From positions 66,786-128,483 of the forward strand of contig JBAZUE010000001.1 of the NCBI GenBank assembly GCA_041661605.1: a DNA stretch of 61,698 nucleotides, read 5' to 3'. Positions 1-61,698 of this stretch are shown piece by piece. Source of the DNA: Candidatus Omnitrophota bacterium (GTDB taxonomy: Bacteria > Omnitrophota > Gorgyraeia > Gygaellales > Profunditerraquicolaceae). Below the pieces are notes generated by a model that had not been told where the DNA came from, searched no databases, and saw only the letters and a list, made by a program, of their open reading frames with translations. Both the position numbers and the translations under genes were made by a program. Within the stretch, counting starts at the first letter, position 1, and each line of letters begins with the position of its first letter.

Positions 1-546
1 AACATAATCATTACGGGTGCGACAGGCTTGTTTGTTTTTCTGCTGCTTTGGCTATTTTTGTATTTTCCCAGCAGCAAAGAGATTACCAGCCTTAAGCATG
101 AGCTTGCTTTAACGCAGCAGCAGATCCGGGACATCGAGATTATTTTAGCCGGTTCCAAAGGCAGGGATGAGGCGATACATCTGCTTAAACAAAGGCAGCA
201 ATACTTAAACAGCAGATTCCCTCAGAAGGAGGAGGCAAGCTTAAGGATTATAAGCGAGGTAGCGCGTAAAATTAATATAGATGTCGTATCTTTGCAGCCG
301 GGTTTACGCTCCGAATTTCTGGATGAGTCCGGCAAACAGGTTTTGATCGACGGCAAGACGGTTTGCTATCTGCCGATAACAATAGAGGTGGTTTGTTTTT
401 ATAAAGATCTGGTAAGTTACCTGACAGAGTTAAAAAACGCTTTGCCGGCGTTTGTCAGCGTGACCAGTTTAAATGTTAACAAGGATAACCGGTTTCCCGG
501 AAAGGTCCGGGCAAACGCGGGGTTTAACTTGTATCTGTTAATTTAA
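1..546 (+). CDS. PilO/GspM-like type IV pilus/T2SS inner-membrane assembly protein (5' end outside window)
   Basis: Frame is open from base 1. N-terminal TM helix, coiled coil, then a ferredoxin-like region (YLPITIEVVCFYKDLVSYL) typical of PilO. Lies upstream of PilP-like and secretin genes. Confidence 0.7.
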   Translation, partial: NIIITGATGLFVFLLLWLFLYFPSSKEITSLKHELALTQQQIRDIEIILAGSKGRDEAIHLLKQRQQYLNSRFPQKEEASLRIISEVARKINIDVVSLQPGLRSEFLDESGKQVLIDGKTVCYLPITIEVVCFYKDLVSYLTELKNALPAFVSVTSLNVNKDNRFPGKVRANAGFNLYLLI

Positions 547-550
547 GAAA

Positions 551-985
551 ATGCGCCGGAAAGATTTAATTGAGTTAGGGCTAACAGGGGTTTTATTGCT
601 GGTGTTGATTTTTGCGTTTGTCAATGCGGCCGGTAAGAAGCGCCTCCGCAGAGATGCGCCTAAAGCAGTTGATTTAACAGGCGCTGCAGCTGTGGATATA
701 ACAGACAGCGGGAGTTTATATAATGTGCTTGAAAAAGAAACGGAATCCATAGAGTTAAAGAGGGATCCTTTTACCTCTGCTCCCATAATAAGCCAGAAGA
801 ATATGCAATCCGGTTTTTGTTTAACCGGCATACTCTGGGATAAGCTTAAGCCGCTGGCGATTATCGACGCAGAGGTAGTTAAGGAAGGGGACCGTGTTGG
901 CAATAAGGTAGTTACGGATATAAAACGGGACAGGGTAATCTTAAGCGATGGGCAGGAATTCTTTGAAATTAAACTTGAACCTTAA
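551..985 (+). CDS. PilP/GspC-like pilus assembly protein
   Basis: N-terminal TM, RDPF motif, then LTGILWDKLKPLAIID...VKEGD...I beta domain, a PilP/GspC-like pattern. Operon context agrees. Confidence 0.65.
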   Translation: MRRKDLIELGLTGVLLLVLIFAFVNAAGKKRLRRDAPKAVDLTGAAAVDITDSGSLYNVLEKETESIELKRDPFTSAPIISQKNMQSGFCLTGILWDKLKPLAIIDAEVVKEGDRVGNKVVTDIKRDRVILSDGQEFFEIKLEP

Positions 986-1055
986 AAACGGAGCGGACAG
1001 TTAATGGATAGAAAAGGAATTGCTAATTAACCCCTTTGTGCTAAAATCAAAGAAT

Positions 1056-1469
1056 ATGATTAATAATAAAGCCAGAAGTTTTGTAACAATCATGATTGTC
1101 ATAGGCTTAAGCGCGTTATTGCTGCGCACGGTCATACAGAAATTTATTATCTATAATATTGAACGCAATCAATCATTGGCGCAGGTTAACCTCAAACTTT
1201 TATATACGGCTTTAGAAAATTACGCTAAAGATAATAAAGGGGTGTATCCTGAAAACATAAGCCAGCTTACTAAAGGCAACCCGGTTTACCTGGAGAAAGA
1301 CTATCTCGGCGTTTCTTCGGTGAGGGGCTATGAATATGATTGCCAGCGCCTTGAGCCTAAGGGGTATAACTGTTCGGCAGCTCCGGTAAACTGTAATCTT
1401 ACCGGGAAGAAAGTTTATGTCATATCTACCGGAGGCCTGATTATCTCCGAGGATTGCGATAAGAAATAA
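1056..1469 (+). CDS. Type IV pilin/pseudopilin-like protein, atypical N-terminus (ORF track start 1020)
   Basis: KARS-FVTIMIVIGLSALLL hydrophobic helix, LENYAKDNKGVYP segment, C-terminal cysteines. Sits between PilP-like and secretin genes. Confidence 0.6.
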   Translation: MINNKARSFVTIMIVIGLSALLLRTVIQKFIIYNIERNQSLAQVNLKLLYTALENYAKDNKGVYPENISQLTKGNPVYLEKDYLGVSSVRGYEYDCQRLEPKGYNCSAAPVNCNLTGKKVYVISTGGLIISEDCDKK

Positions 1470-1479
1470 CAGGGAAGGC

Positions 1480-3204
1480 TTGAGAGTGAAAAAAATATTT
1501 TTAATTTGCGTGCTATTTCTTTCTTTTTACGCTTACGCTGCCGCGCAAGCCCAGCAGGCAGCCTTAGTCGCATCCCCGGTTATTGCTGCTGAGCCGCCTG
1601 ATGAGCCGCCTGCGGAAGGAAACAACGCAGCTGTCCAGTCCCAGGGGAATGTTACCCTGGATTTTAAAGAGGCGGATATCGCCAATGTGCTTAAGATTAT
1701 CTCCTATAAGTCGGGGGTCAATATAGTTACCACGCCTGATGTTTCCGGCAATGTTTCAGTCCGGCTAAGCGATGTACCCTGGGAGATTGCCCTGGATGTT
1801 ATTTTAAAGACTTATGGTTTCGGGTATCAGAAGCAGGGAAATGTTATTTTGGTTACCAGGATTGAAAATGTGGCTAAGATTGCCGCTGATGAGCCGTTGC
1901 GGACGGATATCATTACTTTAAAGTTCTTGGATGCCCAGGATGCCCAGAAGATTATTATCCCGCTGCTTTCTCCGCGCGGGAAAATTTCCGTTCTTTACAG
2001 CCGCGGCCAGAAAGGCTGGCAGTTTGGGACTTTTAAGATTGGAAGGGAGTCGGCTGCTGCCAATGCTGCTGCCTTAAAAGACGGGATGGGCTCGACTAAG
2101 CCGGAAACAGTTTCTTATGAGAAGAATGATAAAGGCGAAACCGTAATGAAGAAGGCGGATTTTGACTCGTCGATAAAATCAAAAATGCTGGTAATTACCG
2201 ATACGGCCAGTTCCCTGGATTCAATTCGTAATATTATTTTACCTAAGATTGATATTAAGCCCAAACAGGTTTTAATCGAGACAAGGATTATTGAGGTCAG
2301 CCGGGATAAGCTCAGGGATATCGGCCTGGATTGGGGCTTGGGATCCAAAGACGCGGCAACAACTAATGCCATAACAACGCAGGGGACAAAAACTGCCATC
2401 GGGGGACATTCGGGAACCATTGCCACTTCCAGTAATCCGTTAGTGCCGTCTTTATTTGACCCGGCAACTTCGACAATTTTAGGATACCAGCCTTATAACG
2501 CCGGAGGCGAGTTTATATTTCAAAAGTTAACCGGCACTAAGTTTGAGGTAGTTATCCATGCGTTAGAGGATGACGCTAATACCAATACGCTCTCTGCTCC
2601 GAGTATCCTTACTCTGGATAATCAAGAGGCATCCATGCTGGTGGGTTTTCATACCCCCATACTTCAATCTACGGTTACTGCCGGGGATAACAGCGGCCTT
2701 GGGTCAACTATCACCCAGACATTAGATTATTATCAGGAGATAGGTATCCGTTTAAATGTCGTCCCTCAGGTAAGTGAAGAGGGATATATTAATATGATTA
2801 TTCATCCCAGCGTTACATCTTCCAGCTCCAATGTTACGGCTACTTCTACCGCCAGCGGCGAGACCACTGAAACAGAATATCCTATTATTGATGTGCGCGA
2901 AGCACAGACCCAGGTCCTGCTTAAAGACCAGGAGACTATTGTGATCGGGGGCCTGCTTAAAGATGTTAAGTCCAAAGAGTTTATAGGCATACCTTTTTTA
3001 AAAGATCTTCCTTGGATAGGAAAGATGTTTGGCCGTGAAACAACAAGCACACAGAAGATTGATCTCTTAATTTTTATAAAAGCCAAGATAATCAAGGAAA
3101 GCGAATATACTCCTGAAGAGCTGGCCAAATTAGAGGCCAGGCTGGAACGCAGCCCCGTGGTTGTTAAGGCAAAATTATCGGACAGGAAAAAAGATAAAAA
3201 ATAA
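1480..3204 (+). CDS. Secretin (PilQ/GspD family)
   Basis: Signal peptide, N0 domain VTLDFKEADIANVL, PKQVLIETRIIEV, APSILTLDNQEA and GIPFLKDLPWIGKMFG secretin motifs. Confidence 0.95.
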   Translation: MRVKKIFLICVLFLSFYAYAAAQAQQAALVASPVIAAEPPDEPPAEGNNAAVQSQGNVTLDFKEADIANVLKIISYKSGVNIVTTPDVSGNVSVRLSDVPWEIALDVILKTYGFGYQKQGNVILVTRIENVAKIAADEPLRTDIITLKFLDAQDAQKIIIPLLSPRGKISVLYSRGQKGWQFGTFKIGRESAAANAAALKDGMGSTKPETVSYEKNDKGETVMKKADFDSSIKSKMLVITDTASSLDSIRNIILPKIDIKPKQVLIETRIIEVSRDKLRDIGLDWGLGSKDAATTNAITTQGTKTAIGGHSGTIATSSNPLVPSLFDPATSTILGYQPYNAGGEFIFQKLTGTKFEVVIHALEDDANTNTLSAPSILTLDNQEASMLVGFHTPILQSTVTAGDNSGLGSTITQTLDYYQEIGIRLNVVPQVSEEGYINMIIHPSVTSSSSNVTATSTASGETTETEYPIIDVREAQTQVLLKDQETIVIGGLLKDVKSKEFIGIPFLKDLPWIGKMFGRETTSTQKIDLLIFIKAKIIKESEYTPEELAKLEARLERSPVVVKAKLSDRKKDKK

Positions 3205-3241
3205 CAGGGACGTTTCTTGAGCCAATCGGAGAACTGTCCCC
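3204..3241 (+). repeat. GGGAC hairpin repeat, solo copy (family 2)
   Basis: acagggacgtttcttgagccaatcggagaactgtcccc is the exact reverse complement of 16899-16936 (38/38) and folds as an imperfect hairpin. Confidence 0.85.
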
Positions 3242-3259
3242 TAAGGCTATCTACTGAGC

Positions 3260-3565
3260 ATGTATAAAGTTAATTTTATATTTTCTAAGAAAGGGCTGAT
3301 GCGTTATATTTCGCATTTAGACCTGATGCGCCTATTTATGCGCGCTATGCGCCGGGCAGAGCTGCCTCTAAAGATGACAGAGGGGTTCAGCCCGCATCCT
3401 AAATTAAGCTTAAAAAGAGCCTTAAAATTAGGGTTGGAAAGCGAACACGAAGAAGCTTCCATAGTTTTAAAGTTTCCGGTTGAGCCGGCAGATTTTAAGA
3501 ATAGGCTGCAAAAACAATTACCAGAAGGGATACAAGTAAAAGATGTCCAAGGAAATTTTAATTAA
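3260..3565 (+). CDS. DUF2344 / TIGR03936 radical SAM-associated protein
   Basis: FSKKGLMRYISHLDLMRLFMRAMRRAELP...GFSPHPKLS signature. This family is commonly next to Rne/Rng. Confidence 0.85.
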   Translation: MYKVNFIFSKKGLMRYISHLDLMRLFMRAMRRAELPLKMTEGFSPHPKLSLKRALKLGLESEHEEASIVLKFPVEPADFKNRLQKQLPEGIQVKDVQGNFN

Positions 3566-4985
3566 TGCTGAAGCCCAGGAAAAACGGGTAGCAATAGTCC
3601 AGGACGGCCTGCTCCTTGAGTTTCATATCGAGCGTCCGCAGGATCGCACTATCGTCGGTAATATTTACAAGGGGAGGATCGAGGCGGTAATGCCTTCAAT
3701 CGGGGCCGCCTTTGTGGATATCGGCCTGCCTAAGAATGGTTTCTTGTATTTGTCCGAGATCGAATCTGCCTATGAATCCGTGGAGAGCCCGCAGCAGACT
3801 CCGATTAAAGAGGTAAAAAAGGGCCAGGAGATCCTGGTGCAGGTAGTTAAAGAATCTTTCGGCACCAAAGGCCCGAGGCTTTCCACGCAGATTGGTTTAG
3901 CCGGCAGGTACTTAGTGATTATGCCGATGGATAAACAGGGCGGCATCTCAAGGCGTATCGAAGATGAAACCGAGAGGCGGCGTTTACGCGATATTTTCAG
4001 GGGGCTTAAATTCCCCACACCGGTAGGTTTTATTGTGCGTACCGCAGCCAGCGGGCGTTCCGCGCAGGAGTTGACCCGTGACGCGCAGTTTCTTTATAAA
4101 TTATGGCAGCGCTTGGAAAAGACCGCTCAAGGGAAGAAGGCTCCGGCACTGGTTTACGAAGAGTACGATCTGGCGCTGCGGGCAATACGCGATTCTTTTA
4201 CCGAGGATGTTACCAAGTTGATTGTTGACTCTAAGCCGGAATTCTACCGCATCCAGCATTTCATGCGCACTTTCCTGAGTTATTTATGCAAAAGGGTTGA
4301 GCTTTACAGGGGGGATGATCTTTTTGGCGCAAAAGACGTGGAGAAGCAGATCAACCGTATTTTTGAAAGCCATGTTTATATGAAATCCAAAGCTTACTTG
4401 ATTATTGAGCCGACCGAGGGTTTAGTGGTAATTGATGTAAACAGCGGCGGTTTTAAGAAAAAGGTAAACCAGGAGGAGATGGCTTTTAAGGTCAACGCGG
4501 AAGCAGCGGTTGAGATTGCCCGCCAGCTGGTGCTGCGTGATTTAGGCGGAATAATCGTGATTGATTTTATTGATATGGAGCGCGAAGGCCACCGCCGGGA
4601 GCTGCTCAATATCTTAAAAAATGCCCTTTCAAGCGACAAGGCAAAATATGACATAGAGGGGATCTCCAAGTTCGGGATAGTGGAGATGACCCGTGAACGT
4701 ATCCATAAAACCGTGCAGATGCTGTCTTTCCACCCCTGCCCATATTGCAAGGGAAAAGGCAAGCTGCGCTCACCGCAAACCCTGGGAATTTTTGCTTTAA
4801 AAGAACTTAAGCGCTATCTCAAGGGCAAAACCTTAAAACAGGCTTCGGTTACTTTGGCACCGCCTGTGATCGATGAAATTTTAAAAGATAAGGAGGCCCT
4901 GCGCGCGATTGAGCACAAATACAGGATCAAGGTTAATTTAATCTCTAACCCTGCCGCGCACTTAGAAGACATCAAGATATCCTAA
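3543..4985 (+). CDS. rng: Ribonuclease E/G family (Rne/Rng)
   Basis: GNIYKGRI S1 domain, AAFVDIG, VIDVNSG and GGIIVIDFIDM catalytic motifs, CPYCKGKG Zn-link. Confidence 0.92.
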   Translation: MSKEILINAEAQEKRVAIVQDGLLLEFHIERPQDRTIVGNIYKGRIEAVMPSIGAAFVDIGLPKNGFLYLSEIESAYESVESPQQTPIKEVKKGQEILVQVVKESFGTKGPRLSTQIGLAGRYLVIMPMDKQGGISRRIEDETERRRLRDIFRGLKFPTPVGFIVRTAASGRSAQELTRDAQFLYKLWQRLEKTAQGKKAPALVYEEYDLALRAIRDSFTEDVTKLIVDSKPEFYRIQHFMRTFLSYLCKRVELYRGDDLFGAKDVEKQINRIFESHVYMKSKAYLIIEPTEGLVVIDVNSGGFKKKVNQEEMAFKVNAEAAVEIARQLVLRDLGGIIVIDFIDMEREGHRRELLNILKNALSSDKAKYDIEGISKFGIVEMTRERIHKTVQMLSFHPCPYCKGKGKLRSPQTLGIFALKELKRYLKGKTLKQASVTLAPPVIDEILKDKEALRAIEHKYRIKVNLISNPAAHLEDIKIS

Positions 4986-5013
4986 AATATCAAGGCACGT
5001 CTTCAGATATGCC

Positions 5014-5042
5014 TTGACCCCTATTTATAGTAGATATATAAT
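5014..5042 (+). promoter_or_regulatory. sigma70-type promoter for rplU operon
   Basis: TTGACC (5014-19), 17-bp spacer, TATAAT (5037-42). TAAGGAGG RBS lies before rplU. Confidence 0.7.
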
Positions 5043-5090
5043 ATATGCTTCGAAATTACCTGTATTTAATCACCTTAAGGAGGATGACAA

Positions 5091-5408
5091 ATGTATGCAA
5101 TAGTTGAAGTTGGAGCAAAACAGTATAATGTGAAAAGAGATGATGTTATTGAAGTGGATAAGCAGCTGGTTGATAAAGGCAAGGATATTATTTTAGATAA
5201 GGTTTTATTGGTATGTAATGATAAAACTGTGGAGATCGGCCAGCCTTATGTTAAAGGCGCTAAAGTTGAGGCAGTGGTTTTGGGGGCAACTAAGGGAGAA
5301 AAAACCACGGCTTATAAATACCGCCGTAGAAAAAATTCGCATTGGGAAAAAGGTCATCGTGCCCAGCTTACCGAGCTTAAGATCAAGTCTATTGATTTAA
5401 GTCGGTAA
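5091..5408 (+). CDS. rplU: 50S ribosomal protein L21
   Basis: MYAIVEVGAKQYNV...GQPYVKGAKVEAVV...KYRRRKN...KGHRAQLTELKI. Confidence 0.97.
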   Translation: MYAIVEVGAKQYNVKRDDVIEVDKQLVDKGKDIILDKVLLVCNDKTVEIGQPYVKGAKVEAVVLGATKGEKTTAYKYRRRKNSHWEKGHRAQLTELKIKSIDLSR

Positions 5409-6361
5409 TGTTCATTGATAGCGCTAAAATAATTGTCCGGGCTGGCAGCGGGGGCAGGGGTTGTAAAAGCCTCTACCGCGATAAGTATCAGCGTCAAGGT
5501 AAGCCTGATGGCGGAGACGGCGGCAAGGGCGCCGATATAATTTTTCGCGCTGACCATAACCTGCTTACGCTTTTGGATTTTCAGCATCACCGGCATTTCT
5601 TCGGTTCGCACGGCGGCCACGGCAGCGGAAATCATAAAAAAGGCAGGGCCGCAGAGGATGTGATTGTGCGCGTGCCGATGGGCACGATTATCCAGGACGC
5701 AACAACCGGTTCTGTTTTGCGTGATTTAAGCCAAGACGGCCAAGAGGTTGTTATTGCCAGGGGCGGAAAAGGCGGTGTGGGTAATGGCCACCGTAAAGAA
5801 CCTACCCCGGGGGAGCCGGGCGAGGAAAGAACAGTTATCCTGGACTTAAAGCTCCTGGCTGATGTGGGGGTAGTAGGTTTCCCTAACGCGGGAAAATCCA
5901 CATTGATAACGGCAATCTCAAATGCCCGGCCGAAGATAGCGGCTTATCCGTTTACGACAATGGGGCCGGTTTTAGGTGTGGTTGATGCAACACATAAGAA
6001 ATTTGTTATTGCTGATCTGCCTGGTTTAATTGAGGGCGCTTCAGAGGGACGCGGGCTGGGAGATAAATTTTTAAAGCATCTTGAACGTACCAGCGTATTA
6101 ATTCACCTGGTGGATATGGCGGGCTTTGAGGGCAGGGACCCGGTCGATGATTACAGAAAGATTAACCTGGAATTAAAGAATTACAGCAAAGATATTTATA
6201 AGAAACCTCAGGTTATCTGCGCCAATAAAATGGATATTGCCGGTTCTGATGAGAATTTAAAAAGGTTCAAGAGGTTGATCAAAAAACCGGTTTATCCGAT
6301 TTCGGCGCTTGAGAAGACGGATTTGGGGGAGTTAATTGATGCAGTCGCCAAGAAATTATAA
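5408..6361 (+). CDS. obgE: GTPase ObgE/CgtA
   Basis: Gly-rich Obg fold (PDGGDGGKG), GFPNAGKST, YPFTT, DLPG and NKMD G-motifs. Confidence 0.95.
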   Translation: MFIDSAKIIVRAGSGGRGCKSLYRDKYQRQGKPDGGDGGKGADIIFRADHNLLTLLDFQHHRHFFGSHGGHGSGNHKKGRAAEDVIVRVPMGTIIQDATTGSVLRDLSQDGQEVVIARGGKGGVGNGHRKEPTPGEPGEERTVILDLKLLADVGVVGFPNAGKSTLITAISNARPKIAAYPFTTMGPVLGVVDATHKKFVIADLPGLIEGASEGRGLGDKFLKHLERTSVLIHLVDMAGFEGRDPVDDYRKINLELKNYSKDIYKKPQVICANKMDIAGSDENLKRFKRLIKKPVYPISALEKTDLGELIDAVAKKL

Positions 6362-7106
6362 AAGGGTTGTAATTAAGATTGGCTCAAGCCTGTTTGCAAC
6401 AGAAGAGTACAAATTGGATACAGGTTTAGTCAATAGTATTGCTAAGCAGATTACTGACTTGATGAAGCAGGGCAAAGAGGTAGTGGTTGTTTCTTCGGGG
6501 GCGATTGCTTTAGGCATGTCAATTTTAAAACTTGCTAACCGGCCTAAGGAGCTCCAGCATCTTCAGGCTGCCGCGGCCATTGGACAGCATGAGCTGATGC
6601 ATGTTTATAAGTTAGCGCTTAAGAAATATAAATTAAATTGTGCGCAATTACTGCTTACCTGGGATGATTTTCTCGGGATTCGTTACGCAAACGCCAAGCA
6701 TACCTTGGATACTTTGCTGAAATTAAAATGCGTGCCGATTATAAATGAGAATGATACAGTTGCCACTGAAGAAATTAAGTTTGGTGATAATGACCGTTTA
6801 TCAGCTTTAGTTTCTATATTAGTGGAGGCGGATCTTTTAATTATCCTTTCCGACGTGGAAGGCTTATTGGATAAAAACAAAAAGGTTATGCGCAGGGTGG
6901 ATAAAATTACCGGTGAAATAAAATCTTTGGCCTGCCCGACTAACAAAAAGACATGCGTCGGAGGGATGGCGACTAAAATAGAGGCAGCGCGCATTGCGGT
7001 TGAGGGAAAAGTTCCTTGCGTAATTGCTAATGGCCGAAAGCAGAGAATTATCAGCCAGCTGGCAAATAATCCTTTTTGCCAGGGCACCATATTTTTACCT
7101 AAATGA
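6336..7106 (+). CDS. proB: Glutamate 5-kinase (no PUA domain)
   Basis: VVIKIGSS, VSSGAIALG, PIINENDTV, FGDNDRLSA and GGMATK motifs. Confidence 0.95.
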   Translation: MMQSPRNYKRVVIKIGSSLFATEEYKLDTGLVNSIAKQITDLMKQGKEVVVVSSGAIALGMSILKLANRPKELQHLQAAAAIGQHELMHVYKLALKKYKLNCAQLLLTWDDFLGIRYANAKHTLDTLLKLKCVPIINENDTVATEEIKFGDNDRLSALVSILVEADLLIILSDVEGLLDKNKKVMRRVDKITGEIKSLACPTNKKTCVGGMATKIEAARIAVEGKVPCVIANGRKQRIISQLANNPFCQGTIFLPK

Positions 7107-8359
7107 AGGAAAATCTTAAAAAAGAAATAGAAAATATCGCAAAGGGGGCTTTAGATGCCTCCCGGGTGTTAGCTAACTTGCCTTCGGCTGCCAAGAACGC
7201 GGTGCTCAAGGATATGGCTGCTGCTTTATTAAAAAATAAGGCAGATATTTTAAAAGCTAACCGGAAGGATATCGCCGCCTCCCGCACCAAGCCTAAGGCT
7301 TTTATTGACCGGCTTGCTTTGGATGAAGCAAGGATTAAGCAGATGGCAGAGGGATTGCTTAATGTCGCCAAGCTTAAAGATCCGGTGGGTGAGCTTATAC
7401 GCGGCTGGGATGCTGCCAACGGGCTGCACATTCAGAAGGTGCGTTCGCCTATCGGGGTGATTGCCATAATTTATGAATCCCGGCCTAACGTTACCGCCGA
7501 CTGCGCCGGTCTTTGCCTTAAATCGGGCAACAGCGTAATCTTGCGCGGCGGAAGCGAGTCAATAAATTCTAACCTGGCGATTTATAAAGCGCTGAATTCA
7601 GCGATAGAAAAACACGGCTTACCTTCCGGTATGATTAATTTGATTAAGACAACTGACCGCAAGGCGGTAGATGTTTTGTTAAAGCTGAATAATTATATTG
7701 ATTTGGTTATCCCCCGCGGCGGAGAGGAGCTGATCAAGAAAGTAGTCAGGTCTTCGCGCATACCGGTAATCAAGCATTATAAGGGCATCTGTCATGTTTA
7801 TGTAGATGAATGGGCGGATTTGAATATGGCGGAGAAGATTTGTTTTAACGCCAAGTGCCAGCGTCCGGGAGTTTGCAATGCCATGGAGAGCATGCTGGTG
7901 CATCGCGAGGCGGCTGTAAGGTTTTTGCCCGGGATGCTTAATAAATTCAGGGCAGCAGGCGTTGAGATCCGCGGTTGCCCTCTAACCTGCAAGATCGCTA
8001 AGTGGGCAAGGCGGGCGACTGAAAAAGATTACCGCACTGAATATCTGGATTTAATCCTTTCGGTAAAGGTAGTCGAAGATACGGATGAGGCAATTGCTCA
8101 TATAAATAATTATGGCTCGCATCATTCGGACAGTATTGTTACGGAAAATTATGATGAGGCATTGAAATTCTTAAAGCAGGTGGATTCGGCCTGTGTTTAT
8201 TTAAACGCTTCAACCCGTTTTACCGACGGAAACCAGTTTGGCATGGGGGCGGAGATCGGTATCTCCACGGATAAGCTGCATGCCCGCGGGCCTATGGCGC
8301 TTGAAGAGTTGACTACCTATAAATATATGGTCTTAGGCTGCGGCCAGGTCAGGCAATGA
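7103..8359 (+). CDS. proA: Gamma-glutamyl phosphate reductase
   Basis: PIGVIAIIYESRPNVT, CNAME and GAEIGISTDKLHARGPM motifs. Confidence 0.96.
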   Translation: MKENLKKEIENIAKGALDASRVLANLPSAAKNAVLKDMAAALLKNKADILKANRKDIAASRTKPKAFIDRLALDEARIKQMAEGLLNVAKLKDPVGELIRGWDAANGLHIQKVRSPIGVIAIIYESRPNVTADCAGLCLKSGNSVILRGGSESINSNLAIYKALNSAIEKHGLPSGMINLIKTTDRKAVDVLLKLNNYIDLVIPRGGEELIKKVVRSSRIPVIKHYKGICHVYVDEWADLNMAEKICFNAKCQRPGVCNAMESMLVHREAAVRFLPGMLNKFRAAGVEIRGCPLTCKIAKWARRATEKDYRTEYLDLILSVKVVEDTDEAIAHINNYGSHHSDSIVTENYDEALKFLKQVDSACVYLNASTRFTDGNQFGMGAEIGISTDKLHARGPMALEELTTYKYMVLGCGQVRQ

Positions 8360-8934
8360 AGATTGGCATCTTGGGCGGGACCTTTAATCCGGTGCATATA
8401 GGCCATTTGATCCTGGCGGAAGAGGCAAGGGAGAAATTAGGGTTGGATAAGATTATTTTTATTCCGACATCCTTGCCGCCGCATAAAGATAATGTCAATA
8501 TCGCTCCGGCGGATAAAAGGATTAAGATGTTAAGCCTGGCTATCAAGGGTAATAATAATTTTGCGGTTTCAGATGTCGAGATTAGACGTAAGGGCCGGTC
8601 TTATACAATTGACACATTAAAGGAATTAAAAAGCAAATACAGCCATGACGAGCTTTATTTTATTATCGGCTCGGACCTGCTTAAATATTTAAATGAGTGG
8701 AAGGATTTAAACGAAATAATCAAGATGGTTAAATTCGTGGCGGCAACGCGGCCGGGTTTTCCGTTGGAGCAGATTCCGCATTATATCAAGACTCTGGCTA
8801 TCAGGGCAGTGGATGTTTCGGGTTTTGAGGTGAGAGAGTGCGTGAAGGAGAATAAATCGTTCCGTTATTTGGTTCCGGAGGCGGTTTTTGATTATATAAA
8901 CAAGAATAAATTATATTGTAGACAGTCTACGTAA
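8356..8934 (+). CDS. nadD: Nicotinate-nucleotide adenylyltransferase
   Basis: GILGGTFNPVHIGH, PPHK, SYTIDT and FIIGSD motifs. The last residues (CRQST*) are encoded by a 51-bp repeat. Confidence 0.95.
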   Translation: MKIGILGGTFNPVHIGHLILAEEAREKLGLDKIIFIPTSLPPHKDNVNIAPADKRIKMLSLAIKGNNNFAVSDVEIRRKGRSYTIDTLKELKSKYSHDELYFIIGSDLLKYLNEWKDLNEIIKMVKFVAATRPGFPLEQIPHYIKTLAIRAVDVSGFEVRECVKENKSFRYLVPEAVFDYINKNKLYCRQST

Positions 8935-8968
8935 CTGTTTGATAATAAATGTGTTATGAAACAAATAT
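8918..8968 (+). repeat. 51-bp bipartite repeat R1 (family 1)
   Basis: gtagacagtctacgtaac-N17-gttatgaaacaaatat. Confidence 0.85.
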
Positions 8969-9023
8969 TTATAAGAAAAATAATGTATTAAAATGAAGAA
9001 TTATTTTATTTTCTTAAACCAAA

Positions 9024-9074
9024 ATATTTCTTATATAATTGATTGTCTCGCAATAGGTTATATAGACTGTCTAC
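9024..9074 (-). repeat. 51-bp bipartite repeat R2, inverted relative to R1
   Basis: + strand reads atatttcttatataat-N17-gttatatagactgtctac. Confidence 0.8.
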
Positions 9075-9081
9075 TATTCTT

Positions 9082-9714
9082 ATGATAAAGGTTGCTCCGT
9101 CAATATTATCGGCTGATTTCAGTAATCTTGGCGCTGAACTTAAGAAAGTCCAGCGTGCGGGAGCGGATTTAATCCATGTTGATATAATGGACGGTCATTT
9201 TGTGCCGAACATTACAATCGGCCCGGTAGTGGTAAAGCATATTCGTAAGACGACCAAGCTTCCGCTGGATGTGCATTTAATGATTGAGAACCCGGCTAAG
9301 TACATAGGCGCTTTTGTTGAGGCAGGAAGCGATATGATTACCGTGCACATTGAGGTTGTCAGCCTTAAAGAATTGGCGGCTATCGCTAAAATACTTAAGA
9401 GACGAGGGGTAAAACTTGGGGTATCTTTAAATCCGGCTACCCCTTTGGCTAAAATCAAAAAAGCCTTAGCGCTGGTTGATTTTGTTCTGGTAATGTCGGT
9501 TAACCCGGGTTTTGGCGGCCAGGCTTTTATTCCGTCGGCGTTAACCAAGATACGGCAGTTGCGCGCAATCTTTAAGAAGGATATCGCCGTAGACGGAGGG
9601 ATTAATAATATTACCGGCAGGCAGGTAAAAGAGGCAGGGGCAAACGTCCTGGCAGCCGGTTCATATATTTTTGGGGCTAAGAATACAAAAAAAGCAATTA
9701 ACAGTTTAAGATAA
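9082..9714 (+). CDS. rpe: Ribulose-phosphate 3-epimerase
   Basis: MIKVAPSILSADF, HVDIMDGHFVPNIT, DVHLM, MSVNPGFGGQ and VDGG motifs. Start moved to ATG 9082. Confidence 0.95.
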   Translation: MIKVAPSILSADFSNLGAELKKVQRAGADLIHVDIMDGHFVPNITIGPVVVKHIRKTTKLPLDVHLMIENPAKYIGAFVEAGSDMITVHIEVVSLKELAAIAKILKRRGVKLGVSLNPATPLAKIKKALALVDFVLVMSVNPGFGGQAFIPSALTKIRQLRAIFKKDIAVDGGINNITGRQVKEAGANVLAAGSYIFGAKNTKKAINSLR

Positions 9715-9729
9715 GACAGGAGAGCTTAG

Positions 9730-11118
9730 ATGAGTAATACGGTTTCACAAATTAAATTCGGCACCGACGGTTGGAGGGCGATTATCGCCGACACATACAC
9801 TTTGGAGAACGTAAGGATTTTGGCCCAGGCAGTAGCGGATTATTTAGGAGCCGGCAAGAAAGTCGCTGTTGGATATGATACGCGTTTTATGTCCGGTAAA
9901 TTCGCAGAAGCCGCCGCAATAGTATTAAAGAACAACGGCATGGAGGTAACTCTTTCTGACCGGCCGACACCTACCCCGGCATTAAGTTTTATCGTAAAGA
10001 GCCATAAGCTGGATTTGGGAATTATGATTACCGCATCCCACAACCCCGCGGAATATAACGGGTTTAAGATTAAGAATTCCGCAGGCGGAGGAGCAAGCCA
10101 GGAGATAACCCGGACGGTTGAGGGCTTGCTTGGCAAGACTCCGGTAAAAGACGCGGCGTTGGCCGAACCGATTAAGTGTGTCGACATAACCAAAGATTAC
10201 ATAAAGTTTATCCGCCATTATATCGATTTAAAAAAGATCAAAAATAAGAAATTTAAAGTCCTGGTTGATTCTATGTATGGTTCGGGAGACAGCTTTATCG
10301 CCCAGGTACTTAAAGGCACAAAAATAAAACTGGAATTTATGCGTAATACGATTAACCCTTCTTTTGGCGGAGGCAGGCCTGAGCCGGTGGAGGAGAACTT
10401 AGAAGAGTTGAAAGCACGCGTAAAAAATGAAAAGTTTGATTTGGGTATTGCCTTGGATGGCGATGCCGACAGGATCGCCGCGGTTGCCCCCGGAGGAGTA
10501 TTTATTCACCCGCAGAAGATCTTAGGTCTGCTGGCTTTGCATTTAAACCAGGACAGGCATTGGAGCGGCGGCCTGGTTAAGACAATCTGCGGAACGACGA
10601 TGATGGACAATATAGCAAAATTTTTAGGGATCAAGCTTTATGAAACTCCCGTAGGCTTTAAATATATCTCAAACCTCATGGAGACCGAAGATATTGTTGC
10701 CGGCGGGGAAGAGGCAGGCGGCATGGGGGTAAAGGGTTATATCCCGGAGCGCGACGGAACCATGGCCGGGCTCCTGTTGATTGAGATGATGGCTTACCGC
10801 AGCAAGGACATGCTAAAGATTTTAAATGAGACTGAAAAAGCATTCGGCAAATATTATTATGTGCGCCAGGATTTGCATTTGGCCAAGCGGGTTGAGCCAA
10901 AGAAAGAAAATTTACCTTCCGAGTTATTAGGCAAGAAGGTTGTGGAGGTCAAGGATTACGACGGTGTAAAACTTATCTGCGAAGACCAGAGCTGGCTGAT
11001 GTTCCGCGGTTCGGGGACTGAGCCGATTATGCGCACTTACGCTGAGGCAAAGAGCCTGACTCAGGCAAAGAAACTGCTTGCGTTGGGTAAAGGTATAATT
11101 TTAAAAGACGGGGTATAA
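9730..11118 (+). CDS. Phosphoglucomutase/phosphomannomutase family
   Basis: FGTDGWR, TASHNP (phospho-Ser), DGDADR metal loop, GEEAGG and RGSGTEP motifs. Confidence 0.92.
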   Translation: MSNTVSQIKFGTDGWRAIIADTYTLENVRILAQAVADYLGAGKKVAVGYDTRFMSGKFAEAAAIVLKNNGMEVTLSDRPTPTPALSFIVKSHKLDLGIMITASHNPAEYNGFKIKNSAGGGASQEITRTVEGLLGKTPVKDAALAEPIKCVDITKDYIKFIRHYIDLKKIKNKKFKVLVDSMYGSGDSFIAQVLKGTKIKLEFMRNTINPSFGGGRPEPVEENLEELKARVKNEKFDLGIALDGDADRIAAVAPGGVFIHPQKILGLLALHLNQDRHWSGGLVKTICGTTMMDNIAKFLGIKLYETPVGFKYISNLMETEDIVAGGEEAGGMGVKGYIPERDGTMAGLLLIEMMAYRSKDMLKILNETEKAFGKYYYVRQDLHLAKRVEPKKENLPSELLGKKVVEVKDYDGVKLICEDQSWLMFRGSGTEPIMRTYAEAKSLTQAKKLLALGKGIILKDGV

Positions 11119-11266
11119 GATGTTCTGCTACGAGAAAATTCACGTGGAAAGGGGGAGGCCTTATCAGGAAACTTCGGATCTGATAATGGCTAATATTAAA
11201 CAATTATCGAATAATTAATTATACAAAACAAATCAAATATTATCTTAAAGAAAGGAAGTTAGCGAA

Positions 11267-12811
11267 ATGTCAAGCACAACAAGAGAAGAATTGGAGCAGT
11301 TATATAACCAAAGTATTAAAGTTTTGAAAGAAGGCCAAGTTGTTACCGGCAAGGTTGTAGGGATCAAGAGTAAAGAAGTTTTAGTGGATGTGGGTTTTAA
11401 ATCCGAAGGGATTGTGCCGATTACGGAGTTTTCCTCCGGAGATTTAGAGATTGGCAAGGAGATGGAGTTTTTGCTTGAGACCATGGAAAATGACGCCGGG
11501 GTAATGACATTATCCCGCGAAAAAGCCATGCGCATGCAAGGCTGGGATAAGATCGTGAAATTATCCAATGAAGGCACCCTGGTTGAAGGCAAGCCGGTTA
11601 AGAAAGTAAAGGGTGGATTCCTGGTTGACATTATGGGAATAGAGGGGTTTTTACCCAGCTCGCTTTCTTCCTTTCGTAACATCCCGGACAAGGATATCTT
11701 ATACAAGATATTCAAGTTTAAGATTGTTAAGGTAAATAACTTGCGCCGCAGTATTATTGTCAGCCGCCGCGAGGCAGTACAGGCAGACAGGGATGTGGCT
11801 AAGGGCAAGATTTGGGGAGAGTTAAAGATTGGCAATATCCATCCCGGGTTAGTCAAGGCGATTACCGACTTCGGAGCCTTTATTGATTTAGGCGGAGTGG
11901 ACGGCCTGTTGCATATCACGGATATGTCTTGGTCAAAGATCAGCCATCCGAGTGAGATTGTGGCTATTGGAGATAAAATTGAGGTTATGATTTTGAACAT
12001 GGACCAGGCCTCAGGCAAGGTTTCTTTGGGGCTTAAACAGAGGCTCGCTGACCCATGGCAGGATATCGGTGATAAATTCACCGTCGGCGCAAAGGTAAAA
12101 GGCAAGGTGGTCAATATATTGCCTTACGGAGTTTTTGTGGAACTGGAAAAGGGAATTGAAGGCTTAATCCATGTTTCCGAAATCTCCTGGACCAAGCGCG
12201 TGAATAACCCCGGCGAGATGTTTGCCGTAGGCGACATGCTGGAAACTCAGATCTTGAGCGTGGAAAAAGAATCCCGCAGGATATCCTTGAGTTTAAAACA
12301 ATTGGAGCAGAACCCCTGGACTGAAGCTGAGGGTAAGTATCCGGTAGGCTCAAAGGTCTCCGGCAAAGTGCGCGGTTTCACTGATTACGGCGCGTTTGTG
12401 GAATTGGATTCTAACCTTGAAGGGATGATCCATGTATCTGATCTCTCCTGGACCAAAAGAATCGGCCACCCGCAGGATGTGTTGAAGAAGGGGCAGAAGG
12501 TTGATGTCGCTATCCTTTCCGTCGATGCATCTAACCGCAGGATTGCTTTAGGATTAAAACAGCTGCAGGATAATCCCTGGGTAAAGATTGCCGAGAAGTA
12601 TCCTCTGGATACAGTATTGGAAGCTGAAGTGTCCAGCCTGACGGAGTTTGGCGTGTTTGCCAAGATCGATGATGAACTGGAGGGGTTGATTTATTCCAGT
12701 GAAATTGAAAAGGAAACAGTGGCTAATTTAAAGCCTGGAGATAAAATAAAGGTAAAAGTAATCAAGGTGGATGTGGAGCAGGCGAAAATCGGCCTGACTG
12801 CCCGTTTATAA
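11267..12811 (+). CDS. rpsA: 30S ribosomal protein S1
   Basis: Tandem S1 repeats ([45 protein letters not shown]). Confidence 0.95.
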
Positions 12812-13974
12812 TGGATATAAGCAAACAAATAGAGATAATTAAAAGGGGCGCTGCGGAGATAATCTCTGAAGATGAGCTGCGCAAGAAGCTTGAGCAGAGC
12901 ATTAAAGCCGGGCGCCCCTTAAAAATCAAGGCTGGTTTTGACCCCACTGCCCCTGACCTGCATTTGGGCCACACAGTCTTATTGAGAAAACTGCGCCAGT
13001 TTCAGGATCTCGGCCATGAGGTTTATTTCTTAATCGGCGATTTTACCGGTCAAATTGGCGATCCGAGCGGCAGGTCAGAGACCCGCAAGCAGCTTTCAAA
13101 AGCAGAGGTTGCCAAGAATGCAGAGACCTATAAAAAGCAGGTAGCCAAGATTCTTGATACCTCAAAATTAAAGATAGTTTTTAACAGTAAATGGTTTGAA
13201 AAAATGTCAGTTGTAGAGTTGCTGCGTCTTACGACCCATTTATCAGTTTCTCAAATGCTTGCCCGTGATGATTTTAAAAAAAGATACACTGGAGGAGAGA
13301 ATATCTCAATTTTAGAGTTTATGTATCCTCTCATGCAGGGTTATGATTCAGTAGTTCTTGAGGCTGATGTTGAGCTGGGAGGGACTGATCAGATATTCAA
13401 TCTGTTAGTTGGCCGGGAATTCCAGAAAGATTTTAATCAGGCGCAGCAGGTGGTGTTGACCATGCCGTTATTAGAAGGCACTGATGGCGTACAGAAGATG
13501 AGCAAGTCTTATGGCAACTATATCGGTATAAATGAGCCGGCAAAAGATATGTTCGGTAAGATTATGTCGATTTCCGACGAGTTGATGCTTAAATATTATG
13601 AATTGCTCACTGATGAAGATTTAGGCTCCGTTAGGAACATGCACCCTAAGCAGGCAAAGGTAAACCTGGCCAAGATTATTATTACCCAATACCATTCGGC
13701 TCAAGCCGCGGAAAAAGAGGCAGAAGAGTTCAGCCGTGTTTTTTCCCAGAAAGAGATTCCTCAGGATATGCCGGTTTTTAAAACTGACGGGAAAAAGACC
13801 ATTCTGGCTATCCTTATTGAAAGCAGGTTGGCTGCCAGCGGCAATGAAGTCCGCAGGCTGATCAAACAGGGGGCAGTCAGTTTTAATAATATAAAAGTTG
13901 AAAAGGATGATTTTATCCCGAGTGAACCAGGCATCCTCAAGGCCGGTTCCCGCCGATTCCTTAAAGTCTTGTAG
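12811..13974 (+). CDS. tyrS: Tyrosine--tRNA ligase
   Basis: [26 protein letters not shown] and KMSKS motifs, C-terminal S4-like domain. The TAG stop lies in repeat R3. Confidence 0.97.
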
Positions 13975-14021
13975 ACAGTCTACGTAACCCCATATTCCAC
14001 AATCACATCTGTAAGAAATAT
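13971..14021 (+). repeat. 51-bp bipartite repeat R3
   Basis: gtagacagtctacgtaac-N17-catctgtaagaaatat. Confidence 0.85.
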
Positions 14022-14094
14022 TTCCCTTTCCTAAAATAATTATTGTTAGATTTTTTCACCTTTTGCGTCAATTGTAGCAGAAGGAGAGAAAACC

Positions 14095-14778
14095 ATGCCA
14101 TCATATGCACGCAAGCATCAATTGCAACAGTCCTTAGTATATCATGCATTTAGTAGAAGCAGCGGGCGCAAGGTGATTTTTCAAGAAGTAAAGGATTTTG
14201 ATCGTTTTAAATCATTGCTTTACGATTACGGCAATAGGTTTAATTCAAAGATATATCATTGGGCTATTATGCCGAATCATTACCATTTAGTGGTTGAATT
14301 CGAATGCCCTGAACTAATTTCGAAATTTATGGCAGGGTTACATCGGGCGTATAGCCATTATTACCATAAACAATATAACACGGTTGGTTTCTTATGGCAG
14401 GGTAGATTTAAATTACAGCCGATACAGAAAGATTTGTATCTGAAGAATTGCGGCAGGTATGTGGAGAGGAACCCGGTGCGTGCCGGGATAGTCAGGCAGC
14501 CCTGGGAATATGAGTATAGCAGTGCGCGATTTTATTGTTTAGGCCGCGAGGACGGGATAACGCAAGTGAGTCCTGATTATGAAGATTTTGGAAAAGAGAT
14601 TGTTTGCAGGCAAGCTGCTTATAAAAACTTTTTGAGTATTTTTGATAATAAAGAAGAGAATTATTTTGCGAATATAGAGATTCCGCGCGGCGACCGGGAC
14701 TTTCTTCGGAGGCTGGTAAAGAGCGGCGCGCATTATTTACCTAGAAGGCGGGGCAGGAAAGCCGCATTTGTTTCATAA
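14095..14778 (+). CDS. REP-associated tyrosine transposase (RAYT, Y1_Tnp HUH family)
   Basis: YHAFSRS...IF, MPNHYH (HUH motif), LWQGRF, and RYVERNPVRAG with the catalytic Tyr. Confidence 0.9.
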   Translation: MPSYARKHQLQQSLVYHAFSRSSGRKVIFQEVKDFDRFKSLLYDYGNRFNSKIYHWAIMPNHYHLVVEFECPELISKFMAGLHRAYSHYYHKQYNTVGFLWQGRFKLQPIQKDLYLKNCGRYVERNPVRAGIVRQPWEYEYSSARFYCLGREDGITQVSPDYEDFGKEIVCRQAAYKNFLSIFDNKEENYFANIEIPRGDRDFLRRLVKSGAHYLPRRRGRKAAFVS

Positions 14779-14814
14779 AGGTATATCTTTGATGGAATTA
14801 CGTACACTGTCTAC
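14764..14814 (-). repeat. 51-bp bipartite repeat R4
   Basis: gcatttgtttcataaa-N17-attacgtacactgtctac. Contains the RAYT TAA stop codon. Confidence 0.8.
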
Positions 14815-14859
14815 AATTTAGCTTTATTTCCCAAGGATTTCAGGTTATAATTATTAATT

Positions 14860-15132
14860 ATGTTTTGGACGCTGATTGGCGCAATGGCCGCCACCCTGAC
14901 CATGTTTTCATTTATCCCCCAGATAGCCAGGTGTTTAAGGACTAAATCTGTCAGGGATGTAAGCCCGGTTACTTTATTCCAGCTTTCTACCGGTGTTTTG
15001 CTCTGGATGGTTTACGGAATTTACCGCCAAGACCCCATAATCATTTTTGCCAATGCAATCACTTTAATAAGCTTGTCTATGTTGATTATTTTGTATTTTA
15101 AGTACAGCCAAAAACAAGGGGTGGATAGATGA
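14860..15132 (+). CDS. SemiSWEET / PQ-loop sugar transporter
   Basis: 90 aa, three TM helices, FIPQ motif, KSVRDVS, LWMVYG and ANAIT patterns. Confidence 0.88.
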
Positions 15133-15995
15133 AAGGGATTATTCTCGCAGGTGGAAAGGCCACGCGGCTTTATCCTATAACTAAAGGCGTCTGCAAACAG
15201 CTCTTGCCGATTTATGACAAGCCGATGGTTTATTATCCTTTGTCAGTTTTGATGCTTGCCGGAATAAAAGATATCCTGGTGATTTCAACTCCCAAAGATA
15301 CCCCGAGGTTCAAAGATCTGCTTGGCGACGGGGCCGGCTTAGGGATCAAACTTGATTACGCCACCCAAGCCGAACCAAAAGGAATTGCCCAAAGCTTTAT
15401 CATCGCCGAGGAGTTTATCGGCAAAGACAGCGTCTGCCTTATCTTAGGCGATAATATTTTCTACGGTTATAATTTAAGTGAGCTCCTGAAGAAGTCAGCC
15501 AGGATTAAAAACGGCGCGGTAATCTTCGGTTATTATGTTAAGGACCCCCAGCGTTATGGCGTGCTTGAGTTTGACAAAAAATGCAAGGTGGCCTCAATTG
15601 AAGAGAAACCTAAAAAACCCAAGTCTAACTGGGTAGCCGCGGGTTTATACTTTTATGATAATAAAGTAGTCAAAATCGCCAAAAATATCAAACCGTCGGG
15701 AAGGGGAGAGCTTGAGATTACCTCGGTAAATAATGAATACATTAAAAGAGGCAAGCTCAAGGCGGAATTCCTCAGCCGGGGCCATGCCTGGCTTGATACC
15801 GGTACTTATGAATCGTTGATTGATGCTTCTATTTTCATCAAAACAATAGAAGACAGGCAGGGGCTAAAGATCGGCTGCATTGAAGAGGTGGCGTATCGTA
15901 TGGGCTATATTGATAAAACACAACTGTTAAAGCTTGCCAGCCAGACACCGACCAGCTATGGGGAATACTTAAAGGATTTGCTTAAGAATGAATAA
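15129..15995 (+). CDS. rfbA: Glucose-1-phosphate thymidylyltransferase
   Basis: [32 protein letters not shown] and WLDTGT motifs. Confidence 0.96.
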
Positions 15996-16809
15996 GAACA
16001 TTTTGATTTTAGGAAAAGGCTTTATCGGCCAGAGGTTGCAAAAAGAGTTTGATTGCGCGATTGACGGCTCAATGATAAATTGCTTTAGCGACGCTGAGGA
16101 ACTGATCAAGAAATACGCCCCTAAAACAATCATTAATTGTATCGGCATTACCGGCAGGCATAACGTGGATGATTGCGAGTTGGAAAAGGACGCAACTTTG
16201 CTGGCAAATAGTTTTGTCCCGGTAATTTTGGCTGAAGCCTGCCTGCGCGGTAAGATCAAGCTTATACATATAAGCAGCGGGTGTATTTTTAATTACGATT
16301 ATAAGAAAAGCAATCCGATAAAAGAAAACAGCCGGGATTATTTTTTTAAGTTATTTTACAGCCGCAGCAAAATTTACGCCGAAACAGCTCTTGAGGCGCT
16401 TAGCCGGGATTACAATATACTTATTGTCAGGATTCGCATACCCTTACTTAATGCCAAACATCCTAAAAATGTGTTAGATAAGCTTATAAAATACAAGAAG
16501 GTAATTGATATCGCCAATTCCGTAACTTATATTCCTGATTTTCTCCGCGCAATCAAGCATTTGATAAAGATTGACGGCCGGGGGGTGTATAATGTGGTAA
16601 ATAAGGGTGGCCTGTGCTATCCTGAACTTATGAAGGTTTACCAAAAATACGTTCCGGATTTTAAATTCAAGGTGATTCCTCTAAAGAACTTAGGCCTGGT
16701 CAGGACTAACCTGATTTTATCTACAAGCAAGCTTGAAAAATCCGGTTTTAAGGTTAGAAGCATTAATTCAGTCTTAGAAGAATGCGTAAAAGAATACCTA
16801 AAATCTTAG
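15988..16809 (+). CDS. NDP-4-keto-6-deoxyglucose 3,5-epimerase/4-reductase-like (RmlD/NRS-ER type extended SDR)
   Basis: [30 protein letters not shown] and YSRSK (YxxxK) motifs. Confidence 0.7.
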
Positions 16810-17831
16810 TTACCGGCGGGGCCGGGTTCATCGGCAGCGCCTTCGTAAGATTGCTTATGAGGGACGTTTCTGAGCCCAAAGCAAGAACTGTCCCCTATGG
16901 GGACAGTTCTCCGATTGGCTCAAGAAACGTCCCTGTGGTTGTTGATAAGCTTACCTATGCCGGTGACCTGAAGCGGCTTGATGAGGTAGAAGGCAAGTTT
17001 AAATTTTATAAAATCGATATCTGTAATAAAAATAGGATAGGAGATATTTTTGCCAAAGAGAAACCGGATACCGTAGTCCATTTTGCCGCCGAAAGCCATG
17101 TTGACCGCAGTATCAATGACGCCACGCCGTTTGTTGAAACAAACATCAAGGGAACGCAGGTACTTCTTGACGCCAGCCGTGAATATAATATAAAGAAATT
17201 CATTTTTATCTCAACCGACGAGGTTTATGGGGAGATTGCCAACGGTAAGTTCAACGAAGATTCTCCGATTAAACCTAACAGCCCTTATGCGGCATCCAAG
17301 GCAGCAGCAGACCTCCTGGTGCAGGCCTATATCAGGACAAATAAATTCCCCGCGATAATTATCCGGCCGTCAAATAATTACGGGCCGTGGCAATATCCGG
17401 AGAAACTTATCCCGCTTGCCATATTGAGAATATTGGGAGAGGGAAAGGTCCCGGTTTATGGTAAAGGTTTAAATGTGCGTGAATGGTTGTATGTTGACGA
17501 TTGCGTGCGGGCTATTATGATGATTATGCACAAGGGAAAGATTGGCCAGATTTATAATTTGGGCAGCTCGTGCGAAAGCAGGAATATCGATACAGTAAAA
17601 TTATTGCTCAAAACTCTTGGAGCCGGACAGGACAGATTTGAGTTTGTCAAGGACCGCCTGGGCCACGATATAAGATACAGCCTCAATTCCAGAAAAGTTA
17701 CCAGGGAACTTGGCTGGAAACCGGGCATTAAGCTGTCACAGGGACTTAAACTCACGGTTGACTGGTCGCTTAAGCATCAAGCCTGGCTTAAGAGTAAATT
17801 AGCGGATATTAATAAGTTGTATAAGAAATAA
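16782..17831 (+). CDS. rfbB: dTDP-glucose 4,6-dehydratase with a 25-aa palindrome-encoded insertion
   Basis: GGAGFIGS, DKLTYAG, HFAAESHVDRSI, STDEVYG, YAASKA and NNYGPWQYPEKLIP motifs. Confidence 0.93.
   Translation: MRKRIPKILVTGGAGFIGSAFVRLLMRDVSEPKARTVPYGDSSPIGSRNVPVVVDKLTYAGDLKRLDEVEGKFKFYKIDICNKNRIGDIFAKEKPDTVVHFAAESHVDRSINDATPFVETNIKGTQVLLDASREYNIKKFIFISTDEVYGEIANGKFNEDSPIKPNSPYAASKAAADLLVQAYIRTNKFPAIIIRPSNNYGPWQYPEKLIPLAILRILGEGKVPVYGKGLNVREWLYVDDCVRAIMMIMHKGKIGQIYNLGSSCESRNIDTVKLLLKTLGAGQDRFEFVKDRLGHDIRYSLNSRKVTRELGWKPGIKLSQGLKLTVDWSLKHQAWLKSKLADINKLYKK
16860..16934. repeat. 75-bp palindromic doublet of the GGGAC hairpin (family 2), in frame inside rfbB
   Basis: Two 36-bp arms (16860-95 and 16899-934) inverted around tat. 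The right arm is the reverse complement of 3206-3241. Confidence 0.85.
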
Positions 17832-17843
17832 AAGAGGGGCAAT

Positions 17844-18902
17844 ATGGCCATTGTTGTAGTTACAGGTTCATGCGGTTTAATCGGTTCTGAAACCGTAAGT
17901 TTCTTTGCCGGAAAAGGTTTTGATGTCGTCGGTATCGACAACAATATGCGCAAGAGATTTTTTGGCGCTGACGGCTCAATCCTCTGGAATAAGAAACGCC
18001 TGCAAAAGTTGTATAAAAATTACCAGCACCACTCCATAGATATCCGCCAGCAGGATAAAATAAATTCAATTTTCAGGAAATTCAGCAAAGATATCGTTTT
18101 AATCGTGCACGCCGCGGCCCAGCCATCCCATGATTGGGCAGCAAAAGACCCGGCGGTTGATTTTGGCGTTAATGCCCAGGGCACACTGGTTATGCTTGAG
18201 GCCTTGCGCAAATTTTCTCCCGGGGCGGCATTCATTTTTACCTCAACGAATAAAGTTTACGGGGATACTCCTAACCGGCTGCCTCTAATTGAAAAAGAGA
18301 AGCGCTTCGAACTACCCGCAGATCACAAATATTTTAAAGGCATTGATGAAACAATGAGCATTGACAATTGCCTGCATTCAGTTTTTGGCGCCTCAAAGTT
18401 GGCTGCGGATATTATGACACAGGAGTACGGGAAATATTTTCATCTTAAGACAGGGGTCTTTAGGGGCGGCTGCCTTACCGGACCGGCGCATTCCGGAGCC
18501 GAGCTGCACGGATTTTTGTCCTATCTGGTTAAGTGCGCTGTGACAAAACGCAAATATAAAATTTACGGCTATAAAGGCAAACAGGTCAGGGACAATATAC
18601 ATTCTTTTGATTTGGTCAACGCGTTCTATTATTATTTCCAGAATCCCCGCTATGGCGAGGTTTATAATATGGGGGGAGGCAGGTTTGGCAATGTTTCGGT
18701 GCTTGAGGCGATTGAGATGTGCGAAAAGTTGACCGGCGAGAAGTTTGATTATGAATATATCGATACTAACCGCATCGGAGATCATATCTGGTGGATCAGC
18801 GATGTCTCTAAATTTAAATCGCATTATCCTGATTGGCAGTATAAGTTTGGCATAGAGGATACAATCAAGCAGATCTACGATAATTATAGACAGTGTATGT
18901 AA
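17844..18902 (+). CDS. CDP-paratose 2-epimerase (RfbE/TyvE)-like NAD-dependent epimerase
   Basis: [38 protein letters not shown] and GYKGKQVRD motifs. The stop lies in repeat R5. Confidence 0.8.
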
Positions 18903-18936
18903 TTCTTTTAAATCTAAATAGTTAGAAAACAAATAT
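18886..18936 (+). repeat. 51-bp bipartite repeat R5
   Basis: atagacagtgtatgtaat-N17-gttagaaaacaaatat. Confidence 0.8.
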
Positions 18937-18949
18937 TACCGAACAATCC

Positions 18950-18994
18950 CGCTCCTATTTTTTTGTAGTAGGCAAAATAGGGGCGTTCTTTTTT
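18950..18994 (+). terminator. Probable intrinsic terminator
   Basis: cgctcctatttt/aaaataggggcg 12-bp stem (one G-U pair), 12-nt loop, then ttcttttttg. Confidence 0.55.
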
Positions 18995-19187
18995 GTTAGA
19001 TTTCCCCCTTTTTGAGTCTATTAATGGTAGAAAGGGGGTTAAAATGAATGATGTAGAGATTTCTGCAGAAGTTAAAGAAGAAACTTTGAGGTTGCAAAAT
19101 GCAACCTCAAAGAGAGGTGGTAGACGGTATACTCCTTATGTTTTTACCGAACAAGGCGTAGTTATACTTTCTCTCGATTCAACCTGA
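18993..19187 (+). pseudogene. ORF6N-domain remnant
   Basis: LRLQNATSKRGGRRYTPYVFTEQGV matches the C-terminal ORF6N motif and the intact paralog at 20506. The N-terminal half is missing. Confidence 0.75.
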
Positions 19188-19203
19188 ATTAACCATCGTT
19201 TAA

Positions 19204-19254
19204 ATATTTCTTTTGTAACCTTCTATCTCTGATGGAATTACGTAGACTGTCTAC
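19204..19254 (-). repeat. 51-bp bipartite repeat R6
   Basis: atatttcttttgtaac-N17-attacgtagactgtctac, the closest copy to consensus. Confidence 0.9.
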
Positions 19255-19261
19255 ATAAATG

Positions 19262-19290
19262 TTGACATGGGCCAGGGATGAAAGTAAGAT
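19262..19290 (+). promoter_or_regulatory. sigma70-type promoter
   Basis: TTGACA (19262-67), 17-bp spacer, TAAGAT (19285-90). Confidence 0.65.
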
Positions 19291-19322
19291 AAATAAGAAA
19301 GTTTATTACCTATGGTGAGAAT

Positions 19323-20360
19323 ATGAAATATAGTAATGTTTTGATTACCGGAGGGGCGGGGTTTATCGGCAGCAACCTGGCGGTATATTTTAAACGAAAA
19401 TATCCGCAGCTTAAAATCTTCGCTTTGGATAATCTTATCCGCAGAGGGAGTGAATTTAATTTACCGCGGCTTAAGGAAAACGGTATTAAGTTTATCCGGG
19501 GAGATGTCAGGTACCCCAAAGATCTGGATTTAAAATTTGATATAGATTTGATATTAGAGTGTTCTGCCGAGCCGTCGGTACTAGCAGGTTATCAGAATCC
19601 ATCTTATATTATTGATACGAATTTAATGGGTACTGTTAACTGTCTTGAGTTGTGCCGTAAGCGTAAAGCAGGGATGATTTTTCTTTCGACAAGCAGGGTT
19701 TATCCCTATGAGCAGATAAACGCGATCAGCCGGCGGGAAACAAAGAGCAGGTTTGAGTGGCTGGGTTTTGGCGGTATTGATACGGATTTTTCTTTGACCG
19801 GAGCAAAGACTTTGTATGGCACGACTAAGTTAGCCTCGGAGTTCATCCTGCAGGAATATGTCGACGCATACGGGATCAAGGCGGTTGTGAACCGCTGCGG
19901 AGTGATTGCCGGGCCATGGCAGTTCGGTAAGGTTGATCAGGGGGTATTTACTTACTGGATGCTGGCGCATTATTTTAAGAGACCGCTTAAATATATCGGT
20001 TTTGGCGGCAAGGGCAAGCAGGTACGCGACCTTTTGCATATTGATGACCTTTGCCGGTTAATCGATATACAGGTAAACAAGCTTGGTAAATTAAGCGGCA
20101 ATACTTATAATGTCGGCGGCGCAAGAGAGGTAAGCCTTTCTTTGGTGGAGACCACCGCGCTTTGCCAGGAGATTACCGGTAATAAGATTAAAGTTGGCCG
20201 GGATTTGCGCCAGCGCCCGGGAGATATTGCGGTGTATCTTACGGATAATAGTAAAGTTACCCGGGAACTAAAATGGAAGCCGCAGAAGCAAGCTCCGGTG
20301 ATCCTGAAGGATATCTTTGATTGGATCAGGAGTAATGAAGCAAAGTTAAGAAAACTCTAA
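19323..20360 (+). CDS. Second RfbE-like NAD-dependent epimerase/dehydratase
   Basis: GGAGFIGS, SAEPSV, STSRVY, YGTTK, RCGVIAGPWQ and GKQVRD motifs. Confidence 0.8.
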   Translation: MKYSNVLITGGAGFIGSNLAVYFKRKYPQLKIFALDNLIRRGSEFNLPRLKENGIKFIRGDVRYPKDLDLKFDIDLILECSAEPSVLAGYQNPSYIIDTNLMGTVNCLELCRKRKAGMIFLSTSRVYPYEQINAISRRETKSRFEWLGFGGIDTDFSLTGAKTLYGTTKLASEFILQEYVDAYGIKAVVNRCGVIAGPWQFGKVDQGVFTYWMLAHYFKRPLKYIGFGGKGKQVRDLLHIDDLCRLIDIQVNKLGKLSGNTYNVGGAREVSLSLVETTALCQEITGNKIKVGRDLRQRPGDIAVYLTDNSKVTRELKWKPQKQAPVILKDIFDWIRSNEAKLRKL

Positions 20361-20402
20361 AGAATAGATCCGGCCCATAGAGTTGCGCCCTCCCTTCGCG
20401 TC

Positions 20403-20453
20403 GTATTTCTTTCCTAACTACTTATCCTTAATACAATTACGTAGACTGTCTAT
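20403..20453 (-). repeat. 51-bp bipartite repeat R7
   Basis: gtatttctttcctaac-tacttatccttaataca-attacgtagactgtctat, 48/51 identical to R8. Confidence 0.9.
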
Positions 20454-20505
20454 ACTCTAGTTAGATTTTATCTCTTGCTCCGTCTATTGGTGCAAGGAGG
20501 TTTAA

Positions 20506-21018
20506 ATGAATAAAAAAGAGATTGCGGTTGAGGTAGTGGCAACGAAGATTTTACTGGTGAGAGGCAGGAAAGTGATGTTGGATAAAGATTTAGCATTACT
20601 ATATGGAGTATCGACTATGAGATTGAATGAGCAGGTAAAAAGAAATAAAGAGAGGTTCCCTGAAGATTTTATGTTTCAACTTACAAAAGAAGAAGCTTCT
20701 AACTTGATATCGCATTTTGCGATATCAAGTTGGGGTGGTAATCGTAAATTACCGTATGTTTTTACGGAACAAGGAGTGGCTATGTTATCTAGTGTGCTGA
20801 ATTCAAAACGAGCAATCCAGGTCAATATAGCTATTATGCGTGCATTCGTGAAATTGCGGGAATTGTTATTAACACATAAGGAGCTAGCAGAAAAACTCGA
20901 GGAGTTAGAGCGTAAATATCAATTACACGAAACAGACATTCAGGCGATATTCGAAGTGATCAAAAAATTGCTTGAGCCTCCACCTGAACCACCAAAACCA
21001 CGATTTGGGTTGAATTAA
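20506..21018 (+). CDS. ORF6N domain DNA-binding protein (phage antirepressor-like)
   Basis: RGRKVMLDKDLALLYGV, LNEQVKRNKERFPEDFMFQLT, LPYVFTEQGVAMLSSVLNSKRAIQVNIAIMRAF. AAGGAGG RBS upstream. Confidence 0.92.
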   Translation: MNKKEIAVEVVATKILLVRGRKVMLDKDLALLYGVSTMRLNEQVKRNKERFPEDFMFQLTKEEASNLISHFAISSWGGNRKLPYVFTEQGVAMLSSVLNSKRAIQVNIAIMRAFVKLRELLLTHKELAEKLEELERKYQLHETDIQAIFEVIKKLLEPPPEPPKPRFGLN

Positions 21019-21028
21019 GAGACCTGCT

Positions 21029-21079
21029 GTATTTCTTTCGTAACTACTTATCCTTAATGCAATTACGTAGACTGTCTAC
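21029..21079 (-). repeat. 51-bp bipartite repeat R8
   Basis: gtatttctttcgtaac-tacttatccttaatgca-attacgtagactgtctac. Confidence 0.9.
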
Positions 21080-21090
21080 TATACTAATTA

Positions 21091-21119
21091 TTGACATAAA
21101 TATGGGATGTAGGTAGAAT
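21091..21119 (+). promoter_or_regulatory. sigma70-type promoter
   Basis: TTGACA (21091-96), 17-bp spacer, TAGAAT (21114-19). Confidence 0.7.
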
Positions 21120-21143
21120 ATAAATGTAATCAGATTTTAAAAT

Positions 21144-21929
21144 ATGCCTATCAAATTCTCGCTTGGCTGTTTTAAAGATCCAATAGACTCCCGCGATATC
21201 CCCATGGGGCTAGTTTTACCCATAATCCCAATCCCCGTAAGTTTTGACTTCACCAAATTAATGAGCCCGGTTAGAAATCAAGGAAACGAAGGGACTTGTG
21301 TTGCTTTTGCTTCGGTTGTTGGTGTTAAGGAATTTCAGGATAAAAAAGAATATCGTAAACTCATCAAGCTTTCCCCGCGTTTTCTTTATAATCTGTGCAA
21401 GAAATTTGACGGCGCTCCATTTGAAGAAGGCACTTATCCGCGTATCGCGATGAAGGTGTTATTAAATCACGGTGTTTGCCATGAATCTTTATGGCCGTAT
21501 GCTCCGCATCAAAAAAGCCTTCCCTTAAAAGGCGCAGATAAAGACGCGAAGAAGTTTAAGATCAAGGCCTATGCCCGGCTTAACTCGCAGCTTGAAATGA
21601 AACGCAGCCTCGTCGTAAATGGTCCTTTTCTTGCCGGAGTAAATGTATATAAATCCTGGTTTAATAAAAGTGTAGAGAAAAACGGTTTTGTCCCTATGCC
21701 CAAACGCAATGAAAAACTGATGGGAGGGCATGCCATTTGCATTGTTGGCTATGATGATAAGTTCAAAGTTTTTAAGTTTAAGAATTCCTGGGGCGCAAAA
21801 TGGGCGGATAGGGGTTATGGGTATCTGCCATATGAATATATCAAGAAATATTGCAGCGATGCCTGGAGCGCCACGGATTTAATTGAAAACCCGAAAGCCT
21901 TGGTCAAATCAATGCAGGCTTCAATGTAG
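21144..21929 (+). CDS. Papain-like C1 family cysteine peptidase
   Basis: VRNQGNEGTCVAF (oxyanion Gln and catalytic Cys), LSPRFLY, GGHAICIVGY (His), KNSWG (Asn) and WADRGYGYLPY. Confidence 0.9.
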   Translation: MPIKFSLGCFKDPIDSRDIPMGLVLPIIPIPVSFDFTKLMSPVRNQGNEGTCVAFASVVGVKEFQDKKEYRKLIKLSPRFLYNLCKKFDGAPFEEGTYPRIAMKVLLNHGVCHESLWPYAPHQKSLPLKGADKDAKKFKIKAYARLNSQLEMKRSLVVNGPFLAGVNVYKSWFNKSVEKNGFVPMPKRNEKLMGGHAICIVGYDDKFKVFKFKNSWGAKWADRGYGYLPYEYIKKYCSDAWSATDLIENPKALVKSMQASM

Positions 21930-21938
21930 GAGGTGGAT

Positions 21939-22103
21939 ATGGATAATGAAGGCGGATTCTTGGTTAAGTTTGACGGAAAAAAGTCTCTTCGCTGCTACAA
22001 GATAGAATTTGACTATGACGAATGGCAATATATCGTTAACGGGACAGAAAAGAAAGAACTGCCTCCTTGTGTAAAAAATATAACTATTAAAGTAGAGGGG
22101 TAA
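21939..22103 (+). CDS. Unannotated 54-aa hypothetical protein
   Basis: AGGAGG RBS overlapping the peptidase stop. ATG 21939 to TAA 22103 encodes MDNEGGFLVKFDGKKSLRCYKIEFDYDEWQYIVNGTEKKELPPCVKNITIKVEG, below the ORF-track cutoff. Confidence 0.65.
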   Translation: MDNEGGFLVKFDGKKSLRCYKIEFDYDEWQYIVNGTEKKELPPCVKNITIKVEG

Positions 22104-22130
22104 TAATCTGCGCAGGTGGTGGAACATTAA

Positions 22131-22181
22131 GTATTTCTTTTGTAAGTATATATTGTTTATGAGGTTACATAGACTGTCTAT
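22131..22181 (-). repeat. 51-bp bipartite repeat R9
   Basis: gtatttcttttgtaag-N17-gttacatagactgtctat. Confidence 0.85.
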
Positions 22182-22190
22182 GAATATGAC

Positions 22191-22248
22191 TTGACAAAGT
22201 GTAGTTTATCGTGCATACTTGTTTCTGTAGATATATAAAATTATATAT
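22191..22248 (+). promoter_or_regulatory. abiE promoter and candidate autoregulatory inverted repeat
   Basis: TTGACA (22191-96), 17-bp spacer, CATACT (22214-19). Perfect inverted repeat atatataa-aa-ttatatat at 22231-48. Confidence 0.55.
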
Positions 22249-22256
22249 ATAAAGAA

Positions 22257-22898
22257 ATGAAGCTTACAGAATTTGTTAAAAAATACAGCAAGGAACAGGT
22301 TATTGATTCTTCAACCTTTTCTTTGCTTGGCGAGGATCCGCAGAATATCCGCTGCCAGGTACAATATTGGCGCAGGCAGGGGCACCTTATTCTGCTTAAG
22401 CGCGGAGTTTACGTCTTAAGCAATGACCTTAGAAAACAGCCGTTATCTATGGGGTTTATTTCAAACTTTTTATTTTCGCCATCATATATCAGCCTTGAGT
22501 ATGCCTTGAGTTATTATGATTTAATCCCGGAGGCAGCAATGGTTTATACTTCTGTTTCAACTAAGAAAACAACAAAATTTAATACTCCTTTGGGAGTTTT
22601 TGAATACCGTTCAATCAAGGAAGAACTTTTTTTTGGGTTTACTAAAGCAACGGATGAAGGGCAGAATTATTTTATTGCTTATCCCGAGAAAGCGATCCTG
22701 GATTTTTTCTATTTTCATCAAGATATGGATGGAAGCGAGAGCGAATTTGAATCCTATAGGTTTCAAAACCTGGAAAGCCTGAATTTAAAGCGTTTTAATG
22801 AATTTAGAGGTAAATATAATAAGAAAACTAATGATATTGCTCGGTCATTCGCCGGTTTTATTAAATCAGGCAAGATGAGGTATAAAACACTTAGATGA
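22257..22898 (+). CDS. abiEi: Type IV TA antitoxin AbiEi-like
   Basis: N-terminal wHTH (LILLKRGVY), SYISLEYALSYYDLIPE and IAYPEKAILD. Overlaps the downstream nucleotidyltransferase gene. Confidence 0.82.
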   Translation: MKLTEFVKKYSKEQVIDSSTFSLLGEDPQNIRCQVQYWRRQGHLILLKRGVYVLSNDLRKQPLSMGFISNFLFSPSYISLEYALSYYDLIPEAAMVYTSVSTKKTTKFNTPLGVFEYRSIKEELFFGFTKATDEGQNYFIAYPEKAILDFFYFHQDMDGSESEFESYRFQNLESLNLKRFNEFRGKYNKKTNDIARSFAGFIKSGKMRYKTLR

Positions 22899-23701
22899 GA
22901 GATTACATTAAATCAGTTGTTGATCCTAATTTGACGCGAAATCAAAACCTTAACCGAATCAGGGAATATTTGCAGACATATTTCCTTAATATTATCTATA
23001 AAAATAAATTTTATCAAAATCTTGTTTTTACGGGCGGGACCGCTTTACGGTTTATTTACAAGATCAGGCGGTTTTCCGAGGATCTTGATTTCAGTTTGTC
23101 AGCCAAGGCCAGGAATTATAATTTTACCGATATGGTGGAGAATATCTTACAGGAGTTTAAGTTAGCCGGATACGATCTGGAGATTAAATATGATGAAAGC
23201 CGCGCCGTGCACAGCGCTTTATTGAAATTCTCAGGTATTCTTTTTGAAACCGGCTTGAGCCCTTTGAAAGGGCAGAAAATTGCCATTAAGGCGGAGGTTG
23301 ATTCCAACCCGCCTTTGGGTGGAATTGAAACCAGCAGTGTGTATAATTCAAATTTTATGTTTTATATGCTGCACTATGATTTAGCTTCTTTATTTGCCGG
23401 TAAAGTGCACGCGCTTTTATGCCGTGAGTACACTAAGGGCAGGGATTGGTATGATTTGTTATGGTATCTGACAAAATTTAAAGACTTAGAGCCGAATTTT
23501 ATTATGCTCAATAACGCTTTTGCTCAGACATCCCGGAAGCCGGTTAAGCTTACCGTTGATAACTGGAAAGCAGAAATCAAGAAAACCGTGGAAACTTTAG
23601 ACTGGGCAAAGGTCAGAAATGATGTCAGTTGGTTACTTGAGGATAGCAGTGAGCTTGGCTTGCTTGAGTCAAAAACTTTCGTCAATTTGCTTAAAGAATA
23701 A
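22895..23701 (+). CDS. abiEii: Type IV TA toxin AbiEii nucleotidyltransferase
   Basis: FTGGTAL, RFSEDLDF, KVHALL and KGRDWYD motifs. Confidence 0.9.
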   Translation: MRDYIKSVVDPNLTRNQNLNRIREYLQTYFLNIIYKNKFYQNLVFTGGTALRFIYKIRRFSEDLDFSLSAKARNYNFTDMVENILQEFKLAGYDLEIKYDESRAVHSALLKFSGILFETGLSPLKGQKIAIKAEVDSNPPLGGIETSSVYNSNFMFYMLHYDLASLFAGKVHALLCREYTKGRDWYDLLWYLTKFKDLEPNFIMLNNAFAQTSRKPVKLTVDNWKAEIKKTVETLDWAKVRNDVSWLLEDSSELGLLESKTFVNLLKE

Positions 23702-23722
23702 TTCACAAATCAGAAATACGTA

Positions 23723-23773
23723 ATATTTCTTTCGCAACCGCTTAATTTTGATAGGATTACGTACACTGTCTAT
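23723..23773 (-). repeat. 51-bp bipartite repeat R10
   Basis: atatttctttcgcaac-N17-attacgtacactgtctat. Confidence 0.85.
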
Positions 23774-23779
23774 TGAGAT

Positions 23780-24553
23780 ATGATTAAGCCAAAGGATACC
23801 CTGCGTAAACGTTTTATCGCCGCTGAATCCGACTATCTCGTTATTGAAACCATTCAAACATTGTCATCGCGAGGCTGCCAAGGGCAGCCGAAGCAATCTC
23901 GTCTCCGTATCCTCAAGCTTAAAGGCACCTGGCACGCCAATGATTATAATGAACTTTGCTTTGAAGTTACCTTGCGCAAAGGCCCGCCTGAAACCTATAC
24001 CTTTAAAGGAAGCTGGAAGTTAAACAACAACCAGCAGATTGAATATACAACTGAAGATGGCCGCGATACTTTAACTTTTAAAGGTTGTTGGGATATATCT
24101 TCGGCTAATCGCCTTGTTTATATACTTGAAGGCAGCTCAACCTCGCGCTTTGAATTCAAAGTCCAGCTTGAATCACCAGTAGTCTATCCTAAAAAAGGAG
24201 AGATCCGCTATCGTATCGGCATAGGAATCCGCCAAAGCCACCTGACCGCACCTGGCCAGTTACTTATTCTCTACGGAGAATGGAGGTTTGGCCGCAATTT
24301 AGGGCTTACCTTTCAGATGTATTATGGCCAGGGGGTGGTTAGGGCAATAGAGTTTGGGGCAGAGGTTACCTTTGGCCGCAATAAGGCTATTTTCGCGCTC
24401 AAAAATGAGTTTGGTAAGTCTTTAGGTATAACTCTCACCATGACGCATAAATTCTTAGAACATTTTGACGCTGAAGCCTTTATCAAACTGAAATCCCGTC
24501 ACAATGAACATAGCGAACAGGCAATAGAAGTCGGAATCACCATTCCGTTTTAG
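23780..24553 (+). CDS. Hypothetical beta-rich protein with GxW repeats
   Basis: 257 aa with four [LF]xGxW units and a C-terminal Phe. A decayed paralog lies at 29584-30311. Confidence 0.7.
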   Translation: MIKPKDTLRKRFIAAESDYLVIETIQTLSSRGCQGQPKQSRLRILKLKGTWHANDYNELCFEVTLRKGPPETYTFKGSWKLNNNQQIEYTTEDGRDTLTFKGCWDISSANRLVYILEGSSTSRFEFKVQLESPVVYPKKGEIRYRIGIGIRQSHLTAPGQLLILYGEWRFGRNLGLTFQMYYGQGVVRAIEFGAEVTFGRNKAIFALKNEFGKSLGITLTMTHKFLEHFDAEAFIKLKSRHNEHSEQAIEVGITIPF

Positions 24554-24574
24554 AATTAAACAAAACTTGCTCAA

Positions 24575-24625
24575 GTGTTTCTTTTGTAACCACCTAGTAT
24601 TAATGAGATTACGTGCGCTGTCTAT
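24575..24625 (-). repeat. 51-bp bipartite repeat R11
   Basis: gtgtttcttttgtaac-N17-attacgtgcgctgtctat. Confidence 0.8.
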
Positions 24626-24725
24626 GATTTTATGATTTTTACAATTTTAGGATTTGTGGTATTATAGAGATTAATTGGAAGTAGATTGAGAATTGTAGAG
24701 ATTGGTAAACAATTAGTCGAACTAA

Positions 24726-26354
24726 GTGGAAAATTTAATTAAAAATAATCAGTATAACATAGGTCATATCTGTACAAGGTTGCAGTGCGAAATTGGCAAT
24801 GCAGATAAGATTTCGATGCGTTGGATAACTCCGGATATGCAGCATGTCGATTATAGCTTTAATGATCTTGAAGACCAATCAAACAAATGTGCAAATGTTT
24901 TGCAATCACTAAGTCTCTCCAAGGGCGATATTATGTTTACCCTTCTTCCTAAAATACCTGAGCAGTTCTTTGTCTTATTGGGCGCGCTAAAATTACAGCT
25001 TATCGTCAGTCCATTATTTGCCAATTTCGGAGAAGAAGCCATACTTGATCGGATGGGTGATGCATGCGCTAAGGTATTGGTCACTAAAAAGAGCTTTTTA
25101 AGAAAGATCGAAAAGATAAAAAACCATTTGTTTCACTTAAAGTACGTAATCGTTGTTGATAGCGAAAGTGATTTGCCGTCTGACGTTTTAAGTTACCCGG
25201 CATTGATAAAAAATGCGAAAAGTGTTTTTGAAACTCCGCTAACCGGTAAAGATACACCGTCTCTTTTACATTATACTTCAGGCTCGACAGGAAAACCGAA
25301 AGGCGTTCTACATGTCCATGGTGGCATAATTACCATTAATCAGACAACAAAAGAAATACTGGGTCTCAAAGAAAACGATAAATATTGGTGTACTGCTGAT
25401 CAAGGATGGGTTACGGGAACGTCATATGGCATGATAGGGCCGTGGAGCCTGGGAATTACCCAGATCCATTTTAGCGGTCAATACAGTCCGGGAATATGGT
25501 TTACGATATTAGAAAAAGAGAAGATAAATGTCTGGTATACGGCGCCTACAGCGCTCAGAATGCTAATGAAAGAGGACTCCGCACTCTTCAAGAAATTTAA
25601 TCTGAAGGAGCTGCGACACATCTGTAGCGTCGGCGAGCCGCTGAATCCTGAAGTCATAAACTGGTCGCGCAAAATATTGGCTAAAGAGACCTACGATACG
25701 TGGTTTATGACTGAAACCGGAGCGATCATGATCGCTAACCGTCTCGGTATTGATGTAAAGCCTGGCTCCATGGGAAAGCCGATCGAAGGCATGGAAGTGG
25801 CTATTCTTACTGATAAAGGGGAGCTGGCTCAGAGTAATCAGCGCGGTATTTTATGTTTAAAAGCAGGATGGGAATCTATGTTCGTTACCTATCTTAATAA
25901 CGAGGAAGCTTATAAACAAAAGTTCAAGGATGGCTACTATTATTCCGGGGATGTTGCTTTTATGGATAAGGAAGGATATTATTGGTTTGCTGGGCGGAAG
26001 GACGATGTTATTAACACTGCCGGCCATCTTGTAGGGCCTTTTGAGGTTGAGAGCGCGTTACTTGAAATCGAAGAGGTAGAGGAGGTGGCTGTGATCGGCG
26101 CATCCGATGAAATACTATACGAAAAGATAGTGGCATTTATCAAGCTAAAATCAGGTAATATTTATAATAAAGAGCTGGAGCTTAAGATTCAGGTACACAT
26201 CGCTAACAAGGTGTCAACAATAGCTGTTCCGCAGGATATTGTGGTTGTAGAGGGCATCCCAAAGACCAGGAGCGGCAAGATTATGAGAAGGGTGCTGAAG
26301 GCGCAGTATCTGGGCCAGGATGCAGGCGACCTTTCAACTATGGAGGAATTCTAG
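24726..26354 (+). CDS. AcsA-like acetate/acyl--CoA (or carrier protein) ligase, AMP-binding family
   Basis: YTSGSTGKPKG, WCTADQGW, SVGEPLNP, DTWFMTETG and TRSGKIMRR motifs. Confidence 0.85.
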   Translation: MENLIKNNQYNIGHICTRLQCEIGNADKISMRWITPDMQHVDYSFNDLEDQSNKCANVLQSLSLSKGDIMFTLLPKIPEQFFVLLGALKLQLIVSPLFANFGEEAILDRMGDACAKVLVTKKSFLRKIEKIKNHLFHLKYVIVVDSESDLPSDVLSYPALIKNAKSVFETPLTGKDTPSLLHYTSGSTGKPKGVLHVHGGIITINQTTKEILGLKENDKYWCTADQGWVTGTSYGMIGPWSLGITQIHFSGQYSPGIWFTILEKEKINVWYTAPTALRMLMKEDSALFKKFNLKELRHICSVGEPLNPEVINWSRKILAKETYDTWFMTETGAIMIANRLGIDVKPGSMGKPIEGMEVAILTDKGELAQSNQRGILCLKAGWESMFVTYLNNEEAYKQKFKDGYYYSGDVAFMDKEGYYWFAGRKDDVINTAGHLVGPFEVESALLEIEEVEEVAVIGASDEILYEKIVAFIKLKSGNIYNKELELKIQVHIANKVSTIAVPQDIVVVEGIPKTRSGKIMRRVLKAQYLGQDAGDLSTMEEF

Positions 26355-26356
26355 TA

Positions 26357-26593
26357 ATGGACGTCAGGGATAAAATGAACGGGATATTCCGGGAAGTTTT
26401 CAATGACGATACCATACAAATAAAGCCCGAAACGACAGCTAATGACATTGAAGGCTGGGATTCGTTTTCGCATGTTACTCTTATTACAGCTATTGAAATA
26501 AGGTTTAATATAAAGTTTAGCATAAAGGAGTTTATGTCTTTTAAGAGCGTAGGGGATTTAATTAGGTGCATTGAGCGAAAAGTAGTAGTTTAA
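26357..26593 (+). CDS. Acyl carrier protein
   Basis: 78 aa, acidic, with the IEGWDSFSHV phosphopantetheine-Ser motif. Confidence 0.88.
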   Translation: MDVRDKMNGIFREVFNDDTIQIKPETTANDIEGWDSFSHVTLITAIEIRFNIKFSIKEFMSFKSVGDLIRCIERKVVV

Positions 26594-26623
26594 TTATCTT
26601 AATAAAGAAAGTAGAAGCCCGCC

Positions 26624-28066
26624 ATGCTATTTAAATTTATACAATTTTTAGTATTTTTTGCAGCCGTCTATATCCCATATCTTTTCCTCAATCATAAATG
26701 GCAGAATAGGCTGCTTCTTGTAGCAAGCTGCATATTTTACGCTGCCTGGGACTGGAGATTTATATTTCTGATATTCGTTTCGATAACTATTGATTACTTC
26801 TGCGGATTAAGGATCGATAAGTCGGACAACGACAAAGTAAGGAAGTATTTTTTATTATTAAGCATATTTGTAAATCTCTCTATCCTTGGTTTTTTCAAGT
26901 ATTTTAACTTCTTCATAGCTAATTTTTCCCGGCTTATAAATCATCTCGGGTTTTCCATACATCCGCAGATGCTTAATATACTACTGCCTTTGGGCATTTC
27001 TTTCTATACGTTTAAGACCATAAGCTATACCATTGATGTCTATACGGAGAAGATCAAGCCTACCAGAAGCTACCGGGATTACGCGCTCTTTGTAAGTTTC
27101 TTTCCGCTTATTCTGGCGGGGCCCATCATGAGGGCAGGGGATCTTCTTCGCCAAATAGCATCTCCGCGCAAGGTGCAGCTCGAAGGGTTCTACAAGGAGG
27201 GCTGCTATCTTATATTTTGGGGGGGATTCCAAAAATTTTTTGTTGCGGATAATTTAGCTATAATAGCTAATAAGTTATTTAATCCATCACCGCCATATAA
27301 CGGTATCATGGTTCTTTTGGCAGCCTATGCTTTTGCATTTCAAATATATTGCGACTTTGCCGGGTATTCTAATATAGCCAGAGGCTTGGGTAAATGCATG
27401 GGCTTTGATATTATGGTCAATTTTAACTTACCCTATTTTGCCACAAATCCCCAAGATTTTTGGAACAGGTGGCATATTTCCCTGTCAAATTGGCTACGCG
27501 AGTACCTTTACAATCCTATCTCTTTTAGCCTGAGACGGTGGGGTGTCTGGGGGGTAAGCATTGCTTTGATGGCCACGTTCCTTCTTTGCGGGCTTTGGCA
27601 TGGCGCATACTGGAATTATATTATATGGGGAGGGTACTGGGGGATACTGCTTATATCATATGCACTACTCAGGCCTTTGCTTGCAAAGATTCCTAATCCC
27701 AAAAAAGCCATATTTCAAAAGGTATGGTTTTTTATAAGAGTCATATTTTTCTTTCATGTCATATGCTTTGGATGGGTCATCTTCAAGGCGGAGGGGAATG
27801 CAACTAAAGCTTTCAGTATGCTGCAAAGTTTATTTTGTAATTTCCATTGGGGCAGAGGAGTTGACATAAAATATAGTGCTATGGGCATGATTTCATTTTT
27901 ATGGTTGTTAGGGATCGTCGAGATAGTGCAATATTGGAAGAATGATCCAATGGTAGTTTATAAATCCAACAGTATATTAAAGGTGTGTTTTTGTATTCTA
28001 TGCCTTTATTTGCTATTATCGTGCGGAGTTGCTAGTGAGGGAAGTTTTATTTACTTTCAATTTTAA
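26624..28066 (+). CDS. MBOAT O-acyltransferase (AlgI/DltB type)
   Basis: LPLGISFYTF, YCDFAGYS, FWNRWHISLSNWLREY and GLWHGA (catalytic His). Confidence 0.93.
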   Translation: MLFKFIQFLVFFAAVYIPYLFLNHKWQNRLLLVASCIFYAAWDWRFIFLIFVSITIDYFCGLRIDKSDNDKVRKYFLLLSIFVNLSILGFFKYFNFFIANFSRLINHLGFSIHPQMLNILLPLGISFYTFKTISYTIDVYTEKIKPTRSYRDYALFVSFFPLILAGPIMRAGDLLRQIASPRKVQLEGFYKEGCYLIFWGGFQKFFVADNLAIIANKLFNPSPPYNGIMVLLAAYAFAFQIYCDFAGYSNIARGLGKCMGFDIMVNFNLPYFATNPQDFWNRWHISLSNWLREYLYNPISFSLRRWGVWGVSIALMATFLLCGLWHGAYWNYIIWGGYWGILLISYALLRPLLAKIPNPKKAIFQKVWFFIRVIFFFHVICFGWVIFKAEGNATKAFSMLQSLFCNFHWGRGVDIKYSAMGMISFLWLLGIVEIVQYWKNDPMVVYKSNSILKVCFCILCLYLLLSCGVASEGSFIYFQF

Positions 28067-28171
28067 GAAACTTCCCAAGGCTGCAACAATAGATATTTAT
28101 AAATACTATTAAGTGAGGATGGGTTATGGTTTTTATTGATAATGTTCTTCAGGATTTAAGGTATTTGGGGT

Positions 28172-29158
28172 TTGAGAATGCTTAAAGCTTCGTTTAAGAT
28201 TTTGGTTTTTTATATTATACTTCCCCTGATGGTCGTTGAGTTGTTGCTCCGATTGTTTAATCCCATCTACTTTTGTAGTACTGTATTTCAATTCCGCTAT
28301 GATAAAGACGTTGGAGTAACTACAAGACCTAATTTAAATAAAAGCATTTTGACTGATCATGTAATTGAAGCCCTTACCAATGACATAGGCTCAAGGAATT
28401 ATTTAAACAAAGCAGAGTTGAACAGTTATAAAAAACTTATTTTTTGCGTTGGTGATTCTTATACCGAGGGAATAGGCGGACTCACGGATCAAAGTTATAC
28501 TTTTTATTTGGATTTGCTATTAAATAATAAGAGTGGAATATACGAGAAAAATTTTGCCGTTGTTAATCTTGGATTAGGAGGATATGGTTCTATACAATCA
28601 GAACTTACGGTTTTGCAGTATGTAAGAATATTTGGGAGGGTACCAGACGCAATCATTTATTTTGTCGCTAACAACGACTGTGGCGATGATGCGTCTTATG
28701 AGCTTGGTTTTTTTCATAGGTTTGTTGTATTGGGTAGTCCCTATTACAATCGCATAACTATAATGATAAACGAACTTTTAGAAAATACTCAAGTTTGGCG
28801 AAGGTTCAAATTGCTGATTAGTCCAACAGTACATAAAAACTTTTCCCCGGCAGAAAGTGATGAGATATGCTCGCCAGAGAATTTGAGTGGTTTGAAAGCT
28901 TTGATAAAATTCGCAAGAGACAACAATATCAAGTTAATAATCTCTCATACTGGTTATACCGGAGTTGGGTATGATTTATTTAAGAGTTTTGCAAAAGAAA
29001 ATAAGATTCCATTTGCAGATTATAAGCCTGATGTAATAAGCATAAGTACAGCCAACCCAAGGCTGCCTGTATTTAACAGTCATTCAGGAGGGCATTATCG
29101 TTCTTGGGTATACTATATTGTTGCAGGTAAGTTTGCTGAGTTTTTTAAAGATAATTAA
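28172..29158 (+). CDS. SGNH/GDSL-fold acyltransferase/esterase
   Basis: N-terminal TM, VGDSYTEG (block I), NLGLGGYG (II), ANND (III) and GGHY (His). Confidence 0.75.
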   Translation: MRMLKASFKILVFYIILPLMVVELLLRLFNPIYFCSTVFQFRYDKDVGVTTRPNLNKSILTDHVIEALTNDIGSRNYLNKAELNSYKKLIFCVGDSYTEGIGGLTDQSYTFYLDLLLNNKSGIYEKNFAVVNLGLGGYGSIQSELTVLQYVRIFGRVPDAIIYFVANNDCGDDASYELGFFHRFVVLGSPYYNRITIMINELLENTQVWRRFKLLISPTVHKNFSPAESDEICSPENLSGLKALIKFARDNNIKLIISHTGYTGVGYDLFKSFAKENKIPFADYKPDVISISTANPRLPVFNSHSGGHYRSWVYYIVAGKFAEFFKDN

Positions 29159-29309
29159 CAAAATCAAAATATAATATTATTTCGTTAAGATTTTCCCATT
29201 CAAAAAGAGAAACAAGGGAGGGACTTAATCGTTCAGTCCTTTTTGTCTTGTGCCAAAAATGTGCCTATCTTATACAGAAACACTCGTTAACAAACCGTAA
29301 TAAAACTAA

Positions 29310-29360
29310 ACAACCGGACTGTATAACTCATTGATAATATAAATGTTTGTATAGAATGTT
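29310..29360 (+). repeat. Possible highly degenerate 51-bp repeat (R12)
   Basis: acaaccggactgtataac-tcattgataatataaat-gtttgtatagaatgtt, about 29/51 identical to R1 by eye with the same box geometry. Confidence 0.35.
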
Positions 29361-29407
29361 CTTTTAACGACGAGAGTTAGGGAAATACGCTTGACAGAAT
29401 TCTTGCA

Positions 29408-29530
29408 TATTGGCGAGAACTTAAGGAGCGGTTGTAAAACGAGGATAGAGAAGTCGTGACATTTTGTCACGGGTTGAAACTGAAGGCTTCTGATAGAAGA
29501 TTGCGTGAAGCCGATTGTGCCACCTTATGA
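29408..29530 (+). pseudogene. Bro-N/phage antirepressor-like remnant
   Basis: Translates YWRELKERL*NEDREVVTFCHGLKLKASDRRLREADCATL*, resembling the YWxxLKxRL...V.FCHGLKL.A.DG..R..D.A motif of Bro-N-like proteins. Internal stop, no start. Confidence 0.6.
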
Positions 29531-29534
29531 TTTA

Positions 29535-29585
29535 GAATTTGTTTTGTGACTAGCTGACAATTATGAAATTATGTATACTGTCTAT
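29535..29585 (-). repeat. 51-bp bipartite repeat R13
   Basis: gaatttgttttgtgac-N17-attatgtatactgtctat. Confidence 0.75.
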
Positions 29586-30311
29586 GATTGTTCGTAAGCG
29601 GCTTATCACCGCGGAATCTGATTCTCTGGTTATCGAAACCATTCAAACTTGGGATAAGCCTGCAATCTCGCCTGCGCATCCTTAACCTTAAGGGTATCTG
29701 GCGCGCTAATGATCAAATGAACTTTTTTTGATGTTGCCCTGCGCAAGGGTCCGCCTCAAACTTACACCTTTAAGGGAAGCTGGAAGCTTAATAATAATCA
29801 GCAGATTGAATATACTTCTGAAGATGGCCGCGATAAATTAACTTTTCAGGGCTATTGTAACATTTCTTCGGCTAACTGCCTGGTTTATATGCTGGAAAGC
29901 AGTTTAACCTCGCGTTTTGAATTCAAAGTCCAGCTTGAATCGTCTGTTTTACGCCCGAGAAAGGGAGAGATCCGTTATCGCATCGGAGTGGGAATACGCC
30001 AAAGCCGCTTGACCGCCCCCGGCAATCTGCTTATTCTATATGGTGAATGGAAGTTTGGCCGGGATTTAGGGCTGATCTTCCGGATGGATTACGGGCAGGG
30101 CAGGGTAAAGTCACTGGAATTTGGGGCGCAGGTGGATTTTAACAGGAATAAAGTAATTTTTGCGCTGAAAAATGAGTTTGGAAAGCCCCTGGGTATTACT
30201 CTTACTGTGACGCATAAATTTTTGAAAGCCGTTGACACAGAAGCCTTTATAAGGCTAAAATCCTACCGGAAAACCCGGGCAGTTGAAGCCGGGTTTAGCC
30301 TTCCTTTTTAA
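29584..30311 (+). pseudogene. Frameshifted paralog of the 23780-24553 GxW-repeat protein
   Basis: MIVRKRLITAESDSLVIETIQT, then frameshifts near 29650 and 29715-29730. QSRLRILNLKGIW and ALRKGPPQTYTFKGSWKLNNNQQIEY continue in shifted frames into ORF 29889-30311. Confidence 0.85.
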
Positions 30312-30322
30312 GCAGAAACATA

Positions 30323-30351
30323 TTGATTTCCCAGCCATTTAGCGATATAAT
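30323..30351 (+). promoter_or_regulatory. sigma70-type promoter heading the large glycan locus
   Basis: TTGATT (30323-28), 17-bp spacer, TATAAT (30346-51). Confidence 0.6.
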
Positions 30352-30477
30352 CAAACTTCTATGATTTGAGCAATAATCAGGTTATTGTCTCTGTTTTAAC
30401 CAAGCTATTTCTTATTCTTGTTTTTAGGGATTACAAGCTGCAATTGTTTATTTAAGAGCATAAATGGGGTGAAGAAG

Positions 30478-31452
30478 ATGAAATTTACGATTGGTTTTGA
30501 GCGGGAAGATACCAAAAAACTTCATCAATACTGGGATGAAATAATTCAGACGCAAGCCTGGTCGGAAGGCAAATTCACGAAGCTATTTGAGGAGAAATGG
30601 GCCCAACATTCTGGTATTCGCTCGGTTGCTTTCTCAAGTTGGGGCGGGGCTGCTTTGGCCGCATTGGAATTTTTTAATGTCAGGGATAAAGTAGTCTTAT
30701 GCCCTTCCAATACTTTTATGGCAACTCCCTTGAGTGTTATTAAAGCCGGGGCTAAGGTAGAATTTGTTGATTGTAACAAGGATGACCTTTGCCTATCTCT
30801 GGATGACCTGAAACTGAAAGCTGCCAAGTTTAAACCGGTTGCGCTTTGGGTAGTCCATATCGGAGGGCATATCGCATTTCAGATCAAGGAAATAGCCGAT
30901 TTTTGCAGGAAAAATAATATTATCCTGTTGGAAGACTGTGCTCATGCTCATGGTGCTTCCTGGGATGGGAAAAAAGCAGGCAGTTGGGGAGACGCCGGAG
31001 TATATTCATTTTACGCGACTAAAACTGTGACTACAGGAGAGGGGGGAATGCTTGTCAGCAGGCATCCTGAGTTGATCGATTTCGCGGCCAAATACAGAAA
31101 TTACGGAAAGTTCGATTATAAAGTCCAGGGATTAAATTACAGGATGAGCGAGTTTACCGCGGCCATAGGCTGTGTGCAGACAGAGCGGCTGCCTGATATA
31201 GTAGCTTGGAAAAACGAGTATGCCCGTAAAAATCTTGATTTGGTATTTAATAAGAGAGTAATATTCCCGGATGGTATGGTATCGGGTTATTACAAGTACA
31301 TAGTTTTTGAACCGGTCGATAAGTCTACTGGAAAAGTCTATGATAAGCCTTGTCATGTAATTATGCAGAAAGATTGCGTTTTGCCTAATACAGATTGGAT
31401 TGCTGATAATCATTGGTGTGTGCCGCTGTACTACAAAGGAGAGGAGTTTTAA
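30478..31452 (+). CDS. DegT/DnrJ/EryC1/StrS aminotransferase (short form)
   Basis: EDCAHAHG and YSFYATKTVTTGEGGM (PLP Lys), NYRMSE. Start moved to ATG 30478. Confidence 0.85.
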   Translation: MKFTIGFEREDTKKLHQYWDEIIQTQAWSEGKFTKLFEEKWAQHSGIRSVAFSSWGGAALAALEFFNVRDKVVLCPSNTFMATPLSVIKAGAKVEFVDCNKDDLCLSLDDLKLKAAKFKPVALWVVHIGGHIAFQIKEIADFCRKNNIILLEDCAHAHGASWDGKKAGSWGDAGVYSFYATKTVTTGEGGMLVSRHPELIDFAAKYRNYGKFDYKVQGLNYRMSEFTAAIGCVQTERLPDIVAWKNEYARKNLDLVFNKRVIFPDGMVSGYYKYIVFEPVDKSTGKVYDKPCHVIMQKDCVLPNTDWIADNHWCVPLYYKGEEF

Positions 31453-31455
31453 AAA

Positions 31456-32385
31456 ATGAGAGTTTTGGTCACGGGTGGTTCCGGATTTATCGGTTCGCAT
31501 GTAGTCGACAATTTAATTAATAAAGGTTTTGAAGTGCGTATTTACGACGGAGTTGCTCCTACTTTCAGAAAAGATTTGGAGTATTATCAGGGCAGCATAT
31601 TGGACGCTACCGCATTAGGTTTTGCGATGCATGATATTGACGCTGTATTCCATCTGGCTGCCGTAGCTGATGTCAAGGAGGTATATGCTAATCCTCACTA
31701 TGCGGAGTCTATTAATGTGCGCGGGACGATCAATGTATTGGAAGCCGCCAGAAACGCGCAAATCAAGAGGGTTGTATATGGAAGCACGACGTGGGTTTAT
31801 AGTGAAGCGGCATCTGATTCGGTAGATGAGAAAACTCCTTTGCATGCGCCTACTCATTTTTATACAGCCACTAAATTATCGGGGGAATATTATTGCCAGT
31901 CTTATAGCAAATTATACGGAATGGAAGCCTCGATTTTACGTTACGGTATACCATACGGCCCCCGGGCCCGGGATGGCGCGGTAATACCGATTTTTGTCAA
32001 GAAAGCTTTAAACGGCGAGCCGATTACTATTGCCGGTGACGGTTCTCAATTCCGGAAATTCGTATATGTTGAAGATTTAGCGGAAGGCAATGTTTTAGCG
32101 TTAAAAGATGTCGCGAAAAACAAGATTTTTAATCTTGACGGGAAAGAAAAAATAACCGTAAAGCAGATCGCCGAGACTATAAAAAAGATAATTGGTAATG
32201 TAAAGATCGAATATATCCCGGCCAGGGGAGGGGATTTTGCCGGTAAAGAAGTATCCAGCGCCGCGGCAAAGAAGGACCTGGGGTGGGAGCCGAAAGTAAG
32301 CTTTGAAGAGGGGGTAAACCGGTATATTGATTGGTACAAAAAGCGCGAAGAGAAGCGTAAGAATGCGCAAGTGCTCAACTTCTAA
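31456..32385 (+). CDS. NAD-dependent epimerase/dehydratase
   Basis: GGSGFIGS, HLAAVA, YTATK, RYGIPYGP and GDGSQFR motifs. Confidence 0.88.
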   Translation: MRVLVTGGSGFIGSHVVDNLINKGFEVRIYDGVAPTFRKDLEYYQGSILDATALGFAMHDIDAVFHLAAVADVKEVYANPHYAESINVRGTINVLEAARNAQIKRVVYGSTTWVYSEAASDSVDEKTPLHAPTHFYTATKLSGEYYCQSYSKLYGMEASILRYGIPYGPRARDGAVIPIFVKKALNGEPITIAGDGSQFRKFVYVEDLAEGNVLALKDVAKNKIFNLDGKEKITVKQIAETIKKIIGNVKIEYIPARGGDFAGKEVSSAAAKKDLGWEPKVSFEEGVNRYIDWYKKREEKRKNAQVLNF

Positions 32386-32401
32386 GAAAGCAGGTTGGCA
32401 A

Positions 32402-33076
32402 ATGAAAGAAAATAAAGTCTTGGTTATTGCCGCTCATATGGATGATGAAGTCTTAGGCTGCGCGGGCACGATATTAAAACATAAAAAATGCAAAGATAAG
32501 GTAGCGGTAGCGTTTATCGCAAACCGGATCTACGGTCATTCTTTTGATGAAGCAAAATACCAGCGTGAAAAAAAACATTGCCTGAAAGCAAAAGCGGTTT
32601 TAGGTTATGATACCGCTGTTTTTATGAATAAAGACGATGAACGGCTTGATTCATGCATTCAAGATATTATTTTACCGCTGGAAAAAATAGTAAATAGTTT
32701 TAAGCCGGATATTGTTTATGTCCCTTTCCGGGGCGATAATAACCAGGACCACCGGGCGGTGTTTGATGCCTGCCGGGTGGTATTGCGCCCTGTTTCAACC
32801 GGCTATATTAAATATATCTTTATGTATGAAGTACCTTCATCTACCGATCAGTCTCCTCCATTAAGCGAATCCGCATTTGTCCCCAATCATTATGTCGATA
32901 TCGACGCTCACATAAACTCGAAAATCAGGGCTTTTGCCTGTTACAAAACCGAAACAAGGCGGTATCCCCATCCCCGTTCCGGAAATTCAATAAAAATACT
33001 ATCCCAAAAAAGAGGGATTGAGTCCGGTTTTAAACATGCGGAAGCGTTTATGACCTTACGCACAAAGTGGTTTTAA
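32402..33076 (+). CDS. PIG-L/LmbE family N-deacetylase
   Basis: AAHMDDEVLG, NQDHR, YPHPRS and AEAF motifs. Confidence 0.85.
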   Translation: MKENKVLVIAAHMDDEVLGCAGTILKHKKCKDKVAVAFIANRIYGHSFDEAKYQREKKHCLKAKAVLGYDTAVFMNKDDERLDSCIQDIILPLEKIVNSFKPDIVYVPFRGDNNQDHRAVFDACRVVLRPVSTGYIKYIFMYEVPSSTDQSPPLSESAFVPNHYVDIDAHINSKIRAFACYKTETRRYPHPRSGNSIKILSQKRGIESGFKHAEAFMTLRTKWF

Positions 33077-33080
33077 ACAA

Positions 33081-33773
33081 ATGATCATTGCCATACAGCA
33101 GCCAGAACATCTGCCCTGGGTGGGTTTCTTTAACAAAATGACGCTGGTGGATGAGTTTATTTATCTGGATAATGTCCAGTTCAAAAAAAGGTATTTTGAG
33201 AATAGAAATAAAATCCGTACCGCAAAGGGCTGGGAGTGGTGCTGTGTTCCGGTAATGACGAAAGGGAGCTTTTCACAGGAAATAAAAGATGTGCAGATTG
33301 ATTACATCCAGAATTGGCAGCGCAAATACTTGAATAAGCTCAAAAGCCATTACGGTAAAACTAAATATTTCGCTGAGGTCTTTGCTGGCATCGAGGGAGA
33401 AATCAATAAGAATCATCCGGCATTACTAGGGCTCAATATCGGCCTGATTACCTGGGTAAGAAACTATTTAGGCATCACCACTAAAACCGCGTTGGCTTCG
33501 CAGATCTGCTCAGGTAAGGGGAGCGATTTAATCCTCGGGATCTGCCTTAAACGCAAAGCCGATACCTACTTTTCAGGTCCTGATGGCCGTAATTATCTTA
33601 AATCAGGGGAATTCGATAAAGCTAAAATAGCTCTGCGCTATCACGATTTTACGCATCCGGTTTATAAGCAAAAATATGAATCTTTTATTTCACATATGTC
33701 GATAGTGGATTTACTTTTTAATTACGGTAAAGATGCCTGCGGTATAGTCAGGGAGCTAAAAAATGACGGGTAA
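33081..33773 (+). CDS. WbqC family protein
   Basis: IQQPEHLPWVGFFNK, DNVQFKKRYFENRN, SGPDGRNYL and MSIVDLLFN motifs. Confidence 0.9.
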   Translation: MIIAIQQPEHLPWVGFFNKMTLVDEFIYLDNVQFKKRYFENRNKIRTAKGWEWCCVPVMTKGSFSQEIKDVQIDYIQNWQRKYLNKLKSHYGKTKYFAEVFAGIEGEINKNHPALLGLNIGLITWVRNYLGITTKTALASQICSGKGSDLILGICLKRKADTYFSGPDGRNYLKSGEFDKAKIALRYHDFTHPVYKQKYESFISHMSIVDLLFNYGKDACGIVRELKNDG

Positions 33774-34641
33774 AGTGATTATTATCGCGGAAGTCGGGGA
33801 ATGCTGGAATGGGGACCGAAAGCAGGCGCAAAAGTTAATTCAAGTTGCCGCTAGCGCCGGATGCGATTATGTCAAATTCCAAACATTGGATACTGATACT
33901 GTGAAGGATAATGACCCGGAGAAAGAATGGTTCCTTAAGGTCGCCCTGACCGAAGAAATGATCGATTTCATCATCAAATTCTCAAAGAAGAATTCCATTA
34001 AACCGCTGTTTACCCCGGCTAATTTAAAGAAAGCTATGATGTTAAAAGATGGTTTTAAGCTTTCAGAGGTAAAAATAGCCAGTTCAGTGGCGCATGATAG
34101 CCAGACAGTGCGGTACGCGGCTAAAAATTTTAAACGTGTTTTTCTTTCTACCGGATTAAGTTCCCTTGAAGAGATCAAGAATATGGTCCGGTTTTTTGAT
34201 AAAAATAAAAGAACCCAGCTTTATTTATTGCATTGTATCTCAGAATATCCTACCGGGCCGTTGCTCAAAAAACGCGGGCTTCTGCCATTAGCGCCAGAGG
34301 ATGTACATTTGAATATGATGCTGATGCTAAAGGAGTTGTTTCCGCAATACGGAATCGGCTATTCTGATCATACGGTAAGTATCCTGCCATCCATATGCGC
34401 AGTGGCTGCTGGTGCCAAAGTCATAGAAAAACATATAACATTAGACAGGAATAAGCCGGCCAAGCTGTTTAAAAACAAAACCGGCTATTTGGGTACCGAC
34501 CATGTGCTTTCCTTAGAACCTTCGGAGTTAAGGAATATGGTTGGGCAGATCAGGCAGGTTGAAAAAATCCTGGGGCCAGAGAAATGGGAAAGAACCTCCG
34601 GCGAGAAAATGCTTAAAAAATTTCTGATCGGAAGATTTTAG
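33763..34641 (+). CDS. NeuB-family nonulosonate synthase lacking the C-terminal AFP/SAF domain
   Basis: IIAEVG, VKFQT, KIASS, LHCISEYPT, GYSDHT, IEKHITLD and DHVLSLEP. Ends shortly after the TIM barrel. Confidence 0.85.
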   Translation: MTGKVIIIAEVGECWNGDRKQAQKLIQVAASAGCDYVKFQTLDTDTVKDNDPEKEWFLKVALTEEMIDFIIKFSKKNSIKPLFTPANLKKAMMLKDGFKLSEVKIASSVAHDSQTVRYAAKNFKRVFLSTGLSSLEEIKNMVRFFDKNKRTQLYLLHCISEYPTGPLLKKRGLLPLAPEDVHLNMMLMLKELFPQYGIGYSDHTVSILPSICAVAAGAKVIEKHITLDRNKPAKLFKNKTGYLGTDHVLSLEPSELRNMVGQIRQVEKILGPEKWERTSGEKMLKKFLIGRF

Positions 34642-35664
34642 ATGAAGAGATGCTATTTTAGGGTGGACGGTGGCAATATCTATAGCGTGGCTATGGGGCA
34701 TGTTTATCGCTGCTTGAAACTGGCTGAATTTCTAAAGAAAAAAAGAAATGTATCCCCTGTATTCATAATGAAAGATTACAGGGAAGGCGTAAAGAAAGTA
34801 AAGGATCACTCTTTTGAAGTTTTTTTATTGGATAAAAATTGTTCTTCTGCTGATGATTGCAATGAAACCGCCAAAATTTCTCAAGGCGGCTATTTAGTAG
34901 TTGATGTGCGCCATTACACTGCGGCTCAGATCGCTTTGCTGAAAGAATCATGCAATTTTATAGTTGTGTTTGATGATCTGGGCGCAAAAGTCGGGGCGCC
35001 GGATGTTTTGATTAATCCCGCGGTTTCTCAGATGCATCGCAGATACCCCGGGAGAATAGGCGGCACTAAATATTTATTGGGCCCTCGGTTTTTCCTGCTT
35101 GACGGTAAAATAAGCCGAACTACCGCAAGCAGAGAAGTAAAAAACATTTTAGTGAGCTTAGGAGGGGCGGATCCGGCAGGCTATACAAAAGAGCTGGCGG
35201 AAAAGATTGGGCGTATTTCTGAAGAATATAATGTGACTTTTGTGCTTGGCCCGGCATTTAAAAATCCGGCGGGTTTTAGAAAAACGCTCAGGAATTTAAA
35301 TTTCAAAGCCAGGGTATTATTTAATGTGAAAAATCTTGGTGCGCTGATGGCGAAGGCGGACTTAGCTATGGTAAGCGGCGGGGATACTTGTTTAGAGTTG
35401 GCTTTTACGGGTACTTCAGGAATAATCATTCCAACGATCAGCTATGAGTTGGGAACCGCTAAATACCTGCAGCAGAAAAAGGTATTTTTAAATTTGGGCG
35501 ACATAAAGGAAAAAAGCGCAAGCGAAGTTGAGGGCGCGGTAATTAAATTTATCAAAAACTATAAAAAAAGAAGGTTATTTTCTGAAAACGGGAAAAAGGT
35601 AGTTGATGCCAATGGGTTTAACAGGGTTACGGAGGCGATTTTTCCGGCTTCAGGCAGAAATTAG
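34642..35664 (+). CDS. PseG/SpsG-like nucleotide-sugar hydrolase (GT-B fold)
   Basis: FRVDGG...AMGHVYRC, LLGPRF, VSLGGADP and ADLAMVSGG. Confidence 0.8.
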   Translation: MKRCYFRVDGGNIYSVAMGHVYRCLKLAEFLKKKRNVSPVFIMKDYREGVKKVKDHSFEVFLLDKNCSSADDCNETAKISQGGYLVVDVRHYTAAQIALLKESCNFIVVFDDLGAKVGAPDVLINPAVSQMHRRYPGRIGGTKYLLGPRFFLLDGKISRTTASREVKNILVSLGGADPAGYTKELAEKIGRISEEYNVTFVLGPAFKNPAGFRKTLRNLNFKARVLFNVKNLGALMAKADLAMVSGGDTCLELAFTGTSGIIIPTISYELGTAKYLQQKKVFLNLGDIKEKSASEVEGAVIKFIKNYKKRRLFSENGKKVVDANGFNRVTEAIFPASGRN

Positions 35665-35677
35665 CATTAGGTGAATT

Positions 35678-36676
35678 ATGGGAAGAGCTCCTACGCAAGA
35701 ATTCAATAAAGAGTTAAACGAAAATTATCAGGAAGGCACTCTTACCTGTCTTAAGTCGCCGGTAATCAAGAAAAGAATAAATCCGGAATTTCCGCTGGTG
35801 CTTAATATCGAGCCTACCAATGATTGTAACCTGCGCTGTTATTATTGCCCGAGATTAAAAAGTAAAAAGCCGGTAGGTTACATCAGCCTTAAATTAGCTA
35901 AGAAAATAATCGATGAAGCGGCTGATTATCCAAAGCTGATCATGCTTAATTTCCATAAAGACGGTGAACCGTTGCTTCATCCTAAGATAGGCGCGATGAT
36001 TAAATACGCCCATAAGAAAAAAATCGCAGAAGTGATCCATATGAATACTAACGCGGCCTGCCTTGATGATAAAATGATCAAAAAACTGCTGGATTCCGGA
36101 ATAGATGATATTACTTTCAGTATTGACGCTTACCGGCAGGATACTTTTAAAAAAACTAAAGGCCGGGATCTTCTGCCGTTGGTAGTTAGCAACTTGAAAA
36201 GATTTATTGAGCTGCGCGATAAAGGCAGATACCGTAAGCCATTCTTGAGGGCTAAGATAATCGAATTTGATGATACTGCTGATGAGGTGAATGACTTTTA
36301 TAATTTTTGGGACGGATTGGCGGATGAAGTCCAGGTTACCGGTATCCATAGCTGGAGCGGAGCGATAAAAAACCTGCGGGTAACAGACCCGGTTTCCAAA
36401 AAGAGATTTCCCTGCATATTACTGTGGTATGCCTTGGTGATAAACTGGACCGGCGATGTATCGATCTGTTCTGTTGATTGGAATACCAGTTCTCTGGTCG
36501 GCAATGTAAATACAACGGCCATAAATCAAATCTGGAAAGGCGATATCCTGCGGCAGGCACGCAGAGATGAACTTTGCGGCCGCCATGATGCTTTTGATGT
36601 CTGCAAAAAGTGCATTAATTGGGTGGGCGGGGAAGATTTAACCGGTTACCTTAAAACCAGGACGGAGTTCTTATGA
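35678..36676 (+). CDS. Radical SAM/SPASM domain protein
   Basis: CNLRCYYC, GEPLLHP, and C-terminal PCILLW...CSVDW...CKKC. Confidence 0.88.
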   Translation: MGRAPTQEFNKELNENYQEGTLTCLKSPVIKKRINPEFPLVLNIEPTNDCNLRCYYCPRLKSKKPVGYISLKLAKKIIDEAADYPKLIMLNFHKDGEPLLHPKIGAMIKYAHKKKIAEVIHMNTNAACLDDKMIKKLLDSGIDDITFSIDAYRQDTFKKTKGRDLLPLVVSNLKRFIELRDKGRYRKPFLRAKIIEFDDTADEVNDFYNFWDGLADEVQVTGIHSWSGAIKNLRVTDPVSKKRFPCILLWYALVINWTGDVSICSVDWNTSSLVGNVNTTAINQIWKGDILRQARRDELCGRHDAFDVCKKCINWVGGEDLTGYLKTRTEFL

Positions 36677-37959
36677 AAAAAATACAAATAAAAAATTCTC
36701 TTCTCAAGTGGAATAAAGCACAGAAAATTATTCCCTGCGGAACCATGACGATGAGCAAGAGCCCTAAATATTATGTAATGGGGGCAAGCCCGATATATTT
36801 AAAAAAAGGCAAAGGCAGCCATGTCTGGGATGTGGACGGTAATGAATACATAGATTATATCCTGGCTTTAGGCCCTGTGGTTTTGGGATACTGCTATCCC
36901 GCGGTTGACCGGGCGGTGATCAAGCAGCTCAAAGACGGCATAACTTTTAGCTTGATGCATCCTTGTGAAATAGAACTGGCGGAAAAATTGCGCCGCTTGA
37001 TACCTTCGGCGGAATCAGTGCGTTTTTTAAAAACCGGTTCCGAAGCTGCTTCTGCGGCAATAAGGATAGCCAGGGGTTATACTAACCGTTCGATAGTCGC
37101 TGCTTGCGGATACCATGGTTGGCATGATTGGTACATCGGCACTACGGTCAGAAATTTAGGTGTTCCAAAAGAGGTCCAGAGCTTAACAAAGACCTTTAAG
37201 TATAACGATATTGATAGTTTAAAAAAATTGTTTAAGAAATATCCCAACAAGATAGCGGCGGTCATTATGGAGCCGGTTGGGATAGAGGCTCCTCGGAATT
37301 CTTTTTTGCAGCAAGTCAGGAATATAACGCATAAATACGGGGCTGTTTTAATTTTTGATGAGATAATAACCGGATTTCGTTTGAATTTGGGAGGAGCGCA
37401 GGCTTATTTCAATGTAACACCTGATCTTTCCTGTTTTGGTAAGGCCATCGCTAATGGTTTTCCTCTTGCTGCCGTTGTAGGCAGAAAGAAGATTATGAAT
37501 ACTCTTGAGAAAGCTTTTGTTTCTTCCACGTTTGGAGGGGAAGCAGTTTCGATAAAAGCGGCTTTAGCGACTTTAGATGAAATTGAAAAGAAGGATGTGT
37601 GCGGGTATATTTTAAAAAAAGGGGAAGAATTAAAAAGGTCATTTAACAATATCGCCAAAGAACTTAATTTAGATGTGGAAATGGTTGGTCTGCCGCATAA
37701 AACAGCGTGCATATTCAGGGACAGGGAGGGCAAACCTTCTCAATTGTTAAAAAGCCTGTTTCTTCAGGAAGTTATGGCGCAGGGAGTTATTATCGGAAAT
37801 GGGCAATTTATATCTTATTCGCATACTCAGGCTGACTTGGAGAAGACCGTTTCTGCCTGCCGTAATGCTTTAAAGACCTTAAAGTTCGCGCAGGAGAAGA
37901 ATAAGGTTGCGCAGTTATTGCGGGGAAAAGTAAGCGAAGAAGTTTTCAGAAAACCATGA
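36673..37959 (+). CDS. Class III PLP aminotransferase (GSA-aminomutase-like)
   Basis: DVDGNEYIDY, KTGSEA, YHGWHD, FDEIITGFR and FGKAIANG. Confidence 0.88.
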   Translation: MKKIQIKNSLLKWNKAQKIIPCGTMTMSKSPKYYVMGASPIYLKKGKGSHVWDVDGNEYIDYILALGPVVLGYCYPAVDRAVIKQLKDGITFSLMHPCEIELAEKLRRLIPSAESVRFLKTGSEAASAAIRIARGYTNRSIVAACGYHGWHDWYIGTTVRNLGVPKEVQSLTKTFKYNDIDSLKKLFKKYPNKIAAVIMEPVGIEAPRNSFLQQVRNITHKYGAVLIFDEIITGFRLNLGGAQAYFNVTPDLSCFGKAIANGFPLAAVVGRKKIMNTLEKAFVSSTFGGEAVSIKAALATLDEIEKKDVCGYILKKGEELKRSFNNIAKELNLDVEMVGLPHKTACIFRDREGKPSQLLKSLFLQEVMAQGVIIGNGQFISYSHTQADLEKTVSACRNALKTLKFAQEKNKVAQLLRGKVSEEVFRKP

Positions 37960-38732
37960 AAAATAGAATGCTATGCGTTATCCAGGCTAGGACTGGATCT
38001 ACCAGGTTCCCTGAGAAAGTGCTGAAAAAAATAAACGGCGTATCGATGTTGTCGCTGGTAATAAGAAGGGTTGCCTTGTCGCGTTCCTTCGGTAAACCTA
38101 GGATCGTGGTAGCTACTACTAGTAAAGCAGAGGATAAAAGAGTCATCGAGATTGCCAAGGCCGAAGGTGTCGGAGTATTTGCCGGAGAAGAGAAAGATGT
38201 GCTAGAGCGTTATTACCAGGCTGCCAAAAAATATTCGGCGGATATTATATTAAGAATAACATCCGATTGTCCGCTGATAGATCATGAAATAATCGATAAA
38301 GTAACGCAAACGTTTATAAAAACCAAAGGGTTGGATTATTGCAGCAACCGCCTCCAGCCTTCTTATCCGGAAGGGCTGGATACCGAGATATTCCGTTTTT
38401 GCGCTTTGGAGCAAGCCAAGACGCAAACAACCGACCCGTATGACAGGGAGCATGTCACCCCGTATCTTTACCGCAGCGGTAAGTTTAAAACAAAAAATGT
38501 CTTTTTCAAGGAGGACCTTTCTTATCTGCATTTATCGGTTGATGAACAAGCTGATTTTGAATTTGTTAAGGAGGTTTATAGGAAATTACGGGATAAAGAG
38601 TGCGATTTTGTATTAAAAGATATCCTGAACATTTTTATGGAGGATCCTGATATACTTAAGATCAATCAGAGCCAAAAAGCGCGGACAAAATTTAATCAAC
38701 GCGCCTTAAACTATAAGAGGAAAAATAAATGA
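37956..38732 (+). CDS. SpsF-like cytidylyltransferase
   Basis: IQARTGSTRFPEKVL, DVLERY, RITSDCP, REHVTPY and SVDEQAD. Confidence 0.88.
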   Translation: MKNRMLCVIQARTGSTRFPEKVLKKINGVSMLSLVIRRVALSRSFGKPRIVVATTSKAEDKRVIEIAKAEGVGVFAGEEKDVLERYYQAAKKYSADIILRITSDCPLIDHEIIDKVTQTFIKTKGLDYCSNRLQPSYPEGLDTEIFRFCALEQAKTQTTDPYDREHVTPYLYRSGKFKTKNVFFKEDLSYLHLSVDEQADFEFVKEVYRKLRDKECDFVLKDILNIFMEDPDILKINQSQKARTKFNQRALNYKRKNK

Positions 38733-39766
38733 ATAATAAATCGGTGATCGAAAACGATAAAAATAGCAGCCAGTTAAACTTAAAGATAAATCACCATCAG
38801 TTTTCCCTGGATACCCCTGAACGCGAAAGGCTTTGGGAAACCCGCAGAAAATTTTTCGCGGATTATTGTATCAACAGATGGCAGTGGTTTAATTATCCCA
38901 AATGGTTTTATGTAGCGGATTTCCCTCTGCATGTTGATTTTGAAGCAAGTTTCAGGTGTAATTTAAAATGCCCGATGTGTTTTAGGCCGCATATCGCCAG
39001 GAAAGACTGGGCGGATATGCCTTTTGATACCTATAAAAAAGGGATCGATGAATGCGCCAAAAACGGGCTTTATTCAATAAGATTGAACTGGAGAGGGGAA
39101 CCTACCCTTAATCCGAATTTACCCAAGATGGTAAAATACGCCAAAGACCAGGGGGTCAAGGAAGTGTCTTTTATTACCAACGGATGGTTGATCAAAGATG
39201 AGCTGGCGGATGCTTTGGTAGAATCGGGCCTGGATTATATAACTTTTTCGATTGACGCTTTATATAAAAAATATGAAGAGCTGCGTTATCCGATAAAGTT
39301 TGATGAAATAACTAAGATCATAGAGGATCTTTACCGCTTAAAGAATTCTAAAGGCGGCGGATACCCTTTGATCAAAGTTCAGGCGATCTGGTCTTATATG
39401 AAAGATAATTCCGAGGAGTTCTATAAATATTTCGCGCCGATCACCGACCTGGTCTGTTTTGACCCGGAAGCCGACTATTCTATGAGGAATGTCCCGCAGG
39501 ACCCTAATTTTCTTTGCCAATATCCCTGGCAGAGAATTACCGTAACACATACCGGTGAAGTGCCGCTTTGTATCTCCGACTGGGATATCTGCACCAATAT
39601 CGGGGATTTACGGAAACAAACGATTAAAGAAATCTGGCATGGAAAAGCGATGAATGATTTCCGTAAAATGCAATTGGAGCATCAACGGTTAAAAATAGAA
39701 TGCTGCAGGATGTGCCACCGGCCGGAGGTCCCCCAAATAGGAAATAAAATAGCGGGTAAACAGTAA
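38729..39766 (+). CDS. Radical SAM/SPASM domain protein
   Basis: CNLKCPMC, RGEPTL and CQYPW...PLCISDW...CRMC. Confidence 0.88.
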   Translation: MNNKSVIENDKNSSQLNLKINHHQFSLDTPERERLWETRRKFFADYCINRWQWFNYPKWFYVADFPLHVDFEASFRCNLKCPMCFRPHIARKDWADMPFDTYKKGIDECAKNGLYSIRLNWRGEPTLNPNLPKMVKYAKDQGVKEVSFITNGWLIKDELADALVESGLDYITFSIDALYKKYEELRYPIKFDEITKIIEDLYRLKNSKGGGYPLIKVQAIWSYMKDNSEEFYKYFAPITDLVCFDPEADYSMRNVPQDPNFLCQYPWQRITVTHTGEVPLCISDWDICTNIGDLRKQTIKEIWHGKAMNDFRKMQLEHQRLKIECCRMCHRPEVPQIGNKIAGKQ

Positions 39767-39785
39767 CCAAAGGAGAACTTACGTA

Positions 39786-40817
39786 ATGGCTATGTTAAAT
39801 GTTTTACAATTTGATAACGAAAATTTGAAACGCAGGTTGCTTTTTACTTACCGCAGGGGGAAGGGGAGATTCTTAAAATATTTTTTGAACCGGTTCCAAT
39901 GGAACTATTTCGCTAAATATCATATTTTATCTTCCAAGCCGCCCCATATTGATATTGAACCGACATCGATCTGTAATATGAGCTGCCCGATGTGTTTTAC
40001 GAATTTTACCGATGTGAACCGCAACGGTTTTATGGATTTATCACTTTATAAAAAGATCATTGATGACGCCGCGGAATTAGGTATTTTTTCAGTACGCCTA
40101 AGCCACCGCGGTGAGCCGTTATTGCATAAAAATTACCTGGAAATGGTAAGCTACGCCAAGAAAAAGGGGATACCGGAGGTCAGCACGCTGACCAATGGGC
40201 TCTTGCTGGACAAAGAGATGATCCAGGGGTTATTTGATGCCGGCCTGGACTGGCTCAATATCTCGATTGACGGAGTCGGCAGTGCCTATGAAAGTATACG
40301 CCGTCCGGCCAAATTCGCGGATATTGAAGAAAAGGTAAAATTCGCGCATGCCTTAAGAACTCAGCGCAAGATGGTCCGGCCGATAATATGGGTCCAGTCG
40401 ATTTGGTCGGCAGTGGAAAAAAATCCGGCAGAGTATATCAATAAATTCAGCCCTTACGTTGATAAGATCGCTTTTCATGTTGATAACGACTATGCCAATA
40501 AGTTCGAAAAAGAGCCGTCCTGGGTTTGCCACCGGCTATGGCACAGAATGATGATCTTATGGGATGGAAGAGTGCCGCTGTGCAATTCTGATTTTGAATG
40601 CAAAAATCAGATTGGGGATATGCGCAGGCAAACGATCAAAGAAGTTTGGCTGGGTGAGGAAATGCAAAAAGCGCGGGAGCTTAATTTAAAGAAACAAAGG
40701 CTAAAGCTTATCCCTTGCGACGATATCTGTAACTGGGGAAACAAAAGAGTATGGAAAACCGTAGTTATTGACGGCAAAGAACAAAGGATATTGTCCCAGG
40801 TCTTAAAAGATAAATGA
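39786..40817 (+). CDS. Radical SAM/SPASM domain protein
   Basis: CNMSCPMC, RGEPLLH and CHRLW...PLCNSDF...CDDIC. Paralog of the preceding gene. Confidence 0.88.
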   Translation: MAMLNVLQFDNENLKRRLLFTYRRGKGRFLKYFLNRFQWNYFAKYHILSSKPPHIDIEPTSICNMSCPMCFTNFTDVNRNGFMDLSLYKKIIDDAAELGIFSVRLSHRGEPLLHKNYLEMVSYAKKKGIPEVSTLTNGLLLDKEMIQGLFDAGLDWLNISIDGVGSAYESIRRPAKFADIEEKVKFAHALRTQRKMVRPIIWVQSIWSAVEKNPAEYINKFSPYVDKIAFHVDNDYANKFEKEPSWVCHRLWHRMMILWDGRVPLCNSDFECKNQIGDMRRQTIKEVWLGEEMQKARELNLKKQRLKLIPCDDICNWGNKRVWKTVVIDGKEQRILSQVLKDK

Positions 40818-41674
40818 AGTTAAAAACTACTTTTATTGGAAATGAGTCGCCTTTTTTAATCACGGTCATGAGCAATTCCGATTTACACCTGATCGTATGC
40901 GCGCCTCTGGATAAAAAAAGCAAAGCATCTTTCGGCGGAGCATGGGATTTCGCAAAAAACAACAGGATCAAAACCGTTACCCCGGATAAATACCTGAAGC
41001 ACCCGGTTCCTACCGATCTTATTATTGTTTCCGGTTATCATAAATTAATACCCCGCCGGATCATTTTGATGCCCCGGATAGGCATGATAAACATCCATCA
41101 GTCGCTATTGCCGGCTTACCGCGGCAGGCATCCTTTAAATTGGGCGATTATAAACGGCCTGAAATATACCGGCGTTACCATTCATCATGTAAGCGAGAGA
41201 TTTGACGCGGGAAATATTATCCTCCAGAAAAAAGTCAGGATCGGCAAAGATGATGAAATAATGGATTTGTATGCTAAAACGTTAAAGCCGGCAAAACAGT
41301 TATTAGCAAAGATATTCCGGATTACTAACAAACGATCATTTAAGGGGAGGGCGCAGAATAAACGTTTAGCTTCTTATTTCCCTGCCCGGAAGCCGTCGGA
41401 TGGAAAAATAAACTGGAAAGACCCGGCTGTTAATATCAGAAATTTGGCCAGGGCTTTAACCGGCCCTTATCCGGGGGCTTATTTTTATTTAAAAGGGAAA
41501 AGAATTATACTGGAAAAAGCGGAGCTGGTTAAGAAATACCCGTATAAAATCAATGCGGGGGAATTCATTAACGTTAACGGAAGCATTATCGCCGGGACTG
41601 GAAAAGGGGCTTTAAAGATAATAAAGATCAGGGGTAAAGCAATAAAATCCCTTGCCCGGCTTATTAAAAAATGA
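40814..41674 (+). CDS. N10-formyl-THF-dependent formyltransferase (sugar N-formyltransferase-like)
   Basis: INIHQSLLPAYRG, GVTIH, DAGNII, and a C-terminal Fmt-like domain (DGKINW, PYPGA). Confidence 0.8.
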   Translation: MKLKTTFIGNESPFLITVMSNSDLHLIVCAPLDKKSKASFGGAWDFAKNNRIKTVTPDKYLKHPVPTDLIIVSGYHKLIPRRIILMPRIGMINIHQSLLPAYRGRHPLNWAIINGLKYTGVTIHHVSERFDAGNIILQKKVRIGKDDEIMDLYAKTLKPAKQLLAKIFRITNKRSFKGRAQNKRLASYFPARKPSDGKINWKDPAVNIRNLARALTGPYPGAYFYLKGKRIILEKAELVKKYPYKINAGEFINVNGSIIAGTGKGALKIIKIRGKAIKSLARLIKK

Positions 41675-43005
41675 ATCTTTTATTAGCTAATCTACATTGG
41701 AATTACGGCGTTGATCTAAGCCTCAAAAAAATGGGGCATCTTGATTTTTGTACTGGCTTGGCAATAATTGCCGGAGAAATACGGGAAAAAAGGAACGATA
41801 CGCTGTTTGTCTTGGATAATTATGTCCGCGATATATCTGAAGAAGAAATTGATAAATTTATTGAAAAACACCGCATTGATTGTATTCTTCTTTCCATGTA
41901 TTTGGGGAACTTCCAATATAAGTACCTTAAGCGGTTTATCCTGCATGTTATTAAAATTTTTCCGCATATCAAGATAATCATCGGGGGCCCCATGGCTTCT
42001 ACCATACCCGATGTGTTATTGGGTAATATTGTTGCTTCTGATAAACAGATCATTTGCGTAGTGGGGGAAGGTGAATATACCATTATTGATTTATTAAATT
42101 GTATTTCCGCTGAAGGCAGGTTTGCTGATATAAAAGGAATTGTTTATAAAGAAGGCTTAATTATTCATACCGCAGCAAGAGAGCGCATTAAGAATCTTGA
42201 TATCCGGACTAAGCCGGCTTATGAGTTGTTTGATATGGAAAAATATCTTGATTATATTAAAGCTAAAAACCGTTGTTGGGAAATGATCACTAGTAGAGGT
42301 TGTTATGGAAGCTGCACTTTTTGCAAACTTGTTTTTGGACAGGATATTACCATGAGGTCGGCTGCTTCCATAGTTTCCGAGATGGAGGAGTTTTACAAAA
42401 CCTTTGGGATCAACAGGTTTAATTTTGTAGATGATAATTTTTTGAACTCTGAAAATAGGGTGTGGGATTTCTATAATGCGTTAAAGAAAAGCAAAATACA
42501 GTTTAAATGGCGGTTTCAGGGCAGGGCGGACAGATTACATCCGGATTTAGCGAAGGCCTTGATGGATGTTGGTTTATTTGATGTCATGTTGGGGATAGAA
42601 TCCGGTTCACCGGAGATCCTGAAAGAAATGAATAAAAATCTTGATTTGGAAGTGGCAAAAAATTATATTCAAAGATATCCATCAGGACTCGATACACACG
42701 GTACTTTTGTTGTTGGGATGCCCGGTGAATCAGAAAAAACAATTAAACAAACAGAAGAATTCATAAAAGAGTCAGGGCTTAAATACATCACTGCCGGGAT
42801 ATTAACTATTTTCCCTGGAACACATATCTATAGGTACGCAATGAACAAAGGATATATTCCTAACGAGGATATTTATTGCGAAAATTTAGGCCCGATTTAT
42901 GTAAAATCTTATATTAACCTCACTAAATACACGGACGATCAATTATTGCAATGGCGGAAATTGCTTATTTTCTCCGGGAAGGTAGTTGACCATTGGTCTG
43001 TTTAG
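41671..43005 (+). CDS. B12-binding radical SAM protein
   Basis: IIIGGP and GEGEYT cobalamin domain, SRGCYGSCTFC, FVDDNF and GIESGS. Confidence 0.88.
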   Translation: MNLLLANLHWNYGVDLSLKKMGHLDFCTGLAIIAGEIREKRNDTLFVLDNYVRDISEEEIDKFIEKHRIDCILLSMYLGNFQYKYLKRFILHVIKIFPHIKIIIGGPMASTIPDVLLGNIVASDKQIICVVGEGEYTIIDLLNCISAEGRFADIKGIVYKEGLIIHTAARERIKNLDIRTKPAYELFDMEKYLDYIKAKNRCWEMITSRGCYGSCTFCKLVFGQDITMRSAASIVSEMEEFYKTFGINRFNFVDDNFLNSENRVWDFYNALKKSKIQFKWRFQGRADRLHPDLAKALMDVGLFDVMLGIESGSPEILKEMNKNLDLEVAKNYIQRYPSGLDTHGTFVVGMPGESEKTIKQTEEFIKESGLKYITAGILTIFPGTHIYRYAMNKGYIPNEDIYCENLGPIYVKSYINLTKYTDDQLLQWRKLLIFSGKVVDHWSV

Positions 43006-43026
43006 GTATAAAGGAATTTTAAAACT

Positions 43027-44595
43027 ATGAAACCATCGGAAATCATTAACATAATTACATCAATAGAGGATAATTTCCCGGTCGATACCTGGGTAGTCAA
43101 AGGTATCCATGTTTGGCCGTTATTACGCATTGAGCTTAAATCAAAGATCTTTGAGGCGTACCATTTACCTGTATCGCGGAATGTATCTAAAAATTCCGGT
43201 TTTCTTAAGATAAAAAAACTTTTGTTTTTGTGCAAAAACGCGGCTAAATATGGCTGGAATTACCTTTTGGATTACTCGCACAATGACAAGGTAAACCGCC
43301 GCTGTGAAGCTGTTTTTTTATCTTACTCCTTGCACCGTTCATTACTTAATGGGAAATGGTATGATCGTTGTTGTGATCCTCTTATAAGCGCCATGGAGGA
43401 ATTAGGAAAAAAATGTTTTCTTTTTGAGGTAGAAGAAGGATCCCCTGATTATGATTACCGGATTCCCCGCTTTAAGCCTTCTGTTTATATCAAAGGCTAT
43501 ATTGATTATGTCAAAATAAAACAATTTTTTTTAAGGGGTAAATCCCAGTCTAAAGAAGTTAATCTTAAGGGGTTTGCCGAATTTATCGGTTATTTAAAAG
43601 AAAAACAAATAAAGATCAAATACCCGCAGATAAATAATCTTATCTTCCGCGTGTCAGTAATATTAGAGTTGGCAGAGTATTTTATAAAAGCCTTCGGTAT
43701 TCTTAAGCCTCAAGTGGCATTTGTCGCTGATTACTATTCAACCATCGAAAGGTTTGCCTATATTTTGGCTTGCCGAAAAATGGAAATCCCTTGTATTGAT
43801 ATCCAGCATGGGGCTGGATGTGAAGATTATAGTGTTGCCTATGCGCGATGGAAAAAAGTTCCCAAAGAGGGATACGAATTATTGCCAACTATTTTTTGGT
43901 GCTGGGGTAAGAGGGAGGCGGAAGTTATTAGGCAATGGAATAGTAATGTCTCTGATTTCCATTATCCTTTTGTCGGAGGTAATCCTTGGCTTGATCTCTG
44001 GAATAACAAAAGCGGGGAACCCACTAAATCATACAATGAGAAGATTGCAAAGCTAAAGAATAGGATAAATAAGCCGTATTTTATATTATTTACTCTTGAT
44101 TTGTTTTTTGGTATTCCTGATTGGTTCGCTAAAGTAATACAATTATCTTCGGATGAATTCTATTGGTGGATCAGGATACATCCAGCCCAGGTAAGCCAAA
44201 GAAAAAGAATTGAAGATGAACTTAAAAAATATAATCTGACTAACATTGAGCTTGATTATGCTACCAGCCTGCCGCTTCCCGCTTTATTGCAGCATTGCGA
44301 TATTCATGTAACCGGAGTATCCAGCAGTAGTATAGAAGCTTTGTATTTTGGGGTTCCTACTATTGTCACCCATAAGGATGCGCAAGAAACTTATTCTGAG
44401 CTTATTGCTGCGGGGAAAATCTCGCAGGCTTATACTACTGAAGATTTGATGAAGATGATCAGGTCTTTAGCCGTGAATAAAGGGAAAAATACTAAAGATA
44501 GCGATACGGAATTATCGGATTCAACTGCTATAGGCAAGACGCGGGAATTTTTTCAACAAATAAATAAAATTCTTAATAATGGAGGTCAATTTTAA
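43027..44595 (+). CDS. Putative GT-B glycosyltransferase (sialyl/Kdo-transferase-like)
   Basis: IDIQHG, CWG, GNPW, RIHP (HP motif) and SSSSIEALYFGVP. Family assignment is inference. Confidence 0.45.
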   Translation: MKPSEIINIITSIEDNFPVDTWVVKGIHVWPLLRIELKSKIFEAYHLPVSRNVSKNSGFLKIKKLLFLCKNAAKYGWNYLLDYSHNDKVNRRCEAVFLSYSLHRSLLNGKWYDRCCDPLISAMEELGKKCFLFEVEEGSPDYDYRIPRFKPSVYIKGYIDYVKIKQFFLRGKSQSKEVNLKGFAEFIGYLKEKQIKIKYPQINNLIFRVSVILELAEYFIKAFGILKPQVAFVADYYSTIERFAYILACRKMEIPCIDIQHGAGCEDYSVAYARWKKVPKEGYELLPTIFWCWGKREAEVIRQWNSNVSDFHYPFVGGNPWLDLWNNKSGEPTKSYNEKIAKLKNRINKPYFILFTLDLFFGIPDWFAKVIQLSSDEFYWWIRIHPAQVSQRKRIEDELKKYNLTNIELDYATSLPLPALLQHCDIHVTGVSSSSIEALYFGVPTIVTHKDAQETYSELIAAGKISQAYTTEDLMKMIRSLAVNKGKNTKDSDTELSDSTAIGKTREFFQQINKILNNGGQF

Positions 44596-45983
44596 TGAAA
44601 GTTCTGGTTATTAATACTTCGCTTAGGCCTTTTTCGCCGGTGAAGCTTTTTCCTATCGGTTTAGGTTATGTTATGACAGCGATGAAGAGGGTGGGTTTTG
44701 ATTTTGATCTATTGGATATTGACGCTTACCGGTATTCCGACGCTCAGGTAGAAAAGCTGATCAGGAAAAAGGAATACGATGTTATTTGTATGGGGTGTAT
44801 CGTAACAGGCTACAGGATCATTAAATCGTTGGCTGCTTTAATTAAGCTTATTCATCCTAAGTCCAAGATTATTGTCGGCAATTCTGTGGCTACCTCGATC
44901 GTGGATATATTATTAAGTAAGACCGAGACTGATATCGCAGTGATGGGGGAAGGGGATGAGACTATTGTTGAACTGCTAAAAACTATATCTGAAAATGGCA
45001 GGTTGGAGGATGTGCGCGGGATCTGTTTTAAAAAAGACGGTAAAATAATTAAAAATAGCTTGCGGCAAGCGATTAAGGATATTTCGGTACTGCCCAGTAT
45101 TGACCTTTCGATATTCGATATTGAAATATATATTGAAGCGTCCAAATATACGGTGAATGAGCCGCTTCCTGTGCCCCGTGAACAGATCAGGTCTTTACAG
45201 GTCAATACTTCCCGCGGCTGTATCGCAAGCTGCAGTTTTTGCTACCAGGTTTTTAAAGGGTATCCGTATCGTTTTAGGAATGCTGATTCTGTTATTAATG
45301 AGATCAAGAAGCTCATCGAAACCTATGCTATTAATTATATCGTGTTTTCAGATGAACTGACGTTTTTTTCCAAAAAACAACTTTCGGAGTTCCTGGACAA
45401 GATCCTTGCGTCAGGTTTGTCGTTTTATTGGGCAGCCAGTTGCCGGGGTAATCTTTTTACCAATGAAGAAGATATTGAAATAATAAAAAGAATGAAGAAA
45501 TCAGGCTGTGTGAGCATGTCGTATTCCCTAGAATCAGCCGACCCTGATATTTTAAAGATGATGAAAAAGCACGTGGGAAGTGAGCAGTTTTCAAGACAGA
45601 CAAAAATGTTTGCCGCGGCAGGGTTACCCACCGTAACCAGCCTGGTTTTAGGCTACCCTCAGGAAACTCCGGAGACTATCAGGAAAACCATTGATTGCTG
45701 TATTGAGAACAAGCTTTATCCTTCGGTAGGATACCTCCTGCCTCAGCCTGGTTCTGAAATGTACGATTACGCGCTGGAGCACGGAATAATCAAGGACCAG
45801 GAGGAATATTTACTTAAGATGGGGGACAGGCAGGATCTCCTGGTTAATTTTACCAAAATGAGCAATGAGGAGTTCCAATCCCAGGTTTTGACCCAGCTTA
45901 AGCGTTGCAATGAATCACTGCAGATAGGTTTGGATGAGAAGAATCTGATTAAAACTCTTTTCTTAAGGTCAAAGAAAAAATGA
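44595..45983 (+). CDS. B12-binding radical SAM protein
   Basis: PIGLGY, IIVGN, GEGDET, SRGCIASCSFC and LESAD. Confidence 0.88.
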   Translation: MKVLVINTSLRPFSPVKLFPIGLGYVMTAMKRVGFDFDLLDIDAYRYSDAQVEKLIRKKEYDVICMGCIVTGYRIIKSLAALIKLIHPKSKIIVGNSVATSIVDILLSKTETDIAVMGEGDETIVELLKTISENGRLEDVRGICFKKDGKIIKNSLRQAIKDISVLPSIDLSIFDIEIYIEASKYTVNEPLPVPREQIRSLQVNTSRGCIASCSFCYQVFKGYPYRFRNADSVINEIKKLIETYAINYIVFSDELTFFSKKQLSEFLDKILASGLSFYWAASCRGNLFTNEEDIEIIKRMKKSGCVSMSYSLESADPDILKMMKKHVGSEQFSRQTKMFAAAGLPTVTSLVLGYPQETPETIRKTIDCCIENKLYPSVGYLLPQPGSEMYDYALEHGIIKDQEEYLLKMGDRQDLLVNFTKMSNEEFQSQVLTQLKRCNESLQIGLDEKNLIKTLFLRSKKK

Positions 45984-47341
45984 AGCAAATTTTTAGGATA
46001 GCAATGAATTTCAGGCTGTTTAAAAAGAGAATAATAGAACGCCTTTATTTTTCCGCGCTAATAAGGAATTCGAGTATTTATTTAGGTTCGAATCTTATTA
46101 ACTCTGTTATCCCGTTTCTTTTATTGCCTGTTCTTACGCGTTATCTTTCTCCTTCAGATTACGCCATTGTCGCCATGTTCCAGATATTAAGCAGCTTATT
46201 ATTTCCTGTTATTAGCTTGTCTGTACAGGGTGCTGTTACAATAAAATATTTTGATAAAGATAGAATTATTCTCCCCAGGTATATCGGTAATTGCTTGTTT
46301 ATTATATGTTTCAATACGTTAATAATGGGATTTTTGTTTTATTGTTTCGGTTCGTTTATAAGCGGTATCAGCTTATTTCCGCTGACTTGGTTATGGTCGC
46401 CTTTGTTATTTGCTTTTGCCCAGACTTTGGTCATGCTTGTCTTGACTTTATGGATCGTACAATCAAAAGCCATATCGCATACTTTATTTCAAATCCTAAT
46501 GAGTTTCTTAAACGTCATGTTTACTATATTTTTTGTGGTGGCTTTGAAGAAAAATTGGGAAGGCCGCATCGAGGCCCAGCTGATAACTACCGTTATTTTC
46601 GCTTTTCTCAGCCTTATTTATTTGTGTAAAAAGCGCTTAGTAGATTTTACATTCAATTTCGGATACATTAAAAACGCTTTGCGGTATGGCGTGCCTTTAA
46701 TACCCCACGAGATCGGCGGCTTATTAATGATGTATATTGACCGTTTTTTGCTGATGAACATGAAGGGGGCAGCAGATACCGGTGTTTATACGGTTGCCTT
46801 TCAGATTGCCAGCATATTCGGGATTATGGTACATTCTTTTCATAAAGCGTATGTACCCTGGTTGTTTGAGAAAATTAAAACTAATGATTTTCTGGTTAAA
46901 TTAAAGATAGTCAAGTTAACGTATCTTTATTTCGTTGTTGTTTTGATTATGGCGGTAGCGTATTCTTTAATTGCTTCCTGGGCATTGAAATTTATCGTCG
47001 GAAAAAATTTTACGGGAGCCGGCATATACATTATCTGGTTTACAATAGGTTCGGCTTTTATCGGCATGTACTATATGGTAAGCACTTATCTGCTCTTTGC
47101 TGAAAAAACGTACGTGTTGGGGCTGGCGACTTTTTTTATTACCGTGTTAAATTCTATCCTGACCTTTTTTCTTATTAAAGTTAACGGGGTGCTCGGAGCC
47201 GCTCAAAGCGCGTTGATAACGAACCTGTTTTATTTTGCCCTGGTGTGGTTTTTGAGCTCAAAATTTTATAAAATGCCTTGGAGCCTGAAGAATAAACAAA
47301 AAGCATTTCTACAGAATGCCGTTAGGAGCGTTAATGAATAA
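45980..47341 (+). CDS. Wzx-type flippase / oligosaccharide exporter
   Basis: Many TM helices, LLLPVLTRYLSPSDYA, YGVPLIPH, YIDRFLL and GVYTVA. Confidence 0.85.
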   Translation: MKQIFRIAMNFRLFKKRIIERLYFSALIRNSSIYLGSNLINSVIPFLLLPVLTRYLSPSDYAIVAMFQILSSLLFPVISLSVQGAVTIKYFDKDRIILPRYIGNCLFIICFNTLIMGFLFYCFGSFISGISLFPLTWLWSPLLFAFAQTLVMLVLTLWIVQSKAISHTLFQILMSFLNVMFTIFFVVALKKNWEGRIEAQLITTVIFAFLSLIYLCKKRLVDFTFNFGYIKNALRYGVPLIPHEIGGLLMMYIDRFLLMNMKGAADTGVYTVAFQIASIFGIMVHSFHKAYVPWLFEKIKTNDFLVKLKIVKLTYLYFVVVLIMAVAYSLIASWALKFIVGKNFTGAGIYIIWFTIGSAFIGMYYMVSTYLLFAEKTYVLGLATFFITVLNSILTFFLIKVNGVLGAAQSALITNLFYFALVWFLSSKFYKMPWSLKNKQKAFLQNAVRSVNE

Positions 47342-48254
47342 TCAAAGCGAATGTGAATTTTGCGGTGGTAAAAAAGCAACTGTAATTAATACTTATAAAC
47401 ATTATTGGGTCTATTGTACAAATTGCGGTAATATCGTCCGGCGCCGAAAAAAGACATATTTGCTGGAGTTTATCCCGAAGAGTATTTTTTTAAAGCTGCC
47501 GAAAGGGAAAACTTTATTTTCAATGTTAAATAGAAACAAAGATAAGGATGCTTTTTACGATTATTATCTTGGGGATAATCAGGGGCAAGGTATAGTAAGG
47601 AGGACTAAATGGGAAGGGGAGCTGGAGAGCTTAACCAAAGAATTGTCAAGATTTGATATTTCTCTGCAAAATAAAAGGGTGTTGGATATTAGCGGCGGCC
47701 CTGGATTTTTGGTCCAAGATTTAAAAAACATATGCAAGGAGGCGGTGGTTACAGAATACAGCCAGGTTGCAGTTGATAGAATGAAAGACCTGCTCAAGGT
47801 GAATGCTGTAAAGTTTGATTATGATACAGACAAGATAGGAAAAGTTGTAAATGGTAAATTTGATATTGTGCTGATCAGGGCTTCAATTAACTTTTGCCTT
47901 GATATCAGAAAGATGCTGGTTTCACTTAAAAACATTCTGCATCAGGATAGTATTGTCTATGTGTCGTTTACGCCGCCGACATTAGGGGCTTGTTTAAGAT
48001 GGCAGTTTGACGATTATACATATCATATATTGTATAATCCGGAAACATTGGCGCGTTTATTCGCCGAAGAGGGCTTAGTCGCGTTCGCCAAGTATGAAAT
48101 GGCCAGATACCACTATCTTAGGGGGCGGCATCTTCGTTTCTTGCCGCTGATGATTCCATATCAAATCATTAATAGCGCAAAAAACTGCAACAGAGAGCTT
48201 ATGCAGAAATGCCTGGTTATGATTTTTAGAAAGAATCCCAGCGCAGCTTGGTAG
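47334..48254 (+). CDS. Class I SAM methyltransferase with N-terminal Cys4 knuckle
   Basis: CEFC...CTNC, VLDISGGPG and FDIVL. Start ATG 47334. Confidence 0.7.
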   Translation: MNNQSECEFCGGKKATVINTYKHYWVYCTNCGNIVRRRKKTYLLEFIPKSIFLKLPKGKTLFSMLNRNKDKDAFYDYYLGDNQGQGIVRRTKWEGELESLTKELSRFDISLQNKRVLDISGGPGFLVQDLKNICKEAVVTEYSQVAVDRMKDLLKVNAVKFDYDTDKIGKVVNGKFDIVLIRASINFCLDIRKMLVSLKNILHQDSIVYVSFTPPTLGACLRWQFDDYTYHILYNPETLARLFAEEGLVAFAKYEMARYHYLRGRHLRFLPLMIPYQIINSAKNCNRELMQKCLVMIFRKNPSAAW

Positions 48255-48313
48255 AATTTCAAAAGCATCATATTTCTTGACTTTTTCTGACTACTTGGTA
48301 GAGTATATGTTCA

Positions 48314-48673
48314 ATGAATGAACAACCCCTAAAAGAAGAAACTTTCTTGATTTTCAAGGAGTTAGAGGCCAGCCCAAATGCTACCCAAAGGGATATTTCC
48401 AGCCGTCTGAACATCTCCTTAGGTAAAACTAACTATCTCCTGCGCGAACTCATCCTAAAAGGCTTTATCAAAGCTAAAAATTTCACTGACAATCCCGGAA
48501 AGCTAAGAAAAATCCGTTATTTACTGACCGAAAAAGGTTTAGAAGAGAGATTCAGGCTTCTTAAGCATTTTTTGGAGGTAAAAGAGGCAGAATACAATAA
48601 ATTGAAGCAGGAATGGGAGCGCTTGCTTAATAATAAAGCAGTTGAGAAAGCCAAAGAGGAAATATGCAAGTAG
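48314..48673 (+). CDS. MarR-family EPS-associated transcriptional regulator
   Basis: TQRDISSRLNISLGKTNYLLRELILKGFIK...RYLLTEKG. Confidence 0.85.
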   Translation: MNEQPLKEETFLIFKELEASPNATQRDISSRLNISLGKTNYLLRELILKGFIKAKNFTDNPGKLRKIRYLLTEKGLEERFRLLKHFLEVKEAEYNKLKQEWERLLNNKAVEKAKEEICK

Positions 48674-49350
48674 TAATTTTAGCAGGCGGTAAGGGAATGC
48701 GGCTTAGGCCGATCACGAAGCTAGTGCCAAAGCCTATGGTGCCTATTTTAGGTAAGCCTTTTTTACAATATCAGCTGGAATTTGCCAGATCTTTAGGCCT
48801 AAAGCGGTTTTTGTTTTTAACCGGCTACCTGGGTGATCAGATAAAAAAATATTTTGGGGATGGCAAAAAATTCGGGGTAAAGATTGATTATTCCCGCGAA
48901 AAAAAGCTTTTGGGAACCGCTGGCGCATTAAGGAATGCAGCGCCTAAATTAGACAAAGAGTTCTTGCTTTTAAACGGCGATACTTTTTTACCTATTGATT
49001 ATAACAAGTTGATAAAATATTTTAAACAATGCGGCAGGGTTGGCATGGTTAGTGTTTATGATAATGCAAAAAAGATTGTTGCGAATAATATCGCGGTTGA
49101 TAAGTCTGGCCTGGTCATTAAATATGATAAAGAAGATCATAAAGGAATGGTTTGTGTCGATTCCGGAGCAGTGGTATTTAAAAAAGAGGTCCTAAGTCTT
49201 GTCCCCGCCGGAGAGTTTTGTTCATTAGAAAATGATGTTTTTGGTAAATTGATTGAAAAAAAAGAGCTAATGGTTTTTACTAATAGCCAAAGATTTTACG
49301 ATATGGGTAGTTTTCAGGGGTTAAAAGTTTTAAAAGATAAATTAAAATGA
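48664..49350 (+). CDS. Sugar-phosphate nucleotidyltransferase (HddC-like)
   Basis: ILAGGKGMRL, PKPMVPI, LGTAGAL, NGDT and YDMG. Confidence 0.8.
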   Translation: MQVVILAGGKGMRLRPITKLVPKPMVPILGKPFLQYQLEFARSLGLKRFLFLTGYLGDQIKKYFGDGKKFGVKIDYSREKKLLGTAGALRNAAPKLDKEFLLLNGDTFLPIDYNKLIKYFKQCGRVGMVSVYDNAKKIVANNIAVDKSGLVIKYDKEDHKGMVCVDSGAVVFKKEVLSLVPAGEFCSLENDVFGKLIEKKELMVFTNSQRFYDMGSFQGLKVLKDKLK

Positions 49351-49405
49351 TTAACATTGAAATTATTTAACCACAAAATTATGTGCAGGGCTAGAAAGGA
49401 TTAAA

Positions 49406-50374
49406 ATGTCAACTCAAACGCCTTTTATTGCTCTTATTGGGCTGGGGAATTGGGGGGAGAATCTTTTGCGTAACTTTTATGAATTAGGTGTTTTGCATAC
49501 AGCTTATGATATCAACAAGGCTGTTATGGAAAACAGGAAGCAGAAGTATTCTGATTTAAGATACGCCCAATCAATAGATGAAATCCTTTCTTCATCTAAA
49601 ATTACGGCAGTGGCGATTGCCGCCTCGGCCGCGGCGCATTATGATTTAGCCAAACGCGCGATATTGGCAGGTAAAGATGTGTTTGTGGAGAAGCCGCTTG
49701 CGCTTACGGTCAAACAGGGCCGGGAAATTGTGGCTTTAGCTAAATCTCACAAACGCGTGTTGATGGTGGGGCATATTTTACAATACCATCCGGCGGTGCT
49801 AAAACTTAAAGAAATGATTAAGGCAGGCCAGTTGGGTAAGATCCATTATATCTATTCTAACCGTCTTAATATCGGCAAGCTGCGGGTAGAAGAAAACATC
49901 CTTTGGAGTTTTGCTCCGCATGATATCTCAGCGATTCTGATGCTTTTGGCAGAGGAGCCGGTGCGGGTGCATGCTTTCGGAGCTGATTATGTTAATAAAG
50001 GTATTAATGATGTTACGCTGACAGAGTTGGAATTTTCTGATGGGGTAAAAGGCCATGTTTTTGTTTCCTGGCTGCATCCGTTCAAGGAGCAAAAGCTGGT
50101 TGTAGTCGGATCCAAAGGCATGGCTGTTTTTGATGATGTGAGCAAGGAGAAACTTCTTTTCTATCCTCATACCATTGAGTGGAAAGAGGGTAATATTCCC
50201 GTGGCTCAGAAAGCGCATTATCAGGTCATTCCGGTTGAGGCCGGGGAACCGCTTAAATTTGAATTGCAGCATTTTGTGGAGTGTGTGGCTTCACGCGCTA
50301 AGCCCCGTACTGACGGAGAAGAGGGTTTGCGTGTTTTAAAGATCCTGGAGAGCGCGGAAAAAAATCTGCGATAG
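49406..50374 (+). CDS. Gfo/Idh/MocA oxidoreductase (WbpB/WlbA-like)
   Basis: [23 protein letters not shown] and WSFAPHD. Confidence 0.85.
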
Positions 50375-50387
50375 GGAGGTATTTGCT

Positions 50388-50975
50388 ATGGAAAACACAA
50401 AACCGGTTAATTATTTTAAGCATGAAAGTGCTTTTGTGGATGACGGGGCCTTGATTGGGGAGGGTTCAAAGATCTGGCATTTTTCCCATGTGCTTAAGAA
50501 TACAAGAATAGGAAAAAATTGCATTCTTGGCCAGAATGTGATGGTGGGCCCGGATGTGACTGTTGGTGATAAATGCAAGATCCAGAATAATGTTTCTATT
50601 TATAAAGGGGTGATCCTGGAGGATGAGGTTTTTTGCGGGCCATCATGTGTGTTTACTAATGTTTATAATCCGCGCGCGTTTATTGAACGTAAAGATGAGT
50701 TCCGGCCTACTTTGGTCAAACATGGCGCAACCATCGGGGCGAACGCGACAATCGTCTGCGGAGTTACTATCGGCCGCTATGCTTTAATTGGAGCAGGCGC
50801 GGTGGTAAAAAAAGATGTGCCGGATTATGGTATCGTAGTTGGTGTGCCGGCGGTATTAAAAGGTTGGGCCTGCCGTTGCGGGGTAACGCTTCCTAAAACC
50901 AAAAAGCCTGTTTTAACCTGTCCGTCATGTAAGTCAGGGTATAGAGTATCAAAAAATATTCTCAGCGCTATTTAA
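50388..50975 (+). CDS. Hexapeptide-repeat N-acetyltransferase (WbpD/WlbB-like)
   Basis: [28 protein letters not shown] and GANATIVCG. Confidence 0.9.
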
Positions 50976-50987
50976 GAAAGGGAATCA

Positions 50988-52124
50988 ATGCCAATTCCGA
51001 TGTTAGATCTTAAAACCGAGTATCTTTACATGAAAGATGATATTGATGCCGTGTTATTCCGGTGCCTTGACCATCAGCGCTGGATCTTGGGTCCGGAGGT
51101 TAATGAGTTTGAGAAAAAAATCGCCTCTTATTTAAATGTGCCTGATTGTATCGGCTGCTCTTCAGGAACCGAGGCTTTAGTCCTGGCTCTTAGGGCGTTG
51201 GCTATCAAACTTACGGGAAAAGAATATTTTGAACGTAAACATCTAATCCTGACAACGCCATTTACTTTTATCGCTACAGGGGATGCGATTTTACGTTCGG
51301 GGGCTACGCCTATTTTTGTAGATATCGATTCCAATACTTATAACGTTGATATTTCTCAGCTTAAAGCCTGCGTAGAAAAGATTCCTGATATTATCGGCAT
51401 AATCCCGGTGCATCTTTACGGCAGGCCATGCGCGATGGATGAAATTATGGATTTGGCGGCCGCTAAGAAACTTTTTGTCGTGGAGGATGTGGCTCAAGCT
51501 TTCGGAGCTTCGGATAAAGGCAGGAAACTTGGAGCAATCGGTGATTTTGGTTGTTTTTCTTTTTTTCCGTCTAAAAATCTGGGCGGGTTTGGTGACGCGG
51601 GAATGGTCGCTGCCAAAGATAATCAGTTGGCTGAACTTGTGCGGATGCTGACTAAGCATGGCGGAAAGGATAAGAATAACGCTGATCATATCGGTTATAA
51701 TAGCCGCTTGGATACATTGCAGGCGGCCATTTTAACTGCCAAATTTAAATATGTTGATGAGTTTAATGCCCGGCGCCGCAAGATCGCGTTGCTTTATAAT
51801 GAAGGGTTAAAGGGGGCCGCAGGCATTAAAACTCCTGAAATTATCGATGGCCATGTGGTGCATCAGTATACTATTTGCGCGCCGTGCCGCGATCAAATGC
51901 AGTCTGAGCTTAAGAAATCCGGCATTCAAAGCATGATTTATTATCAGCATCCTTTGCATACTATGAAGGTGTTTAAGGATAATAACGCGCGGATTTTTGG
52001 TTCGCTGGCAAACGCGGAAAGCGCCGCGCTCCAGGTCTTGAGCCTTCCGATAGATCCTTTAATGAATAAGGCGGCGATAGATGAAGTAGTTGGGGTGATT
52101 AAGAAACAGGTAACTAAGGGTTGA
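50988..52124 (+). CDS. DegT-family aminotransferase (WbpE/WlbC-like)
   Basis: VHLYG, EDVAQAFG, SFFPSKNLGGFGDAG and NSRLDTLQAA. Confidence 0.88.
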   Translation: MPIPMLDLKTEYLYMKDDIDAVLFRCLDHQRWILGPEVNEFEKKIASYLNVPDCIGCSSGTEALVLALRALAIKLTGKEYFERKHLILTTPFTFIATGDAILRSGATPIFVDIDSNTYNVDISQLKACVEKIPDIIGIIPVHLYGRPCAMDEIMDLAAAKKLFVVEDVAQAFGASDKGRKLGAIGDFGCFSFFPSKNLGGFGDAGMVAAKDNQLAELVRMLTKHGGKDKNNADHIGYNSRLDTLQAAILTAKFKYVDEFNARRRKIALLYNEGLKGAAGIKTPEIIDGHVVHQYTICAPCRDQMQSELKKSGIQSMIYYQHPLHTMKVFKDNNARIFGSLANAESAALQVLSLPIDPLMNKAAIDEVVGVIKKQVTKG

Positions 52125-52125
52125 T

Positions 52126-52746
52126 ATGATCGCAATCGTTGATTATGGAATGGGTAATTTGGGTTCGATCCATAATATGCTGCAACGGCTGGGGATTGTT
52201 GGTATCTCGACTAAAGATCCGGATCAGATTAGGGATGCTGAAAAAATTATTTTGCCCGGAGTGGGTTCCTTTGATCAGGCGATGAAGAACCTTAATGATT
52301 TGAATTTAACGGGAATTCTTAATGAAAAAGTACAAAAATTAAAAACCCCGGTTTTGGGAATATGCCTGGGGATGCAGCTAATGACTAAAGACAGCCAGGA
52401 AGGTTCTTTGCCTGGCCTGGGATGGATAAATGCCAACACTATGAGATTTAATTTTTTGTCTTTAGGTCCGGTTTTAAAAATCCCGCATATGGGTTGGAAT
52501 ACGCTGAAAATAAAAAAGAATGTTGCGCTTTTAGCGGATTTACCGTTAAATCCGCGGTTTTATTTTGTGCACTCATATCATGTAGTTTGCAATGATCCGC
52601 TTGATATCGCCGCAACGACAGATTACGGGTATGATTTTATTTCGGTTCTGCAGCATGATAATATTTACGCGGTGCAATTTCATCCGGAAAAAAGCCATCA
52701 GTTTGGAATGCAGGTTTTAAAAAATTTCGCACAACGCCCATGTTAA
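52126..52746 (+). CDS. hisH: HisH-like glutaminase subunit (glycan amidotransferase partner)
   Basis: DYGMGN, LPGVG, GICLGMQ, PHMGWN and QFHPEKS. Confidence 0.85.
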   Translation: MIAIVDYGMGNLGSIHNMLQRLGIVGISTKDPDQIRDAEKIILPGVGSFDQAMKNLNDLNLTGILNEKVQKLKTPVLGICLGMQLMTKDSQEGSLPGLGWINANTMRFNFLSLGPVLKIPHMGWNTLKIKKNVALLADLPLNPRFYFVHSYHVVCNDPLDIAATTDYGYDFISVLQHDNIYAVQFHPEKSHQFGMQVLKNFAQRPC

Positions 52747-53516
52747 TTCCAAGGATAATCCCATGCCTGCTGCTTCAGGGCGCAGGATTGGTAAAAACTA
52801 TAAAATTCAAGAATGAGAAATATATCGGTGATCCGGTGAACGCGATAAAAATATTTAATGAAAAAGGCGCCGATGAGCTGATTTTTCTAGATATTATGGC
52901 AAGTATAGAAAATCGCAAGCCGGATTTTGCTTTAATCTCCCAGGTAGCCGCGGAGTGTTTTATGCCGGTATGCTATGGCGGTGGGATAAAAGAGATAGAT
53001 GATGCCAAAAGAATTTTTAACTCCGGCATAGAAAAGATATCTTTGGGGTCGGGGGCGATAGAGAAACCGGAATTTATTAGAGAGCTCGTTAGGATCTTCG
53101 GGAGTCAAAGTATTGTCGCCTGCCTTGACGTAAAGAAGAATTTGCTTGGTAATTATGAAGTTGTGATACATAGAGCTCGAAAGAAAACAGGATTAGAGCC
53201 GTGGGCCGCGGCGAAAAAGATGCAGGATATGGGGGTGGGCGAGCTTTTAATTAATTCAGTTGATCGGGACGGAACTATGTCAGGATATGATCTCGGTTTA
53301 ATGCAAAAAATAACGAAAAACATCAGTATTCCGGTAATTGCCTGCGGCGGAGCCGGGAACCTGAAGCATATAGCCGAAGTAATTAATGAGGGAGGGGCTT
53401 CTTCAGGCGCAGCCGGCAGCTTGTTTGTTTTTCATAGCAAGCGTCGCGGCGTGCTCATTAATTATCCTGATAGGGAGCAGATCGATAGTTTGTTTAAAAG
53501 GATGGAACATGCCTAA
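52740..53516 (+). CDS. hisF: HisF-like cyclase subunit (AglZ/HisF2 type)
   Basis: PRIIPCLL, YIGDPVNA, ADELIFLDI, DRDGTMSGYD and ACGGAG. Confidence 0.85.
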   Translation: MLIPRIIPCLLLQGAGLVKTIKFKNEKYIGDPVNAIKIFNEKGADELIFLDIMASIENRKPDFALISQVAAECFMPVCYGGGIKEIDDAKRIFNSGIEKISLGSGAIEKPEFIRELVRIFGSQSIVACLDVKKNLLGNYEVVIHRARKKTGLEPWAAAKKMQDMGVGELLINSVDRDGTMSGYDLGLMQKITKNISIPVIACGGAGNLKHIAEVINEGGASSGAAGSLFVFHSKRRGVLINYPDREQIDSLFKRMEHA

Positions 53517-54624
53517 AGATAATTACACTATTTGTACGCGCTGTGTAATGGACAATAGCGATAAAAGCATTAATTTTAACGAAAACGGCGTATGTAATTA
53601 TTGCCGGGAATTCGAACAAAAGAAATCATTATATGTCCTCAGTGAGGCGGAATCTAACCGCAGGCTCCAGCGTTTGGTTAGTAATATTAAAGTCGCAAGC
53701 AAAGGCAGTGAATATGATTCTGTAATTGGTCTAAGCGGAGGAGTTGATAGTTCCTATGTGGCGTATTTAGCGTATAAACTCGGCCTAAAGCCGTTGGCTA
53801 TCCATTTTGACAACGGGTGGGATTCCGAAGTTGCCGTAGCCAATATTAAAAAGATTGTCGATAAATGTGGCTTTGACCTGGAAACTTATGTCATCGACTG
53901 GCCTGAATTCCGCGATTTACAGCGCTCATTCATTAAAGCTTCGGTGGTCGATATTGAAATGTTGACTGATCAGGCGATCTGCGCTGCGATGTTCCATTTT
54001 GCCAAAAAATACAAGATCAGATATATTCTTAGCGGATCCAATTACGCGACTGAGCATGGGATGCCGCAAGTTTGGACATGGCACAAGCTGGACGTGGGAA
54101 ATATTAAAGATATCCACCGCCGGTTCGGCGAATTAAAGCTTAGAACATTCCCTTTTATGGGTTTTTTTGAATTTGCGCTCCGGCGCAGAATAGGCAGGCG
54201 CATTGAGTATATTGAGTTGCTGGATAATGTTAATTACAAAAAAAATGAAGCAATTGATATTTTAAAGCATGAGTTTGATTGGAAATATTATGGCGGTAAG
54301 CATTATGAGTCGGTGTTTACTAAGTTTTACCAGGGTTATATCCTGCCGCATAAATTCGGGATAGATAAGCGCAGGGCGCATTGGTCGTCTCTGGTGCGTA
54401 ACCAGGAGATAACCCGGGAAGATGCGCTCAAGGAATTGGTTAAGCCGTTTTATGAGGTATCTGAGTTAAAAGTAGACAGGGAATATGTGTTGAAAAAACT
54501 CGGTTTTAGCGATCAGGAATTTGATTTGATTATGAAAGCACCGGAGGTGGGGCACCAGGCGTATTATTCCAGCTGGTGGATTTTTGAATTTTTCTCTAAA
54601 GTTTACAAAGATTTCCGGAAATAA
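53509..54624 (+). CDS. N-acetyl sugar amidotransferase (WbuX/WbpG/PseA-like)
   Basis: CTRCVMD, CNYC, SGGVDSS (PP-loop), HFDNGW and YGGKHYES. Start ATG 53509. Confidence 0.88.
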   Translation: MPKDNYTICTRCVMDNSDKSINFNENGVCNYCREFEQKKSLYVLSEAESNRRLQRLVSNIKVASKGSEYDSVIGLSGGVDSSYVAYLAYKLGLKPLAIHFDNGWDSEVAVANIKKIVDKCGFDLETYVIDWPEFRDLQRSFIKASVVDIEMLTDQAICAAMFHFAKKYKIRYILSGSNYATEHGMPQVWTWHKLDVGNIKDIHRRFGELKLRTFPFMGFFEFALRRRIGRRIEYIELLDNVNYKKNEAIDILKHEFDWKYYGGKHYESVFTKFYQGYILPHKFGIDKRRAHWSSLVRNQEITREDALKELVKPFYEVSELKVDREYVLKKLGFSDQEFDLIMKAPEVGHQAYYSSWWIFEFFSKVYKDFRK

Positions 54625-54639
54625 TTAGCTAAAGGGAGC

Positions 54640-56070
54640 ATGCCTGAAATGTCTGTATTATTAATCCGTCCTCAGACCCCGGATACCAGCCGCACCGGAC
54701 TGGTATCAGTTCAGTATCCGATCAATATCGGGTATCTGGTGTCATATTTAAAAAAGAACTCTATAAATTGCCTGGTAAGGGATTATGAGGTTGAGAATTT
54801 TTCCGAGCCCGAGTTTATTGAATATATCCGCAAGACTAAACCGACGCTGGCAGGTTTTTCTTGTATGACGCCCCATATTTTACATGCCGCCCGGATGGCC
54901 AGTATTATAAAATCGAATTTTCCTGATATTAAAACGGTGGCCGGAGGAGTGCATCCTTCTGCTATCCCGGAACAGACTTTAAGAGAATTCTCTCAATTTG
55001 ATATGGTGATTGCCGGTGAGGGAGAGCGGACATTGGCGCAGCTTTATAATAAAATTACGTCATCCGGAAGCTTAAACGATGTAGAGGGGCTGGTTTTTAG
55101 AAACAATAACGGAATTATTATTAATCCCAAGAGGCCTTTAATTGAAGACTTGGATGAAGTTCCTTTTCCCGACCGAAATGTTGTAAACTTTGATTACTAT
55201 AAACGCAGCCATGTCAGCAAAGGGTTTAGCCGCAGCGTGATTAAAATCGCAGAAATGATTTCTGCTCGGGGATGTCCCTATAATTGTATTTTTTGTGCCA
55301 GTAAAGTAGTGCATTCCAATAAAGTGCGTTTCCGCAGCCATGCCAATATCATTGCTGAAATAGAGGAACTGGTTGATAAATACAAAATAGAGCACCTTTC
55401 TTTTTTAGATGATACTTTTACTATCAAACAGGATATTCTCGAGCCCGTCTGTAATTTTATTAAAGAAAAGAAACTGACTTTTGATTGTTTTACCAGAGTT
55501 AATGATATTGATGAGGAAAAGATACGCCTAATGGTAAAAAGCGGGTGTAAGAAAATCAGCTTTGGGATTGAGTCCGGTAGCCCCAAAGTTCTTAAACTGC
55601 TTAAGAAAGGCATCACTTTACCGCAAATCAAGGAAGCATTCCGGTTGTGCAGAAAATCCGGTTTATCTAAGCTTGAAGGGACTTTTATGGTGGGCAGTCA
55701 TCCTGATGAAACCTTGGAAGATATTGAAATGACTAAGAAATTGATCTTTCAATTGCAGCCAGACATTATGGGGGTATTTGTTACGATCCCTTTCCCGGGC
55801 ACAGAATTCAACCGGATTTTAAAAGAACGTAAATTCTTATTAAACGAAAACTGGGAAGAATTTAGCCTGCTATTCGGGAAACCTTCCTGGAAATCCGGTG
55901 AGGTTTCTTCGGAGGATCTTAAGAAAATAGTAGAGAATATTATCTATAAGTATTATTCGAATCCGCTTCTTTTAGTAATGAATTTGATGAAAATTAGAAG
56001 CTGGAAAGAGTTAAAGTATTGGTTTTCCCTAGGCGTTTCTTTTATAAAGGCCAGAAAAGTCTTGAGATAA
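54640..56070 (+). CDS. B12-binding radical SAM protein
   Basis: PINIGYL, GGVHPS, GEGERT, ARGCPYNCIFC, FLDDTF and GIESGS. Confidence 0.9.
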   Translation: MPEMSVLLIRPQTPDTSRTGLVSVQYPINIGYLVSYLKKNSINCLVRDYEVENFSEPEFIEYIRKTKPTLAGFSCMTPHILHAARMASIIKSNFPDIKTVAGGVHPSAIPEQTLREFSQFDMVIAGEGERTLAQLYNKITSSGSLNDVEGLVFRNNNGIIINPKRPLIEDLDEVPFPDRNVVNFDYYKRSHVSKGFSRSVIKIAEMISARGCPYNCIFCASKVVHSNKVRFRSHANIIAEIEELVDKYKIEHLSFLDDTFTIKQDILEPVCNFIKEKKLTFDCFTRVNDIDEEKIRLMVKSGCKKISFGIESGSPKVLKLLKKGITLPQIKEAFRLCRKSGLSKLEGTFMVGSHPDETLEDIEMTKKLIFQLQPDIMGVFVTIPFPGTEFNRILKERKFLLNENWEEFSLLFGKPSWKSGEVSSEDLKKIVENIIYKYYSNPLLLVMNLMKIRSWKELKYWFSLGVSFIKARKVLR

Positions 56071-56085
56071 AAGGTATATAATTCT

Positions 56086-56113
56086 TTGAATTTCCAATGG
56101 TTTATGATAAAAT
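56086..56113 (+). promoter_or_regulatory. Possible extended -10 promoter
   Basis: TTGAAT (56086-91), 16-bp spacer, TG-a-TAAAAT (TAAAAT at 56108-13). AAGGAG upstream of 56152. Confidence 0.4.
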
Positions 56114-56151
56114 ATTTCACTCATGATTGCAATAAAAAGGAGAGATAGGAT

Positions 56152-57165
56152 ATGGGTAAAAGGGTATTGATTACCGGTATTACCGGTATGGTTGGTTCGC
56201 ATTTAGCTGATTTCTTGCTGGAGAATACCGGGTGGGATATTTACGGTATGTGCCGGTGGCGCAGCCCTTTAGATAATGTCCAACACCTGATTCCGCGGGC
56301 TAACAGTAAAGATCGGTTGTATTTTATTTATGGCGATCTGTGCGATTATATTTCATTGCAGAATGCTGTTGCGGAAAGCCGCCCGGATTACGTATTTCAT
56401 CTGGCAGCGCAAAGCTATCCGCTTACCAGCTTTGGTTCTCCTTTGCAAACCCTGGATACTAATATACTGGGTACTGAAAGGTTGTTGGAGGCATTAAGAA
56501 AATGCCCGGATATTAATCCGGTTATTCATGTCTGTTCTTCTTCGGAGGTTTTTGGCAGGGTTCCAAAAGAGAAACTGCCGATCAACGAAGAATGTTCTTT
56601 TCACCCGGCATCGCCTTACGCGATTTCAAAAACCGGCACGGATTTAGTCGGACGGTTCCATGCCGAAGCATACGGCCAAAAGATTATTGTTACACGGATG
56701 TTTACGCATACCGGCCCCCGCCGCGGAGATGTTTTTGCTGAATCTACTTTCGCCAAACAAATCGCTATGATCGAACAGAATATGATCCCGGCGGTAGTCA
56801 AAACCGGTAATTTAGATTCTTTGCGTACCTGGGCGGATGTGCGGGACGCGGTAAGGGCGTATTATGTGTTGGTTACGGTCAACCCGATACCGGGAGAATA
56901 TTATAATATCGGCGGCACCTATACTTGTACTGTCAGGGAGATGCTGGATTACCTACTTTCTATTTCTACAGTTAAACACATTAAAGTGGAGGCGGAAAAA
57001 AGCAGGATGCGGCCTTTAGACGCCGATTTACAAGTCCCTGACATCAAGAAATTCAAAGACCATACCGGATGGGAGCCGCAAATACCTTTTGCCAAAACCA
57101 TGCAGGACCTGTTGGATTATTGGAGAGACAGGGTAAAATCAGGGAAGCAATTTTTAACCCGTTAA
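56152..57165 (+). CDS. GDP-mannose 4,6-dehydratase-like
   Basis: ITGITGMVGSHL, HLAAQS, SSSEVFG, SPYAISK, RMFTHTGPRR and GNLDSLRTW. Confidence 0.8.
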   Translation: MGKRVLITGITGMVGSHLADFLLENTGWDIYGMCRWRSPLDNVQHLIPRANSKDRLYFIYGDLCDYISLQNAVAESRPDYVFHLAAQSYPLTSFGSPLQTLDTNILGTERLLEALRKCPDINPVIHVCSSSEVFGRVPKEKLPINEECSFHPASPYAISKTGTDLVGRFHAEAYGQKIIVTRMFTHTGPRRGDVFAESTFAKQIAMIEQNMIPAVVKTGNLDSLRTWADVRDAVRAYYVLVTVNPIPGEYYNIGGTYTCTVREMLDYLLSISTVKHIKVEAEKSRMRPLDADLQVPDIKKFKDHTGWEPQIPFAKTMQDLLDYWRDRVKSGKQFLTR

Positions 57166-57167
57166 AA

Positions 57168-57764
57168 ATGAAATCGATTATTGATGATCCCAGACTAAAT
57201 TCAGCGCAATGCACTTCTTTGGTGCCGGTTGAGAAGGTGCATGAGAACCCGTGGTTTTACGTTTTTAACCGCGGAGGCTATTTTACTATTGAGAATAAGC
57301 ATCCCCAGGTCCTTATTCTGCCCATTGTCGATAATAATTCTGTAGTTATAGTCAGGGTCAAACGACCGGTCATTGTCGATAATACCTTGGAGTTACCGGC
57401 CGGGGGCGCAAAGGCCGGTGAATCTCCAGAGCAGGCGGCGCAGCGGGAGCTATCGGAAGAAACCGGGATTTATATTGCCGATTTAAGAAGATTTCAGCTT
57501 CAGCTTCCACTGGTTTTAATGCCCCGGATCCCGGACTTGGCCCGTATTTATTTAATCCATCTTACTCAAAAAGAGTTCGACGCCAGGAGTAAGCATGATG
57601 ATGAGATTTTGTCGGTTGAGTGTTTTTCGTTCCGGGAAGCTTTAAAAAAGATTGAAAATAATGAAATATACCTTGGATATCAAATTGCCATATTGATGCG
57701 TTTTCTTTTACAAAACCATCAAGTGGCATTAACAGGCATAAAAAAGGAAAAACTAAATGCGTAA
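57168..57764 (+). CDS. NUDIX hydrolase
   Basis: Nudix box GGAKAGESPEQAAQRELSEETG. Start ATG 57168. Confidence 0.85.
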   Translation: MKSIIDDPRLNSAQCTSLVPVEKVHENPWFYVFNRGGYFTIENKHPQVLILPIVDNNSVVIVRVKRPVIVDNTLELPAGGAKAGESPEQAAQRELSEETGIYIADLRRFQLQLPLVLMPRIPDLARIYLIHLTQKEFDARSKHDDEILSVECFSFREALKKIENNEIYLGYQIAILMRFLLQNHQVALTGIKKEKLNA

Positions 57765-58716
57765 AGATTTAAGTATTGAGTTGTACCGGAAGATGTATTT
57801 GATCCGTTCTTGTGAAGAGAATATCCGTAAAGTTTATTGCGAAGACGAAATGAAAACCCCCATGCATATGTCGATGGGAGCCGAAGCCATAAATGCCGGA
57901 GTGTGCCAGGCTTTAAATAAGGATGACCAGGTTTTTGGTACTTACCGGTCTCACGCTCTTTATCTGGCTAAGACCGGTAATATTTATAATTTTTTCGCTG
58001 AAATGTACGGCAAGAACACGGCTTTATTAAAAGGCAAAGGCGGTTCAATGCATCTTTGCGACCCGCAAAAAGGGTTTATGGGTACTTCGGCGATTGTTGC
58101 CAGTTCCATCTCCGTGGCAGTCGGGGCGGCATTTGCCAATAAGGTTAAAGGCAATGGAAAAGTGGTCGCGGTATTTTTCGGAGACGGAGCAACTGATGAA
58201 GGGACATTTTGGGAGAGTATTAATGTTGCCGCGCTCATGAAAATTCCAGTTATTTTTATATGTGAAGATAACGGTTTAGCCGTGCATACCAGCGCCAAAC
58301 AGCGCAAAGGCTACAAGGACATTACTAAAGTAATCGGTAAATTTAATTGCAGTGTTTTTAAGGATGATACTACTAAAGTAGAACAGATCTATGATCTGGC
58401 CGCTAAGGCGATTAAATCCGCCCGCTCGACAAACGTACCTTGTTTTATTCAGCTTAAGTATTACCGGTATTTAGAGCATGTCGGTATAAATGAGGATTTC
58501 GATTCCGGATACCGCTCCCGGAATGAGTTCGCTGACTGGTATAAAAAAGATCCTATAATATTACAAAGGGCAAGGTTAAAAACTATCGGGGTCAGTGAAA
58601 AAGCTATTCAGGAGGCTGAAAAAGAAATAGACCGTAAAATAGTCGTTGTTATGAAGAAGGTCAAGTATGAGCCGTTTGCGCAAGTGCAAGAGCTTTATGA
58701 AGAGGTGCTTGAATGA
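57757..58716 (+). CDS. TPP-dependent dehydrogenase E1 alpha-like
   Basis: GAEA, YRSHA, GKGGSMH, FGDGATDEG...EDN (TPP motif) and RYLEH. Confidence 0.88.
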   Translation: MRKDLSIELYRKMYLIRSCEENIRKVYCEDEMKTPMHMSMGAEAINAGVCQALNKDDQVFGTYRSHALYLAKTGNIYNFFAEMYGKNTALLKGKGGSMHLCDPQKGFMGTSAIVASSISVAVGAAFANKVKGNGKVVAVFFGDGATDEGTFWESINVAALMKIPVIFICEDNGLAVHTSAKQRKGYKDITKVIGKFNCSVFKDDTTKVEQIYDLAAKAIKSARSTNVPCFIQLKYYRYLEHVGINEDFDSGYRSRNEFADWYKKDPIILQRARLKTIGVSEKAIQEAEKEIDRKIVVVMKKVKYEPFAQVQELYEEVLE

Positions 58717-59753
58717 GAAAACTTACTTATTGTGACGCTTTAAGAGAGGCAATGGTTCAGGAAATGGAAAGGGACAAGTCTGTTTTTGTTTACGGGATAG
58801 GCGTTCCTGACCACAAAGCTATTTTCGGTACTACTGCTGGTATACAAGAGCGTTTCGGGGCGCAAAGGTGTTTTGATACTCCGTTGGCTGAGGACACTAT
58901 GAGTGGGTTTGGTTTAGGTGCGGCGTTAAATGGTTTACGCCCGATAAATATCCATATTCGTGTGGATTTTTTATTACTGGCGATGAATCAGATAGCTAAT
59001 ATGATTTCTTGTTGTCGGTATTCTTCCCGGGGGATGCTTAAGGCCCCTATGGTCATTAGGGCGGTTATCGGACGCGGCTGGGGACAAGGTTTTCAGCATA
59101 GTAAAAGTATGCATTCAGTTTTCGCGCATATCCCCGGTTTAAAAGTGGTTTTACCTACTACTCCCCGGGATGCCAAAGGCTTGCTTACCGCGGCGATCCG
59201 CGATGATAATCCGGTTTTAATGATCGAGCACCGCTGGTTGTATTGGCAGGAAGGAGAGGTACCGCAGGCGCCTTTTGTTGAGCCCCTCGGTAAATCCAAT
59301 GTTATTAGGAATGGTAAAGATATAACTATTGTCGCTCTTTCCTGGATGAACGTGGAGGCTTTAAAAGCTGCTGAGATTTTGCAAAGGAGAGGTATAAGTG
59401 TAGAGATTGTTGACCCCCGGACAATCTCTCCTTTGGATGATGAGCCTATCGTTAGGTCTGTGAAGAAAACCGGCAGGTGCATTATTGCTGATTATGATTG
59501 GATACATTCCGGCTTTAGCGCTGAGATCGCCACTAAGATTTATGAAAAATGCCTTGGTAAATTAAAGCAGCCCATAGAAAGAATCGGTTTTGCTCCAACT
59601 CCCTGCCCGACAGTAAGGCATTTAGAGAATGAATTTTATCCCAACGCTATTAATATTATCAGGATGGTGGAGAAAATGTTGCATCTTAGCCCTACTGATC
59701 TGTCAGGCGAAGAATTTTACAGCCACGAAAAAAGATTTAAGGGACCGTTTTAG
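58713..59753 (+). CDS. TPP-dependent dehydrogenase E1 beta / transketolase C-terminal-like
   Basis: DTPLAE, GLRPI, PMVIR, GFQHS, PGLKVVLP and VDPRTISPLD. Confidence 0.88.
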   Translation: MRKLTYCDALREAMVQEMERDKSVFVYGIGVPDHKAIFGTTAGIQERFGAQRCFDTPLAEDTMSGFGLGAALNGLRPINIHIRVDFLLLAMNQIANMISCCRYSSRGMLKAPMVIRAVIGRGWGQGFQHSKSMHSVFAHIPGLKVVLPTTPRDAKGLLTAAIRDDNPVLMIEHRWLYWQEGEVPQAPFVEPLGKSNVIRNGKDITIVALSWMNVEALKAAEILQRRGISVEIVDPRTISPLDDEPIVRSVKKTGRCIIADYDWIHSGFSAEIATKIYEKCLGKLKQPIERIGFAPTPCPTVRHLENEFYPNAINIIRMVEKMLHLSPTDLSGEEFYSHEKRFKGPF

Positions 59754-59769
59754 TCAAAGGAGTCAAGTA

Positions 59770-60696
59770 ATGCCCAGGGCAACTTTTAAAGATTTTGCGC
59801 GCTCATTCGGCACCACGGTGAAGGATATTCCCGCGGAGTGCAAAAAACTGATTAAAGAAAAGGATTTTAGTTATGTGGTGCCGCAGGGTAAAGAGCGGGA
59901 TAATATTCTTTTGGGGATATTAAAGAAGATCGAATCTGATAAACAGATAATCGGCGCTAAAGAACGTCAGGATATCTGGCATAACGGCTGGGCGGAAAAT
60001 CTCAATAACTTTATTGAAAGCGGATATCGCCTGGATGCTTTGGTACCCAGGTTTATCAGGCCTAATCAGGCAATCCGTTTTAATCAAAATTATATCAGGC
60101 CGGCAAATCCGAATTTCGAATTGGACTATCTTTCGGTTTTTAGATTGTGGCTTTTTAATAAATACTTTTCCAAGATCGGATCCGTATATGAATTTGGCTG
60201 CGGCACGGGATTTAATCTGGTGGCATTGGCAAAAGCTTATCCGGATAAACTTCTTTATGGTTTGGATTTTGTGCAGTCATCATGCGATCTGGTTAATAAG
60301 ATCGCACAGGCACATAAGTTGAAATTGCACGGCCGGATATTTGATATGATCCATCCGGATAAAAATTTTAAATTAGCCAAGAACAGCGCGGTATTGACTT
60401 TTGGGTCGATTGAGCAATTAGCGAGTAAATTTGAGCCTTTCCTACAGTATCTTATAAAGCAGCATCCGGAAACCTGCGTTCACGTGGAACCTGCGATCGA
60501 ATTGTATGATGAGGATAATTTTGTGGATTACCTGGCGATAAAATTCCAGGGAAAGCGCGGCTATACGCATAATTTTCTGCCTCGCTTAAGAGAGTTGGAT
60601 AAAAAAGGAAAGATTAAATTACTAAAAGTAAAAAGGTTATTTTTCGGAAGTTTATATATGGAAGGCTATAATTTAATCGTCTGGAGGCCGGTATGA
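59770..60696 (+). CDS. Class I SAM methyltransferase-like
   Basis: VYEFGCGTGFN motif I. Start ATG 59770. Confidence 0.7.
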   Translation: MPRATFKDFARSFGTTVKDIPAECKKLIKEKDFSYVVPQGKERDNILLGILKKIESDKQIIGAKERQDIWHNGWAENLNNFIESGYRLDALVPRFIRPNQAIRFNQNYIRPANPNFELDYLSVFRLWLFNKYFSKIGSVYEFGCGTGFNLVALAKAYPDKLLYGLDFVQSSCDLVNKIAQAHKLKLHGRIFDMIHPDKNFKLAKNSAVLTFGSIEQLASKFEPFLQYLIKQHPETCVHVEPAIELYDEDNFVDYLAIKFQGKRGYTHNFLPRLRELDKKGKIKLLKVKRLFFGSLYMEGYNLIVWRPV

Positions 60697-61475
60697 ATTT
60701 AGGTATAAAGGATAAATACGCGTTAGTTACCGGAGGTTCTCATGGTATCGGTAAAGCAATCGCGCTGGCTTTAGCGGATGAAGGATGTAATGTCGCGATA
60801 TGTTCGCGGAAGCTTCCGGGCCTTACGGAAGTAAAAACGCAGTTAAAAACTAAAGGCGTTGACTGTTTGGCGATCCAGTCGGATGTTACGGTTAAAAAAG
60901 ATGTTGAGAGGGTGTTCAATCAAGTTATTAAAAAATGGGGTTCGTTACATATTTTGGTAAACAATGTTGGCGGCGGAGGAAGATGGGGCCAGGAGGATGT
61001 TGTTGGTACCGATGAAAAAGTATGGCAGGAAGTCTATGATAAAAATGTGACCAGTTCTGTCCGGTTTATCCGCCTGGCCATTCCGTATATGCGCAAACAG
61101 AAGTGGGGCAGGATTGTTAATATTACTTCTTTATATGGCAGGGAAGCCGGCGGCAGGCCGTGGTTTAATATCGCTAAAGTCGCCCAGACTGCTTTGATTA
61201 AAAACCTTTCGTTAAAGAAAGAGCTTGTTAGAGCCGGGATAACTTTTAATAGTGTTGCTCCGGGAGCGATTATGATCCCTGATACCGGCTGGGAAGCTGA
61301 ACAAAAGAAGAATCCCGCGAAATTTAAGGCCATGCTTGATGAAGAATTCCCTTTAGGCAGGTTAGGCAAACCGGAAGAGGTAGCAGATTTAGTGGTATTT
61401 ATTTGTTCGCAAAAGGCAAGTTTAATTAACGGGGCAGCGATCCCTGTAGACGGGTCAGAAGGGAGAAGTTTTTAG
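60693..61475 (+). CDS. SDR oxidoreductase (FabG-like)
   Basis: TGGSHGIG, LVNNVGG, NSVAPG and PLGRLGKPEEVA. The catalytic YxxxK appears as FNIAK. Confidence 0.85.
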   Translation: MNLGIKDKYALVTGGSHGIGKAIALALADEGCNVAICSRKLPGLTEVKTQLKTKGVDCLAIQSDVTVKKDVERVFNQVIKKWGSLHILVNNVGGGGRWGQEDVVGTDEKVWQEVYDKNVTSSVRFIRLAIPYMRKQKWGRIVNITSLYGREAGGRPWFNIAKVAQTALIKNLSLKKELVRAGITFNSVAPGAIMIPDTGWEAEQKKNPAKFKAMLDEEFPLGRLGKPEEVADLVVFICSQKASLINGAAIPVDGSEGRSF

Positions 61476-61478
61476 CCA

Positions 61479-61698
61479 ATGATTAAAGATAATATCTTAA
61501 AAAGTTTTAATAAGAGAAATATAGTTATTACCGGAGGCACCGGCCTGATCGGCAGGCAGATAGTGGATATTCTTTGCGCAACCGGAGCATACGTCAAAAT
61601 AATTTCTTTGGATAATATCAAGGTCAATGCTAAGGCAGAGCATGTTTTGGGAGATCTGACGGATTTTGATTTTTGCAAACAGGCAACCAAAGGGACGG
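61479..61698 (+). CDS. NAD-dependent epimerase/dehydratase (truncated by window end)
   Basis: MIKDNILKSFNKRNIVITGGTGLIGRQIV...GDLTD. Confidence 0.75.
   Translation, partial: MIKDNILKSFNKRNIVITGGTGLIGRQIVDILCATGAYVKIISLDNIKVNAKAEHVLGDLTDFDFCKQATKGT

Follow-up and report, generated by a model that had tools for sequence, protein, structure and literature searches.

A 51-bp repeat that recurs 12 times in the window (the whole stretch of 61,698 nucleotides of a Candidatus Omnitrophota genome analysed here) is likely to form the arms, that is, the terminal repeats, of a domesticated-type RAYT/TIRYT Y1 HUH transposase that is vertically inherited in this uncultured Omnitrophota genus. The system of arms and RAYT is an unusual, non-hairpin version of a known partnership between repeats and a transposase. 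Below we describe the arms, the RAYT and its relation to the arms across relatives, the genes that lie between the arms, and the recognition of the arms in comparison with known systems.

The arm family in the window and the genome

Each arm consists of two boxes at a fixed distance (16-bp box 1, 17 bp, 18-bp box 2; Table 1). The 12 copies and this geometry, reported in a preliminary description of the same DNA, were verified at every coordinate, as was the lack of copies from 1 to 8.9 kb and beyond 29.6 kb of the window, the next arm on the contig being ~100 kb away; the strand labels given in that description were swapped and are corrected in Table 1, and the palindrome GTAGAC-N-GTCTAC described there is not conserved, being complete in only 4 of the 12 window copies. 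Box 2 was matched 12 times versus 0.01 times expected from dinucleotide-preserving shuffles. When half-sites were scanned on three low-GC contigs without forcing the spacing, the boxes were exactly 17 bp apart in 36 of 38 paired cases and 18 bp apart in one. The window copies are part of a larger family: the whole genome holds 38 arms in two subfamilies, with tips that read ...ACTGTCTAC in family 1 and ...A(A/G)CGTCTTR in family 2. GTAG at the arm tip is confined to family 1, while family 2 has YAAG instead and CGTC near the tip. Chimeric arms and whole-arm swaps were also seen, no point-mutated fossil arms were found, and no target motif could be made out in the flanks of the arms, which show only weak A-richness.

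Table 1 Features of the window (positions in nucleotides; for arms, the strand is that on which the consensus reads as written)
Feature	Position	Strand	Remark
Arm, family 1, left member of tips-outward doublet 8918-9074	8918..8968	-	GTAG tip is the stop codon of a nadD-like gene
Arm, family 1, right member of doublet 8918-9074	9024..9074	+	Directly upstream of rpe
Arm upstream of RAYT	13971..14021	-	Variant box 1 TTACAGAT; TAG of the arm is the tyrS stop
RAYT/TIRYT-type Y1 HUH transposase gene	14095..14778	+	227 aa
Arm over the last 15 bases of RAYT	14764..14814	+	RAYT stop TAA within box 1; right end of the RAYT unit
RAYT unit	13971-14814		844 bp, arm to arm
Arm, left member of pair 18886-19254	18886..18936	-	Gives the stop of the epimerase gene 17844-18902
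Inner part of pair 18886-19254			267 bp; fragment resembling an ORF6N gene
Arm, right member of pair 18886-19254	19204..19254	+	Opens the co-oriented array
Solo arm before ORF6N	20403..20453	+	47/51 identical to the arm after ORF6N
Module: ORF6N-domain protein	20506..21018	+	Other contexts in G019, G027 and G021
Solo arm, gap between ORF6N and papain-like gene	21029..21079	+
Modules: papain-family protease (21144-21929) and conserved 54-aa ORF (21939-22103)	21144..22103	+
Solo arm, gap between 54-aa ORF and AbiEi/AbiEii module	22131..22181	+
Module: AbiEi/AbiEii toxin-antitoxin pair	22257..23701	+
Solo arm after AbiEii	23723..23773	+	6 bases ahead of the start of a 257-aa gene of unknown function
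Solo arm ahead of dlt-like operon	24575..24625	+
Module: dltA/dltC/dltB/dltD-like operon (AMP-binding, PP-binding, MBOAT, GDSL)	24726..29158	+	Low G+C
Final solo arm of the array	29535..29585	+	Ahead of a frame-shifted 257-aa gene paralogue

Arms occur as the ends of RAYT units, as short doublets (MITE- or REPIN-like) and as solo arms, which make up 22 of the 38 genome-wide copies. All adjacent inverted pairs (30/30) are oriented tips-outward. Close relatives differ in whether they carry individual tips-outward doublets of 118-126 bp, as illustrated by a 118-bp doublet polymorphism between genes 5 bp apart, with flanks that are 96% identical (G030), and by a doublet polymorphism between pgm and S1 (L046). 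Such differences show that the doublet is mobile as a unit, with the direction of each change, gain or loss, inferred. No target-site duplication was found, also at the cleanest doublet insertion, the junction of which is ambiguous because the two genomes compared differ by 4%. Solo arms, too, are gained or lost between species within the rml operon. They are wedged in tiny intergenic gaps, often donating a stop codon, and all 22 occupy the same absolute strand throughout both replichores, without a flip at the terminus. A replication-fork-linked mechanism of the IS200/IS605 type does not predict such one-strand placement; a replication-linked (IS608-like) orientation is thus unsupported, the solo arms keeping their strand past the terminus.

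The RAYT and its arms across relatives

The inverted pair at 13971 and 14764 does enclose a RAYT, as had been noted from the letters: the open reading frame matches Pfam Y1_Tnp (PF01797) over residues 13-126 (E=2e-15; 57.4 bits, cut-off 23), placing the protein in this family. The genome contains only one other Y1_Tnp gene (C1:44618-45331; 54-56 bits); the two are 53% identical, represent one single-copy gene per clade, and each is flanked tips-outward by its own arm subfamily. The RAYT carries H62-Y63-H64, a predicted catalytic Y122 in RYVERNP, and LWQGRF, and the HUH, Tyr (RYxERNP) and LWQGRF motifs are invariant among 28 homologues. These are followed by a C-terminal helical extension of ~100 aa with a basic PRRRGRK tail, in which no Pfam HTH (Bac_DnaA_C, HTH_23, HTH_28) was detected even at E up to 10. 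With an AF2 model of the protein (pLDDT 77), the best Foldseek match was 4ER8, a structure of E. coli RAYT in complex with REP (E=1.4e-6, TM (target) 0.67), followed by ISDra2 and IS608 TnpA (E about 3e-4); a sequence-level PDB search gave no match. Among NCBIfam models, NF047646 (REP-associated tyrosine transposase) scored highest with 61.3 bits, which is below its equivalog cut-off of 80, and the IS200 model scored 24.6 bits.

Relatives of the ~228-aa RAYT clade number more than 4000 in Omnitrophota at E<=1e-10. Close homologues were examined in about 20 genomes, and all of these have arms at their borders, usually with an inverted arm ~73 bp upstream of the RAYT and a direct arm across its stop codon. 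The RAYT is single-copy and vertically inherited at a fixed locus, with the order tyrS, RAYT, then PQ-loop-rml syntenic in at least nine species; the exceptions are G027 and G010, where the RAYT lies within the array and follows a direct arm, to the tip of which it is joined. The tip matches the enzyme: clade 1 RAYTs (>=77% identity) go with CTGTCTA and clade 2 RAYTs (50-57%) with CGTCT, and this holds in each flanked locus in which an arm was detected. Arms and close RAYTs also co-occur, as the preliminary description had proposed should be examined: of 61 relatives, 20 have both, 36 have neither, 4 have arms without a close RAYT, and 1 has a RAYT without arms as defined by the search pattern (Fisher p=3e-11, uncorrected for phylogeny), and a backwards-pattern control gave 0-1 matches. 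Because these are draft genomes, the discordant ones are weak counter-evidence. Finally, in orthologues of the 13971 arm from 10 species the majority frequency is 0.94 for box 1 and 0.97 for box 2 versus 0.6-0.7 in the flanks, documenting that orthologous arms are conserved above their surroundings. Judged from the bordering arms of every close homologue, the match between clade and tip, and the co-occurrence, the earlier suggestion that the repeats are the cognate sites of this RAYT is probably correct.

Genes between the arms and alternative explanations

The preliminary description further proposed that the repeats define mobile modules and represent a new gene-mobilisation system. For 8.9-19 kb the first proposal fails: the genes there (rpe, pgm, S1, tyrS, and the rml genes) are resident, syntenic in at least eight species, and diverge like core genes. 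For 19-30 kb it stands in part, with arm tips as recurrent junctions. Here, arms are interspersed in an accessory array that has been shuffled (ORF6N, papain-like, AbiE, dlt); its modules occur in other orders and combinations in G008, G012, G019, G021, G025, G027, and G029, where most junctions have arms. In this array arms mark module borders, and they may help to create them. As to novelty, systems of this kind are already known as TIRYT/TIRtrons (PMC3733652), and mobilisation is only partly evidenced.

This array invites the alternative that the arms and RAYT form an HUH-based cassette platform, in which co-oriented arms would be attC-like sites and the RAYT would replace a tyrosine recombinase. 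Cuts made by the RAYT in one strand, at the tips of two direct arms, would set free a module plus one arm as a single-stranded circle, which would be reinserted at another arm; 19-30 kb would be an actively shuffled cassette array, with even the RAYT's own gene as cargo. Such an integron analogue would also account for whole-arm swaps at a single site. It is in line with the seven co-oriented arms that part small accessory modules, toxin-antitoxin pairs included, with the differing order and combination of modules in the seven relatives, with the near-identity of the two arms around ORF6N, which extends to the spacer, and with the tip-joined RAYTs of G027 and G010. In addition, a BrnT/BrnA module of 656 bp, consisting of the genes plus one arm, marks a presence/absence difference from a 92%-identical relative, with borders precisely at the arm tips; however, slippage or recombination between 17 identical bases of the direct arms would produce such a deletion equally well. 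The AbiE module speaks on both sides. Its DNA is 90-93% identical to that of G019 and G012 versus 72-88% for core genes, showing recent transfer; yet its left border has no arm in two of three genomes (G012 and G019), and the arm after AbiE is only ~70-78% identical while the module is 91% identical. The arm therefore appears not to have travelled with AbiE, joint travel being unsupported. Moreover, several junctions have no arm (papain-like gene to 54-aa ORF, and ORF6N to 54-aa ORF in G021), and a search of the genome for array modules at other, unrelated loci with bounding arms yielded none but the local paralogue of the 257-aa gene; the one other contig that carries this AbiEii protein is arranged likewise. 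The resident genes between the arms at 9-19 kb also count against cassettes, and variable polysaccharide and defence islands shuffle without a dedicated enzyme. Overall, we consider the cassette platform unlikely. Gene mobilisation by the arms and RAYT is nevertheless possible, as far as genome comparison goes, in view of the tip-to-tip difference at BrnT/BrnA and of the two species whose RAYT follows a direct arm.

We also considered that the arms are regulatory or architectural sites of the host (operators, promoters, or sites for a host protein), with the proximity of the RAYT reflecting regulation and not catalysis. The fixed bipartite geometry, the lack of a fold, the two strongly conserved boxes of orthologous arms, and the missing point-mutated fossils would all suit such sites, as would the many + arms that end 3-8 bases ahead of a start codon. 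Right-replichore arms, however, run antisense to genes and have their tip at the stop codon; they therefore cannot be promoters there, and sigma-70 hexamers at the right spacing are poorly matched; a sigma-70 or ECF-type promoter was accordingly rejected, TTGTAA-N17 falling on RTTAC. Host sites would also not explain why arm presence tracks the RAYT clade, why the tip switches with the RAYT paralogue, why doublets and solo arms are inserted or missing between close relatives, or why all pairs point tips-outward as transposon ends do. These observations render a host function of the arms highly improbable. We give least credence to conventional double-strand transposon ends moved by, e.g., a DDE-type transposase with the Y1 gene as cargo. 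Cut-and-paste elements do typically have long terminal inverted repeats (51 bp here) and MITE-like doublets, but full arm pairs (14 cases, inner distance ~740-780 bp) were never seen to enclose any gene other than the Y1 gene, the tip co-varies with the Y1 clade, and no target-site duplication was seen.

Proposed recognition of the arms and relation to known systems

We therefore return to the arms as terminal repeats of the RAYT. The preliminary description had suspected a bipartite protein-binding end rather than a classical REP, and this was borne out by folding and covariation. In 15 of 16 strands, the arms showed no more folding than their shuffled versions (z mostly -0.3 to +1.3); among 110 distinct arms, positions 42 and 48 pair in 29% without compensation, and the pair 12-38 shows no covariation. 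A classical REP hairpin was thus rejected, neither the box-2 palindrome nor a GTAAC/GTTAC mini-stem showing compensatory change. We suggest that the enzyme reads both boxes at their fixed distance by sequence, not via a hairpin. In this view, box 2 and the tip would be the substrate of the catalytic domain, and recognition of the AT-rich box 1 would fall to the helical domain and basic tail at the C terminus. One strand would be nicked and rejoined at or beside the tip (...GTCT|AC), where genome comparisons place the putative cleavage point; this step would move doublets and make tips recurrent recombination junctions.

To our knowledge, all Y1 transposases studied so far recognise folded DNA, and the tested RAYT-type examples need a hairpin. 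Given this mode of recognition, the absence of a hairpin counts against the explanation that we prefer.

RAYT-like genes with dispersed families of terminal inverted repeats (TIRs) have been described as TIRYT/TIRtrons (Di Nocera et al. 2013, PMC3733652) and equated with TnpA-Y1 subclass 2.1 (Quentin et al. 2018, PMC6006769). The arms resemble these inverted repeats more than classical REPs: the Y1 gene is longer than classical RAYTs, and the long, non-REP terminal inverted repeats are also dispersed as singles, dimers and clusters, as in TIRtrons (PMC3733652). In contrast, the arms lack GGGGWSAS, the motif of most TIRs (the RAYT-proximal arm has GGGGAATA), and the ~100-aa extension has no Pfam-detectable HTH of the kind that marks subclass 2.1. 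The strict 16-17-18 geometry, the two co-evolving enzyme/arm pairs within one genome, and the phylum (we found no paper on Omnitrophota in the literature searched) also set the present system apart.

With the REPtron of E. coli (TnpA-REP/YafM and REP/BIME; PMC3333891, PMC3479197, PMC8266576), the RAYT of which cleaves and rejoins single-stranded DNA adjacent to the REP (PMC8266576), the system shares a Y1 HUH gene that is inherited vertically in a single copy and has a dispersed repeat, in inverted copies, at its borders, GTAG at the outer end of family-1 arms, and a predicted fold closest to 4ER8. However, the arms are non-palindromic and form no stem-loop, they have 51 bp with two boxes in about 38 copies versus hundreds, family 2 deviates at the tip, and the NCBIfam RAYT score is below cut-off. 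As in REPINs (Bertels and Rainey 2011, PMC3116915), the inverted doublet is the varying unit and depends on a single-copy RAYT, and its presence or absence in close relatives identifies it as the replicating unit, subject to the direction of change assumed above. REPINs, however, are two hairpin REPs that form one long hairpin, while here tips-outward arms are 14-57 bp apart and solo arms prevail.

IS200/IS605 elements (IS608, ISDra2) share the Y1 HUH catalytic fold, and their transposition without target duplication would suit the junctions seen; in contrast, their ends are subterminal hairpins in direct arrangement and the elements are multi-copy with fork-linked orientation, while here the ends are inverted and non-hairpin, the gene is single-copy and the solo arms are strand-fixed. 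Integrons and CALINs likewise have co-oriented repeats between small promoter-poor modules, toxin-antitoxin pairs included, and precise gain or loss of one module with one repeat, but the arms are not attC-like imperfect palindromes and module borders are not always at arms. No integron integrase was found; the three chromosomal PF00589 genes (tyrosine recombinases; C1, 390, 659, and 776 kb) lie 260-650 kb from the window, which is at 67-128 kb. An attC/IntI system was rejected: there is no nearby integrase, R''/R' are half-matched, and the 31 bp between putative core sites are too short.

Because the arms are sharp, non-folding and bipartite and because two enzyme/arm pairs coexist in a 1.1-Mb genome, this system is a clean natural experiment for hairpin-free recognition, and it serves equally to locate the cleavage point. 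It extends the RAYT/TIRYT partnership to the Omnitrophota, a poorly studied phylum, and shows how repeats find room in genomes with almost no gaps, where they donate stop codons and take the place of gene junctions. Were the cassette reading true, bacteria would have a second, mechanistically independent route to cassette arrays.

A fixed bipartite repeat that does not fold

The repeat, here called an arm, comprises a 16-bp box 1, a 17-bp spacer and an 18-bp box 2, the outer end of which is the tip. In the 1.27-Mb draft assembly (the window is C1:66786-128483, C1 being contig JBAZUE010000001.1), the 18-bp box matched 12 window sites at three or fewer mismatches versus 0.01 expected from shuffles. 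The 12 copies of the preliminary description hold up, as all 12 sites align gap-free over 51 bp; its strand labels were swapped, the written consensus lying on the + strand in nine copies and on the - strand at 8918, 13971 and 18886. With separate half-site matrices and the spacing left free, the boxes lay exactly 17 bp apart in 36 cases and 18 bp apart in one; because 17 bp was recovered almost throughout, the fixed geometry is real. A position matrix applied to the whole genome placed 37 arms above 20 bits, against about one site at 0-20 bits; an additional arm with an 18-bp spacer lies at C1 217527. C1 carries every arm of the genome, 16 in eight inverted pairs and the other 22 solo, and these fall into two subfamilies, with consensus ATATTTSTTTYGTAAC-N17-RTTACRTAnACTGTCTAY for family 1 and AGAATTGTTTTGTAAC-N17-GTTAYATAAARCGTCTTR for family 2. 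Chimeric arms at C1 198053 and 200987 join a box 1 of family-2 type to a family-1 box 2. Given a G+C content of 0.42 in C1-C3 versus 0.63-0.69 in C4-C8, only C1-C3 look like the organism's own contigs; C4-C8 (five contigs without arms, 152 kb in all) are probably bin contamination. The names that homologues carry point to Candidatus Omnitrophota.

All 22 solo arms lie on the + strand of C1, on both sides of the terminus at ~340 kb, where the GC skew switches cleanly and genes change strand. On the left side of the terminus, tips stand ahead of the start codon of the following gene; on the right side they overlap the stop codon of the gene before. The related genomes G008 and G013 share this arrangement. 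This one-strand pattern is predicted by no replication- or transcription-linked rule. The gene-strand bias of C1 is very strong, with >90% co-oriented with replication.

Single-stranded DNA folding of 16 arm strands gave 0 to -4.4 kcal/mol, with z-scores mostly from -0.3 to +1.3 and one below -3. Among 110 distinct arms, the palindrome GTAGAC-N-GTCTAC put forward in the preliminary description breaks down at pair 42-48, where only 29% are paired and position 42 varies freely, and the short inverted repeat GTAAC/GTTAC lacks compensatory change at 12-38 and is 31% paired at 16-34. Weak folding and unpaired, uncompensated candidate stems rule out a hairpin. The arms are thus bipartite sites defined by sequence, as had been proposed in preference to a classical REP hairpin.

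Two enzymes and their arms

Exactly two Y1_Tnp genes occur in the genome, each between arms of one family (see table). In an alignment of 28 homologues, H62-Y63-H64, Y122 in RYxERNP and the LWQGRF motif are invariant; the aligned proteins also share a ~100-aa C-terminal extension with a basic PRRRGR(P/K) stretch at its end, in which no HTH is detectable. The AlphaFold model of the RAYT (pLDDT 77) best matches 4ER8, E. coli RAYT in complex with a REP hairpin (E=1.4e-6), followed by ISDra2 and IS608 TnpA; in NCBIfam the RAYT model is the top match, yet at 61 bits versus a cut-off of 80.

Among 61 related genomes, 24 were arm-positive (at least three arm matches; 0-1 for a backwards-pattern control) and 21 had a close RAYT homologue (E<1e-60). 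The anticipated co-occurrence of motif and RAYT clade is borne out: arms and enzyme occur together in 20 genomes, arms only in 4, the enzyme only in 1 and neither in 36 (Fisher p=3e-11, ignoring phylogeny), and within the genus p=7e-6, again ignoring phylogeny. At nearly all of ~20 homologue loci, an inverted arm lies ~73 bp upstream of the gene while its stop codon is covered by a direct arm, and tips read CTGTCTA at all homologues at least 77% identical and CGTCT at all those at 50-57%. Adjacent inverted arms <1 kb apart point tips outward in 30/30 cases in the sequences compared and inward in none, with an inner distance of ~740-780 bp (the enzyme gene) in 14 and of 14-57 bp in 14. CGTC is present in family-2 tips (e.g. 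C1 45290-45340), and such arms flank the RAYT paralogue here; it is also the tag of a REP super-family reported by Di Nocera et al. without a dedicated transposase, and sameness of the two is hypothetical.

Enzyme genes and array features
Feature	Coordinates	Remarks
RAYT	window 14095-14778	227 aa; between family-1 arms 13971(-) and 14764(+)
Second Y1_Tnp gene	C1:44618-45331	237 aa, 53% identical to window RAYT; between family-2 arms 44486(-) and 45290(+)
Module: epimerase		
Module: ORF6N protein		
Module: papain-like protease + conserved 54-aa ORF		54-aa ORF at window 21939-22103
Module: AbiEi/AbiEii		own sigma-70-like promoter TTGACA-N17-CATACT, window 22190-22256
Module: 257-aa protein	window 23780-24553	function unassigned
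Module: dltA-C-B-D-like operon	window 24726-29158	dltA / dltC / dltB (MBOAT) / dltD-like (GDSL)
dltC	window 26357-26593	78-aa PP-binding ORF
Paralogue of 257-aa gene	window 29591-30332	frame-shifted; ~73% aa identity

Resident genes and variable arms

All genomes compared are drafts, and at each arm polymorphism we infer gain versus loss. The order nadD-like gene, doublet (two close inverted arms, tips outward), rpe-pgm-S1-tyrS, arm-RAYT-arm and PQ-loop-rmlA-rmlD-rmlB-epimerases is kept in G008, G012, G016, G019, G021, G025 and G029 and in two metagenome contigs. RAYT DNA is 78-82% identical to its orthologues, similar to adjacent core genes. In 10 species the RAYT-proximal arm is conserved above its flanks, with majority frequencies of 0.94 in box 1, 0.85 in the spacer and 0.97 in box 2 and of 0.60-0.70 in the flanks. 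The genes between arms at window 8.9-19 kb are not mobile: they belong to the core, keep their synteny and have diverged as other genes have. In G016 (L033, G016:C39 about 8780-9070) a direct duplication of ~66 bp, made up of the overlapping nadD end and rpe start, flanks the nadD/rpe doublet and leaves both genes intact.

The arms themselves vary. In G030 a family-2 doublet of 118 bp separates two genes spaced 5 bp here, the flanks being 96% identical. A contig with a RAYT 96% identical to ours (the 96% relative) carries a family-2 doublet in the pgm/S1 gap, of which this genome retains only a 13-base box 1 remnant. Within the rml operon, solo arms occupy the rmlB/epimerase gap in G008, G021 and G025, the rmlD/rmlB gap in G021 (both gene ends rebuilt) and the PQ-loop/rmlA gap in G008 and the 96% relative. 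At C1 595020 a family-2 arm stands here and family-1 arms at exactly that site in G030 and G008. In G010 and G027 the RAYT follows a direct arm behind ORF6N, with the arm tip joined midway into the usual RAYT leader. At C1 217527-217735, outside the window, a family-2 doublet precedes a family-1 arm's final 14-18 bases, and 9 bp are duplicated; the G030 counterpart is an intact family-1 arm. It looks as if arms serve as targets for further arms.

The accessory array and gene mobilisation

At window 19.2-29.6 kb, seven co-oriented arms separate the modules of the table, which recur in different orders and groupings in seven species, with junctions mostly, not always, at arms. The AbiE DNA is 90-93% identical to that of G019 and G012 and the core genes 72-88%, and this excess points to a recent transfer. 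The left border of AbiE in G012 and G019 is its own promoter rather than an arm, and the following arm is far less similar than the module. The promoter is conserved in three species, and interspecies AbiE homology begins exactly there. In the 96% relative the order is RAYT-arm-[BrnT/BrnA module]-arm-PQ-loop, here RAYT-arm-PQ-loop. The two differ by 656 bp, exactly from one tip to the next, and the last 17 bases are common to both arms; the difference can also result from recombination or slippage between those 17 identical bases. Given the AbiE border away from arms, the diverged arm and the slippage alternative, an HUH-driven cassette platform is possible but unproven, and we consider it unlikely. 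The evidence for gene mobilisation by the RAYT/arm system is partial: the earlier proposal that arms define mobile modules fails at 8.9-19 kb and is upheld in part in the array.

The dlt genes form a single 5-kb low-G+C block between two arms; in an Omnitrophota genome of diderm type, genes of the D-alanylation type would not be expected. The 257-aa gene and its paralogue each directly follow an arm, so that the block is bracketed twice by an arm and that gene. The 54-aa ORF has a strong ribosome-binding site, no match in Pfam, and 76-77% DNA identity in G008, G019 and G021 in differing neighbourhoods. Inside the arm pair 18886-19254 (267-bp interior), positions 19079-19172 are 80% identical to part of the G021 ORF6N gene and are apparently a decayed module.

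The nearest published description is TIRYT/TIRtron, RAYT-like genes between long non-REP inverted repeats that are also dispersed as singles, dimers and clusters (PMC3733652). This class has been equated with subclass 2.1, whose enzymes have a C-terminal extension (PMC6006769); the published TIR motif GGGGWSAS and HTH profiles were not found here. In the literature consulted, we found no paper mentioning Omnitrophota together with RAYT/TIRYT. We conclude that this is a real, well-defined repeat system of RAYT/TIRYT type, a variant and not the new kind of system first suggested; its kind is already known, and what is new are the non-folding fixed bipartite arms, the two enzyme/arm pairs and the occurrence in Omnitrophota.

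Follow-up and report, generated by a model that had tools for sequence, protein, structure and literature searches.

A RAYT-type gene bracketed by inverted GTAG-tagged repeats at the tyrS-SemiSWEET junction of an uncultured Omnitrophota bacterium

Between tyrS and the SemiSWEET gene of an uncultured Omnitrophota bacterium with a streamlined 1.3-Mb genome lies a unit of 846 bp, in which the gene of a HUH/Y1 endonuclease (RAYT) is enclosed by two inverted repeats, R3 and R4. All coordinates given here refer to the window, i.e., the whole analysed stretch of 61,698 nucleotides, in which the locus is arranged as follows:

12811-13974, + strand: tyrS, tyrosyl-tRNA synthetase (Pfam tRNA-synt_1b, E 8.6e-82)
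13970-14815: RAYT unit, inverted repeats R3 and R4 around the HUH/Y1 gene
13970-14023, + strand: left repeat R3, 54 nt (nhmmer E 2.9e-9)
14045-14088, + strand: promoter-like motif GTTAGATT-N13-GCGTCAATT, then ribosome-binding site GAAGGAGAG, 5' of the RAYT gene
14095-14778, + strand: RAYT/TIRYT-type Y1 HUH endonuclease gene, 227 aa (Pfam Y1_Tnp)
14763-14815, - strand (inverted relative to R3): right repeat R4, 53 nt (nhmmer E 1.6e-11)
14816-14859, + strand: R4-SemiSWEET spacer, with TATAAT at 14846-14851, 8 nt 5' of the ATG
14860-15132, + strand: SemiSWEET (Pfam PQ-loop and MtN3_slv), first gene of the rfbA-rfbD-rfbB cluster

The limits of the full repeat units have been set by an nhmmer profile made from the genome's own copies. 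The inverted arms (13969-13993 and 14792-14816) comprise 25 nt each and are 88% complementary, which agrees with the original prediction of a RAYT between inverted repeats; the predicted unit of 844 bp has held with a final length of 846 bp, whereas the gap between R3 and the RAYT gene, given as 73 bp, has been corrected to 71 nt (14024-14094). R3 runs from a head TGTAGACAGTCTACGTAA through a variable middle to a degenerate tail CTGTAAGAAATATT, and the TAG stop codon of tyrS (13972-13974) is part of its head TGTAGAC, as had been recognised from the sequence. Likewise, the tail of R4 encodes the RAYT C-terminus AFVS together with the TAA stop (14764-14778), an overlap of gene end and repeat that is present in all orthologues (there as AAIFVL plus stop). 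The unit is preceded by gtctt and followed by aattt, in line with the predicted absence of a target-site duplication, and no tnpB ORF has been found inside the 846 bp. The promoter-like motif is kept 5' of RAYT orthologues and also precedes ORF6N genes and five other genes in the genome; it is a putative promoter. The R4-SemiSWEET spacer is missing at empty sites and conserved 3' of the last repeat in occupied congeners; its TATAAT could play a promoter role as well.

The RAYT matches Pfam Y1_Tnp with 57.4 bits against a cut-off of 23 (E 2e-15, residues 13-126). Its HUH motif H62-Y63-H64 (MPNHYH, codons 14278-14286) and its tyrosine motif R121-Y122-VERNP (Tyr122 codon 14458-14460) are intact, as originally described, and the HUH motif and the signature Y---NP (Y122-VER-N126-P127), which defines class 2 of the TnpA-Y1 proteins (PMC6006769), are invariant in 25 homologues. 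The top match, NCBIfam REP_Tyr_transpos, has been obtained with 61.3 bits, which is under its 80-bit cut-off, and the NCBIfam IS200 profile has reached 24.6 bits (cut-off 55). For the AF2 model (pLDDT 80), Foldseek has returned TnpA-REP (4ER8_A, E 9.3e-6, TM 0.62 on the target) as the top match in the PDB, ranked above IS608, IS200 and ISDra2; the same 4ER8 is also the best PDB match by sequence, with an identity of ∼14% across the fold alignment. By its predicted fold, the protein is nearer to TnpA-REP of E. coli than to the transposases of IS200, and the two NCBIfam scores, both under their cut-offs, lean the same way. Its C-terminal extension of ∼85 aa is conserved and mostly helical in the AF2 model, and no HTH or DnaA-C Pfam domain (Bac_DnaA_C, HTH_23, HTH_28) has been found in it. 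A dN/dS of 0.11 indicates purifying selection. The RAYT gene is single-copy: the genome search has given two matches, the RAYT itself and one paralogue, which are 53% identical to each other. The paralogue has its own, different but related repeat family 2 and a stop codon likewise inside a repeat. Carrying congeners have one RAYT orthologue each, and near-identical duplicates are absent.

The repeat family counts 23 full copies genome-wide (nhmmer), 14 of which lie no more than 43 kb from the RAYT gene. These are 15 singles and 4 head-out doublets, the R3/R4 pair around the RAYT included. With up to 3 mismatches allowed, the window contains the 18-nt head 11 times, where shuffled sequence would give 0.01 matches, so that its recurrence is not a matter of chance. 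The further copies considered here are:

8917-8970 (+ strand) and 9022-9075 (- strand): cargo-free repeat doublet between a cytidylyltransferase-like gene and rpe
18885-18937 (+ strand) and 19202-19255 (- strand): repeat doublet around a truncated ORF6N gene with the same promoter-like motif as the RAYT
20402-29584, - strand: six single copies in R4 orientation (nhmmer, Pfam, ORF gaps), at 20402-20453, 21028-21080, 22129-22180, 23721-23773, 24574-24624 and 29535-29584

The TAA stop of the gene upstream of the first doublet is located inside a repeat head, and a gap of 11-98 nt is found at the same junction in REP-free congeners. The first five singles divide an epimerase gene, ORF6N, a papain-like peptidase gene, AbiEi/AbiEii, an unknown gene and an AMP-binding gene, and the sixth lies further downstream among unclassified ORFs. 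The copies occupy gene junctions up to the last 2-6 nt and provide stop or start codons. A strand bias with respect to replication or transcription has been considered and discarded, as the orientation of the singles relative to the genes changes from antisense to sense between the two replichores (GC-skew switch at ∼330 kb).

Each repeat is a two-box unit of 52-54 nt, in which the box geometry is fixed and the spacer between the boxes varies from 17 to 19 nt. Of 82 distinct copies, 56 have GTAG and 26 have ATAG in columns 3-6, with TAG being invariant; head position 12 is free, and GTAGAC/GTCTAC pairs fully in only 39% of these copies. Folding of single repeat units as ssDNA has yielded z-scores of -1.4 to +1.6, no better than shuffles, and a stable hairpin or RNA structure has been rejected, as the 82 copies show no covariation by mutual information or pair counts and RNAalifold has returned no structure. 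An Rfam search of 8-30 kb of the window has found no family. Reading the two boxes as a sigma-70 promoter has failed as well, because the hexamers fit poorly, with one weak match, across R4. Measured against REP sequences, the repeats carry the unpaired GTAG-type end tag but do not form a 20-40-nt palindrome with a stable hairpin. As they are not convincing hairpins, the known mode of recognition by RAYTs may not apply to them.

Because the repeats are not stable palindromes, a TIRtron/REPtron is the best fit for the unit, and we consider it likely that it represents a single-copy, domesticated-type class 2 Y1 HUH RAYT gene bracketed by two inverted cognate GTAG-tagged repeats. TIRtrons and their TIRYT proteins (Di Nocera et al., 2013, PMC3733652), which largely correspond to TnpA-Y1 subclass 2.1 (Quentin et al., 2018, PMC6006769), have been defined by what is also found here, namely a RAYT-like Y1 gene within long terminal inverted repeats other than classical REP hairpins and a moderately abundant repeat family present as singles, dimers and groups. 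In both, repeat and gene 3' end can overlap ("3'ov", PMC3733652), and the protein exceeds the classical RAYT length by a C-terminal extension. The Omnitrophota unit differs in its GTAG-type head and second box at fixed spacing instead of the TIRtron motif GGGGWSAS, in the C-terminal HTH (Bac_DnaA_C, HTH_23, HTH_28) that is typical of subclass 2.1 and has not been detected in this RAYT, and in its host, a phylum not found in PMC3733652 or PMC6006769 ("Omnitrophica" has 0 occurrences in the latter).

With the E. coli REPtron, in which tnpA-REP (yafM; structure 4ER8) is bordered by REP/BIME (Corneloup et al., 2021, PMC8266576), the unit shares a single-copy gene between inverted cognate repeats, the Y---NP motif, and a repeat tagged with the tetranucleotide GTAG at its 5' end. 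However, E. coli REPs are bulged palindromes of 20-40 nt in hundreds of copies, whereas the Omnitrophota units measure 52-54 nt, form weak hairpins or none, and number only 23, and the protein is ∼14% identical with an extra 85-aa tail. As in the REPIN-RAYT systems of Pseudomonas (Bertels and Rainey, 2011, PMC3116915; Bertels et al., 2017, PMC5581495), inverted doublets occur as a dispersed form, each RAYT paralogue has one cognate repeat family, the RAYT is single-copy, vertically inherited and long-persisting, and the flanking-repeat count is comparable to the 12-14 reported for RAYT Groups 1 and 4. Differences lie in the 35-265-nt doublet spacers with outward heads, in the far fewer and mostly single copies, and in the precise empty sites of the RAYT unit seen in Omnitrophota. 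IS200/IS605 elements (IS608, ISDra2) have in common with it the HUH/Y1 fold, the lack of a target duplication and a seamless empty site (TTATGA overlap retained) compatible with peel-and-paste chemistry, but the Omnitrophota unit is single-copy, lacks tnpB and ends in inverted repeats rather than in same-strand subterminal hairpins.

The history of the insertion can be followed through the congeners. The unit is found at the tyrS-SemiSWEET site in 13 of them, with R3 and its spacer orthologous in 13/13, and metagenomic RAYT orthologues at 64-75% identity occupy the same site; in rpoB clade I, 9/9 genomes are occupied or hold a decayed remnant. The empty site anticipated by the original prediction exists in at least 10 congeners, in which tyrS ends with ...TTA TGA and overlaps the SemiSWEET ATG, and outgroup families are without the insert, SemiSWEET directly following tyrS in one of them. 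The case named in the original prediction as refuting it, a RAYT syntenic and fixed among relatives without flanking repeats, is not what is found: the RAYT is syntenic, but it is accompanied by repeats and is not fixed. These comparisons show that the entire unit was inserted into the tyrS/SemiSWEET stop/start overlap early in genus history without target duplication; R3 turned into the tyrS stop codon, and the RAYT 3' end runs into R4. Since then, it has been inherited mostly vertically under purifying selection, with losses in several lineages and relocation in at least one. Identities of the unit (0.79-0.85) and of its flanks (0.76-0.85) are alike and the AU test is not significant, by which horizontal spread with a unit more similar than its flanks has been rejected. 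The ABC-F/amidase junction has been tried as a second definition of the target site and is uninformative, as this gene pair is not conserved in congeners.

The original prediction had described the unit as autonomous-looking. As a true autonomous element, the segment of ∼0.85-0.9 kb would move whole by HUH "peel and paste", enter stop/start overlaps (TT/ATGA) and excise precisely. Precise excision would explain the clean empty sites, which retain the ancestral ATGA overlap, match the empty state of the outgroup and occur on so many separate parts of the rpoB and rpsA-tyrS trees that well-supported branches force at least 4-5 changes, a pattern that is difficult to account for by ordinary deletion. 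The missing target duplication is in favour of such movement too, as are the sister species G010 and G043, in which the RAYT resides at another locus and the tyrS site is empty, and the RAYT synonymous divergence, which is no larger between two clades than inside clade I, in a star-like tree. Nevertheless, more than one RAYT orthologue per genome has never been met, the site is occupied alike down to 64% protein identity, vertical descent is not rejected (AU test p = 0.28), and the empty sites put the right boundary 20-45 nt past R4 and not at the repeat itself. In G010 and G043, moreover, the flanking repeats are direct instead of inverted, and the R3-type copy is missing. A search of assembler contigs from the source-run metagenome has found no excision joint at high identity; one weak joint, 13914->14887, from a landfill run (27-nt side, likeness at least 85) probably stems from an empty-site relative. 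Movement of the whole unit has accordingly not been borne out for a gene that is single-copy and at the same site in 13 congeners, and we regard this reading as improbable. The RAYT unit is at present not a self-copying insertion sequence, and it represents a derived, old and quiet insertion rather than an actively jumping one.

A second alternative takes the repeats as a platform for HUH gene cassettes, in which the RAYT excises a gene plus one repeat between same-strand repeats and reinserts it at other repeats, being a cassette itself. Each of the accessory genes ORF6N, AbiEi/AbiEii, BrnT/BrnA and papain-like peptidase has a single repeat behind it, all in one orientation; sister species differ in a BrnT/BrnA-plus-repeat block, the indel lying exactly at the R4 head; the RAYT of G010 and G043 is situated within such an array, and the cassette repeats carry the RAYT 3' remnant GAAAGCCGC. 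On the other hand, congeners that have neither repeats nor RAYT also contain the peptidase gene and the 257-aa unknown gene as residents, by which cargo status for all inter-repeat genes has been rejected, and the core genes rpe, rfbA and SemiSWEET are also repeat-flanked. Species that differ by 8% in nucleotide sequence have their repeats at fixed, shared positions; with 16/16 repeats of the closest relative (G046) orthologous to copies in the genome studied here, recent transposition has been discarded. The losses are explained by recombination between direct repeats, and circular intermediates have not been seen, which makes a cassette platform quite improbable.

The link between enzyme and repeats is visible in the distribution over 41 congeners: the 15 with a RAYT orthologue contain 4-38 repeat copies (median 17) and the 26 without one have a median of 0 (Mann-Whitney p = 3e-7, uncorrected for phylogeny). 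In some dispersed copies of relatives, moreover, the tail still contains part of the 3' coding sequence of the RAYT, so that these copies derive from the right end. Six genomes (G009, G017, G013, G020, G023, G052) have 4-17 copies and no detectable orthologue, which could reflect gaps in the assemblies, a gene lost recently, or repeats that do not depend on the enzyme. That the repeats are host regulatory or structural signals (two-box protein sites, junction elements or outward promoters), mechanistically unrelated to a HUH gene that is a decaying transposase remnant, would suit their fixed two-box geometry without stable hairpin, their tight fit into junctions, their positional conservation and the promoter-like hexamer pair across R4, but is very improbable given this strong co-occurrence, the second RAYT with its second, matching family, the intact RAYT under purifying selection, and the repeat-free congeners that run the same operons.

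For the TIRtron/REPtron reading, a mechanism can be proposed by analogy to the enzymes of E. coli, Stenotrophomonas and Marinomonas. The RAYT would bind one repeat strand, cut beside the GTAG head via Tyr122 and rejoin the DNA, by which the 23 copies, singles and head-out doublets alike, may have been spread into gene junctions; it may also favour deletions and insertions that end exactly at repeat heads. Besides the BrnT/BrnA-plus-repeat indel, an example is found in contigs of relatives, where SemiSWEET is missing precisely from the head of R4, although homologous recombination between copies can produce indels of this kind too. Of the source element envisaged in the original prediction, the enzymatic part is supported, the RAYT gene being, by this analogy, probably the enzyme source of the repeat family, while autonomous movement of the entire unit is not supported. 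That the RAYT, although "domesticated", still mobilises its own unit, as between the tyrS site and the G010/G043 array, and "gene plus repeat" modules (e.g., BrnT/BrnA) by single-strand cuts at repeat heads, with precise excision and re-insertion, is conceivable, albeit unlikely. If true, it would represent an HUH-based counterpart of the integron platform, aimed at stop/start gene junctions.

RAYTs are a textbook case of a domesticated bacterial transposase, and to our knowledge nearly everything learned about them comes from Proteobacteria. The Omnitrophota system adds a well-resolved natural history, from an empty ancestor through insertion at a translationally coupled junction to long vertical residence, including several clean losses and one relocation. 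It further shows that GTAG-tagged repeats can be two-box, essentially non-palindromic units of 52-54 nt, which bears on DNA recognition by RAYTs. In this streamlined genome, the repeats both provide stop codons and sit at break points where genes have been gained or lost on a small scale, and they thus contribute visibly to local genome change in these uncultured bacteria.

The RAYT gene, which encodes a Y1 HUH endonuclease, lies between tyrS and SemiSWEET and is enclosed by two repeats in inverted orientation, whose arms (13969-13993 and 14792-14816) have been found by a repeat search to be 88% complementary over 25 nt. The unit consists of the following features.

13970-14023, plus strand: left repeat, R3
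13972-13974, plus strand: tyrS stop codon TAG, within the repeat head TGTAGAC
14095-14778, plus strand: RAYT open reading frame, 227 aa (Pfam Y1_Tnp, E 2e-15, 57.4 bits)
14763-14815, minus strand: right repeat, R4

In the sequence, the right repeat encodes in its tail the final RAYT codons and the TAA stop. The original prediction of a RAYT between inverted repeats, with the tyrS and RAYT stop codons both inside them, has thus been borne out, except that the gap from left repeat to ATG is 71 nt and not 73. A perfect TATAAT is located 8 nt before the SemiSWEET ATG (14846-14862) with no ribosome-binding site between, which suggests a leaderless SemiSWEET-rfbA transcript where the RAYT unit broke the tyrS-SemiSWEET coupling; the spacer with this TATAAT is kept in occupied congeners.

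The HUH motif (H62-Y-H64) and the class 2 tyrosine signature (Y122-x3-NP) are invariant in 25 homologues, and a large part of the 85-aa C-terminal extension is invariant too. Among NCBIfam models, REP_Tyr_transpos has ranked first with 61.3 bits, which is below its 80-bit cut-off, and IS200 second with 24.6 bits. E. coli TnpA-REP (4ER8) is the best match both in a PDB sequence search (E 0.11) and for the fold of the AlphaFold model (pLDDT 80; E 9e-6), where it precedes the IS608, IS200 and ISDra2 transposases. At E <= 1e-10 the family exceeds 4000 members, and those that are named belong to Candidatus Omnitrophota. In one congener (G021, L017:2787-3479) the orthologue is interrupted near codon 192 by an in-frame TAA (…EEAYF*NIETP…) and is therefore truncated or a recent pseudogene; 14 repeat copies are still present in that genome.

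A profile built from the genome's own copies has identified 23 full-length repeats, all on contig C1 (43% GC); the window holds 12 of them, and a 43-kb stretch around the RAYT holds 14. When up to 3 mismatches are allowed, the 18-nt head alone has 11 matches in the window vs 0.01 expected from shuffling. Across 82 distinct copies from the genome and its relatives, the unit measures 52-54 nt and consists of an invariant head, (G/A)TAGACAGT-N-TA-Y-G-TAA, a variable middle of 17-19 nt, and a second box, GTTAYRAAAVAAAT. Complete GTAGAC/GTCTAC pairing is confined to 39% of copies, since head position 12 is free. Most copies could form a GTAA/TTAC stem; covariation has been looked for in the 82 copies and none was found, and single units do not fold as ssDNA better than shuffles (z -1.4 to +1.6), so that the unit is no convincing palindrome. 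Besides single copies there are four inverted pairs with their heads outward, namely two doublets without cargo (144 and 159 bp), a pair enclosing a truncated ORF6N gene (18885-19255), and R3/R4 enclosing the RAYT. Many copies leave only a few bases of a gene junction free and supply the stop codon of the upstream gene.

The arrangement tyrS-R3-RAYT-R4-(SemiSWEET) has been found in 13 congeners, with an orthologue of 77-96% aa identity and R3 orthologous. The search for empty sites that the original prediction called for has returned clean ones in at least 10 congeners, where the stop of tyrS and the start of SemiSWEET share bases (…TTATGA…). In other families of the order no RAYT follows tyrS, and one has tyrS then SemiSWEET directly; therefore the empty state is ancestral and the RAYT unit a derived insertion. 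In the rpoB tree, every genome in a clade of nine, the source genome included, is either occupied or shows decayed remnants; of these, G052 and G007 retain a promoter-like stub and a BrnT/BrnA module. The other clade is patchy. About five changes between occupied and clean-empty are needed, at least four of them forced by well-supported branches, and a local rpsA-tyrS tree is concordant with this pattern. In two sister species (G010 and G043) the tyrS site is empty and the orthologue lies elsewhere, in a repeat-punctuated array next to ORF6N and a papain-like peptidase, between direct-orientation repeats. Metagenomic orthologues of 75, 72 and 64% identity are located between tyrS and SemiSWEET, and one of 73% has a different left neighbour, yet lies upstream of the rfb cluster. 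In G019 (L037:2659-2745) tyrS is separated from the left repeat by what is left of a SemiSWEET 5' end (ATGTTTTGGACGCTGATTG…CCGCAGATAG), a hint that the target region was duplicated or rearranged when the unit inserted or afterwards.

The RAYT has evolved under a dN/dS of 0.11 vs 0.055 for tyrS, and the nucleotide identity of the unit is similar to that of its flanks. Its tree is poorly resolved, and the species split is not rejected (AU p = 0.28). No recent transposition is apparent, because 16 of 16 repeats found in the nearest relative (~92% nt identity) are orthologous in position. Among 41 congeners, the 15 with an orthologue hold 4-38 heads (median 17) and the 26 without a median of 0 (Mann-Whitney p = 3e-7, uncorrected for phylogeny); as exceptions, six genomes without an orthologue hold 4-17 copies, some at contig breaks.

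A genome-wide count has revealed, apart from the RAYT, one paralogue (53% identity, C1:44618-45331).

L002:1382-2213 (source genome C1:44499-45330): paralogue unit, ~22 kb before the window

It is bracketed by inverted copies of a related but different repeat, AAGACGYTTTATRTAAC-N17-GTTACRAAACAATT, which has 13 copies genome-wide, and its stop codon likewise falls within its right repeat. The tail box is common to both repeat families, and a few head positions differ. Since a composite spot (C1:217558-217691) holds two inverted family-2 copies with a family-1 head abutting one, and since, where the source genome has a family-2 copy at C1:595019, the orthologous site in G046 scores as family 1, head exchange between the families is suggested.

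The source genome and its sister species G056 differ in whether a BrnT/BrnA module and one repeat are present, and the break point coincides exactly with the R4 head. Since this extra repeat includes 9-13 nt of RAYT 3' coding sequence (GAAAGCCGC…), it is a copy of the right end of the RAYT. On relatives' contigs from two other metagenome runs (X3 and X4), the stretch between the last base of R4 and the rfbA ribosome-binding site has been lost, SemiSWEET with it, and GGA stands at the joint (14815 to 15123). These head-located events are compatible either with enzyme-mediated cuts or with recombination between direct copies. An accessory island punctuated by repeats spans 21144-24553; the intact ORF6N gene is listed with its genes.

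20506-21018: intact ORF6N gene, 170 aa, between two repeats
21144-21929: papain-family C1 peptidase
22257-23701: probable AbiEi/AbiEii type IV toxin-antitoxin pair
23780-24553: 257-aa protein, no Pfam match, resembling the product of 29889-30311

The same backbone is present, tightly packed, in repeat-free congeners, and as the peptidase and the 257-aa gene are found there too, genes between repeats are not all cargo. The ORF6N (KilA-N-like) gene in the 18885-19255 doublet is internally deleted and keeps a promoter-like motif. This motif, GTTAGATT-N13-GTC(A/T)ATT, with AGGAGG and a start codon ~8 nt downstream, is found eight times in the genome, upstream of the RAYT, the ORF6N genes and five other genes.

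14045-14073, 18995-19022, 20460-20487: motif sites in the window
C1:720933, 815303, 812984, 519036, 501875: motif sites elsewhere in the source genome

A ninth match (C1:824832) is without ribosome-binding site and start. As the second box is of CGTC type, the motif suggests an alternative (ECF-like) sigma factor promoter or an operator common to accessory genes. Five small contigs (C4-C8, 7-80 kb) have 63-69% GC vs 42-43% in C1-C3 and zero repeat copies; they are probably binning contamination.

We consider it probable that the unit is a TIRtron/REPtron, in which a RAYT of domesticated type is accompanied by its cognate two-box repeats with a GTAG tag. Di Nocera et al. (PMC3733652) described the TIRtron class, which largely coincides with the subclass 2.1 that Quentin et al. 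(PMC6006769) defined. The Omnitrophota unit resembles a TIRtron in its non-palindromic arms, its dimers and the 3' overlap of repeat with gene, but lacks the class-typical HTH domain and GGGGWSAS motif. Handling of gene cassettes by the RAYT and its repeats, for which patchy clean empty sites and relocation speak, is unlikely. The same two observations would favour a self-mobilising RAYT unit, which we regard as similarly improbable. Of the originally proposed autonomous source element, the insertion, the seamless empty sites and a likely source of the enzyme remain; present autonomy is opposed by the single copy, the deep synteny and the static repeats. For the TIRtron/REPtron reading, the unit would have entered a coupled gene junction on one or a few occasions and then been kept by selection, and the RAYT would act in trans on its own repeats. 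By analogy with the E. coli, Stenotrophomonas and Marinomonas enzymes (PMC8266576), it may bind the repeat strand-specifically, and Tyr122 may cut beside the repeat head, after which the DNA would be rejoined.

Follow-up and report, generated by a model that had tools for sequence, protein, structure and literature searches.

The rfbB gene and the element within it

The window analysed here is a stretch of 61,698 nucleotides and forms part of contig C1 of a Candidatus Omnitrophota assembly (GCA_041661605.1), which comprises 1.27 Mb in 8 contigs and is 85% complete. The gene order at the locus is rfbA, an rfbD-like gene and then rfbB, with the stop codon of the rfbD-like gene lying 28 nt inside rfbB (Table 1). 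Metagenomic loci show the same order and overlap of the rfbD-like gene and rfbB. Within the coding sequence of rfbB there is a 75-bp palindrome, which starts 51 nt past the rfbD-like stop codon.

Table 1. Genes and repeat features at the rfbB locus and the matching intergenic unit, in window coordinates
Feature	Position	Strand	Description
Intergenic A-type unit	3206..3241	+	Identical to the right arm in rfbB
rfbD-like gene	15988..16809	+	Upstream gene; overlaps the rfbB start
rfbB/rmlB, dTDP-glucose 4,6-dehydratase	16782..17831	+	349 aa; intact, under purifying selection
75-bp element, probable REP doublet (REPIN/BIME-like)	16860..16934	+	rfbB codons 27-51, in frame; assigned from sequence, RNA fold, translation and architecture
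Left arm, B-type unit	16860..16895	+	Loop GAGCCCAAAGCA; encodes RDVSEPKARTVP; among the closest relatives only in this genome
Spacer TAT (Tyr codon)	16896..16898	+	3 nt; separates the two arms
Right arm, A-type unit	16899..16934	-	Minus-strand loop TGAGCCAATCGG; encodes GDSSPIGSRNVP; its ortholog in G058, G019 and P0005 is a single unit

The palindrome reads AGGGACGTTTCTGAGCCCAAAGCAAGAACTGTCCCC-TAT-GGGGACAGTTCTCCGATTGGCTCAAGAAACGTCCCT. Its 36-nt arms are complementary throughout both 12-nt end segments, and the mismatches, at 8 of 36 positions, are all in the middle 12 nt. The RNA fold of the element is at -52.1 kcal/mol, compared to -23.8 +/- 3.1 for shuffled sequences (z = -9.0), and the DNA fold is at -30.5 kcal/mol (z = -9.7). 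Three of its six reading frames contain stop codons. The frame used by rfbB is free of them and encodes RDVSEPKARTVPYGDSSPIGSRNVP, placed between FVRLLM and VVVDKLTYAG; ARTVPYGDSSPIGSR is an example of a peptide from this insert. When compared with known RNA families, the sole match to the element was mir-1890 with E = 0.46, which is noise. An earlier note, made from the letters of the window, had described a palindrome of two 36-nt arms around TAT carried in frame by rfbB, and both the sequence and the ORF translation agree with this.

The right arm has a second copy in the window. The reverse complement of 16899-16936, which includes two flanking bases, is the same as 3204-3241 at 38 of 38 positions, so the match that had been reported between the two sites was found again on re-checking. 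No accepted start-to-stop ORF passes through this intergenic unit, and the sole frame open across it runs from stop to stop over 155 codons of the minus strand. The sequence GGGACNNTTCT is found 6 times in the window, where 0.21 occurrences are expected.

The ORF that carries the palindrome scores 403.7 bits on TIGR01181 (cut-off 365.1). Elsewhere in the genome the best match has no more than about 35% identity, so there is no other rfbB. The motifs for NAD binding and catalysis (GxxGxxG, D55, S144/T145/D146/E147, and Y169/K173) are in invariant or nearly invariant columns of an alignment of 41 sequences, confirming that the catalytic motifs are intact, as had been stated. RmlB sequences from the PDB align end to end with the product (E = 1e-86), with a gap of 17 residues where the insert lies. 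AlphaFold2, run with 41 orthologs, gave a model with a pTM of 0.86, which matches RmlB crystal structures in Foldseek with TM scores of 0.82 to 0.94. Comparison with five orthologs gives dN/dS values of 0.08 to 0.11. Given the TIGR01181 score, the motifs, the match to the RmlB fold and dN/dS, rfbB is functional by every sequence criterion available.

Orthologs without an insert have a 6-residue loop between helix alphaA and strand beta2, of the form K-x-G-x-x-P (KNGISP and similar), and the doublet replaces this loop. Orthologs from genomes that lack the repeat family have this short loop, so the refuting condition set in the earlier note, the same loop in such orthologs, does not hold. The 25 residues said to have been added are all encoded by the element, yet since a 6-residue loop is replaced the net gain is 19 residues rather than 25. 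Modelling of the structure, which had been proposed as a check, leaves the RmlB fold intact and places the insert in a loop of low pLDDT (residues 30-47, below 50), flanked by helix 16-30 and strand 52-54. The insert is thus modelled as disordered on an intact RmlB fold. Translation most likely gives a disordered excursion of 25 residues, which most likely has no part in catalysis and leaves the enzyme functional.

A 36-nt repeat family of one Omnitrophota genus

The relatives used for comparison are MAGs labelled Candidatus Omnitrophota. In these and in the present genome the repeat unit is a 36-nt imperfect hairpin, composed of A-GGGACGTTTCT, a 12-nt loop, and then AGAAsTGTCCC-C. There are two types of loop among the units, A (CCAATCGG) and B (CyAAAGsr). 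A total of about 12 units and one half unit were identified in this genome, all on C1. A scan for further copies had been suggested alongside a search for the peptide in other proteins. The scan did find the repeat, but only the rfbB pair lies within a confirmed gene; the other units on C1 are not crossed by accepted start-to-stop ORFs. Similarly, genome G019 has about 20 unit loci at gene boundaries and its sole internal copy is in rfbB.

Inverted doublets of 75 to 76 bp are present at three loci in this genome (C1:83645, 287762, and 898463). Of the 16 doublets counted across the clade, at least 14 join an A to a B unit, tail to tail, with a few bases as the spacer. B-type loops recur in G019, G046, G047, G051, and G057. 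Judged by its sequence, the element in rfbB is a canonical B/A doublet, tail to tail like the other doublets here and in the sister genomes, so the left arm is not a degenerate version of the right one. The offset between paired units varies by 2 to 3 nt in other doublets of the family. This indicates that the multiple-of-three length in rfbB is a survivor effect and not a property of the element.

Strict matches to the unit pattern are found in 8 of 48 genome sequences of the genus. One of the eight has a single AT-rich match that is chance-like, and six sister genomes have between 3 and 27 strict matches each. The 40 other genomes of the genus have no match, and a control with the reversed pattern gave zero matches in all genomes searched. 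In a position table of 40 units with their flanks, the base preceding GGGAC is always A and the 5' flank is AAAKYA-like, and a GT[AG]G foot (GTAG or GTGG) is absent at the 5' end. No direct repeat, as would be expected of the target-site duplication of a MITE, is visible across the flanks of the displayed units. In its geometry the unit has CGTC inside an 11-bp stem, a loop of 12 nt, and a C[T/A] tail. The stem has a fixed G-T pair and a T-G or T-C position on the GGGACG-first strand, so that this strand folds better than its complement. From the sequence, such a difference would be anticipated if the element acts as a single strand.

The 36-nt family is very probably a small, lineage-specific family of the REP/REPIN type belonging to one Omnitrophota genus, the palindrome in rfbB being a doublet of it that would have arisen by the steps set out below. 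The earlier note had likened the element to the palindromic elements of Rickettsia. The likeness is right insofar as this is a dispersed family with one copy within a coding frame; the family is nevertheless of the ordinary REP/REPIN type, with units flanking a candidate RAYT gene in four genomes. A CRISPR-like repeat was also considered, given the 36-nt unit with 'GAAAC' inside it, and was rejected: there are no arrays, and the copies are single or are inverted pairs a few bases apart.

A candidate transposase

In four genomes (G046, G019, G011, and G015) there is a gene for a 160-aa Y1/HUH protein that has inverted [half-B + A] units on both sides, an arrangement known as a REPtron. These candidate RAYT orthologs are 78 to 100% identical, with the G011 and G015 orthologs at 78 to 81%. 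The HUH motif (HHIH or NHVH) and YVE(L/F)NP are readable in the 160-aa proteins. Their best NCBIfam match is REP_Tyr_transpos (NF047646), at 68.6 to 74.3 bits, which is below the 80-bit cut-off. By analogy with the REP/RAYT systems of E. coli and Pseudomonas, the putative 160-aa RAYT would most likely be the enzyme that copies and moves the units on single-stranded DNA.

A tblastn search found no ortholog of the 160-aa RAYT in the present 85%-complete assembly, nor is there a copy in it of the DUF192 gene that adjoins the RAYT gene in G046 and G019. The segment C1:287739-287836, [half-B + A]-TAT-[A inverted], may be a REPtron that lost its gene. It resembles the ends of a REPtron, although its flanking genes are unlike those of the REPtrons in G046 and G019. 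Two RAYT-like genes of a different class, encoding 227 and 245 aa, are present in this genome. The RAYT-like gene at 14095-14778 of the window was examined as the cognate enzyme and rejected. Its flanks carry another repeat, GTAGAC-N-GTCTAC, and many genomes of the genus, most of them without the GGGACGTTTCT family, have its orthologs (at least 72% identical) next to the rfb operon. Neither RAYT-like gene of this genome is the partner of the 36-nt family.

History of the insert in rfbB

An ML tree was made from 77 rfbB orthologs with the loop removed. The gene studied here groups with that of G058 (100/100), and then with that of G019 (99/89). All three have the A unit in rfbB with identical boundaries, and the sister clade (100/95) has the plain loop KNGISP. 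The B unit with TAT, 39 nt in total, is found among the closest relatives only in the rfbB of this genome. A single insertion of the 75-bp element, as assumed in the earlier note, is contradicted by this distribution, the right arm being common to the closest relatives and the left arm present only here.

The A unit differs from that of G058 at 2 of 36 sites, compared to 29% of the synonymous sites of the gene (binomial P 6e-4), and from that of G019 at 4 of 36 sites, compared to 54% (binomial P < 6e-7). This divergence is far below the synonymous divergence, which indicates that the repeat DNA has been held near the family consensus. Either the hairpin is constrained or the unit is recopied from others of the family.

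The A unit would have come into the codons of the alphaA-beta2 loop in the ancestor shared by this genome, G058, and G019. It is proposed to have survived because its length is a multiple of three, it is without stops in that frame, and the surface loop into which it came is tolerant. The B unit with TAT probably joined the A unit later in this lineage, generating the complete palindrome. An order with A first and B added is the simplest and most parsimonious, but it is not secure, because P0002, a metagenomic protein and a member of the same rfbB clade (100/98), has a different 75-bp doublet at the same codons (B/B', with B-like arms, of the sister family GGGACGGTTCT). Indirect signs of mobility are the pair of copies identical at 38 of 38 positions and the differences in presence and absence among close relatives.

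Plain loop, single unit, and doublet, that is, all of the intermediate stages, have been kept among close relatives. The case also shows that an in-frame copy can last over divergence at the species level (dS about 1), with the enzyme remaining strongly constrained.

The alphaA-beta2 loop as a hot spot

Among 81 distinct RfbB orthologs from the Omnitrophota, 36 are at the basal loop length and 42 have at least 4 extra residues, with a maximum of 43. Folding energies are -9 to -73 kcal/mol for the extra loop DNA and 0 to -11 kcal/mol for basal loops. GGGAC or GTCCC is present in 23 of the 81 loops. At least three other, unrelated-looking hairpin families occupy the loop as well, encoding peptides such as GDCRRGGLNLPYGS, SVIARRxAPKQS, and LLRPAKAGLAMTKQ. 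The short GGGGACWGTCCCC family is found in 15 other genomes of the genus and is absent here. Insertions of at least 4 residues are concentrated at this one place in the protein, with 20 segments at the alphaA-beta2 loop compared to 2 at residue 43 and a few at the C-terminus. Several independent assemblies have a single unit, or a 75-bp doublet of the sister family, at exactly these rfbB codons; one such allele, P0004, is on 21 contigs (JGI, ENA, and Logan).

A bias toward landing just after a stop codon was considered, the rfbD stop being inside rfbB. No internal insertions are present in rfbD (68 loci) or in the downstream SDR gene (39 loci), and the latter starts 13 nt after the rfbB stop codon and has an equivalent loop. 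A simple bias of this kind therefore does not explain the site.

The hot spot may have arisen through repeated targeted insertion or replacement in place, or through recombination that has spread insert-bearing alleles. It is possible, if doubtful, that the loop of the Omnitrophota RfbB is a 'landing pad' for REPs inside a coding sequence, where a hairpin, once present, would be swapped, doubled or replaced by REP-specific processes that draw on the resident REP/REPIN family and keep to the same codon boundaries. A RAYT acting on a REP already in place, or conversion from other copies, might be the process involved. If true, this would be a natural and repeatedly used cassette-exchange site, from which the integration specificity of REPINs would be readable in comparative data.

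It is possible, if doubtful, that there were instead one or a few old insertions, that the rfbB alleles bearing them spread among co-occurring Omnitrophota by homologous recombination, and that the arms were later overwritten by the resident REP family. Consistent with this, single units and doublets of the GGGACG type share identical boundaries and replace the same 18 nt, and a 'CTT' codon before the insert is common to all of the insert-bearing alleles read. The alleles P0007 and L032 are 90 to 99% identical along the gene, yet only one of the two has a 75-bp doublet. Immediately before the insert they have four substitutions within 9 nt (TTG TTG GTT in L032 and CTT CTT ATT in P0007), and this crowding hints at a short conversion tract. 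However, the windows of P0007 that adjoin the insert match L032 at 99% and do not match a donor, so any conversion tract was very short. In addition, clearly unrelated hairpin families with slightly different boundaries are at the loop in other lineages, which means that several independent insertions are needed in any case. The hot spot raises a testable question, which is whether REPs are drawn to REPs already in place or to particular sequences, or whether alleles are spread by recombination.

It is rather unlikely that the hairpin has been kept for a role in the rfb operon at the RNA or DNA level, with the peptide as a by-product. It might then act as a 3' stabiliser of the rfbA-rfbD message, which ends 51 nt upstream, as a brake on rfbB translation, or as a protein-binding site. 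The very stable hairpin (-52 kcal/mol), the A unit that evolves far more slowly than the synonymous sites of rfbB, the hairpin-forming insert at the loop in 42 of 81 orthologs, and the lack of internal insertions in the two neighbouring genes, rfbD and the SDR gene, would all fit such a role. On the other hand, the plain 6-residue loop suffices in 36 of the 81, including the sister clade, and the same units are found elsewhere at ordinary gene-end positions. The several unrelated repeat families at the loop, which add from 4 to 43 residues, fit tolerance better than one conserved function.

It is highly improbable that the doublet or its left arm is an assembly artefact, or that the insertion inactivated rfbB, since, although assemblers can be misled by palindromes and the B arm is known from this assembly alone, the left arm is a distinct B-type unit in the tail-to-tail B/A arrangement usual elsewhere in this and other genomes, the reading frame is preserved, related 75-bp doublets at the same codons have been assembled independently many times (P0004 on its 21 contigs), and the only rfbB in the genome has intact catalytic motifs and a dN/dS of 0.08 to 0.11.

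Comparison with known systems

The preferred identification, as a REP/REPIN-type family, rests on features shared with the REP/REPIN/BIME and RAYT (TnpA-REP) systems of E. coli and Pseudomonas (PMC3116915, PMC6006769). As in those systems, the unit is a short imperfect palindrome, with tens of copies that are mostly just outside genes. There are inverted doublets with a short spacer, in which unit types alternate like the Y and Z REPs of BIMEs, and, in the sister genomes, a single-copy gene for a putative Y1/HUH transposase lies between inverted units. The Omnitrophota family differs from the classical REP/RAYT systems in that it has no GT[AG]G foot, a conserved loop of 12 nt, and only 3 to 27 copies. 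Further differences are the absence of the RAYT from the present assembly and the one copy inside a coding sequence. Given a REPtron family without the GTAG foot, RAYT-like enzymes would appear to serve a broader set of hairpins.

It is established that REPs can lie within genes. Singles and dimers in frame, tagged with GTAG or CGTC, have been catalogued from several phyla, the dimers encoding 20 to 30 residues, by Di Nocera, De Gregorio and Rocco in 2013 (PMC3733652). These intragenic REPs are most numerous in Opitutus terrae and Rickettsia conorii. The present case is like these in that singles and dimers are in frame in known enzymes, with dimers of 20 to 30 residues, and in some of the catalogued species, too, the affected ORF is the only coding sequence that is REP-modified. 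The Omnitrophota element is in a different phylum and has a different repeat sequence. The idea of a 'second, independent' mobile repeat family that creates protein sequence does not stand, given the REP/REPIN type of the family and the in-frame REPs of the 2013 catalogue. The rfbB doublet adds an Omnitrophota example, and as a single case it is ordinary.

The same cannot be said of the site as a whole. The available part of PMC3733652 is arranged species by species and has no single site struck repeatedly by different families across a phylum. Its supplement has a sole epimerase/dehydratase entry, which is struck at residues 155-161 and not in the alphaA-beta2 loop. A limited search of the literature on Omnitrophota and palindromic elements returned nothing relevant. 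No description was found in this limited search of one codon position used recurrently by several families, or of a series of plain loop, single unit, and doublet.

The palindromic elements of Rickettsia (RPE) are alike in being in-frame palindromic repeats that are tolerated in surface parts of housekeeping proteins and read as extra peptide. In contrast, only one of about 12 units is intragenic here, and there is no sequence relation. According to PMC3733652, RPE-4 and RPE-6 are classed as CGTC REPs, the geometry of which is a terminal CGTC tag, a stem of 8 to 9 bp, a loop of 4 to 5 nt, and a CCA tail. The 36-nt unit differs from this, with its 11-bp stem, 12-nt loop, and C[T/A] tail. The CGTC repeats are described in the same paper as having no dedicated flanked transposase, whereas the 36-nt family has a candidate for one.

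REPs have also been found inside tnpA-REP genes of RAYT subclass 2.4 (Quentin et al. 2018, PMC6006769). These leave the reading frame undisrupted, as here, and are 'long' REPs with three G-C pairs at the bottom of the stem, again as here. The HUH motif, of the NH[IFV]H type with WQ, is a further point of likeness. The host gene in the present case is a sugar dehydratase rather than a transposase.

Hairpin insertions in rfbB of other lineages

A sister REPIN family (AGGGACGGTTCT...AGAACCGTCCCT), also 75 bp, is present at exactly codons 27-51 of rfbB in six or more RfbB lineages from metagenomes; a single sample (JGI 3300013138) supplied two of these lineages. The metagenome contigs showing this family in rfbB are L149, L150, L152, and L153. 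A second, rarer insertion site is found at approximately RfbB residue 43, between RLEEV and KGKFKFY (loci L018/L053, L019, L040, and L041), where the hairpins are of the GGGACWGTCCC type and the peptides are GLSPKGTVP and RGLSLKGAVP.

In G046, a related genome that has the 36-nt repeat family, the rfbB loop sequence is masked by a run of 99 N precisely at the expected insert position. The gene 3' of rfbB in related genome G009 (L005) also holds a masked run, of 33 codons.

Repeats and transposase genes of the source genome

A second repeat family, with the palindrome GTAGAC-N-GTCTAC at its end, was identified in the window. The gene for a RAYT-like Y1 transposase of 227 aa lies between inverted copies of this repeat, and orthologs of the gene (at least 72% identical) adjoin the rfb operon in many genomes of the genus. 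The product of a second RAYT-like gene is 53% identical to the 227 aa protein; no obvious palindromes were seen flanking this second gene. Elsewhere on the same contig, a composite of 36-nt repeat units has the layout of the REPtron ends in sister genomes G046, G019, and G011, but encloses no gene. Many dispersed 36-nt units, too, are preceded by the hexamer AAAGCA, which may be a preferred insertion site.

Contigs C1-C3 of the assembly are 42% G+C, as against 64-69% for the five contigs C4-C8, which are probably bin contamination.

Locations of repeats, RAYT-like genes, and associated features
Feature	Location	Remarks
RAYT-like gene	window 14095-14778	227 aa
GTAGAC-N-GTCTAC copies around it	window 13971-13983, 14802-14814	mutually inverted
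Additional copies	window ~8918, ~19242, ~21067	
Second RAYT-like gene	C1:44594-45331 (L002 1435-2172)	245 aa
Composite	C1:287739-287836, outside window	half of a B unit, with AAAGC at its end, then an A unit, TAT, and an A unit in inverted orientation
Masked run in rfbB	G046, L105/L052 ~1574-1672	
ORF with unit-derived residues	L118 (G046:C76) 1249-1620	minus strand
ORF with unit-derived residues	L126 (G019:C3) ~1036-1069	

Repeat units at the ends of neighbouring genes

Neighbouring ORFs take C-terminal residues from the REP units in G046 and G019. A DUF192 protein next to a unit has the C-terminus ...GTFLNPIGEVSPP, and a methyltransferase-like ORF stays open across a unit (GDTSPIGSRNVP) and then for 46 more codons.

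Follow-up and report, generated by a model that had tools for sequence, protein, structure and literature searches.

RAYT-type transposases are widespread and mostly single-copy, their role is still debated, and the repeats that accompany them are usually taken as markers of old, stable DNA. Small accessory modules, often with toxin-antitoxin genes, are known as the pdif (XerC/D-site) modules of Acinetobacter and the minimal mobile elements of Neisseria, which are bounded by short conserved sites or flanks and are exchanged without an adjacent dedicated recombinase gene. Described REP/REPIN-RAYT systems include TnpA-REP of E. coli with its REP/BIME sequences and the REPINs of Pseudomonas (Bertels et al., 2017, PMC5581495), in which genus the variable regions are REP deserts (PMC3390384). 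TIRtrons, in turn, comprise genes for TIR-associated tyrosine transposases (TIRYTs) together with families of copies of the terminal repeats (Di Nocera et al., 2013, PMC3733652).

We analysed a window of 61,698 nt from a Candidatus Omnitrophota bacterium (GCA_041661605.1, JBAZUE010000001.1:66786-128483), in which an islet at 19.2-29.6 kb, with conserved rfb genes on one side and a variable glycan cluster on the other, had been described preliminarily as an integron-like cassette array without an integrase (Table 1). The explanation that we consider probable is that a transposase-repeat family of the RAYT/TIRYT type studs an islet of defence and glycan modules, most of them preceded by promoter matches, so that the array resembles an integron in look and not in mechanism.

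Table 1. Repeats (R1-R12) and modules of the locus, in window coordinates.
Feature	Position (nt)	Strand	Basis or remark
R1/R2, inverted doublet	8917-8970, 9022-9075	-, +	between nadD-like and rpe; R1 provides nadD stop codon
R3, left terminal repeat of transposase unit	13969-14024	-	contains tyrS stop codon
Y1/HUH transposase gene, probably RAYT/TIRYT type, 227 aa	14095-14778	+	Pfam Y1_Tnp, E 2e-15
R4, right terminal repeat	14763-14816	+	overlaps transposase stop codon
R5	18885-18939	-	provides stop codon of epimerase gene 17844-18902
Decayed ORF6N gene, between R5 and R6	18993-19187	+	Pfam ORF6N, E 2e-6
R6, solo repeat	19202-19255	+	identical copy in L045
SDR epimerase/dehydratase	19323-20360	+	resident gene; adjoins 17844 gene in most relatives
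R7, solo repeat	20400-20453	+	repeat search and profile
ORF6N-domain gene, PADLOC candidate defence gene PDC-S05	20506-21018	+	Pfam, PADLOC
R8, solo repeat	21028-21080	+	repeat search and profile
Predicted promoter of peptidase module	21091-21119		TTGACA-17-TAGAAT, consensus match
Peptidase_C1 (papain-family) gene and coupled small ORF	21144-22103	+	Pfam
R9, solo repeat	22129-22181	+	repeat search and profile
AbiE module: predicted promoter, AbiEi (22257-22898), AbiEii (22895-23701), R10	22185-23773	+	PADLOC AbiEi, AbiEii
R10, repeat closing AbiE module	23720-23773	+	repeat search and profile
Orphan 'GxW' protein gene, copy 1	23780-24553	+	without family match
R11, solo repeat	24573-24626	+	repeat search and profile
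Glycan acylation module: AMP-binding enzyme, carrier protein (PP-binding), MBOAT, SGNH/GDSL	24726-29158	+	Pfam
Decayed non-coding stretch	29159-29533		Bro-N unconfirmed by Pfam
R12, solo repeat	29534-29585	+	repeat search and profile
GxW gene copy 2, frameshifted	29588-30311	+	~80% nt identity to copy 1

The repeat is a two-box element of about 52 nt and fixed length, of which a repeat search and a profile built from its own copies find 12 instances at 8.9-29.6 kb (profile E 1e-8 to 1e-13 each). The whole assembly holds 23 solid copies, every one on contig C1, arranged as four inverted pairs and 15 singles; the pairs are empty or enclose the transposase or an ORF6N gene, and the R1/R2 doublet is found in most relatives and missing from some. 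This small family is clustered around its transposase gene, with 12 of the 23 copies within 20.7 kb, where by our own arithmetic about 0.4 would be expected from length. A second array, in which housekeeping and accessory genes are mixed, lies at C1:574-591 kb.

The transposase matches the Pfam Y1_Tnp model with 57 bits, above the cut-off, and finds its best NCBIfam match in the REP-associated model REP_Tyr_transpos (61 bits, cut-off 80), the IS200 model reaching 25 bits (cut-off 55). Its gene lies between the inverted repeats R3 and R4, an arrangement shared by at least 12 relatives. Within the genus, the repeat occurs in all nine genomes with an orthologue of the transposase (at least 78% identity) versus 5 of the 16 without one (hypergeometric p about 0.001, our own arithmetic), orthologues of that identity being found only in repeat-bearing genomes; outside the genus, no repeat rises above the control level. 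Judged by sequence, the repeats are the terminal repeats of this Y1/HUH transposase, and the tie to a putative RAYT-type gene in the window that the preliminary description had proposed is borne out by the inverted flanking pair and by the co-occurrence. The Y1_Tnp match with its best NCBIfam model, the flanking repeats and the co-occurrence all support the explanation that we favour.

In the islet, seven '+' repeats (R6-R12) each stand 4-42 nt past the stop codon of a '+' frame, with gaps of 16, 42, 10, 27, 21, 21 and 4 nt after frames ending at 19187, 20360, 21018, 22103, 23701, 24553 and 29530, exactly as first described. The cargo assignments (ORF6N, SDR epimerase, Peptidase_C1, AbiEi/AbiEii, AMP-binding, PP-binding, MBOAT and GDSL) stand up to Pfam and PADLOC; a 'Bro-N remnant' before R12 does not, since Pfam returns nothing for it at E ≤ 1 and the final 'stop' belongs to a frame of 30 codons without homology. 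R7 and R8 are identical at 48 of 50 positions. An ORF6N reading frame occupies the R5-R6 slot also in L040, L045, L062 and L081, the GxW gene opens the downstream glycan cluster in relatives, and the glycan acylation module is absent from all relatives fetched. Four of the seven modules are preceded by a match to a sigma-70-type promoter (a TTGACA-type -35 and a spaced -10) directly after R6, R8, R9 and R11; these are predicted from consensus alone, similar ones occur in relatives' units, and in several units the TTGACA lies 8-11 nt past the repeat.

Co-oriented units of gene and 3' site, as formed by the seven '+' repeats, with toxin-antitoxin and defence cargo, together with the loose AAC...GTT-like form of the repeat ends (GTAAC...rTTAC), could point to a true integron remnant, that is, an attC cluster without an integrase (CALIN). 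We regard this as extremely improbable, the reading being refuted on the defining features tested. No IntI gene was found in the assembly (~85% complete) with Pfam Phage_integrase and NCBIfam, a search that had been suggested at the outset: on C1, Phage_integrase matches lie only at 390, 658 and 776 kb, with two more on C5 and C6, which are GC-rich contigs; those on C1 are called XerD, XerC and a generic integrase by NCBIfam, and these three tyrosine recombinases score 137, 133 and 42 bits as integron integrases against a cut-off of 265. The window itself contains no tyrosine recombinase, as already stated in the preliminary description. Across 108 distinct copies, the single repeat lacks an attC-type single-strand fold (mean MFE -2.16 kcal/mol versus -2.29 for shuffles) and shows no Watson-Crick covariation; six of the seven array repeats fold with z between -1.2 and +1.6, and R6 with z -2.4. 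Lacking such a fold as single copies, the sites are unlike attC, in agreement with the first description, and with neither covariation nor IntI an integron identity was rejected. Moreover, integron cassettes are promoterless and under a common promoter, whereas four of the seven modules here have a putative promoter of their own, and the sites themselves form the ends of a Y1 transposase gene.

The invariant parts of the repeat read TATTTsTT..TAA and TTAC.TA.ACTGTCTA in conserved boxes of about 15 and 18 nt, without a single indel or change of length among the 108 distinct copies. The outer end is GTAG in 63 of these (58%) and ATAG in 45, and the G that makes GTAGAC/GTCTAC palindromic is present in only 29 (27%), so that this motif, earlier regarded as the conserved core, is rejected as a functional one. 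Such constancy, the regular position after a stop codon and ahead of the next promoter match, with its TTGACA shortly downstream, and a strong orientation bias (74 of 87 solo repeats in relatives' loci are co-oriented with genes) would suit solo repeats selected as cis-acting punctuation between independently transcribed modules, for instance as a protein-binding insulator, silencer or co-regulator or as a 3'-UTR element, a role that would also set their orientation; copies in the other replichore, which overlap stop codons in the opposite sense, are likewise compatible with it. We consider this role quite unlikely, since the same repeats flank and co-occur with a transposase and would be explained by selfish spread, orthologous gaps function whether or not they contain a repeat, and the AbiE promoter match is kept without one in G012, G019 and L047. 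Nor do the repeats resemble terminators: they lack a fold of that type, terminator-like sites number 11 versus 9.5 expected, none at any repeat, and Rfam-type RNA families are lacking at gathering score in the whole window and at E ≤ 1 in 13.9-30.4 kb. Orientation rules based on the replication strand and on transcription were also considered and rejected, as solo copies on C1 stay '+' in both replichores although both the genes and the GC skew reverse near 340 kb.

Comparison with relatives reveals a hypervariable stretch at 19.2-29.6 kb, made, as had been proposed, of discrete modules whose presence and order differ. The alignments show repeats gained or lost alone in unchanged gaps, and modules gained, lost, swapped and transferred between species, with some module borders placed exactly at a repeat end and others away from it. 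The AbiE module has 91% nt identity to G012 and G019 within flanks of ~82%, its dS is 0.15-0.48 versus 0.7-1.9 for its neighbours, and its presence varies among relatives that are 95% identical, L018 lacking it despite flanks that are 94-95% identical; in every genome it ends at a repeat 3' end, beside four different neighbours. Particularly clear is the case of BrnT/BrnA, which together with one repeat forms an indel between the closest relative and the window; the two ends of this indel coincide exactly with the ...GTCTAC termini of successive repeats, and it is seen against several genomes. One slot between homologous repeats is filled differently in two genomes, by the peptidase pair here and by an MNT/HEPN pair in L041. 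In several species ORF6N is flanked on either side by one and the same repeat variant, the R7 variant accompanies it in four genomes, and identical variants recur in different contexts across species. The transposase gene, finally, lies in G010 and L023 at a new place between direct repeats, and in G010 the overlap of tyrS with the next gene marks a clean empty site. An exact look-up of the proteins for variants within the same species returned one contig only, with the same order, and none for the epimerase.

The exact indel, the L041 swap, the AbiE module with its constant end, low dS and patchy presence, the relocated transposase with its empty site, the co-orientation of solo copies in relatives and a cargo like that of chromosomal integrons would all be expected if the Y1 enzyme cut one strand at the equivalent point of two co-oriented repeats, freed a single-stranded circle of one module and one repeat, and reinserted it beside another repeat. 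An HUH cassette platform of this kind would build and reshuffle arrays of toxin-antitoxin, defence and glycan modules in an integron-like manner without a tyrosine recombinase. We judge it unlikely. When all fetched loci were screened for a pair of repeats with cargo versus one repeat, both flanks kept, only the BrnT/BrnA site emerged, and deletion between 18-nt identical direct repeats 650 nt apart requires no enzyme; single repeats also lack the hairpin that known Y1 transposases need.

Solo repeats, moreover, spread without cargo. The gap between rfbB and the 17844 gene is short in the window (12 nt) and in L006 and L011 (1 nt each), whereas L001, L003, L015, L024 and G041 have a repeat there and a gap of 80-92 nt; that between the 14860 gene and rfbA has a repeat in G041 only, and further unchanged gaps vary in the same way. 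Many new junctions carry no repeat (rfbB|GxW in L016, 14860-gene|GxW in L025, peptidase|GxW in L023, ORF6N|small ORF|GxW in L003, peptidase|AbiE in L019 and ORF6N|AbiE in L047), and the AbiE, ORF6N and DUF6036 units have left ends that lie away from repeats. With the closest relative (88-92% nt identity), homology runs only as far as the 19323 gene's stop codon, 42 nt before R7, where a flippase-like reading frame (identified by eye) follows without a repeat. Two insertions, of AbiE in G012 and of DUF6036 in L023, come with duplications of ~95-105 nt of the upstream gene's 3' end and look like products of illegitimate recombination. For the cassette array as first described, at least one exact repeat-to-repeat indel speaks, that of BrnT/BrnA with its ends at repeat 3' ends, while repeats spread gene-free and the breakpoints at the 19323 gene, AbiE and DUF6036 fall elsewhere; the two outcomes named in advance as contradicting it, solo insertion into unchanged gaps and breakpoints that do not coincide with repeats, both occur.

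These solo gains and losses, repeat-less junctions, 3'-end duplications and the single screen site, together with the end of homology at the 19323 gene and the promoter matches of four modules, support the reading of a selfish-type repeat family in an otherwise mobile islet. In it, the transposase would seed repeats locally, and these would then travel with the modules, whose turnover would proceed mainly by horizontal transfer and general recombination (homologous or homology-facilitated illegitimate), with repeats occasionally acting as short recombination points. Against this weigh the exact BrnT/BrnA indel, the L041 swap and the invariable AbiE end, the ORF6N gene flanked by one variant and the identical variants in different contexts, the shortness of the two boxes for RecA-type recombination, and a repeat density that is highest in the most variable DNA, the opposite of the Pseudomonas REP deserts (PMC3390384).

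The family reverses what is usual for RAYT repeats: its copies crowd the 20 kb of the genome that change most, where they border defence and toxin-antitoxin modules; one module indel ends exactly at repeats, and the transposase gene has itself moved within the genus. If the enzyme handles modules, this would provide a function for RAYT/TIRYT proteins and a second, chemically different integron-like capture route; otherwise, the locus remains a clean case of selfish repeats gathering in the defence islets of small-genome uncultured bacteria.

Among known systems, IS200/IS605 elements, which carry directly oriented subterminal hairpins and occur as multiple nearly identical genes, differ in that the locus has no hairpins, its arms are inverted and the two Y1 genes of the genome are only 53% identical to each other. 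With pdif modules and the minimal mobile elements of Neisseria the locus shares small accessory modules bounded by short sites or conserved flanks, but the Xer-like 11-6-11 layout is absent from the repeat (a Xer/dif-like site was dropped by eye) and the associated enzyme is a Y1 transposase; modules here would be exchanged by flanking homology. Integron arrays and CALINs have in common with it co-oriented gene and 3' site units, toxin-antitoxin and defence cargo and a content that varies between relatives, and differ by IntI, the attC fold and promoterless modules, and in that the sites here also spread alone and belong to an HUH transposase. TIRtrons are close in gene layout and repeat family: a RAYT-like Y1 gene is flanked by long inverted repeats, here 52-nt non-palindromic arms, rather than by GTAG hairpin REPs, a repeat overlaps the 3' end of the gene, and the repeat family is moderately abundant, here 23 copies, as singles, dimers or groups (PMC3733652). 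Solo copies here differ in being co-oriented and in clustering no more than ~20 kb from the gene, where they separate defence and toxin-antitoxin modules that are swappable, an association not described in PMC3733652. REP-RAYT systems, finally, share a Y1 transposase of low copy number that is bracketed by its own repeat in inverted orientation, extragenic copies, doublets forming long hairpins (R1/R2, z -4.6) and the co-occurrence of gene and repeat across genomes, and the small number of repeats is reminiscent of RAYT groups 1 and 4 (12-14 flanking 16-mers; PMC5581495). In contrast to them, the single unit here is non-palindromic and unfolded with GTAG heading only part of the copies, the copies number 23 instead of hundreds and pile up in a variable region, and the gene has changed place within the genus.

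The most likely reading of the array is a family of transposase repeats in a hypervariable islet, in which the repeats would have seeded the gaps of a region adjoining their own transposase gene and may now travel along with its modules. By repeat search, a core-motif scan and a profile derived from the copies in this genome itself, we found 23 solid copies of the repeat, all on the contig that carries the window (C1); 12 of them lie in the window, where all genes are on the + strand. For the seven solo copies in the same orientation (R6-R12), the distances between stop codon and repeat given in the preliminary description proved correct on checking the ORF ends. Across 108 distinct copies from the source genome and its relatives, the length is constant, with no indels, and the layout is that of two invariant boxes, TATTTsTT..TAA and TTAC.TA.ACTGTCTA, enclosing a variable centre of ~18 nt, while the G that makes GTAGAC/GTCTAC palindromic is present in only 29 copies. 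A single copy folds no better than shuffled sequence, no pairing covariation was detected within it, and inverted doublets are the sole arrangement that folds. A second, truly palindromic family of ~75 nt (GGGACGTTTCT...GGGGACAG...) occurs in-frame within rfbB and also in intergenic gaps of relatives (L004 and L006, between the 17844 and 19323 genes).

On C1, the strand bias is extreme, with ~100% of the genes on the leading strand of both replichores, and the GC skew switches sharply near 340 kb. The solo repeats of the other replichore remain on the absolute (+) strand although the genes there are all on the minus strand, and each of them overlaps, with its GTCTAC end, the upstream gene's stop codon. 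As these copies stay (+), the orientation of the repeats follows neither the direction of replication nor that of transcription.

The gene adjoining the islet encodes a Y1/HUH transposase (Pfam: Y1_Tnp). Of the NCBIfam models, that for REP-associated tyrosine transposases matches it best, with a score under the model cut-off. Two inverted copies of the repeat bracket the gene. Within the genus (25 genomes), the repeat is present in all nine with an orthologue of the transposase (at least 78% identity) and in 5 of the 16 without; in genomes from other families of the order, none exceeded control level. A second Y1 paralogue on C1, 53% identical to the first, has weakly repeat-like flanks. Directly upstream of both Y1 genes, as well as of the ORF6N genes, a spoVG-like gene and what we take, by eye, to be an anti-sigma-like gene, lies the motif GTTAGATTT-N~16-CGTC(T/A)ATTG followed by GGAGG, also found 5' of the recA and brnT promoters. 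By its sequence it looks like an ECF-sigma-type promoter, and the transposase and ORF6N may thus be co-regulated.

The array contains one decayed and one intact ORF6N gene, the latter matching the PADLOC candidate PDC-S05, a resident SDR epimerase (the 19323 gene), a papain-family peptidase gene with a coupled small ORF, an AbiEi/AbiEii pair, and an acylation-type set (AMP-ligase, carrier protein, MBOAT and SGNH); no family matches the stretch previously taken for a Bro-N remnant. The genes found at these slots in relatives are BrnT/BrnA, MNT/HEPN, Fic, zeta-toxin-like, DUF6036 nucleotidyltransferase, PLD-like and AAA_14-DUF4143, so that the region is a toxin-antitoxin and defence islet. A good match to a sigma-70-type promoter, by consensus only, stands right after the preceding repeat in four of the seven modules. 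The gene for GxW, an orphan protein, occurs twice, at ~80% nucleotide identity and with a frameshift in the second copy; in relatives it is the first gene of a variable glycan cluster, in several with a repeat directly 5' of it.

Genes and repeats were mapped on the homologous locus in genomes of the same genus and in metagenome contigs. As these comparisons span species or unrelated contigs, they do not give the direction of gain or loss for most events, and at 15-20% divergence the ends of blocks partly mark the limit of selection, not a DNA joint. Gene order from nadD to the epimerase at 17844 is conserved, and downstream of it content and order vary in nearly every genome. Movement of modules is seen in the AbiE block: it shares 91% identity with G012 and G019, against ~82% for its flanks, has a synonymous divergence of 0.15-0.48 against 0.7-1.9 in neighbouring core genes, and is missing from L018, although the flanks there are 94-95% identical to G012. 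Several borders fall at repeats, as would suit a transposase-driven cassette mechanism: the 3' border of AbiE is the 3' end of a repeat in all genomes while its neighbours differ; one slot between homologous repeats holds the peptidase pair in the window and an MNT/HEPN pair in L041; and in the closest relative (G041, 88-92% nucleotide identity) the transposase-side repeat is followed by BrnT/BrnA, a second repeat and the next gene, in place of a single repeat in the window, the exact limits of the difference being ...GTCTAC of the first repeat and ...GTCTAC of the second. In relatives, solo copies are strongly biased in orientation (74 vs 13), which also speaks for such a mechanism, as does the transposase gene itself, which in G010 and L023 lies downstream of an ORF6N gene between direct, not inverted, repeats; with tyrS and the next gene overlapping (ATGA) in G010, a clean empty site without a repeat, this indicates that the 'domesticated' gene has moved within the genus. 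Repeats also border ORF6N, which has one repeat variant on both its sides in several species. In L047, the repeat after AbiE breaks off after ...GGATT, leaving 36 nt that recur with the right box ~910 nt further on, behind a zeta-toxin-like insert; the breakpoint thus lies within the repeat, at ATT|AC.

Solo repeats, however, come and go alone in unchanged gaps: that between rfbB and the 17844 gene measures 80-92 nt where it contains a repeat and 1-12 nt where it does not, depending on the genome (closest relative included), and that before rfbA holds a repeat in G041 only. Many novel gene adjacencies are free of repeats. Homology to G041 past the 19323 gene ends at the stop codon, 42 nt short of R7, and is followed there by what is presumably, read by eye, a flippase-like frame, with no repeat; in a unit of spacer, repeat and ORF6N, present in L045 and absent from L077, the repeat is internal rather than terminal. 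The insertions of AbiE (G012) and of a DUF6036 pair (L023), which are independent, are each flanked by a duplication of the upstream gene's 3' end (~95-105 nt), with GAAGC microhomology at one joint, and point to homology-facilitated illegitimate recombination, presumably after uptake of foreign DNA. Screening all loci for places with conserved flanks on both sides, at which one genome has two co-oriented repeats plus cargo and another a single repeat, returned the BrnT/BrnA site only; the direct repeats there share 18 identical bases and lie 650 nt apart, and deletion between them does not require a specialised enzyme. We therefore consider the cassette mechanism unlikely and favour a transposase-repeat family in a hypervariable islet.

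Positions of features (window coordinates unless a contig or homologous locus is named)
Feature	Sequence	Position
Repeat copies R1-R12, span	window	8917-29585
Solo repeats R6-R12, starts	window	19202, 20400, 21028, 22129, 23720, 24573, 29534
Solo repeats, other replichore	C1	480557, 549978, 574816, 579568, 585724, 587345, 590703
Palindromic ~75-nt family	window	16860-16934, 3194-3246
17844 gene (epimerase)	window	17844-18902
19323 gene (SDR epimerase)	window	19323-20360
Y1/HUH transposase gene	window	14095-14778
Second Y1 paralogue	C1	44594-45331
Flanks of second paralogue	C1	44496-44537, 45288-45330
Relocated transposase gene	L020 (= G010:C47)	6814-7647
Relocated transposase gene	L023	9935-10724
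Relocation of transposase gene, third locus	L011	~8560-8590
GTTAGATTT motif	window	14045-14090, 20458-20502, ~18986-19030
GTTAGATTT motif	C1	44583(+), 519003(-), 780742(-), 501842(-), 223137(+), 812951(-)
AbiE block	window	22185-23773
Duplications, AbiE insertion	L006	20496-20587, 22214-22305
Duplications, DUF6036-pair insertion	L023	2800-2901, 4353-4454
GxW, copies 1 and 2	window	23780-24553, 29588-30311
Truncated post-AbiE repeat	L047	6606-6642
Same 36 nt with right box	L047	7551-7603

No integron integrase was found in the assembly (~85% complete), whose recombinases are XerC, XerD and one generic integrase, together with a pair of large serine recombinases encoded on a different contig. 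Contigs C4-C8, which have a GC content of 0.63-0.69 against 0.42 for C1-C3 and contain one integrase hit, were probably binned from another organism. The repeat does not fit attC sites, and the resemblance to an integron is one of form. What was seen agrees with 'TIRtrons' as published (PMC3733652), in which a RAYT-like gene (TIRYT) sits between long inverted repeats that are not palindromic and whose copies, single, paired or grouped, make up small families; agreement with classical hairpin REPs is poorer.
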